Positions 1 through 64,000 of a stretch of 64,000 nucleotides of DNA are shown piece after piece (within the stretch, counting starts at the first letter, position 1; each line of letters opens with the position of its first letter). Both the position numbers and the translations under genes were made by a program. The stretch is from Desulfurococcales archaeon. GTDB lineage: Archaea; Thermoproteota; Thermoprotei_A; Sulfolobales; Desulfurococcaceae. The notes beneath the pieces were generated by a model, which ran no database searches, was not told the origin of the DNA, and was given only the letters and a program-made list of their open reading frames with translations. The DNA lies in the NCBI GenBank assembly GCA_027022365.1, contig JALVYU010000026.1, forward strand, positions 224,001 to 288,000, read 5' to 3'.

Positions 1-133
1 TGAATAAGATGTTGTATGAGGAGAGTTTCTCAAGAACTAATATGCCGTCTCTAATGTATTTAGCTTCATTCACATTGCATTTAACCGTATTATTATTCAC
101 GACGCAGATATCATAATATGCTAGATCATGCAT
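1..133 (-). CDS. Hypothetical protein, 5' part only (runs off the window)
   Basis: Open frame MHDLAYYDICVVNNN... from ATG at 133, with GGTG upstream; no recognisable motif. Confidence 0.4.
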   Translation of the reverse strand, partial: MHDLAYYDICVVNNNTVKCNVNEAKYIRDGILVLEKLSSYNILF

Positions 134-196
134 GGTGCTTCGCACCGTATTCTTAATTTAAGCCCGGTAATAATAACCTGTATGTTAGCCCGCGTA

Positions 197-252
197 GGGA
201 TGATGAGTTTGCCGATTACCGTAGCTTGTGCGGAATCTCCCGAAATCTGACC
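197..252 (+). ncRNA. C/D box sRNA, likely a dual guide for 23S rRNA
   Basis: Box C ATGATGA 200-206 and box D CTGA 247-250; guides TTTGCCGA and TCTCCCGAA are complementary to the conserved 23S segment CUCGGCAAA...AACUUCGGGAGAAGG. Confidence 0.75.
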
Positions 253-265
253 ATGGTGTTGCTTA

Positions 266-931
266 GTGAGTAAGAACCTAGTATTACTAGACTATGATCT
301 AACTATTATGGATAACATGATTGATTTCTATGAGGCTTTCTCAGAATCCTTGAAGAGATTTGGTTGCAAACCAGTATCTTATGATATATTTATTAAACAT
401 GTACTGGACGATAGTCTGCATGATCTTCTTCCCCCAGAAATACGACCACTGAAGTTTTGGATGTATTTCCGGAGAATATACCCTAGTAAATCAGGATATC
501 CTATGAAGGGAATTAAGCGCTTTCTCATTGTATTGAAGAGCCTGAATACACCAGTAGTAGTTATCTCCGGAAGAGATTCTCACCCTCTTCTTTTATGGCA
601 TGAGCTGGCGCGGTTCGGGTTAGATGATTATATAGATGAAATATATACGGTGTTTGATCTAAGGATGCATGGCGGTATCGAAGAAGAACTGTTCGATAAA
701 AGCTGGCTCATAAGAATGGTTATAAAAAAGTATTACGTAGAACCATCACACGCTATATATATTGGCGATTATAAGCAAGATTACATCAGCTGCTCTAAGG
801 CAGGGGTAAGATTCATTGGCATAACTAGGTATCGTGAAAGAGCCGAAACTCTCAGAAAACTTGGTGCTGAGATTATAGTAAGCGATTTTGATGAATTATT
901 TTGTTATTTAGACAGGATAATTCGTTTCTAG
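266..931 (+). CDS. HAD-superfamily hydrolase
   Basis: DYDLT motif I, SGR motif II, YIGD..QD motif IV. Confidence 0.85.
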   Translation: MSKNLVLLDYDLTIMDNMIDFYEAFSESLKRFGCKPVSYDIFIKHVLDDSLHDLLPPEIRPLKFWMYFRRIYPSKSGYPMKGIKRFLIVLKSLNTPVVVISGRDSHPLLLWHELARFGLDDYIDEIYTVFDLRMHGGIEEELFDKSWLIRMVIKKYYVEPSHAIYIGDYKQDYISCSKAGVRFIGITRYRERAETLRKLGAEIIVSDFDELFCYLDRIIRF

Positions 932-996
932 TTCATGTCATAGCTAAAGATAGAAGATAAAATAAAGAGGACAAAGAAAATAGTTTTCAAGACCGA

Positions 997-1299
997 TCAG
1001 TAAACTATAGCCATATACCGTCCGTCAGGCCCCATTGTTGCAAGTCCCTGTTCGATAAGTGTTGATAAGGCCTTTCTTATTTTGTCTTCACTGGCAATGC
1101 CGGATAATATGGTATGTATTTCCCTGAGATTCATTGGTCTCTCGCTTATTAGTTCTCGGATTATCTCTATGAGTTCGTCCTCATTAGGCGCCGTCATCAG
1201 CACGATGTCGCTATCCTCGTGGAGTATCTTTAACCTGATCTTCTTCATGAAGTACTCTATTTCCTTGTCCGTTAAGCTGATATTGTTCATGCCTTCCAC
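997..1299 (-). CDS. Small winged-helix DNA-binding protein
   Basis: RPMNLREI...SEDKIRKALSTLIEQG wHTH-like pattern. Confidence 0.65.
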   Translation of the reverse strand: MEGMNNISLTDKEIEYFMKKIRLKILHEDSDIVLMTAPNEDELIEIIRELISERPMNLREIHTILSGIASEDKIRKALSTLIEQGLATMGPDGRYMAIVY

Positions 1300-1386
1300 C
1301 GATCTATTGATCGTCGCCTCTGTCTGGATAAGTTATATTGTATAGAACCGGATAACTTTTTTGGTAGCCTTCTTACACTGGTGTTT

Positions 1387-2709
1387 ATGGAGTTGCCACG
1401 TGCGGCCCTAATACTGTATCGCACAAGGTTCACTCGATATAGTGTGAATGTTATATCAGCTGTAGCGGATCTCATTGATGATGTCGACGTCTATATAGTT
1501 GAAAACATTGAGCCATCGAAATCAACTAATCTATTCGACGTCTTAAAAGCAAAATATAGTATCGGCATAGTAGCTGTTTCTCTAAACACCTTTGCACTAG
1601 TAGATGATAATTTCCGTGCAAAGCTAGTTAGGTTGATTAGGACCGCAAAGAAGAAAAGGTTCATAACCCTAGCTGGAGGCCCCCATGCATCCGGTGACCC
1701 GCTGGGAACTCTAAATATTCTGGGCTTTGACTACGCGGTAATCGGCGAAGGAGAAGAGACTATCTATGAGTTTCTTTCAACAATAGTGAATTCTCTTGAT
1801 CCACTTAAGGTTAAGGGTTTGTTCACCGTTGTTGATGAAAAACCATTATTTACTGGGCAAAGAAACAAGCATGTTGATCTAGATGATTATCCCCCATTCC
1901 CGTACTGGAGGCATCTGTACAATCCCATTGAGATAACTCGGGGCTGTCCACATGGTTGCAAATACTGTCAGGTAAGTTATGTCTTTGGAAAGGAAATGAG
2001 ACATAGAAGCATAAATGTAATCATAGAGCATATCGACATAATGCTCAGTGATGGATTAAATGATGTGAGGTTTGTATCGCCGGACAGTTTGTCGTATGGG
2101 CTTAAATACTATAAGCGAGAACCGGCTTTGGAGGTTATTGAAGAATTGTTTACTCGGATCCATAATGTCTTCGAGAAACATGGGAGAGGAAGACTTTTCT
2201 TTGGAACTTTTCCAAGTGAGGTAAGGCCGGAACACTTGACAAGAGAAGCCGCGAGACTATTGTCGCGATATGTACATAACAAAAACCTGATCATGGGGGC
2301 TCAATCCGGGAGCAACCGAGTCCTTAAGATCCTTGGACGGGGACATACTATTGAAGATGTATTTGAAGCAGTCGAAAACGCTACCAAATATGGGTTTCGG
2401 CCGGATATAGACTTCATCGTGGGACTCCCGGTTGAAGAGGAAGAGGATCTTGTTCTAACACTTAAGGCTATCAAAAAGCTTGTAGATCTGGGTGCACGGA
2501 TACATCTCCATACTTTCATGCCGTTGCCAGGCACACCATACGCGTATAAGTCGCCAAAACATGTGCCGCAATGGTTTAGACGTGAAATCATGAGGATTAT
2601 AGGGAAGGGCGGAGGATACGGTCAATGGCTTAAACAAGAAGAAATATCTCGTAAAATAGTCGAGCTAAGACGGAAGGGGATAATACTTCCGAGAACGCGG
2701 CTCAAATAA
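1387..2709 (+). CDS. B12-binding domain/radical SAM protein (TIGR04013-like)
   Basis: GGPHASGDP and GEGEET B12-binding motifs; TRGCPHGCKYC CxxxCxxC. Confidence 0.9.
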   Translation: MELPRAALILYRTRFTRYSVNVISAVADLIDDVDVYIVENIEPSKSTNLFDVLKAKYSIGIVAVSLNTFALVDDNFRAKLVRLIRTAKKKRFITLAGGPHASGDPLGTLNILGFDYAVIGEGEETIYEFLSTIVNSLDPLKVKGLFTVVDEKPLFTGQRNKHVDLDDYPPFPYWRHLYNPIEITRGCPHGCKYCQVSYVFGKEMRHRSINVIIEHIDIMLSDGLNDVRFVSPDSLSYGLKYYKREPALEVIEELFTRIHNVFEKHGRGRLFFGTFPSEVRPEHLTREAARLLSRYVHNKNLIMGAQSGSNRVLKILGRGHTIEDVFEAVENATKYGFRPDIDFIVGLPVEEEEDLVLTLKAIKKLVDLGARIHLHTFMPLPGTPYAYKSPKHVPQWFRREIMRIIGKGGGYGQWLKQEEISRKIVELRRKGIILPRTRLK

Positions 2710-2760
2710 GCGCCCGGCGTCATCACATATTCAGTCCCGCCATAGTATAGTTCATTGCCG
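2700..2760 (-). ncRNA. Possible C/D box sRNA
   Basis: Minus strand reads GCAATGA..CTGA atat GTGATGA..TTGA; strong D'/C' pair, degenerate C and D; TATA-like run about 20 nt upstream. Confidence 0.45.
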
Positions 2761-2830
2761 CGTGTATGTTATTGATATATATTGGGAGAAATAAACCTAT
2801 TATAGCTATGGATAACCGAGGGAGAACATC

Positions 2831-3151
2831 ATGCCTGAGCTGGATGTATTAGGAAGGATACTCACTGAGTCGAAGAAAGGGGTAATTATACAGATATATG
2901 TTAAGCCAGGCTCTAACAGAGAGGAATTAGTTCTTGAGGGCGGCGAACTTGTGTTCTATACTACTGAACCTCCCGAAAAAGGAAGAGCAAATGCAGCATT
3001 GATCAAATACTTATCCAAAAGGCTGGGAATACCAGTTTCAAAAATAGACATAGTGAGTGGTCAGCATGATAGACTGAAAATGATCCTTATCAAAGACATG
3101 AAATTCGATGAAATAGTAGAGCTGATCAGTAATATCAAAGAAGAGAAATAA
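2831..3151 (+). CDS. DUF167/UPF0235 family protein
   Basis: VKPGS...PPEKGRANAALIKYL...IVSGQ..R.K signature. Confidence 0.9.
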   Translation: MPELDVLGRILTESKKGVIIQIYVKPGSNREELVLEGGELVFYTTEPPEKGRANAALIKYLSKRLGIPVSKIDIVSGQHDRLKMILIKDMKFDEIVELISNIKEEK

Positions 3152-3478
3152 CTAGGTCTTTTCTCTTATTTTGAATCTGGGTGGAGCTATTCTTTCGCTC
3201 TTGCATCGTGGGCACCTACTTGGTTTTCGCGGTTTTTTCAAGTCCTTGAACAAATAGCCGCACTTCATACAATATGGGGGCACCATGACTATTTCGAGGC
3301 GTCCACGGCTTTTTCGGCTAAGTGATTTGGCGGCATGTAGAATCGCTTCGTAGACCAGGCGTCGATCACTCCGTCTAAGCCCAAGCAGAGCTATAATATC
3401 ATCTATCGTTAGGGGCGTTTCAGTGTTTTTAAGCACCTCAATTATTTTCTCGCGAAGAGTAAGATCGTCGGATAACAT
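3152..3478 (-). CDS. Archaeal HTH + Zn-ribbon transcriptional regulator
   Basis: N-terminal HTH; PPYCMKCGY.F...KPSRCPRCKSE. Confidence 0.85.
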   Translation of the reverse strand: MLSDDLTLREKIIEVLKNTETPLTIDDIIALLGLRRSDRRLVYEAILHAAKSLSRKSRGRLEIVMVPPYCMKCGYLFKDLKKPRKPSRCPRCKSERIAPPRFKIREKT

Positions 3479-3539
3479 GGGCTATCACTGGAAACTATTT
3501 CTAACAATTGAATCCTTAATATTGATTGGTGGGAAATAG

Positions 3540-4802
3540 ATGAGCTTCGGGGATGTGGATAAACTAATCGATAAGATATACGATTACAGCCTTGAGGCCA
3601 GGGAAATAATTTCTCGACATGCCCACAAAACACCTCTAATAACAAGCTATACACTATCAAGTATTGTTGGTCGTAATGTCTACTTGAAGCTTGAGAATCT
3701 ACAGAAAACGGGTAGCTTTAAAGTTAGGGGAGCGATCTACAAGGTTTATAAGATCATAGAGGAGGCGCGCTCCAGGGGCGAGGAGGTAAAAGGAGTAGTA
3801 GCAGCTAGCAGCGGCAATCATGCTCAGGGGGTAGCGTACGCAGCAAGAGTATTCGGGCTGAAAGCCGTCATAGTCATGCCGAAAACAACCTCGGCCACGA
3901 AAGTCAATGCAACTAGAAGTTATGGCGCAGAAGTTGTTCTCCACGGCAATATATATGATGAAGCCTATGAGAAAGCCATGGAGATCGCTCGGGAGAAAAA
4001 CTATGTGTTCGTGCATCCTTATGATGATCCCCATGTCATTGCTGGACAAGCCACAATAGGCCATGAGATAATGGACGAACTAGCATCTCCCGGGTGTGTG
4101 CTCGTACCAATAGGGGGTGGAGGCCTAATCTCTGGTATAAGTATAGTGGTCAAGAAAAGAAAACCCGACACAAAGGTAATAGGGATTCAGCCAAAGAATG
4201 CACCAGCAATGTACAGGCTCCTCACGAGGAGCCTGGAAAACTATAGACCTAAACCATCAATAGCTGACGGGGTCGTAGTGAAGAAGCCAGGACAGATAAC
4301 GAGTAAGATCGTGGAGAAACTCGTGGACGATATAGTCTTAGTAGATGAAGAGGATATATCATATGCTATCAACTTCCTTCTCGAGAGAGCCAAGATAGTG
4401 GCAGAAGGAGCTGGTGCCCTACCAATAGCTGCACTGCTCTCGGGAAAATATGCTCCGCTAAAAGAACCAGTTGTATGTGTAGTCAGCGGAGGAAACATCG
4501 ATCCAACACTGTTGTCGAGGATTATCATGCATGAACTAGCGAAAGACGGAAGACTAGTCTCCCTAATAGGCGAAGTAGATGATAGGCCGGGAGAACTGGG
4601 CAAGGTGATAAAACTACTAGCCGAACATATGCTAAACATCGTTGATATAAGACATGATCGCTGGGATCCCGCCTTACTGCCCTCGAAAGCAAGAGTTGAG
4701 ATAATAGTGGAGGCGAAAACACTCGATGATGTAGTGAGGGCTCTAGAGGAGCTCGAGGAGAAGGGACTAAAGTTCAGAGCGAGAAGTGAGCTAGTGAAAT
4801 AG
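3540..4802 (+). CDS. ilvA: Threonine dehydratase (PLP-dependent) with C-terminal ACT domain
   Basis: KLENLQKTGSFKVRG, ASSGNHAQG, PIGGGGLISG, SGGNID, DRPGEL ACT. Confidence 0.92.
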   Translation: MSFGDVDKLIDKIYDYSLEAREIISRHAHKTPLITSYTLSSIVGRNVYLKLENLQKTGSFKVRGAIYKVYKIIEEARSRGEEVKGVVAASSGNHAQGVAYAARVFGLKAVIVMPKTTSATKVNATRSYGAEVVLHGNIYDEAYEKAMEIAREKNYVFVHPYDDPHVIAGQATIGHEIMDELASPGCVLVPIGGGGLISGISIVVKKRKPDTKVIGIQPKNAPAMYRLLTRSLENYRPKPSIADGVVVKKPGQITSKIVEKLVDDIVLVDEEDISYAINFLLERAKIVAEGAGALPIAALLSGKYAPLKEPVVCVVSGGNIDPTLLSRIIMHELAKDGRLVSLIGEVDDRPGELGKVIKLLAEHMLNIVDIRHDRWDPALLPSKARVEIIVEAKTLDDVVRALEELEEKGLKFRARSELVK

Positions 4803-5447
4803 TTTTTTCAAATACTTGGGGATTTCTATTAGGTCCCCAATAACATAATCAGCATACCTACACGCCGTTCCACACGGGCTCATTGCGAAGGAGACGCCTA
4901 CATCTCTGAATATAGTGATATCCCATGAACTATCACCGACGTAGACAGTCTTACTCATAGGGATCCCATGCTTTTCTGCAAGCTCACACATGATTTCCAA
5001 CTTCTTGTCAGGAGGAACTCTTGGTACTCCGCCTGGGATAAGCTCGTCGCCGATGAATAGTAGCTCATTATAATAGCATTCACTAATACCCAGCTCGCGG
5101 CATACGCGGCTGACCAGTAAATCGACACCACTGCTAATAACGATCGTTTTAAAGCCGTCTTCTTTTAACATCTCAACTGCTCTTTTGGCAGAGCTCCTTA
5201 TTCTAATACCGGATAAAGCTTTGACTACATCTTTCTTCGTAATAGGTCTGCCGTAACTGTGGATCATTAGTGCTATATCGATCTTCATCCAGTCCAAGTA
5301 ACTGATTAAACCCCGCTTATACAGGTCAGCGAAATAACTATTGTCTCTGCTCCCGAAGTATTCGTGTAGCACACCCCAACTGCTATGCTCAACAGTTAGT
5401 ACGCCATCACAATCAAAGAACACTAGTCCTTTCAAGGCTTGATGCAC
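4791..5447 (-). CDS. HAD-IB phosphoserine phosphatase-like hydrolase
   Basis: FDCDGVL, ISSG, YVGDSSWD. Confidence 0.85.
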   Translation of the reverse strand: MHQALKGLVFFDCDGVLTVEHSSWGVLHEYFGSRDNSYFADLYKRGLISYLDWMKIDIALMIHSYGRPITKKDVVKALSGIRIRSSAKRAVEMLKEDGFKTIVISSGVDLLVSRVCRELGISECYYNELLFIGDELIPGGVPRVPPDKKLEIMCELAEKHGIPMSKTVYVGDSSWDITIFRDVGVSFAMSPCGTACRYADYVIGDLIEIPKYLKKLFH

Positions 5448-6015
5448 CAGATGTACTCATTGACGAAACGATGTTTTTGATATAGTCTAGTAGCTCATCA
5501 AGTGTTTTCGCACTGTATTTCAGCTTAATTGTGCCAGATACATCATACGTAGAATCGCCTATCTCTATAACGAGCTCTACATCGTCTAGCTTGAGAGAAA
5601 CCCTGTTATCATCAATACCTATCTTTGCCTTCGGAAACTCTTTTTTCAAGTTCTCAACAATATTCTCCGGCGTTAGTGGTTTTTCCTCGCCAGCAAGACT
5701 TGGTAGTACCTCGTCAATAGCCTTCACAACACTTGGGAGCTCTGAATATAGCTTCTTGGTCTCGGTAAGTATCTCCTTGAGAACGTCCAGCTTGCTAGCC
5801 GATTTAAACAGAGATACTACAAGCTTGAAGTCCGCGCTCTTCAAGTATTTAGCGAGATTTTCGGGGTTACCGCCGAAGCTACTGAAATTATATTTTTCCT
5901 CGGCCTTTGCAATCATTTTCCGTACTTCGTCGATAATGCTAGCGACACTTTTATTGTTCGAATACTCCGCCAGCTTAGAGTTCACAATATGTCTCAGAAA
6001 ATCCGGGTACCTCAT
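5413..6015 (-). CDS. Hypothetical protein
   Basis: 200-aa ORF overlapping the HAD gene start, operon-like. Confidence 0.7.
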   Translation of the reverse strand: MRYPDFLRHIVNSKLAEYSNNKSVASIIDEVRKMIAKAEEKYNFSSFGGNPENLAKYLKSADFKLVVSLFKSASKLDVLKEILTETKKLYSELPSVVKAIDEVLPSLAGEEKPLTPENIVENLKKEFPKAKIGIDDNRVSLKLDDVELVIEIGDSTYDVSGTIKLKYSAKTLDELLDYIKNIVSSMSTSGASSLERTSVL

Positions 6016-6147
6016 TGTTTTCTCCCTGCGGTGATAAGAGTGTTGAAGACTCTAATAATGCTGACTGATCAATATAATTATGCATAAACGATATAATGTT
6101 CTCTGACGATTAGATACAGGGAAAAACAAGAATTATGGGATGCATTC

Positions 6148-6453
6148 GTGGCTAGACATAGAGCTCGTAAACATCGTTGGAACCCCTATACAAGCGAAGT
6201 CCAAAGATTCAGCGTCTATCCTCGTATACAGGTTCCAAAAGAGAAATCGATTAGAATAGGCGAAGAGTTCATCGTTAAGATCAACGATGTCGATGAAAAA
6301 GGAAGAGGCATAGCAAGATACCAGGGACACCAAGTTATAGTCTATGATGCGAGCCTGGGCTCGAAGGTACGGGTTAAAGCAGTCAGAAAGATCGGTGAAA
6401 CGATCTACGCGGAAATAGTTGAAACCCTCAGTGAAACTGATACGGAATACTAG
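6148..6453 (+). CDS. TRAM-domain RNA-binding protein
   Basis: GEEFIVKINDVDEKGRGIARYQG...G.KVRVK...YAEIV. Confidence 0.85.
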   Translation: MARHRARKHRWNPYTSEVQRFSVYPRIQVPKEKSIRIGEEFIVKINDVDEKGRGIARYQGHQVIVYDASLGSKVRVKAVRKIGETIYAEIVETLSETDTEY

Positions 6454-6483
6454 ACCTGCCACTGCCAATATAACGGGATTATT

Positions 6484-6822
6484 ATGCAGCGCGGAGTCAG
6501 CTTTATAAAGCAGGTCATCAGGGAATTCGGTATAGACAATGTATCGGCACTATTTTCTGGAGAACCACTTGTTTCCACTGATGCATGGAAGCTAGTAGAT
6601 ATAGCACGTAGGCACAAATATTGGGTAGAATATGAGGATGAAGAAGGCGATCCTCCTCAATGCTATGTTCTTGTTATAGTCGTTGATGACAAATACATAA
6701 TAGTGCTTGCAAGGAGTCATGGAGAGAGCGTGGCGTATATGTATGAGAAAGAAAGCGTCAATATGGATGAGGCAATACGTTATGCGCGAAAGATATTCAA
6801 TGAGTGTTGTTCACAGCTATAG
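6484..6822 (+). CDS. Hypothetical protein
   Basis: 112-aa ORF filling the gap, co-oriented with neighbours. Confidence 0.6.
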   Translation: MQRGVSFIKQVIREFGIDNVSALFSGEPLVSTDAWKLVDIARRHKYWVEYEDEEGDPPQCYVLVIVVDDKYIIVLARSHGESVAYMYEKESVNMDEAIRYARKIFNECCSQL

Positions 6823-6917
6823 GTTCTCCCTGTGTAGATATAATATAGCGGAAGCAGAATATTAGAATCTTAAAACTAAATATTATTTTTAAGCCAGCGA
6901 ATAAAGCGTGGTGTTTT

Positions 6918-8327
6918 ATGGGGTCTATAGGGTTTATCAGGGATCCCGTATACAACTACATCGAGTATGATAAATCGCTTGAAAAACCAGTGATGGATAC
7001 CGCTCCCATGCAGAGACTAAGGCTTCTCCATCAGCTCCAACTATCCTATCTAGTATATCCAGGCGCTGAACATTCAAGATTTCAACACAGTATAGGCGTA
7101 ATGCACTTAGCGGGTCTTTTCGCTAAGAGCTTACTCCAGGGGATTAGCAAGGAATCTATCATAGAGGGCTATAAAGCCGTAGAACTCATCAAAGCAACAC
7201 GTATCGCAGGCCTCCTACATGATATAGGTCATGGGCCGTTCAGTCATGCCTTCGAGGAGGCGATCTATTGGACTTATGAACATAGCCTGAACATCAAGAA
7301 CCATGAAGAAGCAGGATACAATATAATAAAGAATACTGAGATCAAGTATATCCTTGAGGAGAATGGTCTGCTCGATATTGTTCTCCAACTATTATCTAAT
7401 AAGCAGCCCGAAGAACCCATACTTAAACTCTTAAGGAAGACTGTGAAAGAATGGATATATCCTGCCGATATACTCGATTTCCTCATACGTGATAGCTACT
7501 ATACAGGTACAAGAGAGTACGGACTAATAGACTATTACAGGCTTATAAGGCTCAGCCACGCCTCCCCCTTTGAACCGGGAAACATAGTTTTGGAGCTAAG
7601 GGCAAGAGGAGCACTAGCCTCTTATCTTAGATCCCGCATAGCAATGTTCGAAAACGTTTACTTCCACCCGGTAACACTTGTATTCAATAAGGCTGCGATA
7701 GAACTGCTAAGAATAACCGATGATATAAGTGGTGGTATATACAGAGAAGCAATTAACTCCCTCGGAAAAGGGGATCCAACAAAATATCTCTCCCTCAACG
7801 ATTATGAGGCGTTGAGACTAGCTTCAAACTATCGTGATAAGGATAAACGGATAAGTAGACTATATTCAAGCATAGTCAATAGGAAGCCTCTATGGAAGCT
7901 GTTGTACGAGGAAAAATACGTCTTATCACCGATCAATCTGAGGGGGCCAGTATCCATATTATTCAAAAGGAGAACTGCAATAGAATTCAGGGACAGGATA
8001 GAGAAAGCGGTGCGCGAGGAAATCATTGATAAAGGATTAAAGTATAAGGAAATGGAGGACTTCTGGGTAGCGATAAATACTCTTCGTCCCGTTCCACCAT
8101 TACCTGTTGGTAAGATAACATTCATTGATATCCCGAACAATATCACTAAATCAATTGATATACCTCATCTCCTCGACGAGGACGGCATATTGTTTAAACT
8201 ATTAATCAGAGTCTATGGCCCAGCCGATCTCAAGAAGTCGCCTGATAGGTTCAAATACGTAGAAGCTGTACGTGATGCTGTTAAAAAAGAACTTGAACCG
8301 AGCGCTTTGGGGGAAATAACCATGTAA
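6918..8327 (+). CDS. HD-domain phosphohydrolase (SAMHD1/dNTPase-like)
   Basis: IRDPV, QRLR..HQL...VYPGAEHSRFQHS, LLHDIGHGPFSH, D.LDFL.RDSY. Confidence 0.9.
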   Translation: MGSIGFIRDPVYNYIEYDKSLEKPVMDTAPMQRLRLLHQLQLSYLVYPGAEHSRFQHSIGVMHLAGLFAKSLLQGISKESIIEGYKAVELIKATRIAGLLHDIGHGPFSHAFEEAIYWTYEHSLNIKNHEEAGYNIIKNTEIKYILEENGLLDIVLQLLSNKQPEEPILKLLRKTVKEWIYPADILDFLIRDSYYTGTREYGLIDYYRLIRLSHASPFEPGNIVLELRARGALASYLRSRIAMFENVYFHPVTLVFNKAAIELLRITDDISGGIYREAINSLGKGDPTKYLSLNDYEALRLASNYRDKDKRISRLYSSIVNRKPLWKLLYEEKYVLSPINLRGPVSILFKRRTAIEFRDRIEKAVREEIIDKGLKYKEMEDFWVAINTLRPVPPLPVGKITFIDIPNNITKSIDIPHLLDEDGILFKLLIRVYGPADLKKSPDRFKYVEAVRDAVKKELEPSALGEITM

Positions 8328-8354
8328 GAGCATAAATACTAATTACATCTTAAA

Positions 8355-8849
8355 TTACATCTTATAACCGATCTTTCTCAGGAACTCTTTTCGCTCTTTC
8401 TTATCCTCTTCGGTCTCAACACCAACTGGCGGATACCCATCCACTACTCCTATGATGGCTCTACCCTGATCAGTCTCGGCCACTATGACTTGTATAGGGT
8501 TAGCGGTAGCAACATATAGTTCTACGATTTCCTGAACGTTCTTCAGCTGATTCAAGATGTTTATCGGCCAAGCATTTCTAATGAAGAGCACAAAGGTATG
8601 CCCTGCACCGATCTTCAGAGCCGCCTCGATGGCTTTCTTGACGAGCTCCTCATCATTGCCCTCCCATCTCACGAGTCGTTTGCCACTCGCTTCGTTAAAC
8701 GCGAATCCGAACTTAATCCCAGGCACACTAGTTACTAGGGCCTCATATATGTCCTCAACGCTCTTAATAAAATGGGTTCGCCCAATAATTATGTTGGCTC
8801 CCTCTGGGATTGGTACGCTGATAACGTGGAGCTTCACATTGGCTGACAC
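8355..8849 (-). CDS. DUF355 adenosine-specific kinase-like protein
   Basis: [37 protein letters not shown]. Confidence 0.9.
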
Positions 8850-8949
8850 AGATGTTCACCCCCTCCTAAGCCTTACCGTTAAATATTAATGGGTGTTACC
8901 AACTAATATGCACTGACATAATTAGAACATATTCTCCTATCTAGGTGTA

Positions 8950-9588
8950 TTGGTTTTGGTTAAAGTTTTAGCAAAAACAGTATACTACGAGCCGAGAAAA
9001 ATAGGAAATGACACAGTAAGGATTACCCTACTTGAAAGAATAGAAGCTGAATGGAATGAACACAATCTTCGTAAGCACGAGAAACTAATAGATCGTATGT
9101 TAGTGCTAGCCCATAACAATGTCGTTAGACATATGAGTAGTGTAGGTGGAGAAAACAAGTATATTTTCTCAGAAGTCGAAGCCCCCGGTCTACGTGCAAT
9201 AGTTGGTGACGGCCAAATAAAGGACACGGAGACACTGTTGTTCCTTAAGCCGGAACCAGTAACACGCATTGTGATCCTCAAGAAGAATAAGGAGACAGAC
9301 ATGCTCGAAAAAATATTGGAGCTCAATATATCCAAAGAACTATGGTGCTATGAAACCAAATTAGAGTTCTTGAAAAACATGGAATGGGACGCCATACTCG
9401 TAGAATCTCCAGAGAGAAAAAGGATCATACTGAGAGAAGAGGCTAAGCTACCCCTACGTGAGAAAATCGTTGAGGAGTCAATGAAGCCTAGAACCCATAG
9501 AAAAACGAAGGCGAAGAAGAAAAAGACAAAATCCGACAAGAAGAAAAAGAGAAACAAGACAAAGAGAAAGAAAAGGCGTAGACGATGA
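8950..9588 (+). CDS. Hypothetical protein with Lys/Arg-rich tail
   Basis: 212-aa ORF, stop overlaps start of PNP gene. Confidence 0.7.
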   Translation: MVLVKVLAKTVYYEPRKIGNDTVRITLLERIEAEWNEHNLRKHEKLIDRMLVLAHNNVVRHMSSVGGENKYIFSEVEAPGLRAIVGDGQIKDTETLLFLKPEPVTRIVILKKNKETDMLEKILELNISKELWCYETKLEFLKNMEWDAILVESPERKRIILREEAKLPLREKIVEESMKPRTHRKTKAKKKKTKSDKKKKRNKTKRKKRRRR

Positions 9589-10310
9589 GCGGCCCCCCAT
9601 TCCACATAAAAGCCAAGAAGGAGGATATAGCTGAAAACGTCATCGCCGTCGGTGATCCTGGAAGAGCCAAGATGCTAGCTGAGCTTCTTGACGATGCGAG
9701 ACTAGTTAATGAGCACAGAGGCTTCCTGATTTATACGGGTACCTACAAAGGCAAAGAAATAACTATAGCAACACACGGGATAGGATGCCCATCAGCCGCT
9801 ATCGTCTTCGAAGAACTAGGCATGCTCGGCGCGAAAAGAATTGTCAGGCTCGGAACAACAGGTGGCATGAAGCCCGAAATGGAAATCGGGGACGTCGTGG
9901 TTGCAACTGGCGCCGTATATCCGCCAGGCGGATGCGGTGTTGGAATGTATCTTGATGGACATTGCGGTCCGACAGCCCCTGACCCGGTGTTATCAACAAG
10001 GATCATGGATGAACTAGACAAGGAGGGCATTAAGTACTACTATGGCCCCGTATTTAGCAGCGATGCATTCTATGCTGAGGATCCGGGCTTTGCGAAGAAA
10101 TGGTCGGAGAAAGGCGTCATAGCAGTCGAGATGGAAGCAGCCATACTTTTCACACTTGGATGGATGAGGGGTTGGAGCACAGCAGCAGTACTTATAGTTA
10201 GTGATAACCTGTTGGCGGAAAAACAGTACCTGGCTACAAGCGAAGAACTACGTGCTAGAATCGAGAGAGTTGCAAAAACGATTATGAATGTCTATACTAA
10301 ATACTATTAA
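9585..10310 (+). CDS. Purine nucleoside phosphorylase (PNP/UDP family)
   Basis: GDPGRA, HGIG.PSAAI.FEEL, RLGTTG, SSDAFY, VEMEAA. Confidence 0.92.
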   Translation: MSGPPFHIKAKKEDIAENVIAVGDPGRAKMLAELLDDARLVNEHRGFLIYTGTYKGKEITIATHGIGCPSAAIVFEELGMLGAKRIVRLGTTGGMKPEMEIGDVVVATGAVYPPGGCGVGMYLDGHCGPTAPDPVLSTRIMDELDKEGIKYYYGPVFSSDAFYAEDPGFAKKWSEKGVIAVEMEAAILFTLGWMRGWSTAAVLIVSDNLLAEKQYLATSEELRARIERVAKTIMNVYTKYY

Positions 10311-10344
10311 ACACTTTGTTTTTCATATCTAAGATCCCGTATTA

Positions 10345-11793
10345 TTGGGGAGAAAAATGCTTCCTAAGATTAAGATATACAATACATTGTCAAGAGACTA
10401 TGAGGAATTCACGCCCATAAAACCGGGCATTGTCAAGATGTATGTATGTGGCCCGACAGTCTACGACTACAACCATATCGGTCACGGTAAACCCTATGTG
10501 ATATACGATGCTATGAAAAGATACTTTTCGCTCAGAGGCTATCATGTTGTCCATGTGATGAATATTACAGATATTGATGACAAGATCATCAGGAGAGCTC
10601 AGCGTGAAAATCGTTCATGGAGAGAGATTGCAGATCAGTATACAAAGGACTATCTTGAGAGCCTAGAGAAACTAAATGTACATGTGGATATACATCCTAG
10701 AGTAACTGATCACATTAAGGAAATAATTGATTTCATACAAGTGCTGATCGATAAGGGATATGCTTATGTTGCGCCCAGCGGGAGCGTGTACTTCGAAGTT
10801 GACAAATACCCCGATTACGGTAGGTTATCAGGTAGACTGGACCGTTCACTCTGGAATCAAGAACAAGAATTCCTCGGAGAAAAGAAGAAACCCTATGATT
10901 TTGCCCTCTGGAAAGCTGCTAAACCCGGAGAGCCCAGCTGGGAATCACCATGGGGAAGAGGAAGACCCGGATGGCACATAGAATGCAGTGTCATGAGCAC
11001 ACGTTATTTAGGCAAACAATTCGATATACATGGTGGAGGAACAGACCTAATATTCCCACATCATGAGAACGAGCGAGCCCAGAGCGAAGCAGCCCTAGGT
11101 GTAAAGCCCTGGGTTAAGTACTGGGTCCATGTGGGAATGGTTGAGATCTCCGGGGAAAAGATGAGCAAAAGTCTTGGAAACATAATAACGCTTAGAGAAG
11201 CCTTTAAGAAATGGGGCCCGGAGACCCTCAGGCTGTGGTATCTCACGGGACATTACCGTAAACCACTTATATTCACAGATGAAGCCTTGAACCAAGCATC
11301 CAAACTATACGAACGACTAGTTGCATCTATTCAGCTCGTAGAGAAGCTAAGCAGGGAAGCAATCGATATGCATCGTATGGATGAACAGGACATTGCATTG
11401 CTTAATGAGATCCTAGAAACACATACACGGTTCCACGAGGCACTGAGCAATGATTTCAACACGCCTGAGGCGTTGGCGGCGGTGAGAAAACTTACGAACA
11501 TAGTATTTAAGGAGCTCCAGTACAGGCCAAAATACATGCTTGTATGGACAACATATAGGTTATTCAAGGAATTCAATGTTGTTCTAGGGGTTCTCGACAA
11601 ATATTTCACAAAGACACCTGAAGAGCTCGAGACATTTGTGGAATCACTGATAAAAATCGTTGTTGATATTAGGTCAAGGCTTAGGCAGAAAAAAGAATAC
11701 GAGTTATCCGACTTCATACGAGAAGAACTCGCAAAAATAGGAGTTGTACTAATGGATCGAGGTAAGGAGACCAACTGGATGATTAAGCGATGA
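10345..11793 (+). CDS. cysS: Cysteinyl-tRNA synthetase
   Basis: [36 protein letters not shown]. Confidence 0.98.
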
Positions 11794-12491
11794 CAATATC
11801 GGCTAAACGTAAATAGAGGAGTAGCGAAAGAATAGCCCTTTCTTTTCTCGAAGAGCTAGGATACAGGATCATCGATACTCATGTCCGTATAAAACAGCAT
11901 GGTTTCGAAATAGCAGAAATAGATGCTATTGTCGATGATGAGAATGGGAATAGATATGCTGTTGAGATCAAGGCTGGAAGGATAGATGTTAATGGTGTCC
12001 GCCAGGCATATGTGAATGCGGTTGTTGCCGGATATAAACCACTAGTGGTGGCCAAGGGGTACGCGGATGACTCGGCACGAGAGCTTGCCGATAAACTTGG
12101 TGTTAAGGTGATACAGTTAAGTGATTATTTTCTAATTGAAGCGGAGGAGCTAGAGAACATAATAAGGGACACGATAACAAATACTTTGGCCGACTTCCTC
12201 ACGATCATAGCTGAAGATAAACAAATACCTCCCGGAGACCTAGTGCTTCTAGAGCAAATAGTGGCTTCTCCAACGATAAAGGATCTCTCGGAAAAACTTG
12301 ATCTGCATATACGTGATGTTGTGAAAGAAATAAAGAGATTACAGAACAAGGGCATAATTCCGAAGAATGCGAAGAGCTACGGAAAAGTCAGGCTCTATGC
12401 CGCTATGAGACTAACGGGTTATCACTTTGGGCTCTTGAAGAAACTCATATCTTCTTTGCACGAACAATGCACTCGGGGGGAACATACTTAG
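11790..12491 (+). pseudogene. PD-(D/E)XK nuclease (Mrr/RecB-like) with C-terminal HTH, interrupted by TAG at codon 9
   Basis: ATG 11790 overlaps the cysS stop; [15 protein letters not shown]...EIDAIV...AVEIKAG...RQAY is in frame with ORF 12012-12491; TAG at 11814-11816. Confidence 0.7.
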
Positions 12492-13098
12492 TCAGAAAAA
12501 TACGATCAGTTGCATAGAGCAACTCATAGCCATGTCTCTCAAGACACTTTGGGTTAATGATGAGAATAACTGGTTTACCATGCCTTCTTCCTGTATCGAT
12601 AGCTGTTTCTTCATCGATTGTTAGATGAACATATTGGCGCTTCATAGGCTTAATCCCCTCCTTCAAGATGCTCTTAATAGAAGACAGTGATGTTCCGTGA
12701 TATAGGGGTTTATCCCATTTTATCCTAGGATAATTAATGGATACTTTGAAGCTATGGCCATACCTAGCACGTATCATTCCGTTTTTCAGCTCAAATCTAC
12801 CCTTGGGATCAAGCCTCGCTATGGCAACTACATGCTCATAAGTGATCCATTGGTAAAACTCCCTGTTGTGCCAGCACTTCTTAATACCTCTGACGAGTTC
12901 ATCTATTTTTACCCATCCTTCACTATCGGGTTCTACACATGCTTCCCGCGGAAAATGTCTGAGGATACCGCTAATCAATTTGCTGAGCTTGACGCGCCTA
13001 GCAGGATCGATCAATAGTGTCCAGCCCCCAACACATTCATTATGGTTCTCAACATATCTGCCATCCGCGCACTTGTATATCGGCCTCAAGGACTTCAC
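12445..13098 (-). CDS. kptA: RNA 2'-phosphotransferase (Tpt1/KptA)
   Basis: SGILRH, KGRFE...IRARYGHS, LYHGT, PMKRQYVHL. Confidence 0.95.
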   Translation of the reverse strand: MKSLRPIYKCADGRYVENHNECVGGWTLLIDPARRVKLSKLISGILRHFPREACVEPDSEGWVKIDELVRGIKKCWHNREFYQWITYEHVVAIARLDPKGRFELKNGMIRARYGHSFKVSINYPRIKWDKPLYHGTSLSSIKSILKEGIKPMKRQYVHLTIDEETAIDTGRRHGKPVILIINPKCLERHGYELLYATDRIFLTKYVPPECIVRAKKI

Positions 13099-13145
13099 CC
13101 TACGATACCATTATAATCCTAGAAAAGATATAGTGTTAGACCAAG

Positions 13146-13226
13146 CTATGAGGAACGCGCCGGAAGCTGGAGCCTCTCCGTAGGCCAGGGCGGGGAGGCC
13201 ATGAATGAACACTCTTTCTCTGAGCA
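13146..13226 (+). ncRNA. C/D box sRNA with hairpin insert between D' and C'
   Basis: ATGAGGA 13148, 12-nt guide, D'-like CTGG, stem GCCTCTCCG/CGGGGAGGC, ATGAATGA 13201, 11-nt guide, CTGA 13220. Confidence 0.6.
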
Positions 13227-13255
13227 CTATCATGGTTGGAGAACCGCATATGGAT

Positions 13256-14245
13256 TTATAGATTATCAATGATGCCTAACAAATACTCGATAATCTTATC
13301 AGGTTTTGGTGGTGATATTTCTATTCTTAGTGACGCCTGCTTGTACCTATCAATATTATTGAGTACATCAAGTATTTTGGAAGCAATAGTCTCAGGATCA
13401 CTTGATGGACTATAAACTATTAGTCCCGTATCTTCGTATATCCATGCTAGACCCTGTTCTTTTGACGTTATAATCGGGCGTCTGCTACCTATAGCTCGTG
13501 CTACAATACTGGTAGAGGTGTGATCTATGTCCGTTACGATTACTGCTGTAACCCTTGGAATTACACTTTCAAGCGTATCGCTCATCACACATACTACACG
13601 TGGATCTATGTTGCAATTTTCTTTATTCTCCTTGGTGAGCCCGATTACTATAAGTGGGGTTATTTCGACTTCTCTTAATAGCTCGATCAATCTCTTAATG
13701 GTCTTATATTCGATTTTCTTGGACATTATCAATATCTTAGGAGGATCAACAGGTATCTCTCCTATGAACTTCTCTTTCTCCCACGAGTATATAGGGAGAT
13801 AGATATAATCAAACTTATCAAATATGAAGCCGAATAATAGCCTCTCTCTCGGGGTGGTGTAACCAATCATAATGTAGGTGCCGCGCGCTCTTAATCGGCT
13901 GAGGGCTAGATTGACTGCGGATAGCAGTGCGATATTCTTAGAGCTAATGTTATGGTGGGGATCGGGCGGTATTATAAGTAGTAGGAAGACAGGCTTCACT
14001 TTTGCAATTGACGATAGTATTACCGGGAGATGTCTGTCAATCCTAGAAATAATTACAATACGAGCATTTTCGGGAACAGACCTCAATACAAATAATTTCT
14101 CAATATAAGTTCTAAGATTCTTAAGCCGAATATCATGGAGAGAAACATACTCCGTCCTTGCCCCCATCTTCTCGAAAAGCTCGATGAATCTCTTATCAAA
14201 CTCCGGATCGTATCTGCTTATAACAAATATTTCCCTGCGCATCAT
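13256..14245 (-). CDS. Divergent GT-B glycosyltransferase-like protein
   Basis: C-terminal ARAIGSRRPIITS...TGLIV...PETIASKILDVL resembles a GT-B C-domain. Confidence 0.55.
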   Translation of the reverse strand: MMRREIFVISRYDPEFDKRFIELFEKMGARTEYVSLHDIRLKNLRTYIEKLFVLRSVPENARIVIISRIDRHLPVILSSIAKVKPVFLLLIIPPDPHHNISSKNIALLSAVNLALSRLRARGTYIMIGYTTPRERLLFGFIFDKFDYIYLPIYSWEKEKFIGEIPVDPPKILIMSKKIEYKTIKRLIELLREVEITPLIVIGLTKENKENCNIDPRVVCVMSDTLESVIPRVTAVIVTDIDHTSTSIVARAIGSRRPIITSKEQGLAWIYEDTGLIVYSPSSDPETIASKILDVLNNIDRYKQASLRIEISPPKPDKIIEYLLGIIDNL

Positions 14246-14306
14246 GCATCATCAAATTAACTAGGATGACTAGCCAGATAAATACTTGTAGGGAGATGAG
14301 CCGGTC

Positions 14307-15449
14307 TTGCCGAGCACATTTGATGAAATCATCGCCTTGAAGGAGGAGATTAGGGACAAGCTCAGCCATAAGCTCTCCAAGAAAGAAATACGTGAAGCCG
14401 TTCATGATCCTCATGCTCGTAGGAGGCCGAGGCCTTGCGGATTAACAGTTCATACAGGTATAGGTTGTCCTCTACGATGCGTGTATTGTTACATATATGA
14501 TATGGGGTTCCAGAGCAATGCCAGGCAATATCCCTTAAGCCCCGAGCAACTAGTATATGCATTAGCCTCTAACCCGTATTTCATACCGGGTAGAAACGGC
14601 ACATTAATAGCTATGGGCTCGGTGACCGAGCCTTTCCTACCACAGACAAAGGATCTCAGTATCGGATATATCGAGGCGATAACTAAGTATCTGGGCAACC
14701 CTATACAGTTTTCGACAAAAATCTATATCGATAAGCGAGACGCCCAGAGAATAGCCAGTATAGACCCCGATATAAGCCCGTTGATAACAATAGTTACTAT
14801 TAAACATAGAGCCGAACTAGAGCCATATGCCCCAATACCCGAGCTTAGGTTCAAGACCATAGAGAATCTCTCGGAAGCAGGTCTTAAACCGATTCTCTTT
14901 TACAGACCCATAATTCCCGGAATAGCTGAAGAAGAATATGAAGAAATACTTGCGAGGGCCAAGGCAACTGGAGCTATAGGCGTAGTTGCTGGAGGGCTGA
15001 GGGTCACAAAGAACATATTGTCTAGACTGTCAGAGAAAGGTGTTCCTGTCAAGGAAATTCTTCAACGAATAACAAGGCCTCTCCGCGGCAACGAGCAAGT
15101 CCCAGTCAGGGTATCCGATCTGAAGATGAAGATCAAGGATAAGGCCTTATCGCTGGGCCTCATCTTTTTCCCGCAGGCCTGTATGGCTAACATATATACG
15201 CATGGTATGTATTGCCTCCGTATGGTCATGGAAAGAATAGTTTCAGCCGGATTTAATTTACCATCCACTGCGGAAATAGAAAATATAGTTAAGAAAGCCG
15301 GTCTTACACCAACAAGAATACGTTTCACGCGCTACACACTAATTATAAGTGTTAAGGAACCATGCGATAAAGTTAGAAAGCTTCTGTTACAAGAATTTAT
15401 CAAATATAGGTATAAGATCTGCGTTTCTATAAAATGTGAGAAAACATGA
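14307..15449 (+). CDS. Radical SAM protein (SPL-like family)
   Basis: GCPLRCVYCY, GSVTEPF, QFSTK, RPIIPG. Confidence 0.88.
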   Translation: MPSTFDEIIALKEEIRDKLSHKLSKKEIREAVHDPHARRRPRPCGLTVHTGIGCPLRCVYCYIYDMGFQSNARQYPLSPEQLVYALASNPYFIPGRNGTLIAMGSVTEPFLPQTKDLSIGYIEAITKYLGNPIQFSTKIYIDKRDAQRIASIDPDISPLITIVTIKHRAELEPYAPIPELRFKTIENLSEAGLKPILFYRPIIPGIAEEEYEEILARAKATGAIGVVAGGLRVTKNILSRLSEKGVPVKEILQRITRPLRGNEQVPVRVSDLKMKIKDKALSLGLIFFPQACMANIYTHGMYCLRMVMERIVSAGFNLPSTAEIENIVKKAGLTPTRIRFTRYTLIISVKEPCDKVRKLLLQEFIKYRYKICVSIKCEKT

Positions 15450-15683
15450 TCACTTTGATCTTATCTTTGCAATAATTTCACTAGCGAGCTTTGCTAGGTC
15501 TTCCTCCGAAACTATATCTCTAACATGAGTCTTTGATACATACAGGTCTACCTTGCCCGACAGCTTATCTTTAACTCTGATAAGGTCTCCATCTTTTCGA
15601 TGATATATATCCAACAGCTCTACCTGCTCTTTAGACAATAGATCAGCTAGTATCTTGCTCGGCGTTTTCGGCATGTTGTCCAC
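15450..15683 (-). CDS. Hypothetical protein
   Basis: 77-aa ORF between convergent/divergent neighbours. Confidence 0.6.
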   Translation of the reverse strand: MDNMPKTPSKILADLLSKEQVELLDIYHRKDGDLIRVKDKLSGKVDLYVSKTHVRDIVSEEDLAKLASEIIAKIRSK

Positions 15684-15776
15684 CTTCTAGCCTACATCTT
15701 GAAACTGGGATATTTTGAATCAAAAGTGTAGTTAAATACTTTATCTGTCAATCATTGTTCTCTTGAAAGGTGTTCA

Positions 15777-16208
15777 GTGATGATTAGAAAGTATCTACGA
15801 TGGGGCGACGGATACATTGTGTTTGAACTAAGAGATTCAGAGTATTTATTACTATTTTCAAACAACACAATATTGTTTAGGCCACGATTGGTATTTGTGG
15901 AGAAGAATGTAGCTGGAAATAGGATTGTTTACTCCAAGAAAAAGAGATATGTTTATGTTATCTTTTCGAAAAATCTTTTTCCCTATAGCGAGCTCGGAAA
16001 GAAAGCTATTGACGAATACATTGGTTATCAGATCGAAGTACGCTACACGAGACTAAAATATGGTAACTATCTAACCATAAATTTCCCAGGAGCTTATCTA
16101 TATGATCACGCCATATTAACCGATGAACAAATGTGTATAATAATATCGGCGAAGAGAAACGCTTATTTTGAGAGAGCAGATGACGGGCTCACCATCTATC
16201 TTGTTTAG
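15777..16208 (+). CDS. Hypothetical protein
   Basis: 143-aa ORF with GGTG RBS. Confidence 0.65.
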   Translation: MMIRKYLRWGDGYIVFELRDSEYLLLFSNNTILFRPRLVFVEKNVAGNRIVYSKKKRYVYVIFSKNLFPYSELGKKAIDEYIGYQIEVRYTRLKYGNYLTINFPGAYLYDHAILTDEQMCIIISAKRNAYFERADDGLTIYLV

Positions 16209-17011
16209 TCCGCATATTTTATCGTTGTGCCGATAAATTCCTCTCCTTTTATGGCTCTAATGGTGTTTTCAACATCAAATCCTGACACAATATGGATAGG
16301 AGCACCTATCCTACACGATAGATTATACATTTTAATTACCTTACCGACTATTCCACCAGTCGCATCTGTACTCGTATTTTTGGATATTTTATCGATCACG
16401 TCCTTGTAGTTATTCTTATTGATAATTCTGATGAGCTCGGCGTCATCGTATTTGGTAGGATCACGATTATACACTCCTTTAACATTGGTTAAAAGCACAA
16501 CACGCACGGGTCTGATATGTTTTGACAGCTCTAGGAAAACGTCTTCTGTGGATAGGACCCTAAACACTCTTGTTAGGGAGTGAATACACTCACCATATAC
16601 TACTGGTACAACATCGTTTCTTAGCGCGATCTTTATCGGTTCCGCGAACACTTCAAGGCCCTGTTCCCCCTCATATATTATAGCTGATGTTTGAAAAGAG
16701 ACAGCTGGAATACCGTTATTCACAAGATAATCAACAATTAAGTGATTAAGATCCCTTGTAGCCTCTTGGCATTTTACAAGCGTCGAAGTAGATCCTTCTT
16801 CGCTACATAGGACTATTGGATGGGCAAAACTGCCTCCACCATTGCCTAGCAGGATATCGTATTCATCGATTACTTCTCTGATTATCTTTGCAGAATTTTT
16901 GAGTGCATTGAAATTAATAGAGTAAAACTTATCCTTGTAGGTGATGAAGCTACCTCCAAGCTTAACAAATACTATGTCTTTACCAGTCTTCAAGACGTGG
17001 TCACCTATCAT
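16205..17011 (-). CDS. Isopentenyl phosphate kinase (amino acid kinase family)
   Basis: VKLGGSFITYK, GGGSFAHP, TNVKGVY, DATGGIVGK. Confidence 0.88.
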   Translation of the reverse strand: MIGDHVLKTGKDIVFVKLGGSFITYKDKFYSINFNALKNSAKIIREVIDEYDILLGNGGGSFAHPIVLCSEEGSTSTLVKCQEATRDLNHLIVDYLVNNGIPAVSFQTSAIIYEGEQGLEVFAEPIKIALRNDVVPVVYGECIHSLTRVFRVLSTEDVFLELSKHIRPVRVVLLTNVKGVYNRDPTKYDDAELIRIINKNNYKDVIDKISKNTSTDATGGIVGKVIKMYNLSCRIGAPIHIVSGFDVENTIRAIKGEEFIGTTIKYAD

Positions 17012-18475
17012 TACTATAATAAATTTTTATCAGTCATTAAAACTATAATGAAGAAATGGTGTGGACGTCTAGTGGTAGGTCGAAGGAATTATGTGAACGG
17101 GTTTAAAGACTTTATAGAACGCTTTTGGCATAAGCGGGGGATTTTCTTTCTTCTACTAGCTAACATATACATTTTCATCGTCGCTCCATACAACTGGAAT
17201 TACTACGATGTCAAATATTTTATTGAGTGGAGCAAAATTACAGTAACGCATGGATTATTCTCCGTATATGCATTAGCGGATAAAGTATCATATCCTCCTC
17301 TTGCTGTCGTCCTTTTTGTTCCTTTTTACTTGCTCGCAATTATGATCTCGTATAATCTCTTCGTTGTTAGGTTCGTGGTAAAACTTCCTTTGATTATAAT
17401 GTTTAATTTGATCTACTATGTTTTACTCAAATATTATGGCTGGAATACCGCCAAGTACTGGCTTATTAATTATGGCGCATATTCAACAATTTTTGGTTAT
17501 CAGTTCGATTTATACACGTCAATGTTTTTACTTTTAAGCCTTATAAGCATGGCACGATACAAAAACCCTGTATTAACGGGAGTGTTCCTTGCGCTTGCAA
17601 TACTTGTTAAGCCTCTCGTGGTTTTCGTTGGCTTTATTCCGCTGATCAAGTATTATATTGAACATAAAACAGGAGATCTAATACGCTATGTTGGTGCTGG
17701 TCTGATTACTGGATTAGCAATTGTGTTGCCGTTTATGATGTATAATCCTATTGATTTCCTTAGGAAAGTCGTGATGTTCCACAGCGATCGCCTACCTCAA
17801 GATCTGAGTATATGGGCTATACCATTGTATGTTTTGAGATATAACTACATGTTGCTCCCCTCATGGGAGATCTGGTTGTGGTTGCCAGTAATGATTACAG
17901 GAGTAACTGCTTATCTTTACGTCTTCTATAAAAGCAATGAAACCAATGAGTTATCCCTAGCAAAGGCATACGCAGCCATAATAATTGTATGCCTTATAAC
18001 CAATAAGGTCGGCAATCTAAACTATTTGACATGGGTTATCCCCTTCCTTGCAATATTATTATCCGAAGGGGCACTAGGTTCATGGGGTATGAAAGCACTA
18101 TATATATCCTTACCGATAGTCTCGATGCTATTATATCCGTTTACAATATTTGGTTCAGCTGCAGTAGTACATGGCCAAGTATTCATTGCTGAGGATAAGA
18201 AGTTCTATTCAGCTGTATGGTTGATCCAGGAATCTTTTCTTGGTTCGGAATCTATAGTTCATGAGATGATTTCAATCGGTAGGGCTTACCTCTACAGCTT
18301 TATGGCTATACTATATTATTACAGATGGGCTTCAAGTATCCTATACACAGTAATATACAACTCTATGTTAGCCGCGATTCTATACCGTATCTATGGGCTA
18401 AGAAGAATTGAGCTTGGCTTATCTCGTCATAAGAGGCCGTCTAAAATCCTACTTACAAGCTCTACAACACCCTGA
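16997..18475 (+). CDS. Multi-pass membrane glycosyltransferase (GT-C/GT87-like); true start probably downstream
   Basis: YDV..F..W, YPPL, QFD, many TM helices, NKV.N.NY..W. Confidence 0.75.
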   Translation: MVTYHYYNKFLSVIKTIMKKWCGRLVVGRRNYVNGFKDFIERFWHKRGIFFLLLANIYIFIVAPYNWNYYDVKYFIEWSKITVTHGLFSVYALADKVSYPPLAVVLFVPFYLLAIMISYNLFVVRFVVKLPLIIMFNLIYYVLLKYYGWNTAKYWLINYGAYSTIFGYQFDLYTSMFLLLSLISMARYKNPVLTGVFLALAILVKPLVVFVGFIPLIKYYIEHKTGDLIRYVGAGLITGLAIVLPFMMYNPIDFLRKVVMFHSDRLPQDLSIWAIPLYVLRYNYMLLPSWEIWLWLPVMITGVTAYLYVFYKSNETNELSLAKAYAAIIIVCLITNKVGNLNYLTWVIPFLAILLSEGALGSWGMKALYISLPIVSMLLYPFTIFGSAAVVHGQVFIAEDKKFYSAVWLIQESFLGSESIVHEMISIGRAYLYSFMAILYYYRWASSILYTVIYNSMLAAILYRIYGLRRIELGLSRHKRPSKILLTSSTTP

Positions 18476-19149
18476 CCACTCGGCTTCGTGGTTACGAGGT
18501 CTACGAGCCTCTTGAGTTCATCGTCCGCATTTCCAACAGCAACCTTTAATCCAACATATCTTATGAAATCATAGTCCATTACACTGTCTCCAACGCCAAT
18601 AGCTTCTTCAGGTTTTACTCCTAGTTTCTTCATGACATGTACAAGGGCTTTCCCCTTACCAGCATCTTTAGGAGTTAAGTGGATAGCATATCCGCTAAAA
18701 CCTACCTTGATATTAGGGTCTCTCTTCTTGACGAATGCCTTTATTTCATTAACTATTTCATCGGCTTTTCCTCTGTATTCAGACCTTATTTTCAGGGCAA
18801 AATCATATGATCTGAACTTATTCTGCCAAGAGCCGTATACGTAATCAGAAAATTCATTCAGTACTTCCTCGTAAATTTTCCTCGCAGAATACCTTGTCAG
18901 TACCTCGAATTCGTTCCCATCCCAGTAAATTATGCATCCCGTCTCCCCAATAGCTGGCCCGGATAATCCAATGTATTTTTTGAGAGCTGCCACTGCGGGG
19001 ATCATATTGCTCGATACAAGTACTACACTAACTCCGCTTTTCTCCAATGCCCTGAGAGCTCTCAGGGCATCGAGGTCAAGCTCCACTGTATTGCGGCTCA
19101 GTGAGAGAGTTCCATCAATATCAAATGCGGCAAGCCTATATTTTGTCAT
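18427..19149 (-). CDS. Phosphoglycolate phosphatase, archaeal HAD-IIB type
   Basis: FDIDGTL, ETG, KGKAL, GVGDSVMD, VGNAD. Confidence 0.88.
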   Translation of the reverse strand: MTKYRLAAFDIDGTLSLSRNTVELDLDALRALRALEKSGVSVVLVSSNMIPAVAALKKYIGLSGPAIGETGCIIYWDGNEFEVLTRYSARKIYEEVLNEFSDYVYGSWQNKFRSYDFALKIRSEYRGKADEIVNEIKAFVKKRDPNIKVGFSGYAIHLTPKDAGKGKALVHVMKKLGVKPEEAIGVGDSVMDYDFIRYVGLKVAVGNADDELKRLVDLVTTKPSGQGVVELVSRILDGLL

Positions 19150-19258
19150 TTTATACTCCCCCGAATACTCGTTCTAATCGGCGTTATAGGATTGTAATAA
19201 TCAACTATTAAATCTATTAAATCATAGGTTCACTAGAGTCATAGACGGTGGCGTAATC

Positions 19259-20068
19259 GTGATGACACTGTACTTCGTTGGATTAGGTCTAAGCAGTAAA
19301 CATCTAACATTGGAGGCCATAGATGCTATCAACAAGGCTGATAAGATAATCATTGATACCTATACGAGCATAATACACGGCTTTACGCCTGAGCAGATTG
19401 CTAGTCTTAACCCACGCGCCGAACTAGTATTGGCGCGCCGAAAGGATCTTGAGGGAAGATCTATAAAAGAAATCGTCGACGAGGCTAAGCGGAAAAATAT
19501 AGCAATACTTGTCCCGGGGGATCCCTTCATCGCGACCACTCATGACGCCATAAGAATAGAGGCTCTTGAGCAAGGAGTTACTGTGAAGACAATCCATGGT
19601 GTATCAATATACTCGGTCGCAGCCTCAGCAACAGGTCTTCAAATATACAGGTTCGGAAAAACAGTGACACTCGTATATCCTGAAGCCTTCAAGCCCTACT
19701 CAACAATCGAAACTATATATGGGAACCTCATGAGGAATCTCCACACCCTCGTCCTGCTCGACCTAAAGCTAGAGGAGAAAAAGGCTATGAGAATAACCGA
19801 GGCCGTAGACATACTGCTGGAGCTAGATGAAAAAAGAATTCTCTCCAAAATAATAGCTGTTGGGCTATCAAGAGCGGGAACACCCGAACAAGTAGTACAT
19901 GCAGATATGTTCCCAGAGCTCAAAAAATATGATTACGCGGGCCCGCCAGAATCAATGATAATTGTTGCTAAGCCCCACCCTGTGGAGTTGGACGCCCTCA
20001 AGCTAATATGCGGCCTGCCAGATACCGTTATAAACAAGATCAATGATAGTTATTCAAAACTGTTTTAA
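19259..20068 (+). CDS. dph5: Diphthine synthase
   Basis: LYFVGLGL, DTYTS, PGDPFIATTH, GLQIYRFGKTVT, LHTLVLLD. Confidence 0.96.
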   Translation: MMTLYFVGLGLSSKHLTLEAIDAINKADKIIIDTYTSIIHGFTPEQIASLNPRAELVLARRKDLEGRSIKEIVDEAKRKNIAILVPGDPFIATTHDAIRIEALEQGVTVKTIHGVSIYSVAASATGLQIYRFGKTVTLVYPEAFKPYSTIETIYGNLMRNLHTLVLLDLKLEEKKAMRITEAVDILLELDEKRILSKIIAVGLSRAGTPEQVVHADMFPELKKYDYAGPPESMIIVAKPHPVELDALKLICGLPDTVINKINDSYSKLF

Positions 20069-21233
20069 TCCGGGGTGTATAGCCGTGACAAAGTATCCCT
20101 ATATCTTAATGGCCATACTAGTGCTGGCGATGGTGTTGCTATCTCCTTTGTCTTATAGTTACCCCGTTACAGTAAAAGATGCGCTGAACAGAATAGTTGA
20201 GATAAAGACAGCCCCGAAACACGTGGTGTCATTATCACCAAGCATAACAGAAATCATGGCATCGCTCGGTCTACTGGATAGACTAGTGGGTGTAGATTCT
20301 ATATCATATAAAGATCCTTACTATGGCATCGCGGAGTTCTGTAAATCACATAACGTATCAGATGTCGGAGGGTATTGGTGGTCAGCAATAAAAACAGAAA
20401 AAATATTGGCGTTAAAACCTGATCTTATCCTGGCTGATGCTGGAGCGCATGTTAAACTCCTTAAGTTCTTCGAGAACTATAACCTCACAGTAGTTTATCT
20501 TCATGCAGGTGCTTCCAAGTCGCTCGAGGACATATATTCCGATATAGACATGATCGCGAGGATATTCAATGTATCCGAAACAAGGGTTTCACAACTAATC
20601 CAGTCTATAGATAACAACATATCCCTGGCAAGACAATACATCGCGCCATACAAGACTGTTAGAGCAGTAGTTGTTGTAGGCTTCTATGAAGGCATATGGG
20701 TGGCCGGCAAAGCCACCTTTATCGATGATCTCCTCTCAAAAATAGGAATAACTAATGCCGCAACAACTATTGGCTGGAAAGCAGTAAATATAGAAACCAT
20801 AATGTCGTGGAAGCCACAAATAGTAATAATAGATACAACCTATGTCACCAATAAGACCTTAACCGAGTACGGCCTCAACAAGATCAATGCAAAACTGATC
20901 TTCTTAAACAAAACAGAAGTAGACCTGTTATCGAGGCCAGGACCATTAATCGGCGAAGCATCAGTGCTTCTAGCTAAAAGAATAGCTGACGCATTAGGCC
21001 CAGCACCAACCCCCACACCAGTAACTAAAACAATAGTTTCAACAAGCACAGTATCTCATACCGTTGTCAAAACTAGTGTAACAACTGTGACGAAGGAATA
21101 CGCCTCCGCTACAACCATAACGAGTACAAAAACTGTTGGACAGACCGCATCCTACGGGGAGATAATTGGTATCTCTATTGCAGTAATCATAGTTGGCATA
21201 GCAATCGGATACGCTATTAGTAGGAGACACTGA
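20043..21233 (+). CDS. Cobalamin/iron-siderophore ABC transporter substrate-binding protein
   Basis: YPVTVKDAL.R, VVSLSPSITE, SRPGP; Thr-rich linker and C-terminal TM anchor. Confidence 0.9.
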   Translation: MIVIQNCFNPGCIAVTKYPYILMAILVLAMVLLSPLSYSYPVTVKDALNRIVEIKTAPKHVVSLSPSITEIMASLGLLDRLVGVDSISYKDPYYGIAEFCKSHNVSDVGGYWWSAIKTEKILALKPDLILADAGAHVKLLKFFENYNLTVVYLHAGASKSLEDIYSDIDMIARIFNVSETRVSQLIQSIDNNISLARQYIAPYKTVRAVVVVGFYEGIWVAGKATFIDDLLSKIGITNAATTIGWKAVNIETIMSWKPQIVIIDTTYVTNKTLTEYGLNKINAKLIFLNKTEVDLLSRPGPLIGEASVLLAKRIADALGPAPTPTPVTKTIVSTSTVSHTVVKTSVTTVTKEYASATTITSTKTVGQTASYGEIIGISIAVIIVGIAIGYAISRRH

Positions 21234-21245
21234 CTGTGATAAATT

Positions 21246-22235
21246 ATGAGCATCTATAGACTACACAGGAGAAAGATAATTATTTTTACAACAATAACAG
21301 CCGTACTTTCTCTTCTTCTCCTTGTAATGTCTTATCTGTTCCTGCATATGGGTTACGGTTCATCCACAATAATATATCAATACAGACTTAACAGGATAAC
21401 GGCAGCCATTTTAGTCGGTTTGATACTAGGTCTCACGGGCGCGCTACTCCAGTCAAGCCTACGGAACCCTCTTGTCGACCACTACATACTGGGTATTGGA
21501 AGCGGTGGAGTATTCGCCGTCATGTTATTCTACCTATTCAGGTCAAACGCTTATTCCCTAGCGATATTAACCATTATCGCTGCGGCGGGAGGTCTAGTAG
21601 CGCTTACCATAACTATAATGGTGGCTGAATCAGTCGGTGGAGGTGATATAGCATATGTTCTTGCAGGCATAGGTGTTAACTCGATGTTTTCTGGTGCAAG
21701 CCTCCTATTATCATATATTGTCGCCAGTAAAAACCCGTATATCGCCTACGCGCTTGTAGGTAGCTTCATCGCTATAGATCCTGACTGGATACCGTTGTTG
21801 GAAGTAATTTCCGCAATATCATTTGTTCTATACATCCTTTCATCTAAACCGCTTAATACGTTGTTGATGGGCGACGAGTACGCTGCGCAACAAGGATATA
21901 ATCCCAGGACTACGCGTCTGTTGATAGTTCTTTTCTCGGGCGTCATAGGTGCCTCTGTTGTTGCCTGCTGCGGCCTCATCGGGTTCATCGGGCTCGTGTC
22001 CCCACACATAGCTAGACTTATGCTCGGAACAAGCGATAATAGGCTTATACCGGTGATAGCTGGGTTAACTGGCGCCATTCTCCTGCTGTTAAGCGATAAT
22101 TTCTCGAGGCTCGTACTCGCCGGCCCATTCCTAGTGTCTGTAGGCGAGGTTCCAGCTGGCGCGATAGTGTCTTTGTTTGGTGCACCATTCTTTATATCGA
22201 TAATGATAAGAAGGCTTAGGGGTCACGGGGCTTGA
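21246..22235 (+). CDS. FecCD/BtuC-family ABC permease
   Basis: LQ..LRNPLVD.YILG, GLIGFIGLVSPHIAR, P.GAI....GAPFF. Confidence 0.93.
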   Translation: MSIYRLHRRKIIIFTTITAVLSLLLLVMSYLFLHMGYGSSTIIYQYRLNRITAAILVGLILGLTGALLQSSLRNPLVDHYILGIGSGGVFAVMLFYLFRSNAYSLAILTIIAAAGGLVALTITIMVAESVGGGDIAYVLAGIGVNSMFSGASLLLSYIVASKNPYIAYALVGSFIAIDPDWIPLLEVISAISFVLYILSSKPLNTLLMGDEYAAQQGYNPRTTRLLIVLFSGVIGASVVACCGLIGFIGLVSPHIARLMLGTSDNRLIPVIAGLTGAILLLLSDNFSRLVLAGPFLVSVGEVPAGAIVSLFGAPFFISIMIRRLRGHGA

Positions 22236-23008
22236 ACCGATTGAATGATATATTAATAGATGTCGAGATGGCAGGATATAGAAATAATATTGTATTTAAA
22301 GATCTTCATCTAAGAATACCCGGTTATAAGATAACTGCGATCTTAGGCCCCAACGGCTCCGGCAAAACAACCCTACTAAGAATGTTGTTTAAGCGGGTCA
22401 AGTATAGGGGCACAATTGTAATAGATTTCAAAGAACTAGCTAGGATTAGGGGCTCTGATATTGCGAGGCTCTTAGCCTACATGGGCGATATTAGCCTTCC
22501 AGAAATGATGGGGTTAAGGGTATTCGAGGCATTATTAATTTCAAGGTCTAGTCTATACACTGGCCTGATTGAGAAAATTAAAGATATACATGAGGCGGAG
22601 GCAGTCATGGCGGAGACCGGTATAAAGCACTTGGCTGATAGAAGGCTTAATGAACTCAGTAGCGGTGAGCTTAGAAAGGTAGTACTTGCTATGGCACTTG
22701 TTAAGAGGCCAAAGTACTTGTTACTCGATGAGCCAGATAGTCATCTAGATATATCATCTAGAATAGAAATATCTAGGCTCATAAAAAAATGCCGAAAAAA
22801 TACTACTATCATAATCACAACTCATGACCCCGTATTTGCAGTTAATACAGCAGACTACTTCATATTACTACGAGATGGGAAGATCATCGATAAAGGAACA
22901 ATAGAAGAGGTGATCGGGAGGAAGAGCATAGAAAAAGCCTTTGGTGCTAGGCTAAAATATGTTTATGATAAAGGCAAACTAATAGGCATAATTCCGGTTT
23001 ATGACTAA
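22232..23008 (+). CDS. ABC transporter ATP-binding protein (FepC/BtuD-like)
   Basis: GPNGSGKTT, LSSGE, LLLDEP, TTHD. Confidence 0.93.
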   Translation: MNRLNDILIDVEMAGYRNNIVFKDLHLRIPGYKITAILGPNGSGKTTLLRMLFKRVKYRGTIVIDFKELARIRGSDIARLLAYMGDISLPEMMGLRVFEALLISRSSLYTGLIEKIKDIHEAEAVMAETGIKHLADRRLNELSSGELRKVVLAMALVKRPKYLLLDEPDSHLDISSRIEISRLIKKCRKNTTIIITTHDPVFAVNTADYFILLRDGKIIDKGTIEEVIGRKSIEKAFGARLKYVYDKGKLIGIIPVYD

Positions 23009-23011
23009 GCA

Positions 23012-23575
23012 TTAATCCCCGATATTATCAAGTAATCCCATCACTTCCTCGCTCGATAATATCTTAGCACCATATACTTTCTCCATGTACCCTAGGGCGT
23101 ACTCGTGGTCTTCCCTACTGAACGCGGCAACAGCATCTCTGACAACTATAAGGTTGAAACCATAATAGAATGCATCCCATGCAGTATGAAGTACACAGAT
23201 ATGCGTATGTATGCCTGTCAATATAACCGTGTCAATGCCTAGATCGTGAAGTACGTTAAGCAATCCAGTATCTCTGAAACCGCTGTAGTTTCTCTTATAC
23301 AATACTATATCTTCGAGGCTAGGCTTCAGCTCGTCAATGACTCTGTTCTCAGGCGAATCATAGAGTGCATGCTCTCCCCATATCTTGAGTTCATGGTCGA
23401 AGGGGAAGTGCCTGTCGCACAGATATATGACCGGTACATTTTTCTCTCTAGCCTTGATGAGGAGCTTGTTTATCACTGGAACTATCTTCTCAGCATCAGG
23501 ACTTTTGAGCCTCCCGTGAACGAACTCGTGGATCATATCTATAACTAGGACGGCAGGCCTCATGATGTAGTACAC
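23012..23575 (-). CDS. Isochorismatase/nicotinamidase-family cysteine hydrolase
   Basis: VIDM, K..YSGF..T.L, GIHTHICV.HTA. Confidence 0.9.
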   Translation of the reverse strand: MYYIMRPAVLVIDMIHEFVHGRLKSPDAEKIVPVINKLLIKAREKNVPVIYLCDRHFPFDHELKIWGEHALYDSPENRVIDELKPSLEDIVLYKRNYSGFRDTGLLNVLHDLGIDTVILTGIHTHICVLHTAWDAFYYGFNLIVVRDAVAAFSREDHEYALGYMEKVYGAKILSSEEVMGLLDNIGD

Positions 23576-23619
23576 CGTTTAGAAAATACTATATAACCGC
23601 TAATAGTTCTTAGGGATAA

Positions 23620-23680
23620 CATGTGATGAACGACTTCGGAACAGAGCATCTGCGATGAAGAACCGTGTGAGGGCTGAGTG
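23620..23680 (+). ncRNA. C/D box sRNA
   Basis: C GTGATGA 23623, D' CAGA 23642, C' ATGAAGA 23655, D CTGA 23674, two 12-nt guides; TATATAA at 23590. Confidence 0.85.
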
Positions 23681-23884
23681 GTAGGCATTCGGAGCCCTAC
23701 CTTAATCATTTGATTAAATAATTCATGATTTCTCTAAAACAGATAGTATTCATGGCTTATTAGGCATACTTTACCAGGAGCTGAGCTCTGTATATGAAAA
23801 GTTCTAGAGACATTAGTATCTTTTACACTTCTATCTTCATCCGTAACTGAACTATATTCTGTGTTTTCTTAAATGGTGTAATCT

Positions 23885-24502
23885 ATGCCTAGGGAGGTCA
23901 GGGTTCTCGCTGTCGAGGATAAGCCTTGGTGGATGCAGCCATTGTTCAGCTTCCCGTTTATAGGGGATCTAAGCGTCCGCCAACTCCTCATCTTGATGCT
24001 GTTTATTGTACCCGTAGTAGTACTAAGCATTACCGCTGGTCTAGGATTCATGGAGACCTTCGCTTTCTCATTGATAATGCTCTTCATAGGGCTCGGCATC
24101 GCTAAGAAACCAGTAAAATCGGTTCTCCCGGAAAAACAGCTTCTCGTCTTTCTAACCGGGAGGTATAAGCCTCGGGCCTTGGCCAGGAGTGCTGAGACGG
24201 TTGCCGAGAGAAGACATGTAGCAGGAGTTCCTGAAACAGTCGAAGTTGTAGCACGTGATTCTACCCGGATACCTACGGTCAAAATCGTGGGTGTCTTGAG
24301 GGATCCTCTCGGAAACCCCCTTGCGAACCAAGAGCTGGAAGTCCATGTTAACGGTAGGCTGCATACCCGGGTTAGAACAGGGTCTTCCGGCGAGTACGCA
24401 GTGTATTATACCCCGGATGGCCCGGGCCTATATGAGGTAGAGATCAGGCTTGGTGGTAGAACTATTCTCAGGAAAAGGGTTAGGGTGGGTGTGCGGGGTT
24501 GA
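23885..24502 (+). CDS. PrgI/VirB3-like membrane protein with C-terminal Ig-like beta domain
   Basis: GDLSVRQLLIL followed by two TM helices (PrgI-like), then GVLRDPLGNPL...RTGSSGEY; coupled to VirB4. Confidence 0.6.
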   Translation: MPREVRVLAVEDKPWWMQPLFSFPFIGDLSVRQLLILMLFIVPVVVLSITAGLGFMETFAFSLIMLFIGLGIAKKPVKSVLPEKQLLVFLTGRYKPRALARSAETVAERRHVAGVPETVEVVARDSTRIPTVKIVGVLRDPLGNPLANQELEVHVNGRLHTRVRTGSSGEYAVYYTPDGPGLYEVEIRLGGRTILRKRVRVGVRG

Positions 24503-26328
24503 AGAGGTATTATTACCAGGTTTACCCGGTGAACTATTCTCTGCTCCACGAGGACGAGCAGATCAGTATTATCGAGGGCTTCAAGGATCTCCTAAACCAG
24601 GTGAGGGGGGACCTGATAATAACCTGTAGGAGGGAGGTTAAGGAAATACGCTGGGAGGATCGCGTGTTCGAAGCCGACCTCTACAGCTTCTATATAGAGT
24701 CTTTGGAGCGTATCGATGAGTTGTTAGAGGTTTCAGGCCTGCTCTACCAGCCTCTCCTGAACCCGCCTCCGAGCCTCCTCGATCCCGGCCGGGCCCTGGT
24801 CAAGCCCAGATACATTATCCATGATGGGAGGATCTACCGTGTCCTATCGGCCTACAGGTTGCCTGCAACGCTTACAGAGGGCTTCTTGCAAGAGATCCTT
24901 CCACTGGTCGATGAAGCGAGGATCCTTGTAAAGCCCCTCCACAGACACTATGCTGTCAGAATGCTTCAGCATAGATACAGGTTTCTAAGAGCCCTCATGG
25001 CCAGCTACCAGTATGAGGGTAGGCCACCCGACTTACACATCGAAGAGGAATATACCGTCCTCGAGGAGCTTCTTCAATCGCTTGTTAGGAGGGAGACCAG
25101 TCTATTCGGTATTAGATTCGTATTGGTAGTAAGTGGTGGTTCTCGTGAGGAGGCTAGGGCTAGAGCAGAGTATGTAAAACGTGAATTGGAATCTATGGGT
25201 TTTGACGTTGACAGCCCGGCTTTTCTACAGTGGCTTATGTATGAGCTAAAAGAACCTAACCCTATTTACACTGATACTCATACCTTGGGAGCTTTCTTCC
25301 CATTCATATCTAACACGCTTATGGAGACCGACGAGGTATTCCTCGGGCTGTCTAGGATCGATAAGAGCCCGGTGTTCTACGATATCTACATCCATACAAA
25401 CTATAACCTGGTGGTTCTAGGTATTCCGGGCGCCGGTAAATCGGTTACCGGCAAAGTACTCATATACAGGTATTATAGGAGGTATGGAGAGGACATCGAC
25501 TTCTACGTTATAGATCCTGAGAACGAGTACCGACCCCTTCTACATCAGTCAGGGGGGCAGGTCATAGAGGTCAAGCCCGGGGAACCCCTAGGCCTCGACC
25601 CGTTAAAGCTACTACCGAAAAGCGATGCCGTCGACGTAGTCTCTACACTAGCTAATATTCCAGGGCATCTATACGGAGAGTTAGCCAGCCTTGTAAAGAA
25701 ACATGAAAGTATATGGAGCCTTTACGGAGAAGCTTCCGATGAACTTAGAAAATATCTGAAAGGACTACTCGAGGGACCCGAGTCATTTGTTTTCCAGGGA
25801 GAACCGGTTGAATTGGGCAACCGTGTCGGTATATTGCTTCGCGGTGTTGAGAGCGAGAAGCTCAAAAACATTATATCACTCCTAGTATTCGCTAGGATCT
25901 GGAGGAACATTGAGGAAGCCCCAAGATCGAGGAGAAAAGTTGTTGTCGTCGATGAGGCCTGGCTCCTCCTAAAGAACCCTAATGCTGCTAGGTGGATGGA
26001 GGCTATTTCTAGGAGAGGCCGTAAACGCAATGTTGCATTCATATTTCTTACCCAGCAACCACAGGATGTTCTACGCAACCCGGTTGGTAGCCTCATAGTC
26101 AGGAATGCTGCTTCTAAGCTCCTCCTTATGCAGGATATTAATGCCATCGATGCGGTCTCTAAAGAGTTCAAGCTGAGCGAGGCCGAGAAGCAGGAGCTTC
26201 TCCGGGCTCAGCCAGGCGAGGGGATCCTTATCACGGAGAACACTAGGCTCTCGCTTAGGATCACCCTCTCGAAGAAGGAGTATAGGCTCTTCACTACCAG
26301 GCCTACAGAGGTCGAAGAGGCGGCCTAG
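24499..26328 (+). CDS. VirB4/TraC-like ATPase
   Basis: VYPVNYSLL N-terminus, Walker A GIPGAGKS, IDPENEY, Walker B VVVVDEAW, RGRKRN...LTQ, GEGILI. Confidence 0.88.
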   Translation: MKRYYYQVYPVNYSLLHEDEQISIIEGFKDLLNQVRGDLIITCRREVKEIRWEDRVFEADLYSFYIESLERIDELLEVSGLLYQPLLNPPPSLLDPGRALVKPRYIIHDGRIYRVLSAYRLPATLTEGFLQEILPLVDEARILVKPLHRHYAVRMLQHRYRFLRALMASYQYEGRPPDLHIEEEYTVLEELLQSLVRRETSLFGIRFVLVVSGGSREEARARAEYVKRELESMGFDVDSPAFLQWLMYELKEPNPIYTDTHTLGAFFPFISNTLMETDEVFLGLSRIDKSPVFYDIYIHTNYNLVVLGIPGAGKSVTGKVLIYRYYRRYGEDIDFYVIDPENEYRPLLHQSGGQVIEVKPGEPLGLDPLKLLPKSDAVDVVSTLANIPGHLYGELASLVKKHESIWSLYGEASDELRKYLKGLLEGPESFVFQGEPVELGNRVGILLRGVESEKLKNIISLLVFARIWRNIEEAPRSRRKVVVVDEAWLLLKNPNAARWMEAISRRGRKRNVAFIFLTQQPQDVLRNPVGSLIVRNAASKLLLMQDINAIDAVSKEFKLSEAEKQELLRAQPGEGILITENTRLSLRITLSKKEYRLFTTRPTEVEEAA

Positions 26329-26329
26329 A

Positions 26330-27925
26330 TTGAAGAAGATCAGGCTCCCCTTCAAGATTAAACTATTGTTTTCCCCACGGGAGAGGAGACAGCAGATCGT
26401 GGGGGCTGGCCCGCGTCTTATCAGCTATCATGCTAGTGCATATGTTACCTCTGGCGAGATTATCAAGGTCTACAATACTGGTTATGAGAACATGGCCACG
26501 GTCTACATCGTAGATGAGGGCGGTAGGGGACTATACATTGTTGATGAGCCCAGGGTGCCGGAGGAAGTCAAGAATGTCTATGGCCTCATAATGGAGCATC
26601 TGAGCTACTCCCTGAAGCCGGCCCAGGTTTCTAATATTGAGGACTATGTGAAGAACCTGGTGTGGGAGGCGGCTGAGGAGCTCGGAGTCGTAGATATTGT
26701 AGAGCAACACATCAAGACCCTGAACTACTATATTATGAGGGATGTCATAGGCTATGGCTATATTGATGTCCCTATGAGGGATCCCCTTGTTGAAGAGATC
26801 AGTATGGAGGGGCCGGGTGTACCAGTAGCTATTGTTCACCGCGATGTCTCTAACTATACGTGGCTGGACACAAACATTGTTATACCGAGCGAGGAGGAAG
26901 CGGCTGTATTTGTCCAGAAACTGGCCCAGAAGTGTGGTAAGTATATATCGACGGCTTTCCCGATCCTAGAGGCCCGTTCCCCGGAAGGTCATAGAATAGC
27001 CTTGGCTCTAGGCGAGGTATCTGGCCGGGGCTCCAGTTTCACGATTAGGAAGTTCCCTGAGAAGCCCCTCACGATTACTCAGCTCATAGATTATGGAACC
27101 CTATCCCCCCTCATGGCGGCTTATTTCTGGATCCTCCTCGAAAACCTAGCGTTTATCCTAATAATAGGAGGGATGGCTACAGGGAAGACCACTACACTTC
27201 AAGCCCTTCTAACTTTAGGTCCACCAGACTACAAGTACGTTACGATCGAGGACACGCCAGAACTAAGGCTTCCTCATACCCACTGGGATCCATTGTATAC
27301 CAGGAAAGGCTATACAATAGGATCCTCACAACTCGACATAGACCTCTTTGAGTTAACAAAATTCTCGCTAAGGAGGAGAGGCCAATATATTGTGGTAGGC
27401 GAGGTCCGTGGAAAGGAGATCCAGTCCCTGGTCCAGGCTGCGGCTACTGGCCAGGGGTCTATGTGTACTTTTCATGCTAACTCTATCGAGGAGGCTTTCT
27501 TGAGGATTACTAGCCCCCCGCTCGATGTTAAGCCAGCCTTCCTCATGCTGATATGGAGTATAGTCCTTATGAGGCGTGTAAGACTGAAGGACGGCCGTGT
27601 TGTCCGGAGAATGGCTAAGGTATGGGAAATAACCGGGCTAGATCTAGAATCAAACAAACCAATACCCCTAAACTATACGGAGGTATTCTCTTGGGATCCG
27701 TTCACGGACTCCTTCAAACCAGATACACCCGAGGAAGTTATCAGTAGGAGCTATAGGTTGAAGCAAGTAGCTAAAGCCAGCGGCTTAGCATCGAATGAGC
27801 TTCTGGAAGAGATAAGAATAAGGGCTAGGTATCTTGAGGAGATGGTGAAGGATAAGGTATTCGATTACAATGATGTATCCAAGAGATTGTTTAAATATTA
27901 TAAGAGTAAGATAAAAAAGAATTAG
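26330..27925 (+). CDS. Type II/IV secretion (type IV pilus) ATPase, FlaI/TadA-like
   Basis: GYG.ID..M.DP.VEEIS, FTIRKFPE.P, GGMATGKTT, TIEDTPEL, IVVGEVRG, TFHA. Confidence 0.93.
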   Translation: MKKIRLPFKIKLLFSPRERRQQIVGAGPRLISYHASAYVTSGEIIKVYNTGYENMATVYIVDEGGRGLYIVDEPRVPEEVKNVYGLIMEHLSYSLKPAQVSNIEDYVKNLVWEAAEELGVVDIVEQHIKTLNYYIMRDVIGYGYIDVPMRDPLVEEISMEGPGVPVAIVHRDVSNYTWLDTNIVIPSEEEAAVFVQKLAQKCGKYISTAFPILEARSPEGHRIALALGEVSGRGSSFTIRKFPEKPLTITQLIDYGTLSPLMAAYFWILLENLAFILIIGGMATGKTTTLQALLTLGPPDYKYVTIEDTPELRLPHTHWDPLYTRKGYTIGSSQLDIDLFELTKFSLRRRGQYIVVGEVRGKEIQSLVQAAATGQGSMCTFHANSIEEAFLRITSPPLDVKPAFLMLIWSIVLMRRVRLKDGRVVRRMAKVWEITGLDLESNKPIPLNYTEVFSWDPFTDSFKPDTPEEVISRSYRLKQVAKASGLASNELLEEIRIRARYLEEMVKDKVFDYNDVSKRLFKYYKSKIKKN

Positions 27926-28021
27926 CTATCTTTATTTATAATTTGTTATAATTTATATTGTTATAAAGGAAAAGTATTCTCAGATATGTATGTTTATTAA
28001 AAAGTGCTTGTTTAGAGATTT

Positions 28022-30328
28022 TTAAGATAGCTGTGGGGCTGTTACATGAATATTTATTTCACAACTTAGATAGTCTCCGACATCTTTATCGTAATTTATA
28101 TTCATATATGAGTCACTTGATGTTGCCAGATAGTTCCATTCTATATAGAATGATGCATGTGCTTCATTGACGCGTGTTCCACTACCTGAATAGTAGAATC
28201 TTATCGGTATATCGAGGCTGTTACTGCCAGTATCCATAGTACTCGGGTCAAGTGAATACAGTATTTTATCCGCGATACTAGCGCTTACTCCAATGACTGT
28301 AACTGCGGCTTCAAACACTGTTTCATATGGTATAGGAACTATAAGATCAGCTACAAATAGTATTGTCGAAGCCGCATTGGCGTAATCTTCGATTGCTACC
28401 GCTATGGATCTAGCTTGTGATATTTTCCTGTGAACATCGCTTGTTACATCGTTTTGGTTCATATCATTAGCATATACAACGTTGAAGTCTTTATACCCAA
28501 ATCCTGGCTGACCCTCATTGGGATTATTTGTGCCGACCTTTGCATTGATCTCCATCTTGCTGATCTTATAGTAGTTGCTTGTCGGATGATAGGGGGCTAA
28601 GCAAACAGATTCTTGACAGTACTGGTACCATACTTCCTTAGTGTACCCGAGATATAGACGTATTGTAGCATATTCTAAGTTTTTATTCCAATAGATATCG
28701 TAAATTCCTAGGTAGCCATGGTTGTTTATCCACCAATATCTCTCCTCACCGAATTCCCAGTTATAATACGCTACGGCTTTTGTTCCGTCGAATTCATGTT
28801 CGATATAAAAGTCGACTCTGCTTACATAAGCTTTTATGGGTGGAGGCGTTGGACCATAGTCGTAACATTCAAACTCGATCTTAAGCATGATTGATTCGGC
28901 ATCGCTCGGTATTTCAACGTAGTCTGCTATTTGATGATACTTGCCATCGCTGAGATCGATCCATGGTCCGTATGTGGTGGTAGCGGGGTCTCCTTCAACT
29001 TTATAATAGCCCTCTATTTCTAATAGTATATAACCATTATTGTTACGATGACGTAATTTATCCATTATTTTAAATGCTAAATCAAGTGAGCTACCATTTT
29101 TAATAACGATCTCTTGATCTTTATCGATTAAAGCTTGTAGTACGTTTAATTTTTCTGTACCATCCGAGAGAACCGCTTCGGCGAATTTAAGAGGCTCTAA
29201 TTGTTTCTTTTTAATTTCCTTAACATTATTTGAATCGGCTAGTGCTATGTAATTGATTTTATGAAAGCCCGTTGAGACTATCTTGATCGCTATGTCTCTA
29301 CTATTATGCAGGGGCGTTGCTGATAGATCTATTGCCTCAAGATACCAATTATGCCTAGGCTCTATCGTGGCTATTTTTATCCACTTCCCATTAGAATAAC
29401 CATATATTATTAATGATGTTTTATACAGAACATCCGTACCAAGTAGTAGTAACTTGGGCTTGTGCCCCAGTCTCGGAAAAATAACAGTATATGTATCATT
29501 AGGCCTTGTCGTGATGTAGCCTATGTTCATAAACCATACCTTGAATGCAAAGTTATTACCATATTTATCCAGTACCTTGATTGGTCTGACAAGTCTATTT
29601 TTGTCTTTTATAATAAAGACTTTGCCTGTACTGCTCTCAGAGACAACTATGTCCCCCTTAGTCTTTGTTATATAGTATGCTTTAATATTGTAAATATGGT
29701 CTTCTTCTCCATCTCTTTCTATGATTCTAAATTTAATCTTATTTTCATTTATACTGAATTGACTGGGATAGATCAAGTAATAATCCTTCTTCACCTCAGT
29801 ACCTTTAGCCAGTGGAAGCAGGTTATTGATATATACATATTTTCCATCGATAAAGCTATATAATCGGGGGCAACCACCTCCAGAAGAACCCGTGGATACC
29901 GTTACGGCTATTCTGGCTCTAATCTTCCCGGAAGATGGTTGTTCTGCTCTAACATATGCGTAAAAGAGTACTTTCTCGCTCTTCACAGAGTTTATATGTG
30001 TATTATCAGAGTACTGATATATGGATGCATAACCATTCGTAGAATAAAGGTACAGTGCATAATCTCCTCTAATACCCTTGCCATATGCTCTGCTATAACT
30101 GTCAGCTATAATGTTCCAATAACTAGGATCTCCTTCATGATCGAAAGTTAGACCCTTGAATAATTCACCTACATTATAGTACTTGCTAGGTATTGTAAAA
30201 TCATAGTTATACGGCCCTTCTACTAATGTAGTGGATTCAGCGTGCACTGTCGGAATATAGGCTGGTATAATGACAATAGATAATGTAATGAATATTGCGA
30301 GAAAGGGGATACCTGTCTTCCCCCTCAT
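28022..30328 (-). CDS. Large secreted multidomain protein (CBM-like fold split by an inserted domain; hydrophobic C-terminal helices)
   Basis: Signal peptide ending VHA; 768-aa ORF. Confidence 0.7.
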   Translation of the reverse strand: MRGKTGIPFLAIFITLSIVIIPAYIPTVHAESTTLVEGPYNYDFTIPSKYYNVGELFKGLTFDHEGDPSYWNIIADSYSRAYGKGIRGDYALYLYSTNGYASIYQYSDNTHINSVKSEKVLFYAYVRAEQPSSGKIRARIAVTVSTGSSGGGCPRLYSFIDGKYVYINNLLPLAKGTEVKKDYYLIYPSQFSINENKIKFRIIERDGEEDHIYNIKAYYITKTKGDIVVSESSTGKVFIIKDKNRLVRPIKVLDKYGNNFAFKVWFMNIGYITTRPNDTYTVIFPRLGHKPKLLLLGTDVLYKTSLIIYGYSNGKWIKIATIEPRHNWYLEAIDLSATPLHNSRDIAIKIVSTGFHKINYIALADSNNVKEIKKKQLEPLKFAEAVLSDGTEKLNVLQALIDKDQEIVIKNGSSLDLAFKIMDKLRHRNNNGYILLEIEGYYKVEGDPATTTYGPWIDLSDGKYHQIADYVEIPSDAESIMLKIEFECYDYGPTPPPIKAYVSRVDFYIEHEFDGTKAVAYYNWEFGEERYWWINNHGYLGIYDIYWNKNLEYATIRLYLGYTKEVWYQYCQESVCLAPYHPTSNYYKISKMEINAKVGTNNPNEGQPGFGYKDFNVVYANDMNQNDVTSDVHRKISQARSIAVAIEDYANAASTILFVADLIVPIPYETVFEAAVTVIGVSASIADKILYSLDPSTMDTGSNSLDIPIRFYYSGSGTRVNEAHASFYIEWNYLATSSDSYMNINYDKDVGDYLSCEINIHVTAPQLS

Positions 30329-30463
30329 ACTCAGGCACCATAGTTTTCTTCACCTAGGGAAATAAATATATCTTATATAAAATGATCATCTAATGTCATG
30401 GAGGTAACATTTATATAAACGTTTCTTTTTCGTGTATTATCGTTAGGAGTTGTTGGTTTTGAA

Positions 30464-31570
30464 GTGGTTGCAATGCTTCTCAGGAAGTGGATGAAGCTGT
30501 TGTTTATTATTGTTATTGTTGTTGGTTTTGCTCTCTACACTTTCTTCTTCCTCACGTATTACAGATACTATCCTGGGGTATCGGGTAATAACGAGATCAT
30601 AGTTAGCATAGGGAGCGTTAAGAAAGCAGAGGATGTAGTAGAGAGGATACTCGATAAATATTGGGGTAAGGTTGATAAGCTTTGGATCTACAAGACGAAT
30701 ATTTACTGGAGCAGAAAAGACATACAGATCGAATATGATAGTTATCCCCTGAACTACTCGTATGAGTTCCGGGTTTTTATTCTCCGAAAAATACTCGGCC
30801 AGATCGAGGCGAGAACGGAGCTTTATTTTAGGGCGCCTCATCATCCGTGGGATAATGTTACATGGATACAATATGACCGGGTCCACAACAGGCTACTGAT
30901 ATACCATAACGGTATTTTCTCAGGAGATGAGCCATCGGGAGCTGGCAATGTTAATGCACTCTTCTACCTCGATAAGAATAGGTTCGTGATAATCAATCTC
31001 GTACCAGCAGAATACTGCATACCGAACGGAACCAGCCTAACCACCTTCAAATACAACGGAACATATATAAAGCTCCCCAGCCCCTGTAGCCCTAGAGATC
31101 GCGAACATCTAAGATTCTGGTACATTTATTTCGTCCCACCATACATTCACACCTTTACCGAGCCCTATGATGAAGAACTAGCCCCAGTATATATAGCAAA
31201 TATTGTCGTGATAACACATAATATGACGGATAAAGTCTTCATGGACAAGAACTTCAGAGAATATCTTGGGGAATTGAGGCGGCTTAGAGATGAATGGATC
31301 AAGAGGTTCAATGATACTGGGTTCACGGCATTACGGGATGAACATGGAAAAGTGGCCGAACTAGACTTCGACTCGAGAGAAATCCCGCAAACACTGGAAA
31401 ACACGAGGTTCTTCAAGGAGTTCGAGGAAAACCTCACAGATATCCTCTGGCACACGCTCATAAAACCCATCCTACAATACATACATGTCCACGCAAACAG
31501 CCTATGGGACATAATGTTCGCACTACTAATAAACAAGCATGAAGCAATATACCTAGAACCTCTAACGTGA
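30464..31570 (+). CDS. N-terminally membrane-anchored hypothetical protein
   Basis: KLLFIIVIVVGFALYTFFFL anchor; 368 aa. Confidence 0.7.
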   Translation: MVAMLLRKWMKLLFIIVIVVGFALYTFFFLTYYRYYPGVSGNNEIIVSIGSVKKAEDVVERILDKYWGKVDKLWIYKTNIYWSRKDIQIEYDSYPLNYSYEFRVFILRKILGQIEARTELYFRAPHHPWDNVTWIQYDRVHNRLLIYHNGIFSGDEPSGAGNVNALFYLDKNRFVIINLVPAEYCIPNGTSLTTFKYNGTYIKLPSPCSPRDREHLRFWYIYFVPPYIHTFTEPYDEELAPVYIANIVVITHNMTDKVFMDKNFREYLGELRRLRDEWIKRFNDTGFTALRDEHGKVAELDFDSREIPQTLENTRFFKEFEENLTDILWHTLIKPILQYIHVHANSLWDIMFALLINKHEAIYLEPLT

Positions 31571-31955
31571 TAGAAATAAATTAATTAGGAATTTTGATCC
31601 GATAAAAGTGAAGTAGCCTTAGGAGGGGCTGACGCGGCCTCACGCCTCTAGCACGGGTATTTGGCGACCTCCGGTGCACTCTAGTCATAACTATAAAAGA
31701 GGATCTAGCGATTCCGCTCATTTTGAGTAAAAATGATGGAGATTAGAAATTTAGTGAGCCATTTTAGCTGGGAAAGACTACTCTTTCTCCTTAGCATGAG
31801 TGTTAATTTCTATATGGACAATGTATGTATTCGGTTAAACATGTATCGAACATACTTCATATAAACAATTACGTAGAAAGGTTATCTATAGGTTGATAAA
31901 GCAAAGTTACTTATAAATAACAATGCTTGTACACCAAGTTTTTCTCTATATAGAA

Positions 31956-32342
31956 TTACATAAGCATAGGCTCTCTGAATTTGCCTATCTTTTCTAACAA
32001 TACTCTAACTGGTATGATCTCTAGAGTGTTGTCTCGGCCCACGACCAATACCAAGTCGCCTTTCTTGATATCCAGCGATTTAGCGAAAGCCTTGGGTATA
32101 GAGTATACCGCACTTACGTTTGTTTTCCACACTTTAACTTTCTTCACATTCCACGCAGTCTTCTTAACTACACGTACAGCGTACTCTCTACCTATATTGC
32201 TATCGATAGGCACATAAAGAATCCTATCAATACCTAGAACAGCAAACACCTCCTCTCCAGCTGGTACTATGAAGTGTCTAGACGTTATATAGTACGATAC
32301 ATTACCCATAACTTTAAGTACTTTAATGTACATATGTACCAC
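31956..32342 (-). CDS. AbrB/MazE-type (probably tandem) DNA-binding protein
   Basis: YSIPKAFAKSLDIKKGDLVLV...LEIIP. Confidence 0.75.
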   Translation of the reverse strand: MVHMYIKVLKVMGNVSYYITSRHFIVPAGEEVFAVLGIDRILYVPIDSNIGREYAVRVVKKTAWNVKKVKVWKTNVSAVYSIPKAFAKSLDIKKGDLVLVVGRDNTLEIIPVRVLLEKIGKFREPMLM

Positions 32343-32559
32343 CGGTCAACTCCTATTTTCATCCTAAATAAATACTTACTGAACTCTTAATGAACTTCAT
32401 TTAGAATACTATAAAACTATGGAATAGTATTTCTTTTATATAATTTTTCATTAGTTATACATCATATTGTTAAACTCTATGAGAAGAACAGCTATAATCC
32501 TATACACGTCATATTTTTTATAAGATTAAAGTGGTGATATAGTACTTGGTGTCTCGTAG

Positions 32560-33612
32560 TTGAAAATTCCTATAGGTAAGCTTATTATAAATCCCGAGAT
32601 CGTTGCTAGAACTAAAATTGATGAGGAATACCTTAAGCTTTTAATGAAGAGTCTTAAGGAGGATGGCCAATTACATCCTATTACTGTGAGACCACTACCT
32701 GATGGAAGATATGAAATTATTGATGGTCTTCACAGAGTGGAAGCTGCTAAAAGACTTGGCTGGAAGGACATTGAGGCCAACGTTGTATCAGTAGATGATC
32801 TTGAAGCTAAGTTTCTATCACTTAAGGCTAATCTTGTTAGGAGGAACCTTGAGCCTGTTCAAGAGGGCGAACTGATATACCGTATAATGGTTAAACACAA
32901 ACTTACTGAGAAGCAAGTAGCTGAAAGGCTCGGGGTATCTGTTGAATGGGTTTCAAAGAGACTAGCACTAGTACTTAAGGTACATGAAAAGGTTAGGAAG
33001 CTGGTAGCTGAAGGTAAGTTATCGTTAGGTCACGCTGTAGTTATATCGAGGATCAAGGATCCTACTAAACAAGTAAAGTTCGCTTACTTAATAATAAGAA
33101 ATAGTTGGAGCGTTAAACAAGCAGAGGAAGCACTCATAGAGTTCATAAACGATACCATATTCACGATAGGCTATGAAGGTAGGAGTTTTGAGGAGTTCGT
33201 AGACTTATTGAAGAAGCATGAGATCAAGGTTGTTATGGATATTAGGCATGAAGTAGACTTCGTTAAGCAGGAGTTCTCGGGAGAGCTACTAAAGAGGCAA
33301 CTCCCTGTCTATGGTATCAGATATATTCAGTTGAAGGAGCTTGGAGTACCTAGAATGATAAGAGAGCCATATATAGAGGGTAAACTTTCATTTGAATGCT
33401 TTAAGCAGTGGTATCTATGGTGGATTGAGAAGAATCGTGATGAATGGGAGAAGAAGCTAAGGGAAGCAAAGAGAATAGGGTACATTACTTTACTATGTGT
33501 CGAAAGATATCCTAAGCCACATGGAGCACAGAAACATTACTGTCATAGAGATATCCTTGCTGATTATCTAATAAGACAAGGCTTCTTCGAAAAAAGAGTT
33601 GATATTATATGA
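32560..33612 (+). CDS. ParB/Srx N-domain + HTH + DUF488 fusion
   Basis: GQLHPITVR...YEIIDGLHRVEA; AERLGVSVEWVSKRL HTH; FTIGYEGR..DIR..ELG..LLCVE..CHR DUF488 motifs. Confidence 0.85.
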   Translation: MKIPIGKLIINPEIVARTKIDEEYLKLLMKSLKEDGQLHPITVRPLPDGRYEIIDGLHRVEAAKRLGWKDIEANVVSVDDLEAKFLSLKANLVRRNLEPVQEGELIYRIMVKHKLTEKQVAERLGVSVEWVSKRLALVLKVHEKVRKLVAEGKLSLGHAVVISRIKDPTKQVKFAYLIIRNSWSVKQAEEALIEFINDTIFTIGYEGRSFEEFVDLLKKHEIKVVMDIRHEVDFVKQEFSGELLKRQLPVYGIRYIQLKELGVPRMIREPYIEGKLSFECFKQWYLWWIEKNRDEWEKKLREAKRIGYITLLCVERYPKPHGAQKHYCHRDILADYLIRQGFFEKRVDII

Positions 33613-33899
33613 GGGAGGCTACAATGCTTGTAGGCGTTATATATCGAAGTAAAGAGGTAGAGATTCTAGGTATTGAGTTAGTTACATCTAGAGAACTATT
33701 TGGTCAAGCAATATACTGTCCTCTCTGCCGTAAAGAACTTAAGGGATGGAGTGAAGGATGTACAGTATTTCACTTATATTGTGATCACTGCGGTATTGCG
33801 ATAACAGTGGCTAACACCAATATTCTTGAAGATAAAGATCTTAGCGATCTAGAAGCTAAGCTCCTTTCTCTATTCGACGAAATAAGCTCTAGGTGGTAG
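33609..33899 (+). CDS. Small Zn-ribbon protein
   Basis: CPLC...CDHC; coupled to both neighbours. Confidence 0.65.
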   Translation: MREATMLVGVIYRSKEVEILGIELVTSRELFGQAIYCPLCRKELKGWSEGCTVFHLYCDHCGIAITVANTNILEDKDLSDLEAKLLSLFDEISSRW

Positions 33900-34783
33900 A
33901 AATGGTTGTCGAGAGGATAATAGTTTTAGCGAAAACGTATCCAGAGCTTAGTTCAAAACATGGTCCACTAGTATGTGTTGCTGGAGTAAATGAGTATAAG
34001 GAGTGGCGTAGACTTTATCCTATACCGCTTAAGATATGGATAAACGAGAAGTATGAGGATATAAGATTCAGGAAATGGGATAAAATAGAAGTTGAAGTTA
34101 GTGAGAAACCGCCACCACATGATAGAAGATCTGAGAGTAGACGCGTGATTAACTGGAAGAACATAAGGGTTGTAGGCCATATAAAGGATTGGGAAACTAG
34201 GTTAGCCGTAATTAAAGAGCTACTTGATCCAGATATAGAATCGATCATTAATTCTGGTAGGAGTTTAGGTGTTATAAAACCTGCTAAAGTATTAGACTTC
34301 TTCAGTAAGCCTAGGCATAGGCTTAGAGATGAAGCTGAGAAAGAAGTTCTGAAGAAGATGGATGAAGCTGATAGCACGGTAACACTCCTAGAATATCTTG
34401 AGATAGGTGATAAGTACCTACTACCTGAGGTAAGGGAACCTGACGTTAAGGTAGAAGAACTTCCATGGATAGGCTACAAGTTTTACTGTGGTAATCCTCG
34501 ATGCAGAGGACATGAGATGATGGTTATTGACTGGGAAGCGCAGGAACTATTCCGCAAGTATAGGACTGTTGAAGGACCGGTAAAACAGAAGTTGTTCAAT
34601 GAGCTAGTGTTTAAGAGGGATCTCTACTTCATAGTAGGTAATACGTGGAAGTATCACAAATCCTTCATGATAATAGGCTTGTTCTACCCACCAAAAGGAA
34701 CAGTTCCAGTAAAGCCGCTCGTACCAATATTCAAGGATAAACCAAAGCAGAAGACTCTCTTCGATATCCTGCAACAAAGGTGA
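33893..34783 (+). CDS. DUF488-associated conserved protein (dual-OB-like N-terminus)
   Basis: IVLAKTYP..S.K....VCVAG....WRRLYP, RSESR, SLGVIKP, YKFYC....C.GH.M...DWE. Confidence 0.65.
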   Translation: MVEMVVERIIVLAKTYPELSSKHGPLVCVAGVNEYKEWRRLYPIPLKIWINEKYEDIRFRKWDKIEVEVSEKPPPHDRRSESRRVINWKNIRVVGHIKDWETRLAVIKELLDPDIESIINSGRSLGVIKPAKVLDFFSKPRHRLRDEAEKEVLKKMDEADSTVTLLEYLEIGDKYLLPEVREPDVKVEELPWIGYKFYCGNPRCRGHEMMVIDWEAQELFRKYRTVEGPVKQKLFNELVFKRDLYFIVGNTWKYHKSFMIIGLFYPPKGTVPVKPLVPIFKDKPKQKTLFDILQQR

Positions 34784-34795
34784 AAGGATGATAAT

Positions 34796-35317
34796 ATGCC
34801 TACAATGTTCGAAAACGAAGAACAAATGAAAGAACTGCTAATAAGATGGCTGAGAGACAACGGGTTCATAACAAGGAGAGGACTATATGTTAAGAATTTT
34901 GAAATAGATGTAGCTGCACTAGCCTCAGCGAGGATAACTAGAGAGGGAATAAGACTAGTCAGAGATAGATATGTGTACGCGTTCGAAACCAAGGTTGCTA
35001 CAACATATAAACTTATAAAAGAGGTTGTCGAACAAGCGATCATAAGGCTGTTAGCAGTAGACTATGTCTATATAGTTGTACCTAAAATAGCCGAGATTTG
35101 GAAAGATGGAACAACTAAGGACATTATAACGCCTCCTATCAATGTTAAGAAGATAGCTTCAGGAACATACTCTAAAAACATAGGAATCATAGCAATAGAG
35201 CCCAACGGAACAATCGAAATAACCAGAACAGCACGAAAATCTGGACTAACAATAAAAGAACTAAGAAATCTCGTCATAAGAGAGCTAAGAGGAGAAAACA
35301 TAAGACCATTATATTGA
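34796..35317 (+). CDS. PD-(D/E)XK-fold nuclease
   Basis: E.QMK...WL...GF, EIDVAA, YAFETK, EQA, DYVYIVVP. Confidence 0.75.
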   Translation: MPTMFENEEQMKELLIRWLRDNGFITRRGLYVKNFEIDVAALASARITREGIRLVRDRYVYAFETKVATTYKLIKEVVEQAIIRLLAVDYVYIVVPKIAEIWKDGTTKDIITPPINVKKIASGTYSKNIGIIAIEPNGTIEITRTARKSGLTIKELRNLVIRELRGENIRPLY

Positions 35318-35771
35318 CAAATTATCATTTTTAGCACTAGAGTAGTCATGATATACCAATCATTTTAATCTAAGTGAGATCGAGATTATGTGAATCATAG
35401 ATATAGCTACTTGCTGAAACGGATAGGAACGGGGTGTTTGATATAGCCTTTCCTGCGGAGATTCTCCACGAGCACTGCTTTATGGGGCCTGGCCATGATG
35501 CACCTCCCCCTTACTAAGCCGTAGGGGATCTTTTAAAGCTGAATCTAAGGACTTTTTCGCTAGGGCAGAGGTTCTGATCCCTATATGGGCAGTGGATGTA
35601 GTCGTAGATTCTACAGGGTTCTGGGTGGTGGATCGTTGCGTGGATTATTTCTCAGCATACCTTGCATTTCCCGATTACTTCGCCTCTACGAGTAATGATG
35701 TGTTGTCCGGGTTTGAGCTTGAGGGTTTTCAGGGTTAGAGTGTATATCCGGACTATTTTCCCCGCCTCGTG

Positions 35772-35826
35772 TTTACTCTTTAGACTTAAGAGTATAAACT
35801 TTATACTCTTAAGTCTAAAGAGTAAA
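35772..35826. repeat. 55-bp palindrome (perfect 27-bp arms, 1-nt centre)
   Basis: TTTACTCTTTAGACTTAAGAGTATAAA-C-TTTATACTCTTAAGTCTAAAGAGTAAA. Confidence 0.95.
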
Positions 35827-35909
35827 ATATCACTGTGATCCATTGTTACGGTTTGATAATAGTCTGTTCCTATGTCTATACGGTCCTTCTATATAATTCG
35901 GTGTTGCTA

Positions 35910-38205
35910 ATGGGCAGGATGTTATATGCTGTAATCTATATCGTCTTGATGATTTCTTCCAGCTTGTTATTTGTAGAAGCAACGCTCTTAACAGGGAGCT
36001 TATTATTTGCTGTTCCGTTAGCGGTTCTCAGTATGGCTTTACTGTTTGCGGATGTTATAATATGGTACAGATATATTCATCCCGTAGTCGTTAGGAATGT
36101 CGAGATGCTTATTGCCGTAGTATTTACATCTTTCATGCTCTTAATGATCCCGCTTCTTCTCGGATTCCTACATCTAGCCCCAGCTTTGGTGATGCAGGCT
36201 ACTCTCGCTTCCACGGGCCTTATAGATGGTTGGAGCCGTGTAAGGGGTTTAATCTCTAGGTCTAGGCGAACAGCTGTTAGGAGAATCCGGGAGAAGAAAG
36301 GCTGGAGCAGGTCTGTTCCCAGGGAGCTGGAGATATTTGTTTATATAGACTTGTTTACGGCAATGCTCTTCATACCATCTATACTTCTCGGGTTCTACCT
36401 CTTGGTAACGGGTGTTGACATACTTGTATCCAGCCTGGGCTTTGCCCTAGTCATGTATGGTTTAGCGGGGATGGGGTTTCATGTAGCTAACCTGCTGAAA
36501 CCCCCCGTGGAGGTTAGGATTCGTGTCTTGAGGAGGAAGTGGTATACTGCTTTCTTGGTCAGGCATCCGAGGATCTATTCTTTCGCTGAAAAGTACACGG
36601 GCTATATTAAGCGTCTCCTCGTTGAAGCCGGGGTGTTTCAGGGATCCCTCGTATTTGCTTCTAGGTATTTTGTCCCGGCTTTGTTAATGCTTGTTTCGCT
36701 GGGCCCGCTAGGTGTGGTTGCTCCTCTGCTACTGGGTAGGCTTGGTTTCATAGTCCTGGGTATAGTGTTTTCTGTTCCAGCGATCCTCCTATTGTTCCCC
36801 ATCATGTACTTGTCCTCGAGGAGGGGTGATAGGAGGCGTAGGGTTGAGGATGAGCTTCCCTGGTTCGCCCTATACGCTAGTATTATGCAGAGTGCTGGGT
36901 TGAGCCTATACGAGTCCTTTAAGAGGCTGATAGGTAAGGGGATCCTCCCGGCTATAGAGAGTGAAGCAACTATTATTGAGCGTAATGTTAAGATGCTCGG
37001 TATGGATCAGGTGAACGCTATTGAGGCTCTGGCTAGGCGTCATCCCTCTAGGAGGTTCAGCGAATTCCTATACTCGTACACAACCATATTGAGGACCGGT
37101 GGGGACCTGGTATCGTATCTTGAGGGCAGGGTTAGAGAGTACTTGGAGCTTCTCAAGTTCAGGCTTAAACGATATGCTGAGAGATCGGTTGATTTAGGCG
37201 AGATACTCATAACAATGTTCTTTATATTGACGAGCATTGTTGTTTCACTGGTTATTGCTGCCTGGGGATATAGCCCTTACAGCTATTAGGATGTATAACT
37301 ATCTCGCGATACCGCTGATCACGATCGTGCTTTACTCGGTAATTAATTCTATTCAGCCGAGGCTCTATGACAGGTATAGGGTCAGCCATGCTCTGCCAGC
37401 CATTACAACTCCTCTTGCAACCCTCATAGCCGTGGTCTCGGGCTGGGACCCGTCCTTGATCATTGCATCGTTCGTGATAGGGCTGGCTGGCGGTTATGGG
37501 TTCCAGTACTATATGCAGCAGAAAGTCATCTCTGCTCAGGAGAGGGCGTTGCAAGATTTTCTCCGGGATGTTGCCGAGTACCGGAAGATCGGGTTGCCGG
37601 TCTCTAGAGCTATTGTCTCTATTGCTGAGAGGAGGAGCTATAACTCGTTCTTCGATGACTTGCTCTCCTATATCGCTTTCCAGCTAAGGATGCATAAGAG
37701 GCTGGGAGAGGTAGTAGTGCCTACGAGCTCCCGGCTCGTCAGAACGGTGTTCTTCATATTGGGCGAGATAGAGGCTAGTGGTGGGGGTACGATTAGGGTT
37801 CTCGAGGAGCTTGTGAACTTTGTCCAGGAGTATAATATTGCGAAGAACGAGATGCGGGGAATGCTCCGCCTCTACGAGCTCCTAGCCTACACTACCCCGG
37901 TAATGCTGGTATTAACAGTTTCACTTGTAACAGGGCTCAGCACAGGATTCCAAGCCCCCGCGTCCTCGGCTTTCTCGAGCCTCCCAGGCTTCAGCCTCAG
38001 TATAGGGCGTTTCGACAAAGCAGTCCTAAGCAAAATAAGGACATCGACCCTGCTAGCCTCGATATCCCTAGCAGTCCTTACCAGCAAGACCATAGATTTC
38101 ACCGTGAAGAACACGCTCCGAGCAGTAATAGTCATAGTGATAACCATTGCCTCGTTCAGCTTCCTGCAACCATTAGCCGAGGAGATTATCAAGACGCTAG
38201 TCTAG
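35910..38205 (+). pseudogene. TadC/T2SSF-type pilus platform protein with extra N-terminal TM region, frameshifted near 37255
   Basis: Two T2SSF-like repeats (VEDELPWF...SAGLSL; FLRDVAEYRKIGLP...ASGG) split over overlapping ORFs 35835-37289 and 37237-38205. Confidence 0.75.
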
Positions 38206-38557
38206 CGGGTATAGTTTAAACACGTTATCCCTTACATGTACGAGCATGAATTTTGGTGGGTTTCCTTTTGGGCCATGGATTATATTCTTTTTCTCTGAAG
38301 TAGTGTTTAAAGAACTCGTGCCTGAGCTCTGAGCATTTTCTCCAGAATGAATCCGTTATCTCCACGCTTATACGGTACTTATCCTCAATGATTAGCTCGA
38401 CGTAGCTCCAGGTTCTGCTGAACAACGTGTCTCTATCGGGCTTTCTTATCCTGATCCCGTATGTGAACCTCTTCCAGTCACGGTTTTCCCTTCGTGCTCC
38501 GCCTTTCCACGCTGTAGCTATAATATAGTCGTTCATAGGCCTGCCCCGCTCATTCAC
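38200..38557 (-). pseudogene. Conserved hypothetical protein with probable +1 frameshift near the C-terminus
   Basis: TAW.GG...YGIRI...DRD..F...W...SFW.KC.ELR; removing one A from the AAAA run near 38268 gives PWPKGNPPKFMLVHVRDNVFKLYPLD*. Confidence 0.5.
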
Positions 38558-38731
38558 TTGCTATGTGGGTCGTCGTTAATAAGGAAATGGAGGGGGTACT
38601 GCTATGCTTGTGTAGAGGATCCGATCATTAACGGATATGCTGGCTAGACCCATGTTGAAGGAAAAATGCAACGTGTGTTCATTGATAAGTAACTATGTTT
38701 TTGTGTCTATTCTTTCCTAGTGGTGATGGTA

Positions 38732-39167
38732 ATGAAGGCGATAAGCCCTGTAGTGGCGACTATACTGATAATTGGGATAACCATTGCGGCCGTAGCAGGT
38801 CTCTGGATGCTGGTGCAGAGAAATGCCAGGACGGGGAGCGTTGTGAAGCTCGACGTTGTGAGCATACAAGCCAATGCGGCCCCTGACGCGAAGAGCTGTG
38901 GCTTCGTCGTGACTCTGAGGAACTCTGGTAACGTACCTGTAACCGTGTCAAAGGTCGAGGTAAGCGTTGGCTCCGGGAACAACGTGATCAATACGACGCT
39001 GAGCCCCCGGAACGCCAGGATAAGCCCTGGTAGCACAGAGGACTTCACCGGCGAGGCCAGCAGCCAGAGCCCGGTCTTCACGGATGGCGCCATCCGTGAA
39101 GACCGGGCCGGACGGGGCTCAGCACACTATAATCCAGTACGCCACCATAAGGACATCCACGTTCTAG
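38732..39167 (+). pseudogene. Archaeal type IV pilin (class III signal peptide), probably frameshifted near 39095
   Basis: MKA/ISPVVATILIIGITIAA pilin N-terminus; alternative frame VKTGPDG...YATIRTSTF* ends just before a T-run. Confidence 0.7.
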
Positions 39168-39259
39168 CAGTAGCTTCCCATAAGGTATTTGGAAATACAA
39201 AACTGTTTTTTAGCCCTTCAACCACCCCCTCCGTCTCCATTATTCCTTAATCCGTAACT

Positions 39260-39586
39260 ATGTCCCCCTCCTCCCCTAATCGGTATCGGTGCAGCTGGAT
39301 GGACTGCGGACTGCTTAATGGTTGCATAGACTATGAGTTCCTCGGCAAACTAGTAGATGCGCTAGAGATCAAGCTTGTACCCTTCGCCGACAAGTGGTTA
39401 CTGATAGTAGTCATAGGCTACACGTTCTATGATGATATAGAGTCGACCATTAGAGCTGTGCAGAAGTTCCTGAAAGAAAATGGTGTAGAATCCAGACCCC
39501 GGGAAATAGCCCCCGACTTCTACAATGACCTACCTGTTCTCAGGCTCGTGTTCGAGATAAATGGGTTCGGCGGTGATAATGGTTGA
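39260..39586 (+). CDS. Hypothetical protein
   Basis: 108-aa ORF coupled to the next gene. Confidence 0.5.
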   Translation: MSPSSPNRYRCSWMDCGLLNGCIDYEFLGKLVDALEIKLVPFADKWLLIVVIGYTFYDDIESTIRAVQKFLKENGVESRPREIAPDFYNDLPVLRLVFEINGFGGDNG

Positions 39587-40893
39587 AGGTCTCCGTGTTT
39601 ATGATTCTTTTACTCTTCTTCTCATCGATATCATCGATATTGCTTTTATCCCCAGTTGAGGGTAGCGGAGATGCAGGGGCCTCCGCAAGTATTGGTGTAG
39701 AGACCCCTATACCCGGGAATAAAAGCTATCGGGGAGGCAATGTATCGCTAGCTCTAAGTATTTATAATGGATTAGATGAACCCGTAAACATTAGTGTTGA
39801 AACGTTCCTGGATCCGATGATTCTCTTATGGTCTAACTATACGGTGGAGAGCCTTGATCCCGGAGCCCGGGTCAGGTTTATGTGGTTGGTGAAGGTGCCT
39901 GAGGATATAGGCTTCGGCAACTATACTCTGGGCTTCAACATAACCTATGTACACGGATCTGAGATCAACAACGTGTATGAGGAGGCTTGGGTCGATGTTA
40001 TACCTAGAAACATTACTCTGCTAACGGCTGACCTATACCACAACGCTACCGGATACTATTTGGTGGTCTCGAACCCGCTAACTGATCCCGGACAGTATAT
40101 AGTAGAGAACGTGTCGATAACTATAGAACCATTTAATATAAGTGTGGTTCCACGGGAAGCCGTTATTAATGAACTCTACGCTACCAGCTCCTACACGATA
40201 CCCCTATCTATAAGCTTCAATGAATCGGATATCGGAGCATTAACGGTAAACATGACAACCCATGATGACGTTCACGGACTAGTGTATTTCAACTACACAT
40301 TCATAGTAGTTAATGCTACGGCTTACCTGGATCTCCGTGTAGTAAATGATTATGGTGAGCCGTTATCCGGAGCCGTTGTCAATATAGCTAATGGGGCCTA
40401 TCCTACAGATTCAAACGGCCATATAAGCCTGGTTCTACCCGTAGGGATCTATAATTATACAGTTGAGTATCAAGGACATAAGGCCTTAGGGAAGATAGTT
40501 CTCTATACGGGATATAATCAATACACTATAATAGTCGATCTAACACCACCTATAATATTGAGTGCAAGACAAGAAGGCTATGGTATTATGGTTAAAGCCT
40601 ACGATCCGGGAAGTAACTGTTCTGGCGTTTCATCGATTATATTCGTCCAGGGAGAAAAAGTTTGGAAATATATGTTCTCCGCGCAGAGAAACATATCATT
40701 GATGCTTTACCCGTCGTTAAAATCGGGAAGCGCAACTATAATCGTGTTTGACGCGCAAGGAAATAAAAACAGCACCACGATCCAGTATATTGAACCAGTA
40801 AAAACAGATATCATATTGGAAGTTATCATTGTCTTCTCAATAGTTTTCATAGCGTTGATTGCATTATTGCTTTTAACTTCAAACCATTGGTAA
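39583..40893 (+). CDS. Cell-surface protein with Ig-like beta domains and C-terminal TM anchor
   Basis: Signal peptide, many N-x-S/T sequons, GEPLSGA.V...TDSNG, DLTPP, C-terminal hydrophobic helix. Confidence 0.8.
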   Translation: MKVSVFMILLLFFSSISSILLLSPVEGSGDAGASASIGVETPIPGNKSYRGGNVSLALSIYNGLDEPVNISVETFLDPMILLWSNYTVESLDPGARVRFMWLVKVPEDIGFGNYTLGFNITYVHGSEINNVYEEAWVDVIPRNITLLTADLYHNATGYYLVVSNPLTDPGQYIVENVSITIEPFNISVVPREAVINELYATSSYTIPLSISFNESDIGALTVNMTTHDDVHGLVYFNYTFIVVNATAYLDLRVVNDYGEPLSGAVVNIANGAYPTDSNGHISLVLPVGIYNYTVEYQGHKALGKIVLYTGYNQYTIIVDLTPPIILSARQEGYGIMVKAYDPGSNCSGVSSIIFVQGEKVWKYMFSAQRNISLMLYPSLKSGSATIIVFDAQGNKNSTTIQYIEPVKTDIILEVIIVFSIVFIALIALLLLTSNHW

Positions 40894-40951
40894 GCGATTT
40901 TAATTTAGTACTTATAACGTTTAAATAGCCAGAAAATTAGATACGTATATT

Positions 40952-41030
40952 GGAGGCGGCGGTCCTATAGGCCGTTGGCCTCCGGAGAATCCCGCGGGTA
41001 GCGGTCCTATAGGCCGCGGACCGCGGGGAG
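40952..41030 (-). ncRNA. Twin-hairpin GC-rich element immediately downstream of the DUF3800 gene
   Basis: 16-bp direct repeat GCGGTCCTATAGGCCG at 40959 and 41001, each closed by a different perfect stem (GGAGGC/GCCTCC; CCCGCGG/CCGCGGG). Confidence 0.7.
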
Positions 41031-41043
41031 ATGTTCTAGCTAT

Positions 41044-41772
41044 TCATTCTATCTCCCATATCTTCAACCCGCATCCTTCGTAAGTATTCTGTCCGGGGCA
41101 CCTCCTAATTCTCGGCTCTATGGTGAGGAATGCTTTTTCGAAATCAAAACTTTGCCATCTATACTGTTTCGTAACTATGTATCTAGTCAGATATGCCACA
41201 TAGTCGGCTATCTGGATCGCTGGTTCTAAGTGGGAGTAGGAGAAGGTGATGTATGTTCTATATGTTGGATTTGCGAGTGCTTCTTCTATACCCTTCTCGA
41301 TATCATGTCTAATATTTGCATCTTCGCGTAGATTCTTTGAATCAAATATGATGAGCGCTATGTTTTCATCTGCTCTAGTCATATATAGTCTCTCGACAAG
41401 GAGTTTTAATGCATGTTTTCTTATACCTCGGGCCCTCTTCTTCGAAATCTCTACTCCTGGTCTTGATTTAACAACAGCTACAATATTTAGTACTATGTCA
41501 AGCCTTGAAACGAGTTCGGCGATTTCTTGAAATATCCTTGCCCTATCCCGCATGGGGAGTCTCCACGGAGAATTCCCCTTAACCAGATGCTTGGTATGGA
41601 CCTCATTAACCCGGATACCATATTGATTATTAATATGTGAGAGGAAACGCGAGAAACTACTATCAACTACACCAAGTTTATCCTCACAGACGGCGACAGA
41701 TGACAAAATATATGGGCCTTCATCGAGCTGAAGAGGATCACCCGACTCGTCAACAAATATTAATAGCGTCAA
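41044..41772 (-). CDS. DUF3800 family protein (RNase H-like fold)
   Basis: IFVDESGD N-terminus, E.H, IIFD, C-terminal IQIADYVAY. Confidence 0.85.
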   Translation of the reverse strand: MTLLIFVDESGDPLQLDEGPYILSSVAVCEDKLGVVDSSFSRFLSHINNQYGIRVNEVHTKHLVKGNSPWRLPMRDRARIFQEIAELVSRLDIVLNIVAVVKSRPGVEISKKRARGIRKHALKLLVERLYMTRADENIALIIFDSKNLREDANIRHDIEKGIEEALANPTYRTYITFSYSHLEPAIQIADYVAYLTRYIVTKQYRWQSFDFEKAFLTIEPRIRRCPGQNTYEGCGLKIWEIE

Positions 41773-41952
41773 CAGTCACCTACCCTGTGCTCCTTGTACA
41801 TACACTAAGCTATTTCGGATATATTTAACATCCACGTATGATATAAGCTTAAACCGTTTAGTAAAGAAATCTATCTCATAGATCTGCTTTCACAGTTCAT
41901 CAATGATATGTTCCTATGTGTTTGCTTCACTGTTTTTATCGGTGCATACTAT

Positions 41953-43104
41953 ATGAGGGGCCAGGCGGCTGTTATTGGTGTTGCCTTGTTCTTCATAGCC
42001 ATGATCATAATGGGGGCCGTGTTCCTCAGCCTAGTCTCCAAGACTGTGAAGCTGTTCATAGCCGAGGAAATGTCGCTAAAGTACCTGGAAAGAAGGGCCC
42101 AGGAGAGCTTAAAGATTGTATGGGGCTGGGATATGGTGTCGGCTACAGAGGGGTATCCCAAGCTTATCATAAATAATACTGGGTCAGTGCCGATACATAT
42201 TGTCCAGGTTAGGCTCAGTATAAGGGAGAAGGATCCAGACAGGCTCTCGTGGTCCAAGATAGTCCAGGGACCATGGATCATAGCCGAGGATAGGGATCTC
42301 CCTGTAGGAGGCTCACTAGTAATAAAGGCTAACCAGAAACTTAACAGGACACAAATAGAGTACTGGTACAAGAACAACATGACAAGAATACTAGAAGCAA
42401 GAATAGTGACAAGATACGGAAACGTATTCAGAACTGTATATGTCCCGAGACCTCCGAAGTCAGGTCTAAAACCGGGATACAACACGATATTATTCTACTG
42501 GTCTGCTCATGACTGGATGGATATAGAGAATAATGACTGGTGGCATGGAGACAGGCTGGGCTACTATAAGATGACTGCTCCGGATGGTGCTTGGAGCATT
42601 GACGGGGGCAATATCGAGATCCCCGAATGGACTACGGTCTCCTCGAAGACCATTAGCTTTGAGTTCATGGTTTATCTGCCGGGCACGGATAGTGACGGAT
42701 ATGTTTTGGGCAGTAAGAACTATCTCGTCCTGGCCGTAGAGTTTATTGATAAGGGCACGGGGCCCGCCTATCCCGCGACGGTCTACTATTCATGGTCCCT
42801 GATAATTACCGGTCTCGATGGTAGTAGCGTATACAGTGTCTCTACGGGAGAGATAGAAGACACAATATCTGTTCCTGACGGGGTTCCCCACACGGCGTGC
42901 TTCAAGCTGGAACCAGGCAACCCCAAGTTCATAGTATTCGACGACATCCATGTAGAGAAGTCTCTCGACAAAACACCTAAGAATATCGAGCCAGGCTGGT
43001 ACATCGTAGAGCTGAAAATAAGGCTCAGAGCAGAGGCCGGGGGATCCGCTACACTTGGCCTTAAAAGCGTATTCCTATACATAAGCAACAAGAATTTATG
43101 GTAA
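41953..43104 (+). CDS. Large pilin-like protein with class III signal peptide
   Basis: MRG/QAAVIGVALFF prepilin site; ERRAQESLKI, INNTGSVP..IV, VTRYGNVF archaeal pilin motifs; extra C-terminal domain. Confidence 0.75.
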   Translation: MRGQAAVIGVALFFIAMIIMGAVFLSLVSKTVKLFIAEEMSLKYLERRAQESLKIVWGWDMVSATEGYPKLIINNTGSVPIHIVQVRLSIREKDPDRLSWSKIVQGPWIIAEDRDLPVGGSLVIKANQKLNRTQIEYWYKNNMTRILEARIVTRYGNVFRTVYVPRPPKSGLKPGYNTILFYWSAHDWMDIENNDWWHGDRLGYYKMTAPDGAWSIDGGNIEIPEWTTVSSKTISFEFMVYLPGTDSDGYVLGSKNYLVLAVEFIDKGTGPAYPATVYYSWSLIITGLDGSSVYSVSTGEIEDTISVPDGVPHTACFKLEPGNPKFIVFDDIHVEKSLDKTPKNIEPGWYIVELKIRLRAEAGGSATLGLKSVFLYISNKNLW

Positions 43105-43107
43105 TTT

Positions 43108-44025
43108 TTACCAGAGGGGTCTTCCTATATCATATAGTTTTTTATAATATGGTGCAATTATATTCTCCACCTCAGAACATGGGTAGGGTTTAATTGGGAA
43201 TTCTGGCTCATAGCCTGCTGACAGTTCTGCCAGGTAGAATATGTGGTTTTTCCATGTGAAGTTAAAGCATCCTTTCAATCTAGGAGGGGGATTATCAATG
43301 GCTATTGCCACGTATGCGTGATCAGCTGGGAAACCATTTGCTGGGCAGGCTTTAGCTGTTATATAAGCCACCCATAAACCAGCGTCAGCCGCTAGCTCGA
43401 TAGCTAAGCCAGATTTAGTCATACAGTTTCCCTCGTCATATACTATTTCAAGAAGTGCATCGTATGATCGTGGTTCCCACTTGTAATGGATCTGTGAGGC
43501 TATACTTAATATCATTAGGGCTAGTCTGTACTCAGTGTAGTTTGACGGGTATTCTTCAACGTATTTTCTTAGTGTAGTAGCTATTGCCTTTATGATTGGT
43601 TCTGAACCCCATTCCGGCATGTTGTTAAGGTGTAGTTCTATTACGAATTCTGGAATAATTATTTCTAAGACAACATATCTATGAATTATGTCATCGTAAA
43701 AGTAGAACTTTCTAGTAATTGTTGAGGAGTTTGCATGGTCTATAATGCTTAGTAATTGCAATAAGTTGTATTTCCCTGTTACTAGCTTTCCCTCTCTAAC
43801 CATTCTATCAGAGTACAGTATGTAGTCTCGGTATATCCTTTTCCATTCTTCAATTGTTTTATTAACAACGAGTATTATTCTATTGTTCTGTGTTGTTGTG
43901 GTTTGGTTTTCTTCTTGTTCTCTCTGTTTCAGTTCTGCAACTATGTTTGTATACATTACGTGTACGAGGAGTATGAGCACTATGACGATTAATGCCGTAG
44001 CGGCCGCTTTATGTATTGTTCTCAT
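43108..44025 (-). CDS. Membrane-anchored transglutaminase-like (Cys-His-acid) protein
   Basis: N-terminal TM; EGNCMTKS, DHAYVAI, YLAE. Confidence 0.75.
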   Translation of the reverse strand: MRTIHKAAATALIVIVLILLVHVMYTNIVAELKQREQEENQTTTTQNNRIILVVNKTIEEWKRIYRDYILYSDRMVREGKLVTGKYNLLQLLSIIDHANSSTITRKFYFYDDIIHRYVVLEIIIPEFVIELHLNNMPEWGSEPIIKAIATTLRKYVEEYPSNYTEYRLALMILSIASQIHYKWEPRSYDALLEIVYDEGNCMTKSGLAIELAADAGLWVAYITAKACPANGFPADHAYVAIAIDNPPPRLKGCFNFTWKNHIFYLAELSAGYEPEFPIKPYPCSEVENIIAPYYKKLYDIGRPLW

Positions 44026-44350
44026 CTTCCCCCTCCTTGAAAGGCTCTATTATTATCTTGTCGCCGTCCCCGCGTATTTTTACCAGTTCATACTTATCCA
44101 GGCCGGTTTTCTCTGCTAGTTCCCAGGGTATGTTTACCCTGTACTGTCCCCGCCCTTTGGTCGGCTTCACGACGTAGTAGTCTATACGCTTGACCACCAG
44201 CTTATCGTCCTGGACCGTTACCAGGACCCGCTCTCCTTCTTTGAAGGGGGCTTTATCCTCACCAATATACAGTCTCAGCTTCCCCCTCCCCACATCCACT
44301 ACCCTGACCGGGCCCATGCCCCGTCTAAGCACAATCTTATCACTGGTCAT
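44009..44350 (-). CDS. Tandem AbrB/MazE-type DNA-binding protein
   Basis: FKEGERVLV....KLVVK and GQYRVNIPWELAEKTGL...KIIIEP; likely start MTSDKIV at 44350. Confidence 0.7.
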   Translation of the reverse strand: MTSDKIVLRRGMGPVRVVDVGRGKLRLYIGEDKAPFKEGERVLVTVQDDKLVVKRIDYYVVKPTKGRGQYRVNIPWELAEKTGLDKYELVKIRGDGDKIIIEPFKEGEDENNT

Positions 44351-44354
44351 CAAC

Positions 44355-45551
44355 ACTATTTCCAAGGAGCCCGGCTTCAGGTATATCGACGCCTTCTTCC
44401 CCGACAAGTGTAGATATGATAACATCTACCTCGCCACTTTTAGCCTTCTTAACAAGTTTTAGTCGCTCTTCCTTCTTCGTATCACTTGTTAAAACGGCTA
44501 CTTCATCGTCAGAGAACCCCATGTGGTTAACAATTGTTCTTTGGAATTCCTTAGCAGTAGCTTTACGAGATGTATATACCAGTACTGGCTTCAGGTTATC
44601 ATTTTCTTTAATACCATAGACCGTTAAAATATCAATTAATATTCGAGCTTTATGCGAGGGTTCACTCGAGTTGTATAGTTCGTCGAGGTCTCTATGGGGT
44701 ATTATCTTGTTTCTTTCGATGGCTCTCCTGTAGCTTTCACGGAATGCTTCCTTACCGTATCTTGATAGTGTTGACTCGAGGAACTTAATTATCTTGGGAT
44801 CTCCACTAGGTAGTGCTCTGAATAGGGCATTGTAGACCTTGTTTTCGAGATCGCTCATTTCTGCATCGAACAGGTCTGCTATGGCTTTTGGAGGCTTGAA
44901 GTTAGGGTCCATTTCTTCTAATCTCCTGAAATCATACGATAAGAGATGAGGATCACCGGTCACTTCTACAACTCCAAGGTCTAGCCGGTACCTCTTATAA
45001 CTGGGTAGTAGAGCCGTAAAACCAATTATAATATCCGGCTTGAGCTCCGTGAGTAGTTCCATGTAGTATTTCCCGCCAAAAAGCATGGTGTACCTCATCA
45101 ATTATTATCATTCTGAAGTCTTCCTTGAGAATAGATGTACATTTGAGGGCCGTCTGTGGTGTTGATATAACAATTCTTTTGCCAAGTTCAAGAAAGCTAT
45201 TACAGTTTCCCTCATATTCTTTACCGACGAGATCCCCGAATACTCTACTCCATAAGCCACATTCCCTTCCTCTCCCATACATTTGGTCACAGAGAAATCT
45301 GGTAGGCTCAATACAAGTATACGAGGGATACCATGTTGGAGACCGTAAAATGCCGTAAACATCTCGAGTAATGTTTTACCGCTACCAGTAGGCATAGAGA
45401 CTATAATAAACCTTGAACCTCTTTCTATAGCTCCAATAACTTCATTAGCAACATGTTCCTGATACTTTCTAAGCTTAAAACCAAGTATATTATAAACACG
45501 ATCATTGAAAGAGCCGAGTAAACTGCTCATATCCAAGGCCTTACGATACAT
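44355..45551 (-). pseudogene. SF2 DExH helicase pseudogene (two frameshifts, truncated after motif V)
   Basis: LRKYQ, MPTGSGKT, (EPTRFL), STPQ, IIIDEVHH, GFTA, STLVGEEGVDIP spread over three frames; motif VI absent. Confidence 0.85.
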
Positions 45552-45599
45552 GATAACATGACATAATAATCCGAAGAAGAATTATTTTTAATTTATTTT

Positions 45600-45780
45600 T
45601 TTAATATTTCCGGGTACTTCTTAATGACTGCTAGGAGCTTCCTTAATTTTTCTTCAGTTTCCTTTTTCTCTTATTTCCAGTTCCAATGTTGCTTGTTGGT
45701 GTAGTGGATAGGCACATCTCCAGCAGTAATTGGCTTTCTTAGGGTTGGTTGCTCCGAATTCCTGACATATTATGATTGTA
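45600..45780 (-). pseudogene. Probable C-terminal remnant of an archaeal tyrosine integrase (Zn-ribbon plus helical tail)
   Basis: IICQEFGATNPKKANYCWRCAYPL...LELEIREK/TEEKLRKLLAVIKKYPEIL with a frameshift; catalytic core not seen. Confidence 0.45.
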
Positions 45781-46257
45781 TTGTGTATTGTATTGATGTT
45801 TTTCTCTTATTCGTCTGCCCCTTTTAAGTACAAGTGAATGGTTAATAGACCGATTACATTTGTGTCGTCAGCATATCGTAAGAGTCTTTCAATAACAGCG
45901 ACTTTATAGTATCCTCGCTAACATATAATTGAACCACTGCTGTGGCCCCGCAGAAGTTGCTTCTCTATGTATTTAAAGAAGAGACTCGAACGCAAAAGTG
46001 AGGGCTCCCTGGCGGAACCATATATTTTAGTTCGGGTTTCCAATCTCTTACATTCTTCTATACCTCCATTTAGCCTCTTGTTATGATTTCAGTAAAGCAT
46101 GTTGAGCCCTTGTCTTGGTAATGCGTTTGTTCCGATCATTATAGCTTTTATAAACCTCTTATCAGTCCACTAGAGACAATAAGAGTAGTACCTAACATAC
46201 AATATAATATTCTATTCAATGAAGATCATAAAATAACTTAGTAAAAAAGCAATGAGC

Positions 46258-47658
46258 TTATCTACTAATCATGGATATTTCTATAGCTGAGGCATCGACT
46301 AGCGAGTTATACCCGATACAGAATACCTTGTCTACTATCATTGGCAACGCGTTGTACAATAGCCCGGTAGTTACGGACATTTCTAATTCTAGAAGTGAAC
46401 CGTCATTGCTGTATGTGAGGTTTATTAGTCCTAGATTTATCCCTATAACGTAGCAGTTGTCTCGTATTTTAACGCCATAAATTATATGTTTGACTATTAT
46501 CTCACCATTAATAGTTTTGTATATATGTTCATGTTTTCCAACGATGACTATTGTCATTAGCTCCTTATGATGATTAGCTCTTGAAAACATATTTGTTTTC
46601 ACATCATACATTATCAGTGTTTTGTTCTCTGGAACTATTTTACGATATGTCAAGAACGGGGGTAGATTCATGATTCTTATATTCTCCCCACAGATGGGGC
46701 AAGAGCCGATGTTTTGGTAGGGAGAAATTATTTTCTCTATTAGGATTAGTCCGCCTCTATGTACAATAGTCCCATTTCTTAATATCATAATTGGTTTAGC
46801 TATATATTCATCACCGCATTTTTCAACGTATATTAGGTTTGCTAACGAGTATGTCTTATTATCTATTTTCATTATGGTTTTGGGGAGTACATTGTATAAT
46901 ATTAGAGTTTCGTTACTATACATGCTCCTATTTGTTAGATGGAAAATCCACTCTCCAATGAATCTACCATGGCTATCAACTACTGATCCCGTCTGCATAT
47001 TAACATGTACGGTTCTAGTAATGTTTAGATAGTTGAAGACCGCGATATGAAACCCATCTTTAATTATCCAGCTAGAGTCTATCCGTGGAAGCGGCTTGTA
47101 TTTCTCACCGCACACAGCTATCCCTTTCTCGAAAACGAGCGTTATGTTAATCTTCGCTTTACTGTTATGCTGTATAACTACATACATTCTTTCCGATAAT
47201 ATTCTACATGATATCTTATTTAATAGGTTGCTTATGCTTTCTAGATCATTATGCTGGCACATAATAGCTCTGTAATCCTTATAACTATTGTATAATACAA
47301 CATAATATCTTGGATAAAATGAACCGTTGATTAATCCTTTCCCATATTTATTGATTATCTCATTAGCAATGCTTCTGAATATGTATAAATGTATCGTATC
47401 ATTAATATCACCCAAGGTTCTGACCTGATATAGCGTTTCTACCGGCTTTACAACAACGTCATGTGAGGCACTGGTAGTATTTATTGAGCTAGGCGAACTA
47501 AATTGATTAATGGATGGGGGGACGTTATATATCGTACCGCTAAGTACAAGTAATAGAATTAATATAGCGGTTGCGGCACCAGCTAGAACATATGTGGAAG
47601 TTTTACTTCCAACCATATATATCGCCTTCATACAGTTATGTGAAGCATGTTCCAGCAA
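46258..47658 (-). CDS. Membrane-anchored hypothetical protein (AT-rich)
   Basis: N-terminal TM VLAGAATAILILLLVL, S/T linker; true start probably MVGSK. Confidence 0.7.
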   Translation of the reverse strand: MLEHASHNCMKAIYMVGSKTSTYVLAGAATAILILLLVLSGTIYNVPPSINQFSSPSSINTTSASHDVVVKPVETLYQVRTLGDINDTIHLYIFRSIANEIINKYGKGLINGSFYPRYYVVLYNSYKDYRAIMCQHNDLESISNLLNKISCRILSERMYVVIQHNSKAKINITLVFEKGIAVCGEKYKPLPRIDSSWIIKDGFHIAVFNYLNITRTVHVNMQTGSVVDSHGRFIGEWIFHLTNRSMYSNETLILYNVLPKTIMKIDNKTYSLANLIYVEKCGDEYIAKPIMILRNGTIVHRGGLILIEKIISPYQNIGSCPICGENIRIMNLPPFLTYRKIVPENKTLIMYDVKTNMFSRANHHKELMTIVIVGKHEHIYKTINGEIIVKHIIYGVKIRDNCYVIGINLGLINLTYSNDGSLLELEMSVTTGLLYNALPMIVDKVFCIGYNSLVDASAIEISMISR

Positions 47659-48130
47659 GAGATGCTGCTACAGAAGGTTCAACACTACCGCACATATTCT
47701 GGACAACTGAGGTGTACATTATATTGCCAGCGGGATGATAGCTGGCAGATACTGTGCTCCCATCGAGCCAGAGGACTAGAGTTGTATGGTTATATATTCC
47801 TAGAGATATATCATAGTATCCTATTTGAACTAATGCGTAGCTATCAGCAACACAGCACGCGCCCCCTAGTAAGGCATCGCCTGTAGCGGTTCCTACACCA
47901 TAAGAATCTAAATCATTTGAACCAGTTATCTGAGCACTTACTTCGATAGAATCACAGTTACTGCTGGCCTGATTAGTGCAGTAAGGATCCCCGACACTAG
48001 TATTGATTTTACTCGCATTGTTAGCGTGAGTGATGAAAGGAATACTATATAGCCCTACGTATCCAGCCATAATCACTATAAATAAAAGCGGCATCATAAG
48101 CGTTAGAGCAATAAGCGAACGTTTCTCCAT
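47636..48130 (-). CDS. Small secreted Cys/Gly/Ser-rich protein
   Basis: Signal-like N-terminus; six Cys in the mature part. Confidence 0.65.
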   Translation of the reverse strand: MEKRSLIALTLMMPLLFIVIMAGYVGLYSIPFITHANNASKINTSVGDPYCTNQASSNCDSIEVSAQITGSNDLDSYGVGTATGDALLGGACCVADSYALVQIGYYDISLGIYNHTTLVLWLDGSTVSASYHPAGNIMYTSVVQNMCGSVEPSVAASLAGTCFT

Positions 48131-48571
48131 ATGTTTATCGCCTGATATTTTCCTAAATTAATAAATAACTTATATTTTTTCTTTCATAGAATGATTTTTC
48201 CTTTGGAAAAAGGCTTTAATACGGCTTGATGGTTGAAGAGAAAAGCGTCATGGTATCGAAGTTTCTAATACCTCAGATGATGATCTTGAAAACACTATAG
48301 CTACAGGAAGGATCTAGTTGTATAATTGTTGGGCAGTTTTTAGTGTGGTTTTTAATGTTAGCTGATAAACGACTTGGAACTAGTGTTCGTTAAATATCCG
48401 GCTTGTATATGTTCTTTCCCATGCGTATTTCATAAGTTTTACAGAAATGATTATCAATGTGTTTTTATAGGTGTCTATGCACCATAATTGTGCGTTAGGT
48501 GATATGAGGGATGTGTTTTAACTAGTGGGTCTGAAACACGTGTTCTTCACCCCAAGTCCTTATCCGTATAC

Positions 48572-49834
48572 ATGTCTAGGCGGTCTCTCCTCAAAGATCT
48601 AGGGAGAGACGAAGAAGCCATTATTGTGGCATGGATAGCTGACAAGCACGAAGACAAGATCGTTCTTAGAGATGCTAGTGGCTACAGGGAATTTAGAGTT
48701 AAGGGCTCGAAGGATCTCTCTGAACTGCCGCTTGAGACACTCGTAGTTATCGAAGGGGAGATTAGAGATGATATCCTATTTGTCAAGAAGGTTATACCCC
48801 TGACATTACCGCGCAGGGAAAGAGGCTTCGACTACACAAGTGTAACGCGGGACACCGACCCTGTTGCCGCGGCCAAGTATTCACCATGGGTTCTCCGCAG
48901 CAAGCTACTGCAGTCCGTAGTGAGGCTTCAGCAATATATCCTGGAGTATGTCCGCGAATTCCTTTACCGGGAGGGGTTCACAGAGCTACTGCCCCCGATA
49001 GCCAGCGTTGTCAGTGATCCTGGCCTTAGGGGTGCTAGGAAGCTTAGGACGAGCCTATATGGCGTCGAGTATGAGTTGACGAGCAGTGTTATAATGTATA
49101 AACAATCCTCCGCGGCAGTGTTTGAGAAGATATTTTACGTTGCGAGAAACATTAGGGAGGAGCCTCCCGAGAACATAGGGACTGGGAGGCACTTGGTGGA
49201 GTTCACGCAGATAGATCTGGAGTGGGCGCTGGCTAGCGTGGATGATGTGATAAGGCTTGCAGAGAGACTCTTAGAATACGTCTCGGAGAAGCTTGCGAGA
49301 GAGAAGAGCTGGTTGTATGGGGAGCTCGGCGTGGAGCCGTACGTGTTTAAGCCTCCCTTCCCAAGACTAACATACGATGAGGCACTAGAGGTTGCGAAGA
49401 GGCTCGGATACAGTGTTGAGTGGGGTAAGGAGCTGAGCCATGAGGCTGAGACAGCGATAGCGATGGAATACGATTCGCCAGTGTGGATCACAGGGTTCCC
49501 GGTCGTGAGCCGGGGCTTCTACTACCTCCCTGACCCAGACAGCCCACGGTATAACAGGGACTTCAACCTAATACTGCCTAGAGGCTATGGCGAGGTAATA
49601 GATGGGGGAGAACGTGAGTACAGGTACGAGGAACTCGTCAAAAGGATAAAGGCTGTCGGCGAGCCGCTGGAGAAGTATGAGTGGTTCCTCGACCTCGCAA
49701 GGGCGGGAGGTATCCCTCCCAGTGCTGGCTGGGGCCTAGGACTGGAGAGGCTGACAAGGTTCTTGGCGGGACTAAAGCACGTGGGGTTAGCAACGCCATT
49801 CCCGAAGCTACCAGGCGTGGCCGGAACTCCGTGA
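48572..49834 (+). CDS. Archaeal asparagine synthetase (AsnRS-like, AS-AR) with N-terminal OB-like extension
   Basis: DPG, ELTSSVIMYKQ, RHLVEFTQIDLE, GGERE, PSAGWGLGLERL, FPKLPG. Confidence 0.8.
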   Translation: MSRRSLLKDLGRDEEAIIVAWIADKHEDKIVLRDASGYREFRVKGSKDLSELPLETLVVIEGEIRDDILFVKKVIPLTLPRRERGFDYTSVTRDTDPVAAAKYSPWVLRSKLLQSVVRLQQYILEYVREFLYREGFTELLPPIASVVSDPGLRGARKLRTSLYGVEYELTSSVIMYKQSSAAVFEKIFYVARNIREEPPENIGTGRHLVEFTQIDLEWALASVDDVIRLAERLLEYVSEKLAREKSWLYGELGVEPYVFKPPFPRLTYDEALEVAKRLGYSVEWGKELSHEAETAIAMEYDSPVWITGFPVVSRGFYYLPDPDSPRYNRDFNLILPRGYGEVIDGGEREYRYEELVKRIKAVGEPLEKYEWFLDLARAGGIPPSAGWGLGLERLTRFLAGLKHVGLATPFPKLPGVAGTP

Positions 49835-49851
49835 CCTTGCAGAGATTATGC

Positions 49852-50055
49852 TCAGCGGCAGTAACGATTCATGATCCTAATTATTTTCTGGCCCTTTGAC
49901 CTACTCTTGGTTCTTGCTATTACCTCGTCTCCAGCATCGATGACGTCGATTCCGGCAAGATAATCTTTAATACTTTGGTAGCAGCGCTTATCGATTATAA
50001 TGATGTAGTAGCCGCTTGGATCACGTGGGCCCAGAGAAGCCATTATCGCCACCAT
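49852..50055 (-). CDS. Hypothetical protein
   Basis: Short ORF with upstream TATA-like run. Confidence 0.55.
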   Translation of the reverse strand: MVAIMASLGPRDPSGYYIIIIDKRCYQSIKDYLAGIDVIDAGDEVIARTKSRSKGQKIIRIMNRYCR

Positions 50056-50123
50056 TATAGTAAAATATATGTTATCTGGTCGAGTATTATTATTTAAGAG
50101 CCAAGTTTTATGGTGAACGTTAT

Positions 50124-50786
50124 ATGAAATGGAATGTTACATGTAAACCGTCCTACTCGTTATTAAAAGTAGAGCTCGAGCCAGGTGAAACTGTCACGAC
50201 CGAGCCGGGCGCGATGGTCTATATGAAGGGAGATATAGAGATCAAGACGAGTAGCGGCGGAATACTAAAGGGCATTATGAGATCAATGCTTGGAGGAGAA
50301 AGCTTCTGGCTCAACACATACCGTGCACGCTCACATGCAGAAATATGGTTCGCCCCAAGCCTTCCAGGCGATATAGAAGCACTTAACATAGATGGTAAAG
50401 GACTCATAATACAGGACACTAGCTACCTTGCACATCACGGAGACATATCAATAGGCACTGCTTGGCGGGGATTCCGCGGACTACTCGCGGAGGGAGAGCT
50501 CTTCTGGCTAAAAGCCGAGGGACGGGGACTAGTATGGGTTACGAGCTATGGCGGCCTCGAAAAACTCGAGCTGAAGCCTGGTGAAAGAGTAATCGTTGAC
50601 AACTTCCACTTCGTAGCAATGGACGACGGCATGAAATGGAAAGTGAGAAAGTTTGGTGGATTAAAATCATTCTTATTCGGTGGAGAAGGCCTTGTGATAG
50701 AGGTAGAGGGACCTGGTAGACTGGTATTACAGACAAGATCACTGCCACCATTCATAGGGCTAATATCAAAATACCTTAGAAAGTAA
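50124..50786 (+). CDS. TIGR00266/AIM24 family protein
   Basis: EPGAM, GGESF..N, APSLPGDI, GEGLV....GPG....QTR. Confidence 0.92.
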   Translation: MKWNVTCKPSYSLLKVELEPGETVTTEPGAMVYMKGDIEIKTSSGGILKGIMRSMLGGESFWLNTYRARSHAEIWFAPSLPGDIEALNIDGKGLIIQDTSYLAHHGDISIGTAWRGFRGLLAEGELFWLKAEGRGLVWVTSYGGLEKLELKPGERVIVDNFHFVAMDDGMKWKVRKFGGLKSFLFGGEGLVIEVEGPGRLVLQTRSLPPFIGLISKYLRK

Positions 50787-50792
50787 TGATAG

Positions 50793-50889
<97 letters not shown>

Positions 50890-50950
50890 AACCAGTATTT
50901 CAGAGTAGCAGGTTACCAAATTAAATCTTTTCTTCAAAAGGATTCTAGAT

Positions 50951-51028
50951 GGGTGCCGCCCGACGGAACCCGTACTCACCGGTCCCCGTGAGTCACGGGG
51001 ATCTTGTACGGGCGAGGCTCCGCCGTGC
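50951..51028 (-). ncRNA. Unassigned GC-rich structured RNA (long hairpin with K-turn-like motif)
   Basis: Nested stems CGGCGGAG/TTCCGTCG, CCCGTAC/GTACGGG, TCCCCGTG/CACGGGGA; BRE-TATA-like AGAAAAATCCTAAATAAA about 25 nt upstream. Confidence 0.55.
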
Positions 51029-51112
51029 AATAATATTTCTTCTCGTCTATCCTTTATTTAGGATTTTTCTCAACCGAATGAATATCGGGCTAGAAGATGG
51101 ATCGGGGAGAGA

Positions 51113-51256
51113 TGGTGGGCCCGGGGGGATTTGAACCCCCGACCTACGGGTCTCTCCCGGCTGTCCATTCTCCAGATCTATTTCATCCCCCTGATAGGGT
51201 CATAAGACCCGTAGAGATCTGGAGCCCGCCGCTCTGCCTGGCTGAGCTACGGGCCC
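51113..51256 (-). tRNA. tRNA-Trp(CCA) with 67-nt intron (51152-51218) containing C/D guide elements; CCA end encoded
   Basis: Cloverleaf GGGCCCG TAGCTCAG...CTCCAG^A CCCGT...GTTCAAAT...ACCA; CTCC/GGAG central helix. Confidence 0.93.
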
Positions 51257-51441
51257 ACCAGGCTGTCATCCAGGAATTACGGTTAGTTTTTGGAGGTATA
51301 AAGGTTTTTGCTGTAGTATAACCGGATTAACTTTATCTTCTAAGCAAGGGATAATCTATTAGTGCCCCCGATGAAGAATGAACCCGGGTATAAAACCCGT
51401 CTGAATACCTGCAATGTAGATAAGGCCCGCATGTGAGGGGG

Positions 51442-52044
51442 TTAGATCTTTTCTTTCCATAGCATGCGCATCTTTCTGCGTTTTTCAAGGAATGTTTCAC
51501 GCTCTATATACCTGTATACTGTCCCGTGTCTTCTCCCTTCTATAAGGAGCTCGATAGCGTTTTTCGCTATGTTCGCTGACTCGAAATCACCTATAATTGC
51601 AACATAGTGCTTATATACTGATATGTAGGTGCCTGTCATCTCTTCGAGAACACGCCTAGCCTTTCCCCCCTCACCTATAATTCTACCTTTTATCCTCTGC
51701 AGGTGGTTGAGCTTATCTCCAACATACTGCTTAAGATCAATTATTATGAGCACTTGGTCCTCATCGAGCAGTCTAAAAGCCCTCTCTGGGCTGAAACCAT
51801 ATGCTATCGCTCTCACTATGTCGCGTGCTTTCATAAGGTTTAGAGCGGTAGTTGATGGTGATGCTGGTTCTATTATCACGGAGCCTGTAGTGGAATCTAT
51901 TGTTATCAACGTGTTTGTACGGCGCATAATCTCTTCTTTTACCTTGCCGTCCTGTCCTATGAGTACACCTATCCTATCCGGCGGTACTTTCTCATATAGT
52001 CTTGTCACGCCTATTGTCAGTCTTCCCTTGTCTTCATTAGACAC
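51442..52044 (-). CDS. KH-domain pre-rRNA processing protein (Dim2/Pno1)
   Basis: RIGVLIG..G, GFSPERA, RIKGRIIGEGGK, GRRHGTVY. Confidence 0.93.
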   Translation of the reverse strand: MSNEDKGRLTIGVTRLYEKVPPDRIGVLIGQDGKVKEEIMRRTNTLITIDSTTGSVIIEPASPSTTALNLMKARDIVRAIAYGFSPERAFRLLDEDQVLIIIDLKQYVGDKLNHLQRIKGRIIGEGGKARRVLEEMTGTYISVYKHYVAIIGDFESANIAKNAIELLIEGRRHGTVYRYIERETFLEKRRKMRMLWKEKI

Positions 52045-52823
52045 GACTTGATCTCCTCCAATACTTTGTTCGGGTCGGGTGTATCTATACCTACTTCATC
52101 CTTGAAGAACCTAATAAGGTTCTTAATATCCCTGATCAAGAATTCCATGGAGTTAGGATGATCTAGGAGAACGGCTTGACCTACATCAATGATGACTATA
52201 TCGAGATCTGGTGTTACCATTATGTTGAACTCAGATAAATCGCTGTGGACGAGCTTGGCTTTGCATACAATCTTGTTGAGTTCCGCTAGGATCTTATTCA
52301 GTATCTCGGCAAGTGATTCCTTATCCAGCTCATTGTATACTTCTGCTAGTAATGGGTATCTTTTTCCATTTTCACCCATAAATTCCATGACTAATACATT
52401 GTTTAGGAAAGTAATAGGTTTGGGTACTTTAACGCCCGCTTCATATAGTCTTTTCAGGTTTCTGAATTCTTTTCTGGTCCACGCATAGATTAGTGCCCTC
52501 GTGTTTCGGGGCTTAAACCCCTCGAAGCGGGGGTCTCCAATGATGTATTTTAGGATGCCTTTCTTGAACATTGCGGTTGATGTTAAATATATTTTTACGG
52601 CTAGAGAAGTGTTTTTGAGCCCGTATGCAAGGTAGACTCGCGCTTCTTTACCGGAACTGATTACACCCGCCATTCGCTTTATGATCTTGCGTCTCATTAG
52701 ATTGTATATCGTCATAACTGTTCTTGTATCAAACACTTCTTCGACTGTCTCGTAGAGATCTTTGTCCTTTATTCTTTTCTCACGGCGAGGATAGGGGTAG
52801 AAGATGTCATCATCTATGCTCAT
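52017..52823 (-). CDS. rio1: RIO1 family Ser/Thr kinase
   Basis: SSGKEARVY, AVKIY, KEFRNL, VHSDLSEFNI, IDVGQAV. Confidence 0.95.
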   Translation of the reverse strand: MSIDDDIFYPYPRREKRIKDKDLYETVEEVFDTRTVMTIYNLMRRKIIKRMAGVISSGKEARVYLAYGLKNTSLAVKIYLTSTAMFKKGILKYIIGDPRFEGFKPRNTRALIYAWTRKEFRNLKRLYEAGVKVPKPITFLNNVLVMEFMGENGKRYPLLAEVYNELDKESLAEILNKILAELNKIVCKAKLVHSDLSEFNIMVTPDLDIVIIDVGQAVLLDHPNSMEFLIRDIKNLIRFFKDEVGIDTPDPNKVLEEIKSCLMKTRED

Positions 52824-53167
52824 ATGTACTCACTTAGTGCTTCTAGGAATTCCTGTGGCAGTACACCCTTCTCCAGTAGCTTCGCTACCTCGCCCCTACT
52901 ATACTTGTGTACTATTTCTCCCCTATCCGGCGAGAAATCCCATAGCCCGACTAGTACGATGTCGCCTTCGTTCATCCATACCCTTCTACGCATTTTTCCG
53001 GGTATTCTGACTTTTCTTTCAGCACCGTCGATGCATTTGACCACTAGGTAGTCTCCGCCGAGCAACCTGATAACTCCACAGATAATTGTTCCTTCGCCGG
53101 GCAGTGGCGGTTCTTTACTACTTTCCTCCCTATATCTTCGTTTTTTCTTTTTCCTTTTTCTAGGCAT
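52820..53167 (-). CDS. eif1a: Translation initiation factor aIF-1A
   Basis: LLGG....V.C.DG..R..RIPGKMRRRVW...GD.VLV..W. Confidence 0.95.
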   Translation of the reverse strand: MPRKRKKKKRRYREESSKEPPLPGEGTIICGVIRLLGGDYLVVKCIDGAERKVRIPGKMRRRVWMNEGDIVLVGLWDFSPDRGEIVHKYSRGEVAKLLEKGVLPQEFLEALSEYI

Positions 53168-53183
53168 GGTTTCACCAATTAAA

Positions 53184-54245
53184 CTATTCTTTGACCATGT
53201 ACACTTTATCCCTTACTCTTACTCTTTTCAATCGTTCACCGGTCTTTACGTTCTTTAAGCCCTTTGTCCGTGGGAACTCGTCTAGCTCTCCGGTCTCCTC
53301 GTTTAGGAGATATAGAGTTGATTCATCTTCTGCAACTACTAGGAATTCCTTATCATACACCATGTAGCCCGGCTTCTTCAGCCTGCCCTTCCAATAGTCA
53401 TCATATGGTACACGTATGTTTGAACCATCATCGAGCATGCTGATCTCTACTCCGTGCACATCACGCGACTTCACAACACCTGGGCGGCCACGGTATTCTA
53501 CCAAGTCGCCTCTACTTAGATCAGGCAGTCTCACGGATAACGTAGTGATCCCGTCCCAAGCGCCTTTATCGGGATTATATTTTGTCGGTTTAAACGATTC
53601 TACAACCTTAGCACCAGCGTCTCTACTCAAAAGCATTGATAGTCTCTTAGCTGCGACCTGGCTCAATAGTCTCACATCTAAACCTGTCTTCTTCTCTTTA
53701 ATCTCGACTATCTCCGCCGCGACACCGGGATCCCTTAGAGCCCTTCCTATGATCTTCATGTCATTCTCGTCCAGATGGCCACGTGCACTCCTAATCTGCA
53801 CTAAAGCCTTGTGTGCTCCCCCGGCTACAGCTAGGCATCTGGGACAAGGCACCCTCTTTATGTTGAGCACTAACTCTATCTCATGCTTTACCGGATAGCA
53901 ATCTGCTAGAATAGCCGAGACACGGGCCTTGACACCATGCTGTGTCTTATTTATCTTGTAAAGGTCTGAGACTATATCTATGTCCACTATCGTTATTTTG
54001 TCACGCAAGTTTTTCTCCAGCTCTCTTAGAGCTATTCTCCTGATAACTTCTCTCATCGGTAAGGGATCTCTCCACTCACCTTTATACAACCAGGACCCGC
54101 ACCGAGGACATATTGTTATAGTCAGTACTGGTCTTTCCCTAAATAATCCCTTACGATCTAAGAAGCAGGTTGGACACATCCCGTCTATCAAGGGCTCGTT
54201 CTCGCCGAGCTTCCGGCCACATACTACACAGTATTTTTCACGCAT
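53184..54245 (-). CDS. NMD3 family ribosome biogenesis protein
   Basis: CVVCG...MCPTC, CPRCG, CPRC...VQIR; start at MREKYC. Confidence 0.9.
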   Translation of the reverse strand: MREKYCVVCGRKLGENEPLIDGMCPTCFLDRKGLFRERPVLTITICPRCGSWLYKGEWRDPLPMREVIRRIALRELEKNLRDKITIVDIDIVSDLYKINKTQHGVKARVSAILADCYPVKHEIELVLNIKRVPCPRCLAVAGGAHKALVQIRSARGHLDENDMKIIGRALRDPGVAAEIVEIKEKKTGLDVRLLSQVAAKRLSMLLSRDAGAKVVESFKPTKYNPDKGAWDGITTLSVRLPDLSRGDLVEYRGRPGVVKSRDVHGVEISMLDDGSNIRVPYDDYWKGRLKKPGYMVYDKEFLVVAEDESTLYLLNEETGELDEFPRTKGLKNVKTGERLKRVRVRDKVYMVKE

Positions 54246-54561
54246 GACTAACCCCCAGTACCGCGAACTGGGCATGTTTAATTCCTCTAACCACGAGAAT
54301 AGCGTCAGGATGAACCAGTCCACGATTAATTGCTGCTTCAACTATGTTATTGCCTACGAGGTTAGCTATGGTTGCGCCCGCCAACATATTGAGGGCTTCA
54401 TCTATTGTGACCAGTTCTCCCTTGTAGAAAGCCGGGTCTACGTAGAACTTTATATTATCGTCGCTGAGCGTGGCGCCGAGTAGGTCAGCGTCGCAAACAG
54501 CTATAATTATTTCTCCGTCGTACTCGTATCTCTTGATATAAACCATGTCATTGTTACTCAT
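54238..54561 (-). CDS. DUF424 family protein
   Basis: AVCDADLLG, FYKG, ANLVG, HAQ. Confidence 0.9.
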   Translation of the reverse strand: MSNNDMVYIKRYEYDGEIIIAVCDADLLGATLSDDNIKFYVDPAFYKGELVTIDEALNMLAGATIANLVGNNIVEAAINRGLVHPDAILVVRGIKHAQFAVLGVSHA

Positions 54562-54632
54562 AATCTCTACTACCCCTAGGGTTTGGTGTTCTAGAATGTT
54601 GGATAAATGTTTCTGTTAATGAAAATAAAGCA

Positions 54633-55094
54633 TTAGAATGCTTGGAGAGATGTTTCGGCACCGCATGCAAGGCATTTCAGTATGAATACTTTTCCTGACC
54701 TCTTGAGCTCCGTGAACCTGCTACCGCATGTTGGGCATAATACGTATTTCTTCACGAATATCTCGATTAGCTTATTTATGACGTGCGCGCCGAACCTGCC
54801 TTGGAGCACTAATTGCTGTGATTCATCCATATATGCCGGGACAGCTAGTTCTTTCGCAAAGTAGCGCTGGAGAATCTTGGGATCCCGGTTGAGATAATCA
54901 GCTATCCACCTGAAATTACGTATTACAGTCTTCCCACCAACAATTATTATCTCGGCCTTCGGTATCTGGAACGCCTCCTGCGACCTAGCCTTAGTCGGTA
55001 ACTTCGAATATGCTCTCTCGAGTAATTCGTCGTATGTGTACTCACTCACTTTTTTGACCAAATCAACCACCTCATTAATGGTATTCAAAAACAT
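54633..55094 (-). CDS. eif2b: Translation initiation factor aIF-2 beta
   Basis: YDELLERAY, NF..IA..LNR, YVLCPTCGS..T, CLACGA. Confidence 0.95.
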   Translation of the reverse strand: MFLNTINEVVDLVKKVSEYTYDELLERAYSKLPTKARSQEAFQIPKAEIIIVGGKTVIRNFRWIADYLNRDPKILQRYFAKELAVPAYMDESQQLVLQGRFGAHVINKLIEIFVKKYVLCPTCGSRFTELKRSGKVFILKCLACGAETSLQAF

Positions 55095-55188
55095 CTATTT
55101 ATTTACTATTAAGTGCTAATGCGTGTTTAGAATAGTGTCATAGATACCTTATAAAGGGGTTTCTCCCCTTGAAAATCGAGGGGTAGAA

Positions 55189-56472
55189 GTGAGGATATAT
55201 ATTGAAACATATGGCTGTGCTCTGAATAGAGCTGATGAATCAATTATGAAGACTGTGCTTACTGAGAGAGGCCACGAGATAGTATCTTCGCCGGATCATG
55301 CCGATGTCATAGTAATTAACACGTGTACTGTCCGACTAGACACTGAGTTAAGAATGGTAAAAAGAATCGAAGAACTACGAGATTTCTGCCGAGCACATGG
55401 TAAGAAACTGGTGGTGGCTGGATGTATGGCTCAGGCGCAACCCTACAAGATCTCCAAGATAGCGCCAGAGGCCAGCCTTATATCCCCACAGAATAGTAGC
55501 AGAATACACCTGGCTATCGAGGAAAATAGTAGGGTAGTACTCCTAGACGGCGATAGAGACAGGAATTGTATTGGTTTATGGGTTGAGAAGGGAGTAGCAT
55601 ATATTCCGCTCCAAGACGGCTGTACAGGCGATTGCAGTTTCTGTATAGTGAAAAATGCACGTAGAAAACTCACTAGTTATCCAATGGAAAAAATTATTGA
55701 TGTGATCAAAAAAGCCGTTACTAATGGTGCTGTGGAAATTGAGCTTACAGGACAAGATACTGCGTCATACGGCCTAGACCTTTACGGCTCCCAGAAGCTT
55801 CCGGAACTACTAGAACGCATCGATGACTTACCCGGGAATTTCATGGTTAGAATAGGCATGATGAACCCAGACACATTGAGAAATATATTGGATCAAGTGA
55901 TAGAGGCCATGAGGCAATGCAGGAGAATTTATCACTTTCTCCACATACCGCTCCAGAGCGGAAGTGATAAGGTATTAAAGATCATGAGGAGAAGATACAC
56001 TGTCGACGAATATGTTGAGCTAGTCAAAGAGCTCAGAAGAAAAATACCTGAGGTAAGCATAGCAACAGACATAATTGTGGGGCATCCAGGCGAGGAAGAA
56101 GAAGATTTCGAGGCTACGATCAATATTATAGAGAAACTAGAGTTCGAAAGAGTACATGCTGCTGTTTACAGTATTAGACCTAACACTCTATCCGCTAGAA
56201 TGCCTCAAGTCCCGACCAAGACAAAGAAAAACAGGATGCTAAGACTACTTAGAGTAGTAGAAGAGGTCGGCTACAAAGTACATGCGCGTTACATTGGGTC
56301 AACGCTGAATGTGTTTATCACGGAGAAGACCAATAAGTGGATCGGTAGAACTAGGAACTATATTCCCGTGATCATATTGGACGACTTCAGCCCACTTAAC
56401 TACGGCAAACATGCAACAGTATTTATCAGGGACGCTACATTCTATGATCTCCGAGGAGAAATAGCTCGTTAG
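55189..56472 (+). CDS. tRNA t6A37 methylthiotransferase (e-MtaB/CDKAL1-like)
   Basis: [38 protein letters not shown]-terminal TRAM. Confidence 0.92.
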
Positions 56473-57269
56473 ATCGTAGTTTCTATAAATTCTATCTCAG
56501 GGTTATACTTAATCAACGACCTGTTTATCTCGTTAGCCAGTCTGACAAGATCGGATAACCTAATAGGGGTTGATACGGGATAAGCCCTTATCCTTGCAAC
56601 AACCTCCCCAACGCCTATTTTCTCTATCATTATTTTCTTCGAGTCTATCCTGAATATTCCCAGATCTATCTCCTCGATACTTTTTATAAGGTCGTCGACA
56701 ACTCTTAGTGGATCTATCTCACCAGTATTTAGTCTGATTCGTATCTGAACCGATGGTACGTACTCTTTGATAATAGCGTTAACTAGTAGGCTGTTTGCAA
56801 TGTATATTCTCTTACCATATATATCCTCGAGTGTTGAGACCATAGGCTCTACATCAATTATTCTTCCATAAACAGGTGTTGTGTGCCCGGGCAACCTTAT
56901 TTCATAGCTCTTCCCCTTGATGTGGCGGAGTAGCTGCAGATTGATATATGCGACGAACTCCCTGATCTCATAGAAGAACAAGATGAAGCTTGATACAACA
57001 AATATCGATATAGCTATAATAACTATATCGGGAGGAACAAATAAGTTCAGGATTGTTACCAGAATTATGAATATGACAATGACATCTATGAATCTGCTGA
57101 TCGTGTTCTTTGTTGAAGCAGATACTATTCCTCTATTCATGAGCGAGGTCAGAAATCTAACGAGCAGTATTCTCATGAGTACGAGTATTATTATTACGAG
57201 TATGACTGACTGGAATTTAAACAGTAGTTGCTCTGGCGATGGAAAAGTGAACGTCCAGTTAAAATACAC
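56469..57269 (-). CDS. MscS-like mechanosensitive channel protein
   Basis: Three N-terminal TM helices, G.I....ST.LED..G..IYIANS. Confidence 0.65.
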
Positions 57270-57275
57270 GTGTAT

Positions 57276-57920
57276 TCACCCTTTGAAGTACCTCTCAACA
57301 TCTTCTACTCTGGATAACACTATTAATTGGTAGCCTGGACGAAGCACGTCATCCTCTATAGGGGGGCGAAGAGTTTTTCCATCGAAGAGCAAGAGTATCT
57401 TCACGTCCTCAGGGAGTTTTAGGTTTCGAAGCTCTGTCCCTATGACAGGATCTGTTTCTGCGAGTGATATCTGGTATATCTTATAGTTTCCTACGATGCT
57501 GATCAGTCTTGGTGAGGATATTGAGTCTAGATAGCTATTGAGGATTGATGCTATGAGACTGGCCTGAGAGATGGGTACTCCTAGTCCGAGTTCTTGGAGT
57601 AGATTCGCTATTCTATGATCGGTGACTTTGGCTAGCCTGTAGGGGACATTATATAGTTTGGCGATTGCAAGCACGAACAAGTTTATCTCGTTCCTACCCG
57701 TCAGCGCTATTACCATGTCGATTTCATCCATTTGTATGTCGCTTGCATATAGTGTTACATCCGTCGCATCCTTTCCTATGACAAAAATATCATATTTACT
57801 TGATAGCTCAGCTCTCCTCTGAGGATCCTTTTCTACGACGTAGACTTGGTGCTTCTTCAGGTCAAGAAGACTCAATAACTCCTCTGCAACTCCTCCGCCG
57901 CCAACAATGAGTATTCTCAA
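57276..57920 (-). CDS. trkA: TrkA potassium uptake regulatory subunit
   Basis: IVGGGGVA RCK-N, DAT, ALTG..E.N, RCK-C. Confidence 0.9.
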   Translation of the reverse strand: MRILIVGGGGVAEELLSLLDLKKHQVYVVEKDPQRRAELSSKYDIFVIGKDATDVTLYASDIQMDEIDMVIALTGRNEINLFVLAIAKLYNVPYRLAKVTDHRIANLLQELGLGVPISQASLIASILNSYLDSISSPRLISIVGNYKIYQISLAETDPVIGTELRNLKLPEDVKILLLFDGKTLRPPIEDDVLRPGYQLIVLSRVEDVERYFKG

Positions 57921-57956
57921 GGAATCATCACTCCGTGCTTAGGGATCAGCGCTTCT

Positions 57957-59414
57957 TTACCTTAGTATTTTAATAACCTTGCGCCCAGATATAAGTCCTA
58001 CTAATAAGAAGACCTGTGTATATTCGACTCTCCCGATCAGCATCAATATCATTATCACAGCTCTTACCAGTAGGGGAGCATTGGGTGCGACTACTCCAGC
58101 GCTTAAACCTACACATCCTGCTGCGGATGTTGCCTCGAATAAAGCGTTTATGAAGCTGTATCCCTCGGCGGTTATTAGTAGGGCTCCGATAAATATTGCG
58201 AACATATGGACTATTGTGAAGAGAAGAGCTTGCCCTATTTCTTGCTCGGTGATGGCGTTCCCATCTATTTTTATCGTCTTCTGTATCTTGTCTCCAACAA
58301 TGGTATTTATTGATGCGTATTTGAATTTCTTCACTAAAACTAGTAGCCTGAAGCTCTTTATACCACCAGCTGTTGAGAATATCATTCCGCCTATGAACAT
58401 AGATAGTATAAGTATGAGTTTAGTGGTTGTTGATAGTCCGGCGATAGTTCCTATATTGAATCCTGTTGTTGTCATAGCCGATACTAGATTAAAGGAGCCA
58501 GCAACAAGAGAATATTCTAGGGGTTTATGATCTACTAGCACGTAGCTGAGGTCTGTTGCTATGACCAGTATGATCATTGAGTAAAGATATGTTCGGAACT
58601 CCTCGCTTCTCCATACGCTACGTAGTTCTCCTCTCAACATCTTATCCAGCAAAACAAAGTTCATACCTCCTAGAAACATTAGAGCCATTACCGGTATGTA
58701 TGTCAGGGGCGCCCTATTGAATATGACTTGATAGCCTTGATCATATGTTGACATACCACCAGTCGCTACTGTGGTTAATACGTGGTTGAATGCCTCGTAG
58801 AAATTCATGCCCGTATAAACATACGCTATTATTCCGCCTATCGTTAGGATCAGATATATCCTTATGAGTCTCTGCGCGGTCCGATAGAACGTCGCCTCTA
58901 TCTTTAGTGGTCTCTCAACACCATAGGCGGCCGCGCCGACTCGGTAAAAGTATGGAAACAATACCATGGCAAAAACAACTACACCGAGCTCGCCGCTCCA
59001 CTGCATTATGCTACGCCACGTTACTATGGATGGCTTCATGTGATCGAGGCCTGTCAGGACAGTAAAGCCTGTACCGGTGAAGCCCGAGATCGATTCAAAC
59101 CATGCGTTGACAAAGCTTATCTTCAGAGATATCATTAGCGGTATGGCTGCTTCGAGGGAGATCAATGGCCAAGCTATAGATGTAGCAATTAATCCTTCAA
59201 GGAGAGAGAGGGGTTTTGCCTCGATTTTCTGGAGCAGGTAACCCGCGAATATAAGGACTATTGAGGCGATAAAGAATGGCCAAGTTATAGGTTTCAAAGT
59301 GATCATATCAATCAATGGTACGCTCAGCATCAAAAGACCAAGCACTATCTGTAGAGCACCAATTATCTTCAAGATACTGCTCCAGTTAATCACCGCCAAA
59401 GCACCATTGCTCAA
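57957..59414 (-). CDS. trkH: TrkH potassium uptake permease
   Basis: FESISGFTGTG, TVATGG, SAMTTTG, STAGGIK, GRVE. Confidence 0.93.
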   Translation of the reverse strand: MSNGALAVINWSSILKIIGALQIVLGLLMLSVPLIDMITLKPITWPFFIASIVLIFAGYLLQKIEAKPLSLLEGLIATSIAWPLISLEAAIPLMISLKISFVNAWFESISGFTGTGFTVLTGLDHMKPSIVTWRSIMQWSGELGVVVFAMVLFPYFYRVGAAAYGVERPLKIEATFYRTAQRLIRIYLILTIGGIIAYVYTGMNFYEAFNHVLTTVATGGMSTYDQGYQVIFNRAPLTYIPVMALMFLGGMNFVLLDKMLRGELRSVWRSEEFRTYLYSMIILVIATDLSYVLVDHKPLEYSLVAGSFNLVSAMTTTGFNIGTIAGLSTTTKLILILSMFIGGMIFSTAGGIKSFRLLVLVKKFKYASINTIVGDKIQKTIKIDGNAITEQEIGQALLFTIVHMFAIFIGALLITAEGYSFINALFEATSAAGCVGLSAGVVAPNAPLLVRAVIMILMLIGRVEYTQVFLLVGLISGRKVIKILR

Positions 59415-59550
59415 AGATCATTGTAAATCTCCGTAACGATACCCAGGCCACGATGATAATCTAAAGTATGTTTTTAAAATTAAATATTCCCCAAAGAACA
59501 ATAGGATCACCAACAATATTCATATGGGCTCTAAAATGATAGAGAATATG

Positions 59551-59625
59551 CGGGCCCGCGGGGATTCGAACCCCGGGTCTCCGGCTTAGAAGGCCGGCGC
59601 CCTATCCTGGCTAGGCTACGGGCCC
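59551..59625 (-). tRNA. tRNA-Arg(TCT)
   Basis: GGGCCCGTAGCCTAGCCAGGATAGGGCG CCGGC CT TCT AA GCCGG ...GTTCGAAT...CGGGCCCG. Confidence 0.95.
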
Positions 59626-59678
59626 ACTGCCCCACGCCAGCCTTCATCTTAGGAAATATTTTTCGGGGGATATAGGCT

Positions 59679-62417
59679 TTATGGAGCTGGTTTACACTGG
59701 TTTGCTATGAGCTCTATTATTTTATCTATGTGTTTCTCTGGTTGTTCAATCCTTATTGTTACATGATCTTTCTTCCCTCCGCCTCTAGCACCATATTTTT
59801 TAAGCTCCTCTACGACCTTGGTTAGATCTACCTTGTTATTCCTGCATGTTTCGGGATGAGTTGCTATTTCAACTAGTTTTTCATCATAACTGATCACTAT
59901 GTATTTCTTCTTTAGTGAGTAATATTCTACAAGTTCGCGGAACAATTGTTTGTCTCCTATGCCCTGCTTTATCACAGCTACGTAAGTGTTGCATACAGGT
60001 GTCTTGGAGTTCTCTATGTCTTTCATGAGAAGTTCTTTCACTAATTTCCTATACTCGGAGATGAGCATGCGTTGCTCATATAGTTCTCTAGCCTTCTTCC
60101 GAGCCGAGTTGACAGGACTTCCTGTGTCAAGACCTAGCACGTCTGCTATTTCTTTTATTTCGTTTTCCAGCTTCTCTATGTAGGGCGGTAGCCTTGTGCT
60201 AGCGATGTATTCTAAACGGTATACTCCATCCTGTATTTTCTCAGTATTTATGATCTTTATTGCACCGACCTCCGATGTATTCGCTACATGAGTTCCAAAA
60301 CATGCTTCTGCATCATAACCGGGGATCTCGACTATTCTGATTATTGGCTGAATTACCGCTCCGCCCTCGTATATTTTCAGGCCGTACTTCTTCTCTGCCT
60401 CGAATTTTGGTAGGTAATGTAATTTCAGCCCTATATGCTCCTGTATAACCTTGTTGGCTATTTCTTCGATCATTCGTATCTCTTCCCCTGTTATTTGCTT
60501 ATAATGAGTTATATCCAGCCTAGCCTTCTCAGTAGTCTTCTCAGCTCCTGCTTGCCACACATGTTCGCCGAGGACTCTACGTGCGGCAGAGAGAATAATG
60601 TGTGTGGCTGTATGGTGCTTCATCAACGTGTATCTTCTATCCCAGTCAATAACTCCTCTGATCTCTGTACCGATGTCTTCGGGGGAGGGTTCCTTGTCTA
60701 GTCTATGTATAATGACGTTTCCTACCTTGTAGACTCCTTCGACTCGGTACTTGTTGTCCGCTATCTCGATAACGCCTGTATCGTGTTCTTGCCCGCCTCC
60801 ACGCGGGTAAAAGGCCGTCTGGTCAAGTATGACGTAATTATCTCTGATACCGAGTATTCTCGCCTTGAATTCCCTCATATATGGATCCTTATGAAATAGA
60901 AGGCTTGTTTCTGGAAAGTTACTAGCCCACGAAGCTATATCTGATGATACATCGGTCTTCTTTTCCTTTATTAGGGCTCGAGAACCACCATGTCTTGACG
61001 CGACGATACTATAGAAGTTTGGTGGAACATCTATTTTTACACCGAGTCTCGACGCGTATGATACTACTATTTCGGGCGGGATGCCATGGGAGTCATATAT
61101 CTCTATCATGGCGTCGAGATCGAGTTTCTTCTTTTTCTTAAGGATCCTTTTCACTATGCGGAATCCTCTATCGATGACGTCTAGGAATCTCTTAGTCTCC
61201 ACGCTTAATACGTCTACGATATAATTCATTCTTTCCCTAAACTTTGAGTAGATGTACTTGTCTTTCCAATAATTGGCCTGTAGTTTGAACAGCTCTAAGA
61301 TTATATCCTCTAGTCTCGAAGGCTCGACATTCAGCTGGAGAAGGGTTTTGAGGGTCCTTCTTATTACTAGGCGGGCCAGATAGCCTTCACCAACATTTGA
61401 CGGGACTATATAGTCTGATAGCATCAGGGATACAGTACGGATGTGGTCTAGGAGAGTGTATAGCCTTATTGATTCGATCAGTTGTTCGTAATACTTAGAA
61501 TACCCGATCCTTTCTACCTCATGTTTCAGTTTATCCAGACTATCAATCTCCTTATCGCTAAGCAGGTATGCAACCCTTCTTAAAACATCATATGGCGGCT
61601 CCTCTATCCCTAGTAGATCCTTGTATTTGCCGACCAGTTCTCCGTAGATGGTGTGGTACGAGGTTGGTAAGCGCTGAGTGAACCATGCTATTCTCTCTAT
61701 GCCGTACCCTGTATCCACCACTGTTATAGGCATAAGCTCGCGCTTATCATCTCTTATACGGTACTTCATAAATACAAGCGTTGCAAGTTCAAGACCGTCA
61801 ACCACTACCTCGTAAGCAGGCCCGGCGTTTCCTCCGCCTTCCCACCATGATTCTTTGAATACTAGATCGTCGGGATCAATACCTATTTCTTTAGTGAAGA
61901 ACTCAAATGCGTGGCTTAGAGTTTCGTCTACCCAGTAGACGCGATTATCTTTTTTATTGAATGCATGGTGCCCGCCCATTTCGAAGCTTGTAAGATGTCT
62001 ACCGAATGTTAGGCCGACATTGTCTATGTCTTCTAGCCTTATACATGGTTGTACTATCACTAATGGATTATAAGGAGGATCAACTATTCCCTCAGTCACT
62101 GCCGGCTGGAAAACAACTATTGATGCTATTGTCAAGTATAAGTCGTTCCTCCAACGAGCGAGAACAGGATAGGGTTCAATATAGCCGTGATTATTCCTTA
62201 CGAAATAGTCTATGAATCTTCTGCGGACCTCCTCCAAACCCAAGCTCTCGATATTAGGGTAGTCTTTGATTAGGAAATCATATTTACTGCACGGTCTATC
62301 GGGACACGTTTCCCGAGGTACTCGGCTCCAAAACGTTGCACCACATACTTTACACTTATAGGGCTTATAGTCGTGTTCTGGCAGAAACTTGTTCTTGAAC
62401 TCGGGCTCTACTGTCAT
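59679..62417 (-). CDS. alaS: Alanyl-tRNA synthetase
   Basis: QPCIR..DID.VG..GRHLT.FEM, DTGYGIER, HHTATH, CFGTHV, RGGGK. Confidence 0.98.
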   Translation of the reverse strand: MTVEPEFKNKFLPEHDYKPYKCKVCGATFWSRVPRETCPDRPCSKYDFLIKDYPNIESLGLEEVRRRFIDYFVRNNHGYIEPYPVLARWRNDLYLTIASIVVFQPAVTEGIVDPPYNPLVIVQPCIRLEDIDNVGLTFGRHLTSFEMGGHHAFNKKDNRVYWVDETLSHAFEFFTKEIGIDPDDLVFKESWWEGGGNAGPAYEVVVDGLELATLVFMKYRIRDDKRELMPITVVDTGYGIERIAWFTQRLPTSYHTIYGELVGKYKDLLGIEEPPYDVLRRVAYLLSDKEIDSLDKLKHEVERIGYSKYYEQLIESIRLYTLLDHIRTVSLMLSDYIVPSNVGEGYLARLVIRRTLKTLLQLNVEPSRLEDIILELFKLQANYWKDKYIYSKFRERMNYIVDVLSVETKRFLDVIDRGFRIVKRILKKKKKLDLDAMIEIYDSHGIPPEIVVSYASRLGVKIDVPPNFYSIVASRHGGSRALIKEKKTDVSSDIASWASNFPETSLLFHKDPYMREFKARILGIRDNYVILDQTAFYPRGGGQEHDTGVIEIADNKYRVEGVYKVGNVIIHRLDKEPSPEDIGTEIRGVIDWDRRYTLMKHHTATHIILSAARRVLGEHVWQAGAEKTTEKARLDITHYKQITGEEIRMIEEIANKVIQEHIGLKLHYLPKFEAEKKYGLKIYEGGAVIQPIIRIVEIPGYDAEACFGTHVANTSEVGAIKIINTEKIQDGVYRLEYIASTRLPPYIEKLENEIKEIADVLGLDTGSPVNSARKKARELYEQRMLISEYRKLVKELLMKDIENSKTPVCNTYVAVIKQGIGDKQLFRELVEYYSLKKKYIVISYDEKLVEIATHPETCRNNKVDLTKVVEELKKYGARGGGKKDHVTIRIEQPEKHIDKIIELIANQCKPAP

Positions 62418-62616
62418 GAATTAACACCACTACTATTTTGCATGCTCCATATTGTTTCTCTATAGTACGTCTTACTGAGAATAATATCATGGTTTTTACA
62501 ACTAATTATACCTAATCACGAAAACACGCTAGCAAAACAACATAGATAGAATTGAACTAACAGGTTACGTTTTCCTAAAAACTAATACGTTAATACTCTA
62601 CACAATATAACCACTG

Positions 62617-63176
62617 TTTTTAGCCGAAGAGGGCGCCTAGACCCTCAGCAAGCTCCTCCTCGCTAACAGTCTCCTTCTCTTCCTCCTCAGCAGCCTCTTC
62701 CTCCTTCTTCTCCTTCTCCTCAGCAGGCTGCACAGGAGCAGCGGCTGGAGCAGCTGTTACTGGCGCTGCAAGAGCCTGTTCGAGAACCTTGGCTATGTCT
62801 ATGTTCTTTATTGCCGCTACCAATGATTTTACCTTTACATCGTCTACCTCTACTCCAGCGGCTTCCAATACCTTCTTAAGGTTCTCTTCATTTATCTCCT
62901 TGCCTGCTTTGTATAGTAATAGAGACGCGTAGATGTACTCGATCGCTCCTCACCCCGTCCTTTATCTATCCAGCCTTTTATTCAAGCATACAAGTAACAT
63001 GGGTTTAGGAGTTTTAAATCCTTTCCTTTCTAGTGTCAGGAAAAACTTTTTAGCCGAAGAGGGCGCCTAGACCCTCAGCAAGCTCCTCCTCGCTAACAGT
63101 CTCCTTCTCTTCCTCCTCAGCAGCCTCTTCCTCCTTCTTCTCCTTCTCCTCAGCAGGCTGCACAGGAGCAGCGGCT
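62617..63176. repeat. 130-bp exact direct repeat (62617-62746 and 63047-63176)
   Basis: Identical DNA encoding the C-terminal tails and stops of rpl12 and rplP0. Confidence 0.95.
62620..62943 (-). CDS. rpl12: 50S ribosomal stalk protein L12/P1, ATC start codon
   Basis: GGGGTGAGG RBS then ATC GAG TAC ATC TAC GCG = (M)EYIYASLLL; acidic tail ending GLGALFG. Confidence 0.93.
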
Positions 63177-64000
63177 ACTGTTGGTACTTCTAGCCCTAGG
63201 TCCGGTGCGTACTTGGAGATCTCTGCGGCTAGTGCATAGGCTTTCATCAATGCTGTTCTGAACACATGTTCTGCGGTGTCCGGCGCCACGAATCCTGCTT
63301 CAGCAGCTAATGCTAGCGCGTGCCTGTATGCCTTGGTTATTGATAGCTCGATTACCTCTGGTACAGGCCATGCTATCTCAGAGCCCAGCTTCAGTGCGTC
63401 TAGGTGAGCATTGGTGAACATGTTCTCGTATTCTCCGAGGTCTAGGACTAGCTGATCACCTGGTATTAGTACTCCTGTATCATAGGCTATCTTTACCTTG
63501 AGCTTTACCTCCTTGAGCGCTATTCCTAGCCTCTGTAGTATGCTTGCTAGCTCTTCGGATATGACATCGCCCGGCTTTGCTACCTTTGTGTCCTTAGTTA
63601 TCCATATTGTGTTGCCCTGTATCTTTACGGGTATCTTGAGCTTGCTGAAAGTGCTTAGAATCGGTCCTGGCGATAACCCGGTGTTACCCTCCGGGACTAT
63701 TATTTCTTGGTCAGCTACTTCGCCTGGCTTGTAGAAGGTCTTGGCCTTGTATTTCTCGAACAGTAGGGCTAGTTCGAAAGCATTGAGGTTACTGAACACG
63801 AGGAGGTTCTGGCCTGTCAGTAGGTTTTCAAACTTCGACACGTCTAGCCCGGCTTTCTTTAGAGCTCTAAGTATGAGCTTGTTCTTGGATACTCTAAATA
63901 CGGCTACTTTGGCGAGCTTTTTCCTAAGTTTTTGTAGATGGTTTGTAGGGAATCCCTGTATATCCGCTATTAGGAATACGGGGTACTGCTTGAACAGAGA
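63050..64000 (-). CDS. rplP0: 50S ribosomal protein L10/P0 (5' end beyond the window)
   Basis: RVSKNKL, GNTGLSPGP.LS, KPGDVIS..LA..L..LGI, acidic tail. Confidence 0.96.
   Translation of the reverse strand, partial: SLFKQYPVFLIADIQGFPTNHLQKLRKKLAKVAVFRVSKNKLILRALKKAGLDVSKFENLLTGQNLLVFSNLNAFELALLFEKYKAKTFYKPGEVADQEIIVPEGNTGLSPGPILSTFSKLKIPVKIQGNTIWITKDTKVAKPGDVISEELASILQRLGIALKEVKLKVKIAYDTGVLIPGDQLVLDLGEYENMFTNAHLDALKLGSEIAWPVPEVIELSITKAYRHALALAAEAGFVAPDTAEHVFRTALMKAYALAAEISKYAPDLGLEVPTVAAAPVQPAEEKEKKEEEAAEEEEKETVSEEELAEGLGALFG

Follow-up and report, generated by a model that had tools for sequence, protein, structure and literature searches.

Does a crenarchaeal locus in which genes for VirB4-type secretion stand among genes for an archaeal type IV pilus encode one machine, and if so, what would that machine carry? 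The question is raised by a stretch of 64,000 nucleotides (the window) from a Desulfurococcales archaeon (contig JALVYU010000026.1, positions 224,001 to 288,000). The host is a hydrothermal-vent archaeon. A sequence-only reading of the window had described the two gene sets as parts of an integrated element and proposed a DNA-transfer or contact-dependent export apparatus that uses a type IV pilus. On the best reading, window 23678-46012 is the distal half of an approximately 56-kb integrative conjugative element (element X), to which a relic of a related element (Y) is joined. The genes fairly probably encode the mating apparatus of element X, with a type IV secretion system (T4SS) for DNA transfer and a dedicated pilus for cell contact, a function that we infer. 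Of the two roles proposed, DNA transfer is favored over export of proteins, given that the element has a VirD4 coupling protein and an integrase.

Secretion core

All genes named in the sequence-only reading lie where it placed them, and the tightly coupled operon of PrgI-like, VirB4 and FlaI-type genes at 23885-27925 is borne out by codons that overlap or stand 1 nt apart. The operon opens with a 205-aa PrgI/VirB3-like membrane protein (23885-24502, plus strand) that has a hairpin of two hydrophobic helices and a C-terminal Ig-like domain (Filamin, 1e-6). Its assignment to PrgI is weak, with Pfam scores of E 0.3 for PrgI (PF12666) and E 0.011 for TcpE, and with PrgI matches in 3 of 8 members of its family, the best at E 1.7e-4 and all under the curated cut-off. 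A PrgI-like gene stands immediately upstream of VirB4 in every locus compared, and in the window its stop overlaps the VirB4 start (TTGA, 24499-24502). The 609-aa VirB4-family ATPase (24499-26328, plus strand; PF19044 1.2e-13, PF12846 1.6e-12; PDB 4ag5 VirB4, 5.3e-24) carries the Walker A motif GIPGAGKS and the Walker B motif VVVVDEAW, is the sole VirB4 in its genome, and has its nearest bacterial matches in Actinobacteria and Patescibacteria (25-33% identity).

The VirB3-like protein is predicted to bind VirB4, a pairing that had been singled out for structure prediction. The predicted complex with the VirB4 N-terminal domain reaches an ipSAE of 0.64 (0.66, 0.64, and 0.61 in separate runs) against 0.00 for the best control, passing a mark that 116 of 157 complexes of solved structure also pass, as do 2 of 215 mismatched pairs, with at least 69% of contacts common to the runs and a partner pLDDT of at least 69. 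VirB3-VirB4 complexes have already been solved, and the pass may reflect likeness to them.

Pilus genes, surface proteins, and cargo

One nucleotide separates the VirB4 stop from the next start (TAG-A-TTG, 26326-26332), which belongs to a 531-aa type IV pilus assembly ATPase of the archaeal FlaI/GspE type (26330-27925, plus strand; T2SSE, PF00437, 5.3e-26) with PDB matches to archaeal GspE (2oap, 1.2e-78), FlaI (4ii7, 7.1e-63), and CpaF (1.7e-33). The VirB11 match was just 4.4e-11 over approximately 120 residues, far behind GspE and FlaI. The genome has only four T2SSE loci in 1.74 Mb.

A low-GC variable cargo block follows (28022-35317; GC 0.386 vs. 0.47-0.49 for the flanking machine genes), with genes for a 768-aa secreted protein, a 368-aa membrane protein, an AbrB-like protein, a ParB+DUF488 protein (Pfam), a Zn-ribbon protein, and proteins of 296 and 173 aa. 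Two of its ORFs match PADLOC PDC-M19A (32560-33612, 3.9e-20) and PDC-M19B (33893-34783, 2.4e-41), and the block had no homologues in the related loci compared.

Beyond the cargo, the TadC, pilin, Ig-rich, and large class III pilin genes lie on the strand of the VirB4 operon, as the sequence-only reading had it. The TadC/FlaJ-type platform protein (35835-38205, plus strand; PF00482 8.6e-10) falls into two ORFs, 35835-37289 and 37237-38205, split by one extra base at 37261, with frames that differ across 37244-37294. This base is missing from the contigs of all four other runs, its removal gives a 789-aa ORF with no internal stop, and TadC is one ORF of 655-837 aa in 4/4 relatives. A 176-aa type IV pilin with a class III signal peptide and a KAISPVVAT motif (38720-39250, plus strand; PF07790 E 0.004, under cut-off) has a motif, KAISPVVATILIIG, in common with pilins of four related loci (L107, L108, L110, and L111) and of a second island in the same genome (island L), and matches the relatives' pilins at 1e-8 to 1e-13 in tblastn. 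Next in the pilus gene row are a 108-aa ORF (39260-39586, plus strand), known as an ORF only and with no family in profile scans, and a 436-aa Ig-rich surface protein (39583-40893, plus strand; CarboxypepD_reg 1.2e-4, NPCBM_assoc 6.9e-4), which has a hydrophobic segment at each end, read as a signal peptide and a C-terminal membrane anchor, and same-position counterparts in L107 and L108. A 242-aa DUF3800 protein (41044-41772, minus strand; PF12686 8.6e-12) has a 55% identical homologue adjoining the module in L108. The large pilin-like or archaellin-like protein, 398 aa (41908-43104, plus strand; Arch_flagellin E 0.0059, under cut-off), carries RGQAAVIGVALFFIAMIIMG and an archaellin-like RGQAAVIGVALFFIAM at its N-terminus, and its true start is likely the internal MRGQ. 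A gene that had been called transglutaminase-like is indeed found at 43108-44025 (minus strand), where it encodes a 305-aa membrane-anchored protein, but that identity is only a lead: the nearest Atlas clusters are Transglut_core (score 0.90), Pfam gave no match, and BLAST did not match it to island L's transglutaminase-like protein.

Boundaries of the element and the second island

An att repeat and an empty site in a congener support the view that the region belongs to an integrated element. The 15-bp att1 core, TCAGCCCTCACACGG in minus-strand reading (23663-23677), marks the left island edge with a chance expectation of 0.00 in the window. Its second copy, C26:77410-77424, adjoins the integrase gene of island L (G000:C26:77425-111127, same contig as the window island). 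The congeneric genome G154 has a single att1 copy at its empty site and is empty both at window 23678-48376 and at the second island, 136.5 kb off on the same contig. Contigs of runs X3 and X6 join 23677 directly to the other flank of the empty site. At the far side, the att2 copy (46013-46041, minus strand) repeats a tRNA gene 3′ end and adjoining bases; its partner, C26:111114-111142, differs at 3 of 29 letters (blastn 93%) and shares bases with the 3′ end of a tRNA gene that has an intron (Rfam RF00005, 44.5 bits).

The sequence-only reading had recognized no VirD4, relaxase, or VirB6, and this holds for the window, whose ORFs include no VirD4, VirB6, or VirB2, but VirD4 and a VirB6-like protein are present in island L. 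Island L holds the integrase (PF00589 1e-22), the VirD4 coupling protein, a VirB2/TrbC pilin, a VirB6-like protein (fam5), two pilins, and YdjM. VirD4 (PF10412 4.4e-7, 29.6 bits against a cut-off of 20.5; TraG-D_C 2.3e-5) is soluble, with a winged-helix tail of DNA-binding type. VirB2/TrbC scores over cut-off for both PF18895 (6.6e-11) and PF04956 (1.7e-9), and a search of a PDB copy at E up to 10 gave it no sequence match among solved pilins. The polytopic fam5 is VirB6-like by profile and by a model of low confidence (mean pLDDT 51.8). Among 79 profile homologues scanned, six match PF04610 (TrbL/VirB6) and one matches PF19590 (2.8e-19), no family besides PF04610 being matched more than once. 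Structure comparison ranks R388 TrwI/VirB6 in first, second, and third place (Z 9.6, 9.0, and 8.8; rmsd 4.8 Å; 210-214 residues aligned) vs. Z 6.6 for the next unrelated chain, where chance Z for helical bundles runs up to approximately 13 and Foldseek E-values fall short of significance (0.35). Among the ORFs scanned in the window and island L, none matched a relaxase family, an absence also reported, in the accounts consulted, for other archaeal conjugative elements (PMC6563490, PMC12857230), and no PilT or prepilin peptidase was seen in the element.

In the single metagenome assembly on which this rests, a 136.5-kb chromosomal inversion separates the two islands; its probable origin is recombination with a decayed relative, Y, sitting at the tRNA gene. 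Element X would have integrated at the 15-bp att1, with the integrase and PrgI-VirB4 at opposite ends; Y would have lain at the tRNA gene in the opposite orientation; and recombination between the two would have inverted the intervening 136.5 kb, splitting X. Because it is split in the present assembly, X would be unable to excise as a unit and is probably immobilized. A candidate crossover point is the AbrB/SpoVT-like gene (44009-44425, minus strand; PF04014 1.1e-4), which contains a 305-bp tract with an inverted counterpart in island L at 98.4% identity (blastn, C26:108005-108309 vs. window 44378-44074); the apparent inversion may instead be a mis-join or a mixed population at this repeat. 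Ownership of window 38.5-44.1 kb by X or Y hinges on where the crossover lies. A 110-aa ORF (38225-38557, minus strand) lies in a further 325-bp tract 95% identical, inverted, to island L (C26:109471-109795 vs. window 38520-38196). Near the tRNA-end repeat lie a broken ResIII/DEAD helicase gene (44340-45551, minus strand), in separate ORFs for Helicase_C (44340-45101, 2.3e-11) and ResIII (45108-45551, 6.5e-9), and a tyrosine integrase remnant of Y (45605-45758, minus strand), which aligns in inverted orientation, at 79% identity over 155 bp, with the 3′ portion of the intact integrase gene (C26:78454-78606). Outside the machine, a low-GC stretch (46042-48376, minus strand; GC 0.364) has two secreted ORFs of 466 and 164 aa with no family match; it is absent from G154, which has 311 unaligned bp in its place.

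Conserved linkage in relatives

Co-occurrence of VirB4 and pilus genes in other genomes had been proposed as a check, and relatives carry them as one conserved module. VirB4 and a T2SSE ATPase lie at most 10 kb apart in 5/5 complete loci of the window's VirB4 clade, counted over relatives with a long enough contig, a linkage that exceeds chance. Loci L107, L109, L110, and L111 each cluster a T2SSE ATPase, a one-piece TadC, a PrgI-like/Ig protein, VirB4, a class III pilin, and fam5, with VirB2-like small proteins in L110 (PF18895 2.5e-5) and L111 (0.0083); L108, cut by a contig end, retains the PrgI-like, VirB4, pilin, and Ig-rich genes. Two Methanomethylicia loci, L002 and L004, have T2SSE, TadC, a fam5-like protein, PrgI-like, and VirB4, and L002 additionally has VirD4. 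The ATPase tree groups correspond to the groups of partner VirB4s in four sub-clades, with L109 as the exception, and gene order between the secretion and pilus sets differs among relatives. The relatives' copies may be immobilized or domesticated, because no PF00589 integrase lies near their modules (genomes G014 and G007 have one match each, elsewhere). The window's VirB4 occurs in 0/3 congeners and in 6/301 genomes of the order, spread over five families.

Proposed machine and known systems

The transfer apparatus of X would consist of two coupled sub-machines. A T4SS core, with the VirB3/PrgI-like protein and VirB4 from the window and VirB2/TrbC, the VirB6/TrbL-like channel, and VirD4 from the other half, would recruit DNA and carry it over the membrane. 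An archaeal type IV pilus, comprising the FlaI/GspE-type ATPase, TadC, class III pilins, and the Ig-rich anchored surface protein, would find and hold partner cells, the part played by the R64 thin pilus in IncI conjugation and by Ups pili in DNA exchange through Ced. We infer this division of labor, the direction of DNA transfer, and any present activity of the machine. The pilus genes of R64 and PAPI-1 are of the bacterial type IVb kind. IncI plasmid R64, whose thin pilus serves conjugation as a pairing pilus, and the PAPI-1 island are described as combining a T4SS with an element-encoded type IV pilus for mating-pair formation (PMC12102498, PMC12857230). They resemble X in this pairing but belong to another domain with an unrelated envelope, whereas the pilus here is of the archaeal FlaI/TadC/class III pilin kind.

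The view that the two are normally separate machines was overstated, as these bacterial elements and thaumarchaeal integrative conjugative elements precede the present case. The latter, as described, carry VirB4, VirD4, VirB6, VirB3, TadC, a FlaI-type ATPase, and pilins, together with ParB and TFIIB-type regulators. They use att repeats for integration, in many cases at tRNA genes, have no relaxase found, and all that is known of them comes from sequence (Krupovic et al. 2019, PMC6563490; Abby et al. 2018, PMC5797428). They differ in host class and in VirB4 clade, the Nitrosopumilus locus L007 lying outside that of the window. Their conserved genes are reported as not syntenic (PMC6563490), whereas secretion and pilus genes form a compact conserved cluster here, with an Ig-like domain on the VirB3-like protein and no PilT or prepilin peptidase seen. 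A VirB4/PrgI machine built with its own type IV pilus was earlier known only from gene lists; the same parts list having been published in 2019 for the thaumarchaeal elements, the kind is known but uncharacterized, and the present case is another member.

The pNOB8-type Sulfolobus plasmids and Thermococcus plasmid pT33-3 (33-3), for which conjugation is reported as experimentally shown (PMC12857230), likewise pair VirB4 with VirD4 and have no relaxase found. Their VirB4s are 26-29% identical to the window's over 98% of its length, but the phylogeny that the sequence-only reading had suggested sets them in a separate clade of 18 rows. A T2SSE-family ATPase scored over cut-off in 0/2 records, and the recognizable parts named in the review are VirB4-like and VirD4-like only (PMC12857230), whereas VirB2, VirB3-like, and VirB6-like proteins are also present here. 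Monoderm MPF-FATA systems (PrgI/PrgJ of pCF10, TcpE of pCW3) and Patescibacteria T4SSs share a PrgI/TcpE-type small membrane protein directly upstream of VirB4, but no PrgK/VirB1-type hydrolase or VirB8-like protein was recognized here, where VirB2-type and type IV pilins occur and the PrgI-like protein has an Ig-like domain fused to it.

Weighing other readings

The Ced system of Sulfolobales with its Ups pili and the Ted system of Thermoproteales also combine, as described, a VirB4-like ATPase, a VirB6-like channel, and a VirB2-like pilin with a cell-aggregating type IV pilus (PMC9905601, PMC11868833). It is unlikely, though deserving of attention, that the present genes are a domesticated or immobilized system of this kind, through which the host imports or swaps chromosomal DNA while the pilus aggregates cells like Ups pili and the element itself is not transferred. 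Such a role would fit the open frames that VirB4, the ATPase, pilins, VirB2, fam5, and VirD4 keep in the split element, the modules of G014 and G007 with no integrase nearby, the reported requirement of Ced for Ups pili in DNA exchange (PMC9905601, PMC11868833), and the VirB4 reported in some Crenarchaeota without CedB and CedD (PMC11868833). Yet the Ced and Ted descriptions consulted name no VirD4, which is present here, an integrase and att repeats flank the element, and the scatter of this VirB4 over the order fits a mobile element and not a conserved host system. The systems also differ in make-up. By description, CedB and CedD each correspond to half of a VirB4 N-terminal domain and belong to the HerA clade, whereas VirB4 is full here (PMC9905601, PMC11868833), and VirB3-like proteins, one of which is the partner here, are stated to be absent from archaea (PMC11868833). 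Ced and Ups genes occupy separate chromosomal loci conserved over a lineage, whereas here both gene sets share a single mobile cluster that has an integrase and VirD4.

It is improbable that the two gene sets are independent, with the pilus genes as adhesion or biofilm cargo that has no working tie to VirB4. Archaeal type IV pilus loci are reported to be many and modular (PMC4858521), the order of the two sets varies, and the L109 ATPase belongs to another sub-clade than the L109 VirB4; against this, the genes interleave in a strand-coherent cluster in the five complete clade loci and both Methanomethylicia loci, VirB4 and ATPase almost touch in the window, and their trees mirror each other in four groups. 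An apparatus for contact-dependent export of proteins or effectors, suggested by large secreted proteins adjoining the machine genes (28022-30328; similar ORFs in L001) and by the missing relaxase in the ORFs scanned, is very improbable: those secreted proteins are not conserved among relatives, and the element has an integrase, att sites, ParB, and a VirD4 with a DNA-binding-type winged helix. The nearest characterized VirB4s are those of conjugative plasmids.

VirB4 and pilus genes in the window

Every open reading frame that the sequence-only reading had assigned to a combined VirB4 and type IV pilus machine exists in the window, and Pfam places them in the VirB4, T2SSE, T2SSF, pilin/archaellin-like, and Ig-type families. 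The three leading genes are translationally coupled and encode, all on the plus strand, a PrgI/VirB3-like protein with an Ig-type domain (23885-24502), a VirB4 ATPase directly downstream of it (24499-26328), and a T2SSE pilus ATPase (26330-27925). The VirB4 matches PF19044 (E 1.2e-13) and PF12846 (E 1.6e-12), both over cut-off, as well as a solved VirB4 in the PDB (entry 4ag5, E 5.3e-24); it has the N-terminal domain and the Walker A/B motifs that characterize VirB4 proteins, and the pilus ATPase likewise keeps its nucleotide-binding motifs.

The PrgI-like family is small, with 39 clusters among 5.8 billion proteins, none of them carrying a functional name. PrgI Pfam matches occur in 3/8 members (best 1.7e-4) and are all under cut-off, as is a TcpE match. 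The proposed pairing of this protein with VirB4 is favored by structure prediction, in which the complex reached an ipSAE of 0.64 (median run) compared with 0.00 for the best control, with between-run contact agreement of at least 69% and partner pLDDT of at least 69; the pass mark for ipSAE is attained by 116/157 solved complexes and 2/215 mismatched pairs. The conserved N-terminus (residues 1-22) is placed on VirB4 residues 7-265 in the predicted complex. Since VirB3-VirB4 complexes have already been solved, this result indicates likeness to them and is not proof that this particular copy binds. The protein has the defining traits of the VirB3/PrgI type, namely small size, a membrane location, a gene just ahead of that for VirB4, and, here by prediction, binding to the VirB4 N-terminal domain. 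The relevant passages of PMC11868833 report VirB4 from some Crenarchaeota and state that VirB3 homologues are absent from archaea; contrary to that statement, the PrgI-like family argues for a VirB3-like VirB4 partner in archaea.

The second ATPase matches Pfam T2SSE at E 5.3e-26 and, in the PDB, archaeal GspE (2oap, 1.2e-78), FlaI (7.1e-63), and CpaF (1.7e-33), and is ∼40% identical to three other T4P-type ATPases of its own genome. Its assignment as a VirB11 was rejected, as the VirB11 match (4.4e-11) covers the P-loop region only and the full-length GspE/FlaI matches are far better; judged by its sequence, it is an archaeal pilus/archaellum-type motor. Another T2SSE ATPase of the same genome (G000:C11:160137-162455) is a 953-aa open frame whose match breaks at residues 370/371, suggesting an insertion such as an intein. 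The closest relative, locus L001 (92.6% nucleotide identity to window 24961-27186), has an intein at the P-loop of its pilus ATPase (L001:2227-2761, PF14890, E 1.4e-16) that the window copy lacks; its contig carries a Flavobacteriales MAG label and is therefore probably mis-binned.

The TadC/FlaJ platform protein (35835-37289, plus strand; T2SSF, PF00482, E 8.6e-10) reads as two open reading frames because of a single extra base at 37261, which is missing from contigs of 4/4 other runs compared (four studies) and without which TadC is one 789-aa frame. An ATG lies 1 nt past the first stop, as would suit a functional two-gene split resembling bacterial TadB/TadC, yet the four other runs make such a split unlikely, with this strain as a possible exception.

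Further downstream on the plus strand are a pilin (38720-39250) with a weak pilin N-terminal match (Pfam Pilin_N, under cut-off), an Ig-rich protein with Pfam Ig-type domains (39583-40893), and a large pilin/archaellin-like protein with a weak archaellin N-terminal match (41908-43104). The window pilin and seven related pilins share the pattern [KR][GA][IV]SP..[AT] followed by a hydrophobic helix, which we take to be the class III signal peptide motif. A FlaI/GspE/TadA-type ATPase, a TadC/FlaJ platform, and class III pilins, three of the parts by which an archaeal type IV pilus is recognized, are present. No prepilin peptidase was found in either of the two islands described below, and the sole host candidate (C26:375671-376042) scores 21.8 bits with a cut-off of 26.5. 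At window 39204, close to where the pilin gene ends, part of the contigs in 3/4 runs compared are 2 bases shorter, so the pilin C-terminus may read differently in relatives.

Secretion genes in a second island

The sequence-only reading had recognized no VirD4, relaxase, or VirB6, which holds for the window; VirD4 and a VirB6-like protein are encoded elsewhere in the same genome. The window lies within contig C26 of its genome (G000), and its machine genes occupy an island (island R, window 23678-48376); a second island on the same contig (island L, C26:77425-111127) holds a VirD4 and fam5, a polytopic VirB6-like protein of ∼400 aa. The window-sized view looked incomplete because the element is split between these two islands in this assembly. 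Genes for fam5, a VirB2-like protein, and YdjM are absent from the window, and a fam5 profile search of the genome found one copy, located on contig C26 at a distance of ∼120 kb upstream from the window.

Within L128, a neighborhood fetched from island L, the VirD4 coupling protein (L128:5511-7466) matches PF10412 at 29.6 bits (cut-off 20.5) and TraG-D_C at 24.8 bits (cut-off 22), and has Walker A and B motifs and a winged-helix tail. The VirB2/TrbC pilin (L128:12482-12814) matches PF18895 at 42.6 bits (cut-off 26.6) and PF04956 at 38.2 bits (cut-off 27.9). The features that define VirD4-type and VirB2/TrbC proteins are thus found in island L and not in the window. Besides fam5 (L128:9316-10533), the island encodes two class III pilins, YdjM, a transglutaminase-like protein, a HEPN/MNT pair, radical-SAM and MFS cargo, and a serine recombinase, with an intact tyrosine integrase at its far edge (L131:1475-2623, PF00589, 1e-22). 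At L128:2053-3187, a TFIIB-type zinc-ribbon/HTH protein adjoins a TBP paralogue, echoing the TFIIB genes reported from thaumarchaeal integrative conjugative elements (ICEs).

A VirB6/TrbL-type channel is a moderately supported identity for fam5, from profile homologues and from the structural match of a low-confidence model. The profile has 146 matches in 1.84 billion representatives, and among 79 homologues scanned, PF04610 (TrbL/VirB6) occurs in six and PF19590 in one, with no other family recurring. The three best structural matches of the model (pLDDT 51.8) are all R388 TrwI/VirB6 (Z 9.6, 9.0, and 8.8; 210-214 residues aligned), the best VIA-align match having rmsd 4.8 Å over 214 residues at Z 9.6, ∼3 units over the next unrelated chain. 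PDB sequence searches gave no link from fam5 to solved VirB6 (best E 0.42) or from the VirB2-like protein to solved archaeal pilins (best E 0.39).

No relaxase family was detected at the thresholds used among the open reading frames scanned from both islands, the sole trace being PF13814 at E 0.047 within the VirD4 tail. Other archaeal conjugative elements are likewise described without a recognizable relaxase in the pertinent sections of PMC6563490 and PMC12857230.

Integration sites and proposed history of the element

In the congeneric genome G154 both island sites are empty. Compared with G154, the order in G000 is flank A, island L (33.7 kb), an inverted segment of 136.5 kb, island R (C26:247678-272376), and the AspRS gene. 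A 15-bp repeat, att1 (TCAGCCCTCACACGG), lies at the junction of flank A and island L beside the integrase and recurs inverted at window 23663-23677 beside the PrgI-like gene; the 15-mer is single-copy at the G154 site. A 29-bp repeat, att2, which takes in the 3′ terminus of a tRNA gene with an intron, lies at the junction of island L with that gene and recurs inverted at window 46013-46041, where a 155-bp integrase remnant adjoins it. ARAGORN reported no tRNA at this edge of island L; Rfam then detected the gene at 44.5 bits, with an insert of ∼86 nt, on the minus strand (L128:16139-16293; C26:111138-111292). It is the integration target of a relic element, here called Y. An integrase, att1 at both ends, and the empty sites in G154 bear out the claim of an integrated element, here called X and proposed to be an integrative conjugative element of ∼56 kb. 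In this assembly it is not one contiguous excisable unit, as 136.5 kb separate its halves and the two att1 copies face opposite ways.

Several sequences link the two islands. The tRNA-side end of island L carries a chimeric remnant in which the first part of a PrgI-like gene (79% identity to the window copy) runs into the end of a TadC gene; the protein identity is 60% over 116 residues, and one contig of run X2 has this deletion joint, 23970 to 37877, as well. Inverted tracts of 305 bp (an AbrB-like gene, 98.4% identity) and 325 bp (95% identity) are shared between the islands.

The simplest history, based on one metagenome assembly, has three steps. Element X would have entered at att1; a related element Y would then have inserted at the tRNA gene, oriented the other way round, and later decayed; and recombination between X and Y would have inverted the intervening DNA. 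Island L would accordingly comprise the integrase half of X and a stump of Y, and the window the PrgI-VirB4 half of X and the integrase stump of Y. The owner of window 38.5-44.1 kb (pilin, Ig-rich protein, DUF3800, large pilin, and a 305-aa protein) depends on which of the two tracts was the crossover. If the assembly was instead mis-joined at the repeat, X would be an intact 56-kb element. In both cases VirD4, VirB2, and fam5 remain assigned to one and the same element. Contigs of runs X3 and X6 go from window 23677 straight into flank A, so empty-site strains coexist in those samples.

Linkage of VirB4 and pilus genes in relatives

A scan with the VirB4 alignment, using one genome per species, retained 80 loci, eight of them archaeal. 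Among 301 genomes of the window's order, 92 have a VirB4 match at E ≤1e-10, and six, including G000, carry a VirB4 of the window's own tier, across five families. Many genomes of the order have weak partial matches, which may be CedB/TedB-type proteins.

Twenty neighborhoods were fetched, and the linkage of VirB4 with a pilus ATPase and TadC, which the sequence-only reading had named as its test, recurs among them. All four window-tier loci with enough contig (L107, which is the same locus as L005, L109, L110, and L111) hold one gene cluster of T2SSE ATPase, VirB4, class III pilin, and the ∼400-aa fam5, together with a one-piece TadC of 655-837 aa. The PrgI-like/Ig protein is found in the cluster loci, being uncalled in L109 and represented there by a partial tblastn match only. 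A YdjM-like membrane protein is present in L109, L110, and L111 and absent from L107, small VirB2-like proteins adjoin fam5 in L110 and L111, and the Ig-rich anchored protein occurs in L107 only among the four full loci and also in L108, a fifth window-tier locus whose contig stops 2.3 kb past the PrgI-like gene. Two Methanomethylicia loci, L002 and L004, have a row of T2SSE, TadC, fam5-like, PrgI-like, and VirB4 genes, with VirD4 additionally in L002. Of 15 loci in the more distant tier, a T2SSE ATPase lies within 10 kb in six, and a VirD4-like gene is present in six. No PF00589 integrase was found near the modules of genomes G014, G007, G127, and G176, 2/4 of which are on short contigs.

A quick maximum-likelihood tree of 44 VirB4s, which did not resolve deep nodes, places the window protein in a clade of nine (SH-aLRT 98), separate from an 18-member clade holding pNOB8 and pT33-3, the Thermococcus 33-3 plasmid. 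A tree of 15 linked ATPases shows the four sub-groups into which their VirB4 partners also fall, with L109 as the sole exception; as related rows are not independent, this agreement indicates co-inheritance and is not proof of physical coupling.

Comparison with known systems and proposed working

The conjugation mechanism of archaea is largely unknown. In the sections of the 2025 type IV secretion review PMC12857230 that concern archaea, the systems are treated as VirB4 and VirD4 only, these being the sole recognizable parts of the proven plasmids pNOB8 and pT33-3, and hybrids with type IV pili are described as an emerging theme. A T2SSE ATPase over cut-off was found in 0/2 of these plasmids, whereas the window module has one. 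Ced and Ted are described as host-conserved chromosomal loci without VirD4, in contrast to the window system, which has VirD4 and an integrase and whose VirB4 is shared by 0/3 congeners.

The closest precedent is the thaumarchaeal ICE survey PMC6563490, whose main account lists VirB4, VirD4, VirB6, VirB3, TadC, FlaI, PilT, prepilin peptidase, and pilins together. It was the sole relevant paper returned by a full-text literature search for archaea, conjugative, VirB4, and TadC, and its supplements may list loci of this type. The body text of Makarova 2014 (PMC4158269) and Makarova 2016 (PMC4858521), as far as it was available, makes no link between VirB4 and type IV pilus loci, VirB4 being named once in the former, among its references, and never in the latter; their supplementary tables could list such loci. 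The locus matches the elements of the thaumarchaeal survey in its parts list and differs from them in host class and VirB4 clade: it belongs to a kind known only from sequence surveys, which it extends to another archaeal class and VirB4 clade, and is no new category. The observation made from the sequence alone is confirmed, and its interpretation is supported with the corrections described here.

Based on their families, VirD4 would recruit DNA, and the translocon would consist of VirB4, its VirB3-like partner, and the VirB6-like channel. The VirB2-like pilin may serve as a conduit, a role that has been shown for CedA1 and TedC pili (PMC9905601, in the part dealing with these pili), and an adhesive pilus built by the FlaI-type ATPase, TadC, and pilins would bring cells together. 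Such a pairing of pilus and secretion would parallel that of Ups pili with Ced and, going by the corresponding passages of PMC12102498 and PMC12857230, those of the bacterial R64 thin pilus and the PAPI-1 pilus. A bolder reading, which we consider improbable, is that the FlaI-type ATPase and TadC are an obligatory structural part of the archaeal conjugation machine instead of an accessory, supplying functions of VirB11 and the outer scaffold that are missing in archaea and extruding a filament along or beside which DNA passes, with the VirB3-Ig fusion bridging both motors. If true, this would define a distinct class of mating-pair formation common to Thermoprotei, Methanomethylicia, and Nitrososphaeria, and an almost full inventory of archaeal conjugation parts would be available for the first time.

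With VirB2, VirB3-like, VirB4, VirB6-like, and VirD4 proteins and a dedicated type IV pilus in one cluster, the module family has a fuller set than pNOB8 or pT33-3. Its recurrence in different archaeal classes makes it a promising subject for dissecting how archaea mate. Among the intact copies, at least one comes from a complete single-contig genome (G014), and intact relatives could be tested. The locus also offers a worked example of an element that was probably split through recombination with a decayed relative.

Cargo and flanks

Between the machine genes, Pfam identifies ParB+DUF488, DUF3800, and AbrB-like proteins and a helicase whose gene is fragmented. The flanks are ordinary chromosome, with isochorismatase and ABC transporter genes on the left and AspRS on the right. 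Machine genes of both islands have GC of 0.47-0.49 and cargo 0.37-0.39, with 0.453 genome-wide. Runs X2, X6, and X11 give almost no cover of window 27.7-35.7 kb, and X3 gives a single contig of 8131 nt there; no contig spans the gap, so nothing firm is drawn from it. The 305-aa window protein showed no likeness by BLAST to the transglutaminase-like protein of island L.

The ParB+DUF488 protein (window 32560-33612) matches the PADLOC candidate defence model PDC-M19A (E 3.9e-20), and a 296-aa protein two genes downstream (33893-34783) matches PDC-M19B (E 2.4e-41), making them a candidate defence pair carried as cargo within the transfer operon. DUF3800 proteins at window 41044-41772 and L108:3896-4624 are 55% identical, and both lie beside pilus genes. 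Between att2 and AspRS, window 46042-48376 (GC 0.364) encodes two secreted proteins of 466 and 164 aa with no family assigned, and its counterpart in G154 is 311 unrelated bases. A predicted tRNA-Val at window 50792-50887 is, at 96 nt, larger than usual and thus probably intron-bearing.
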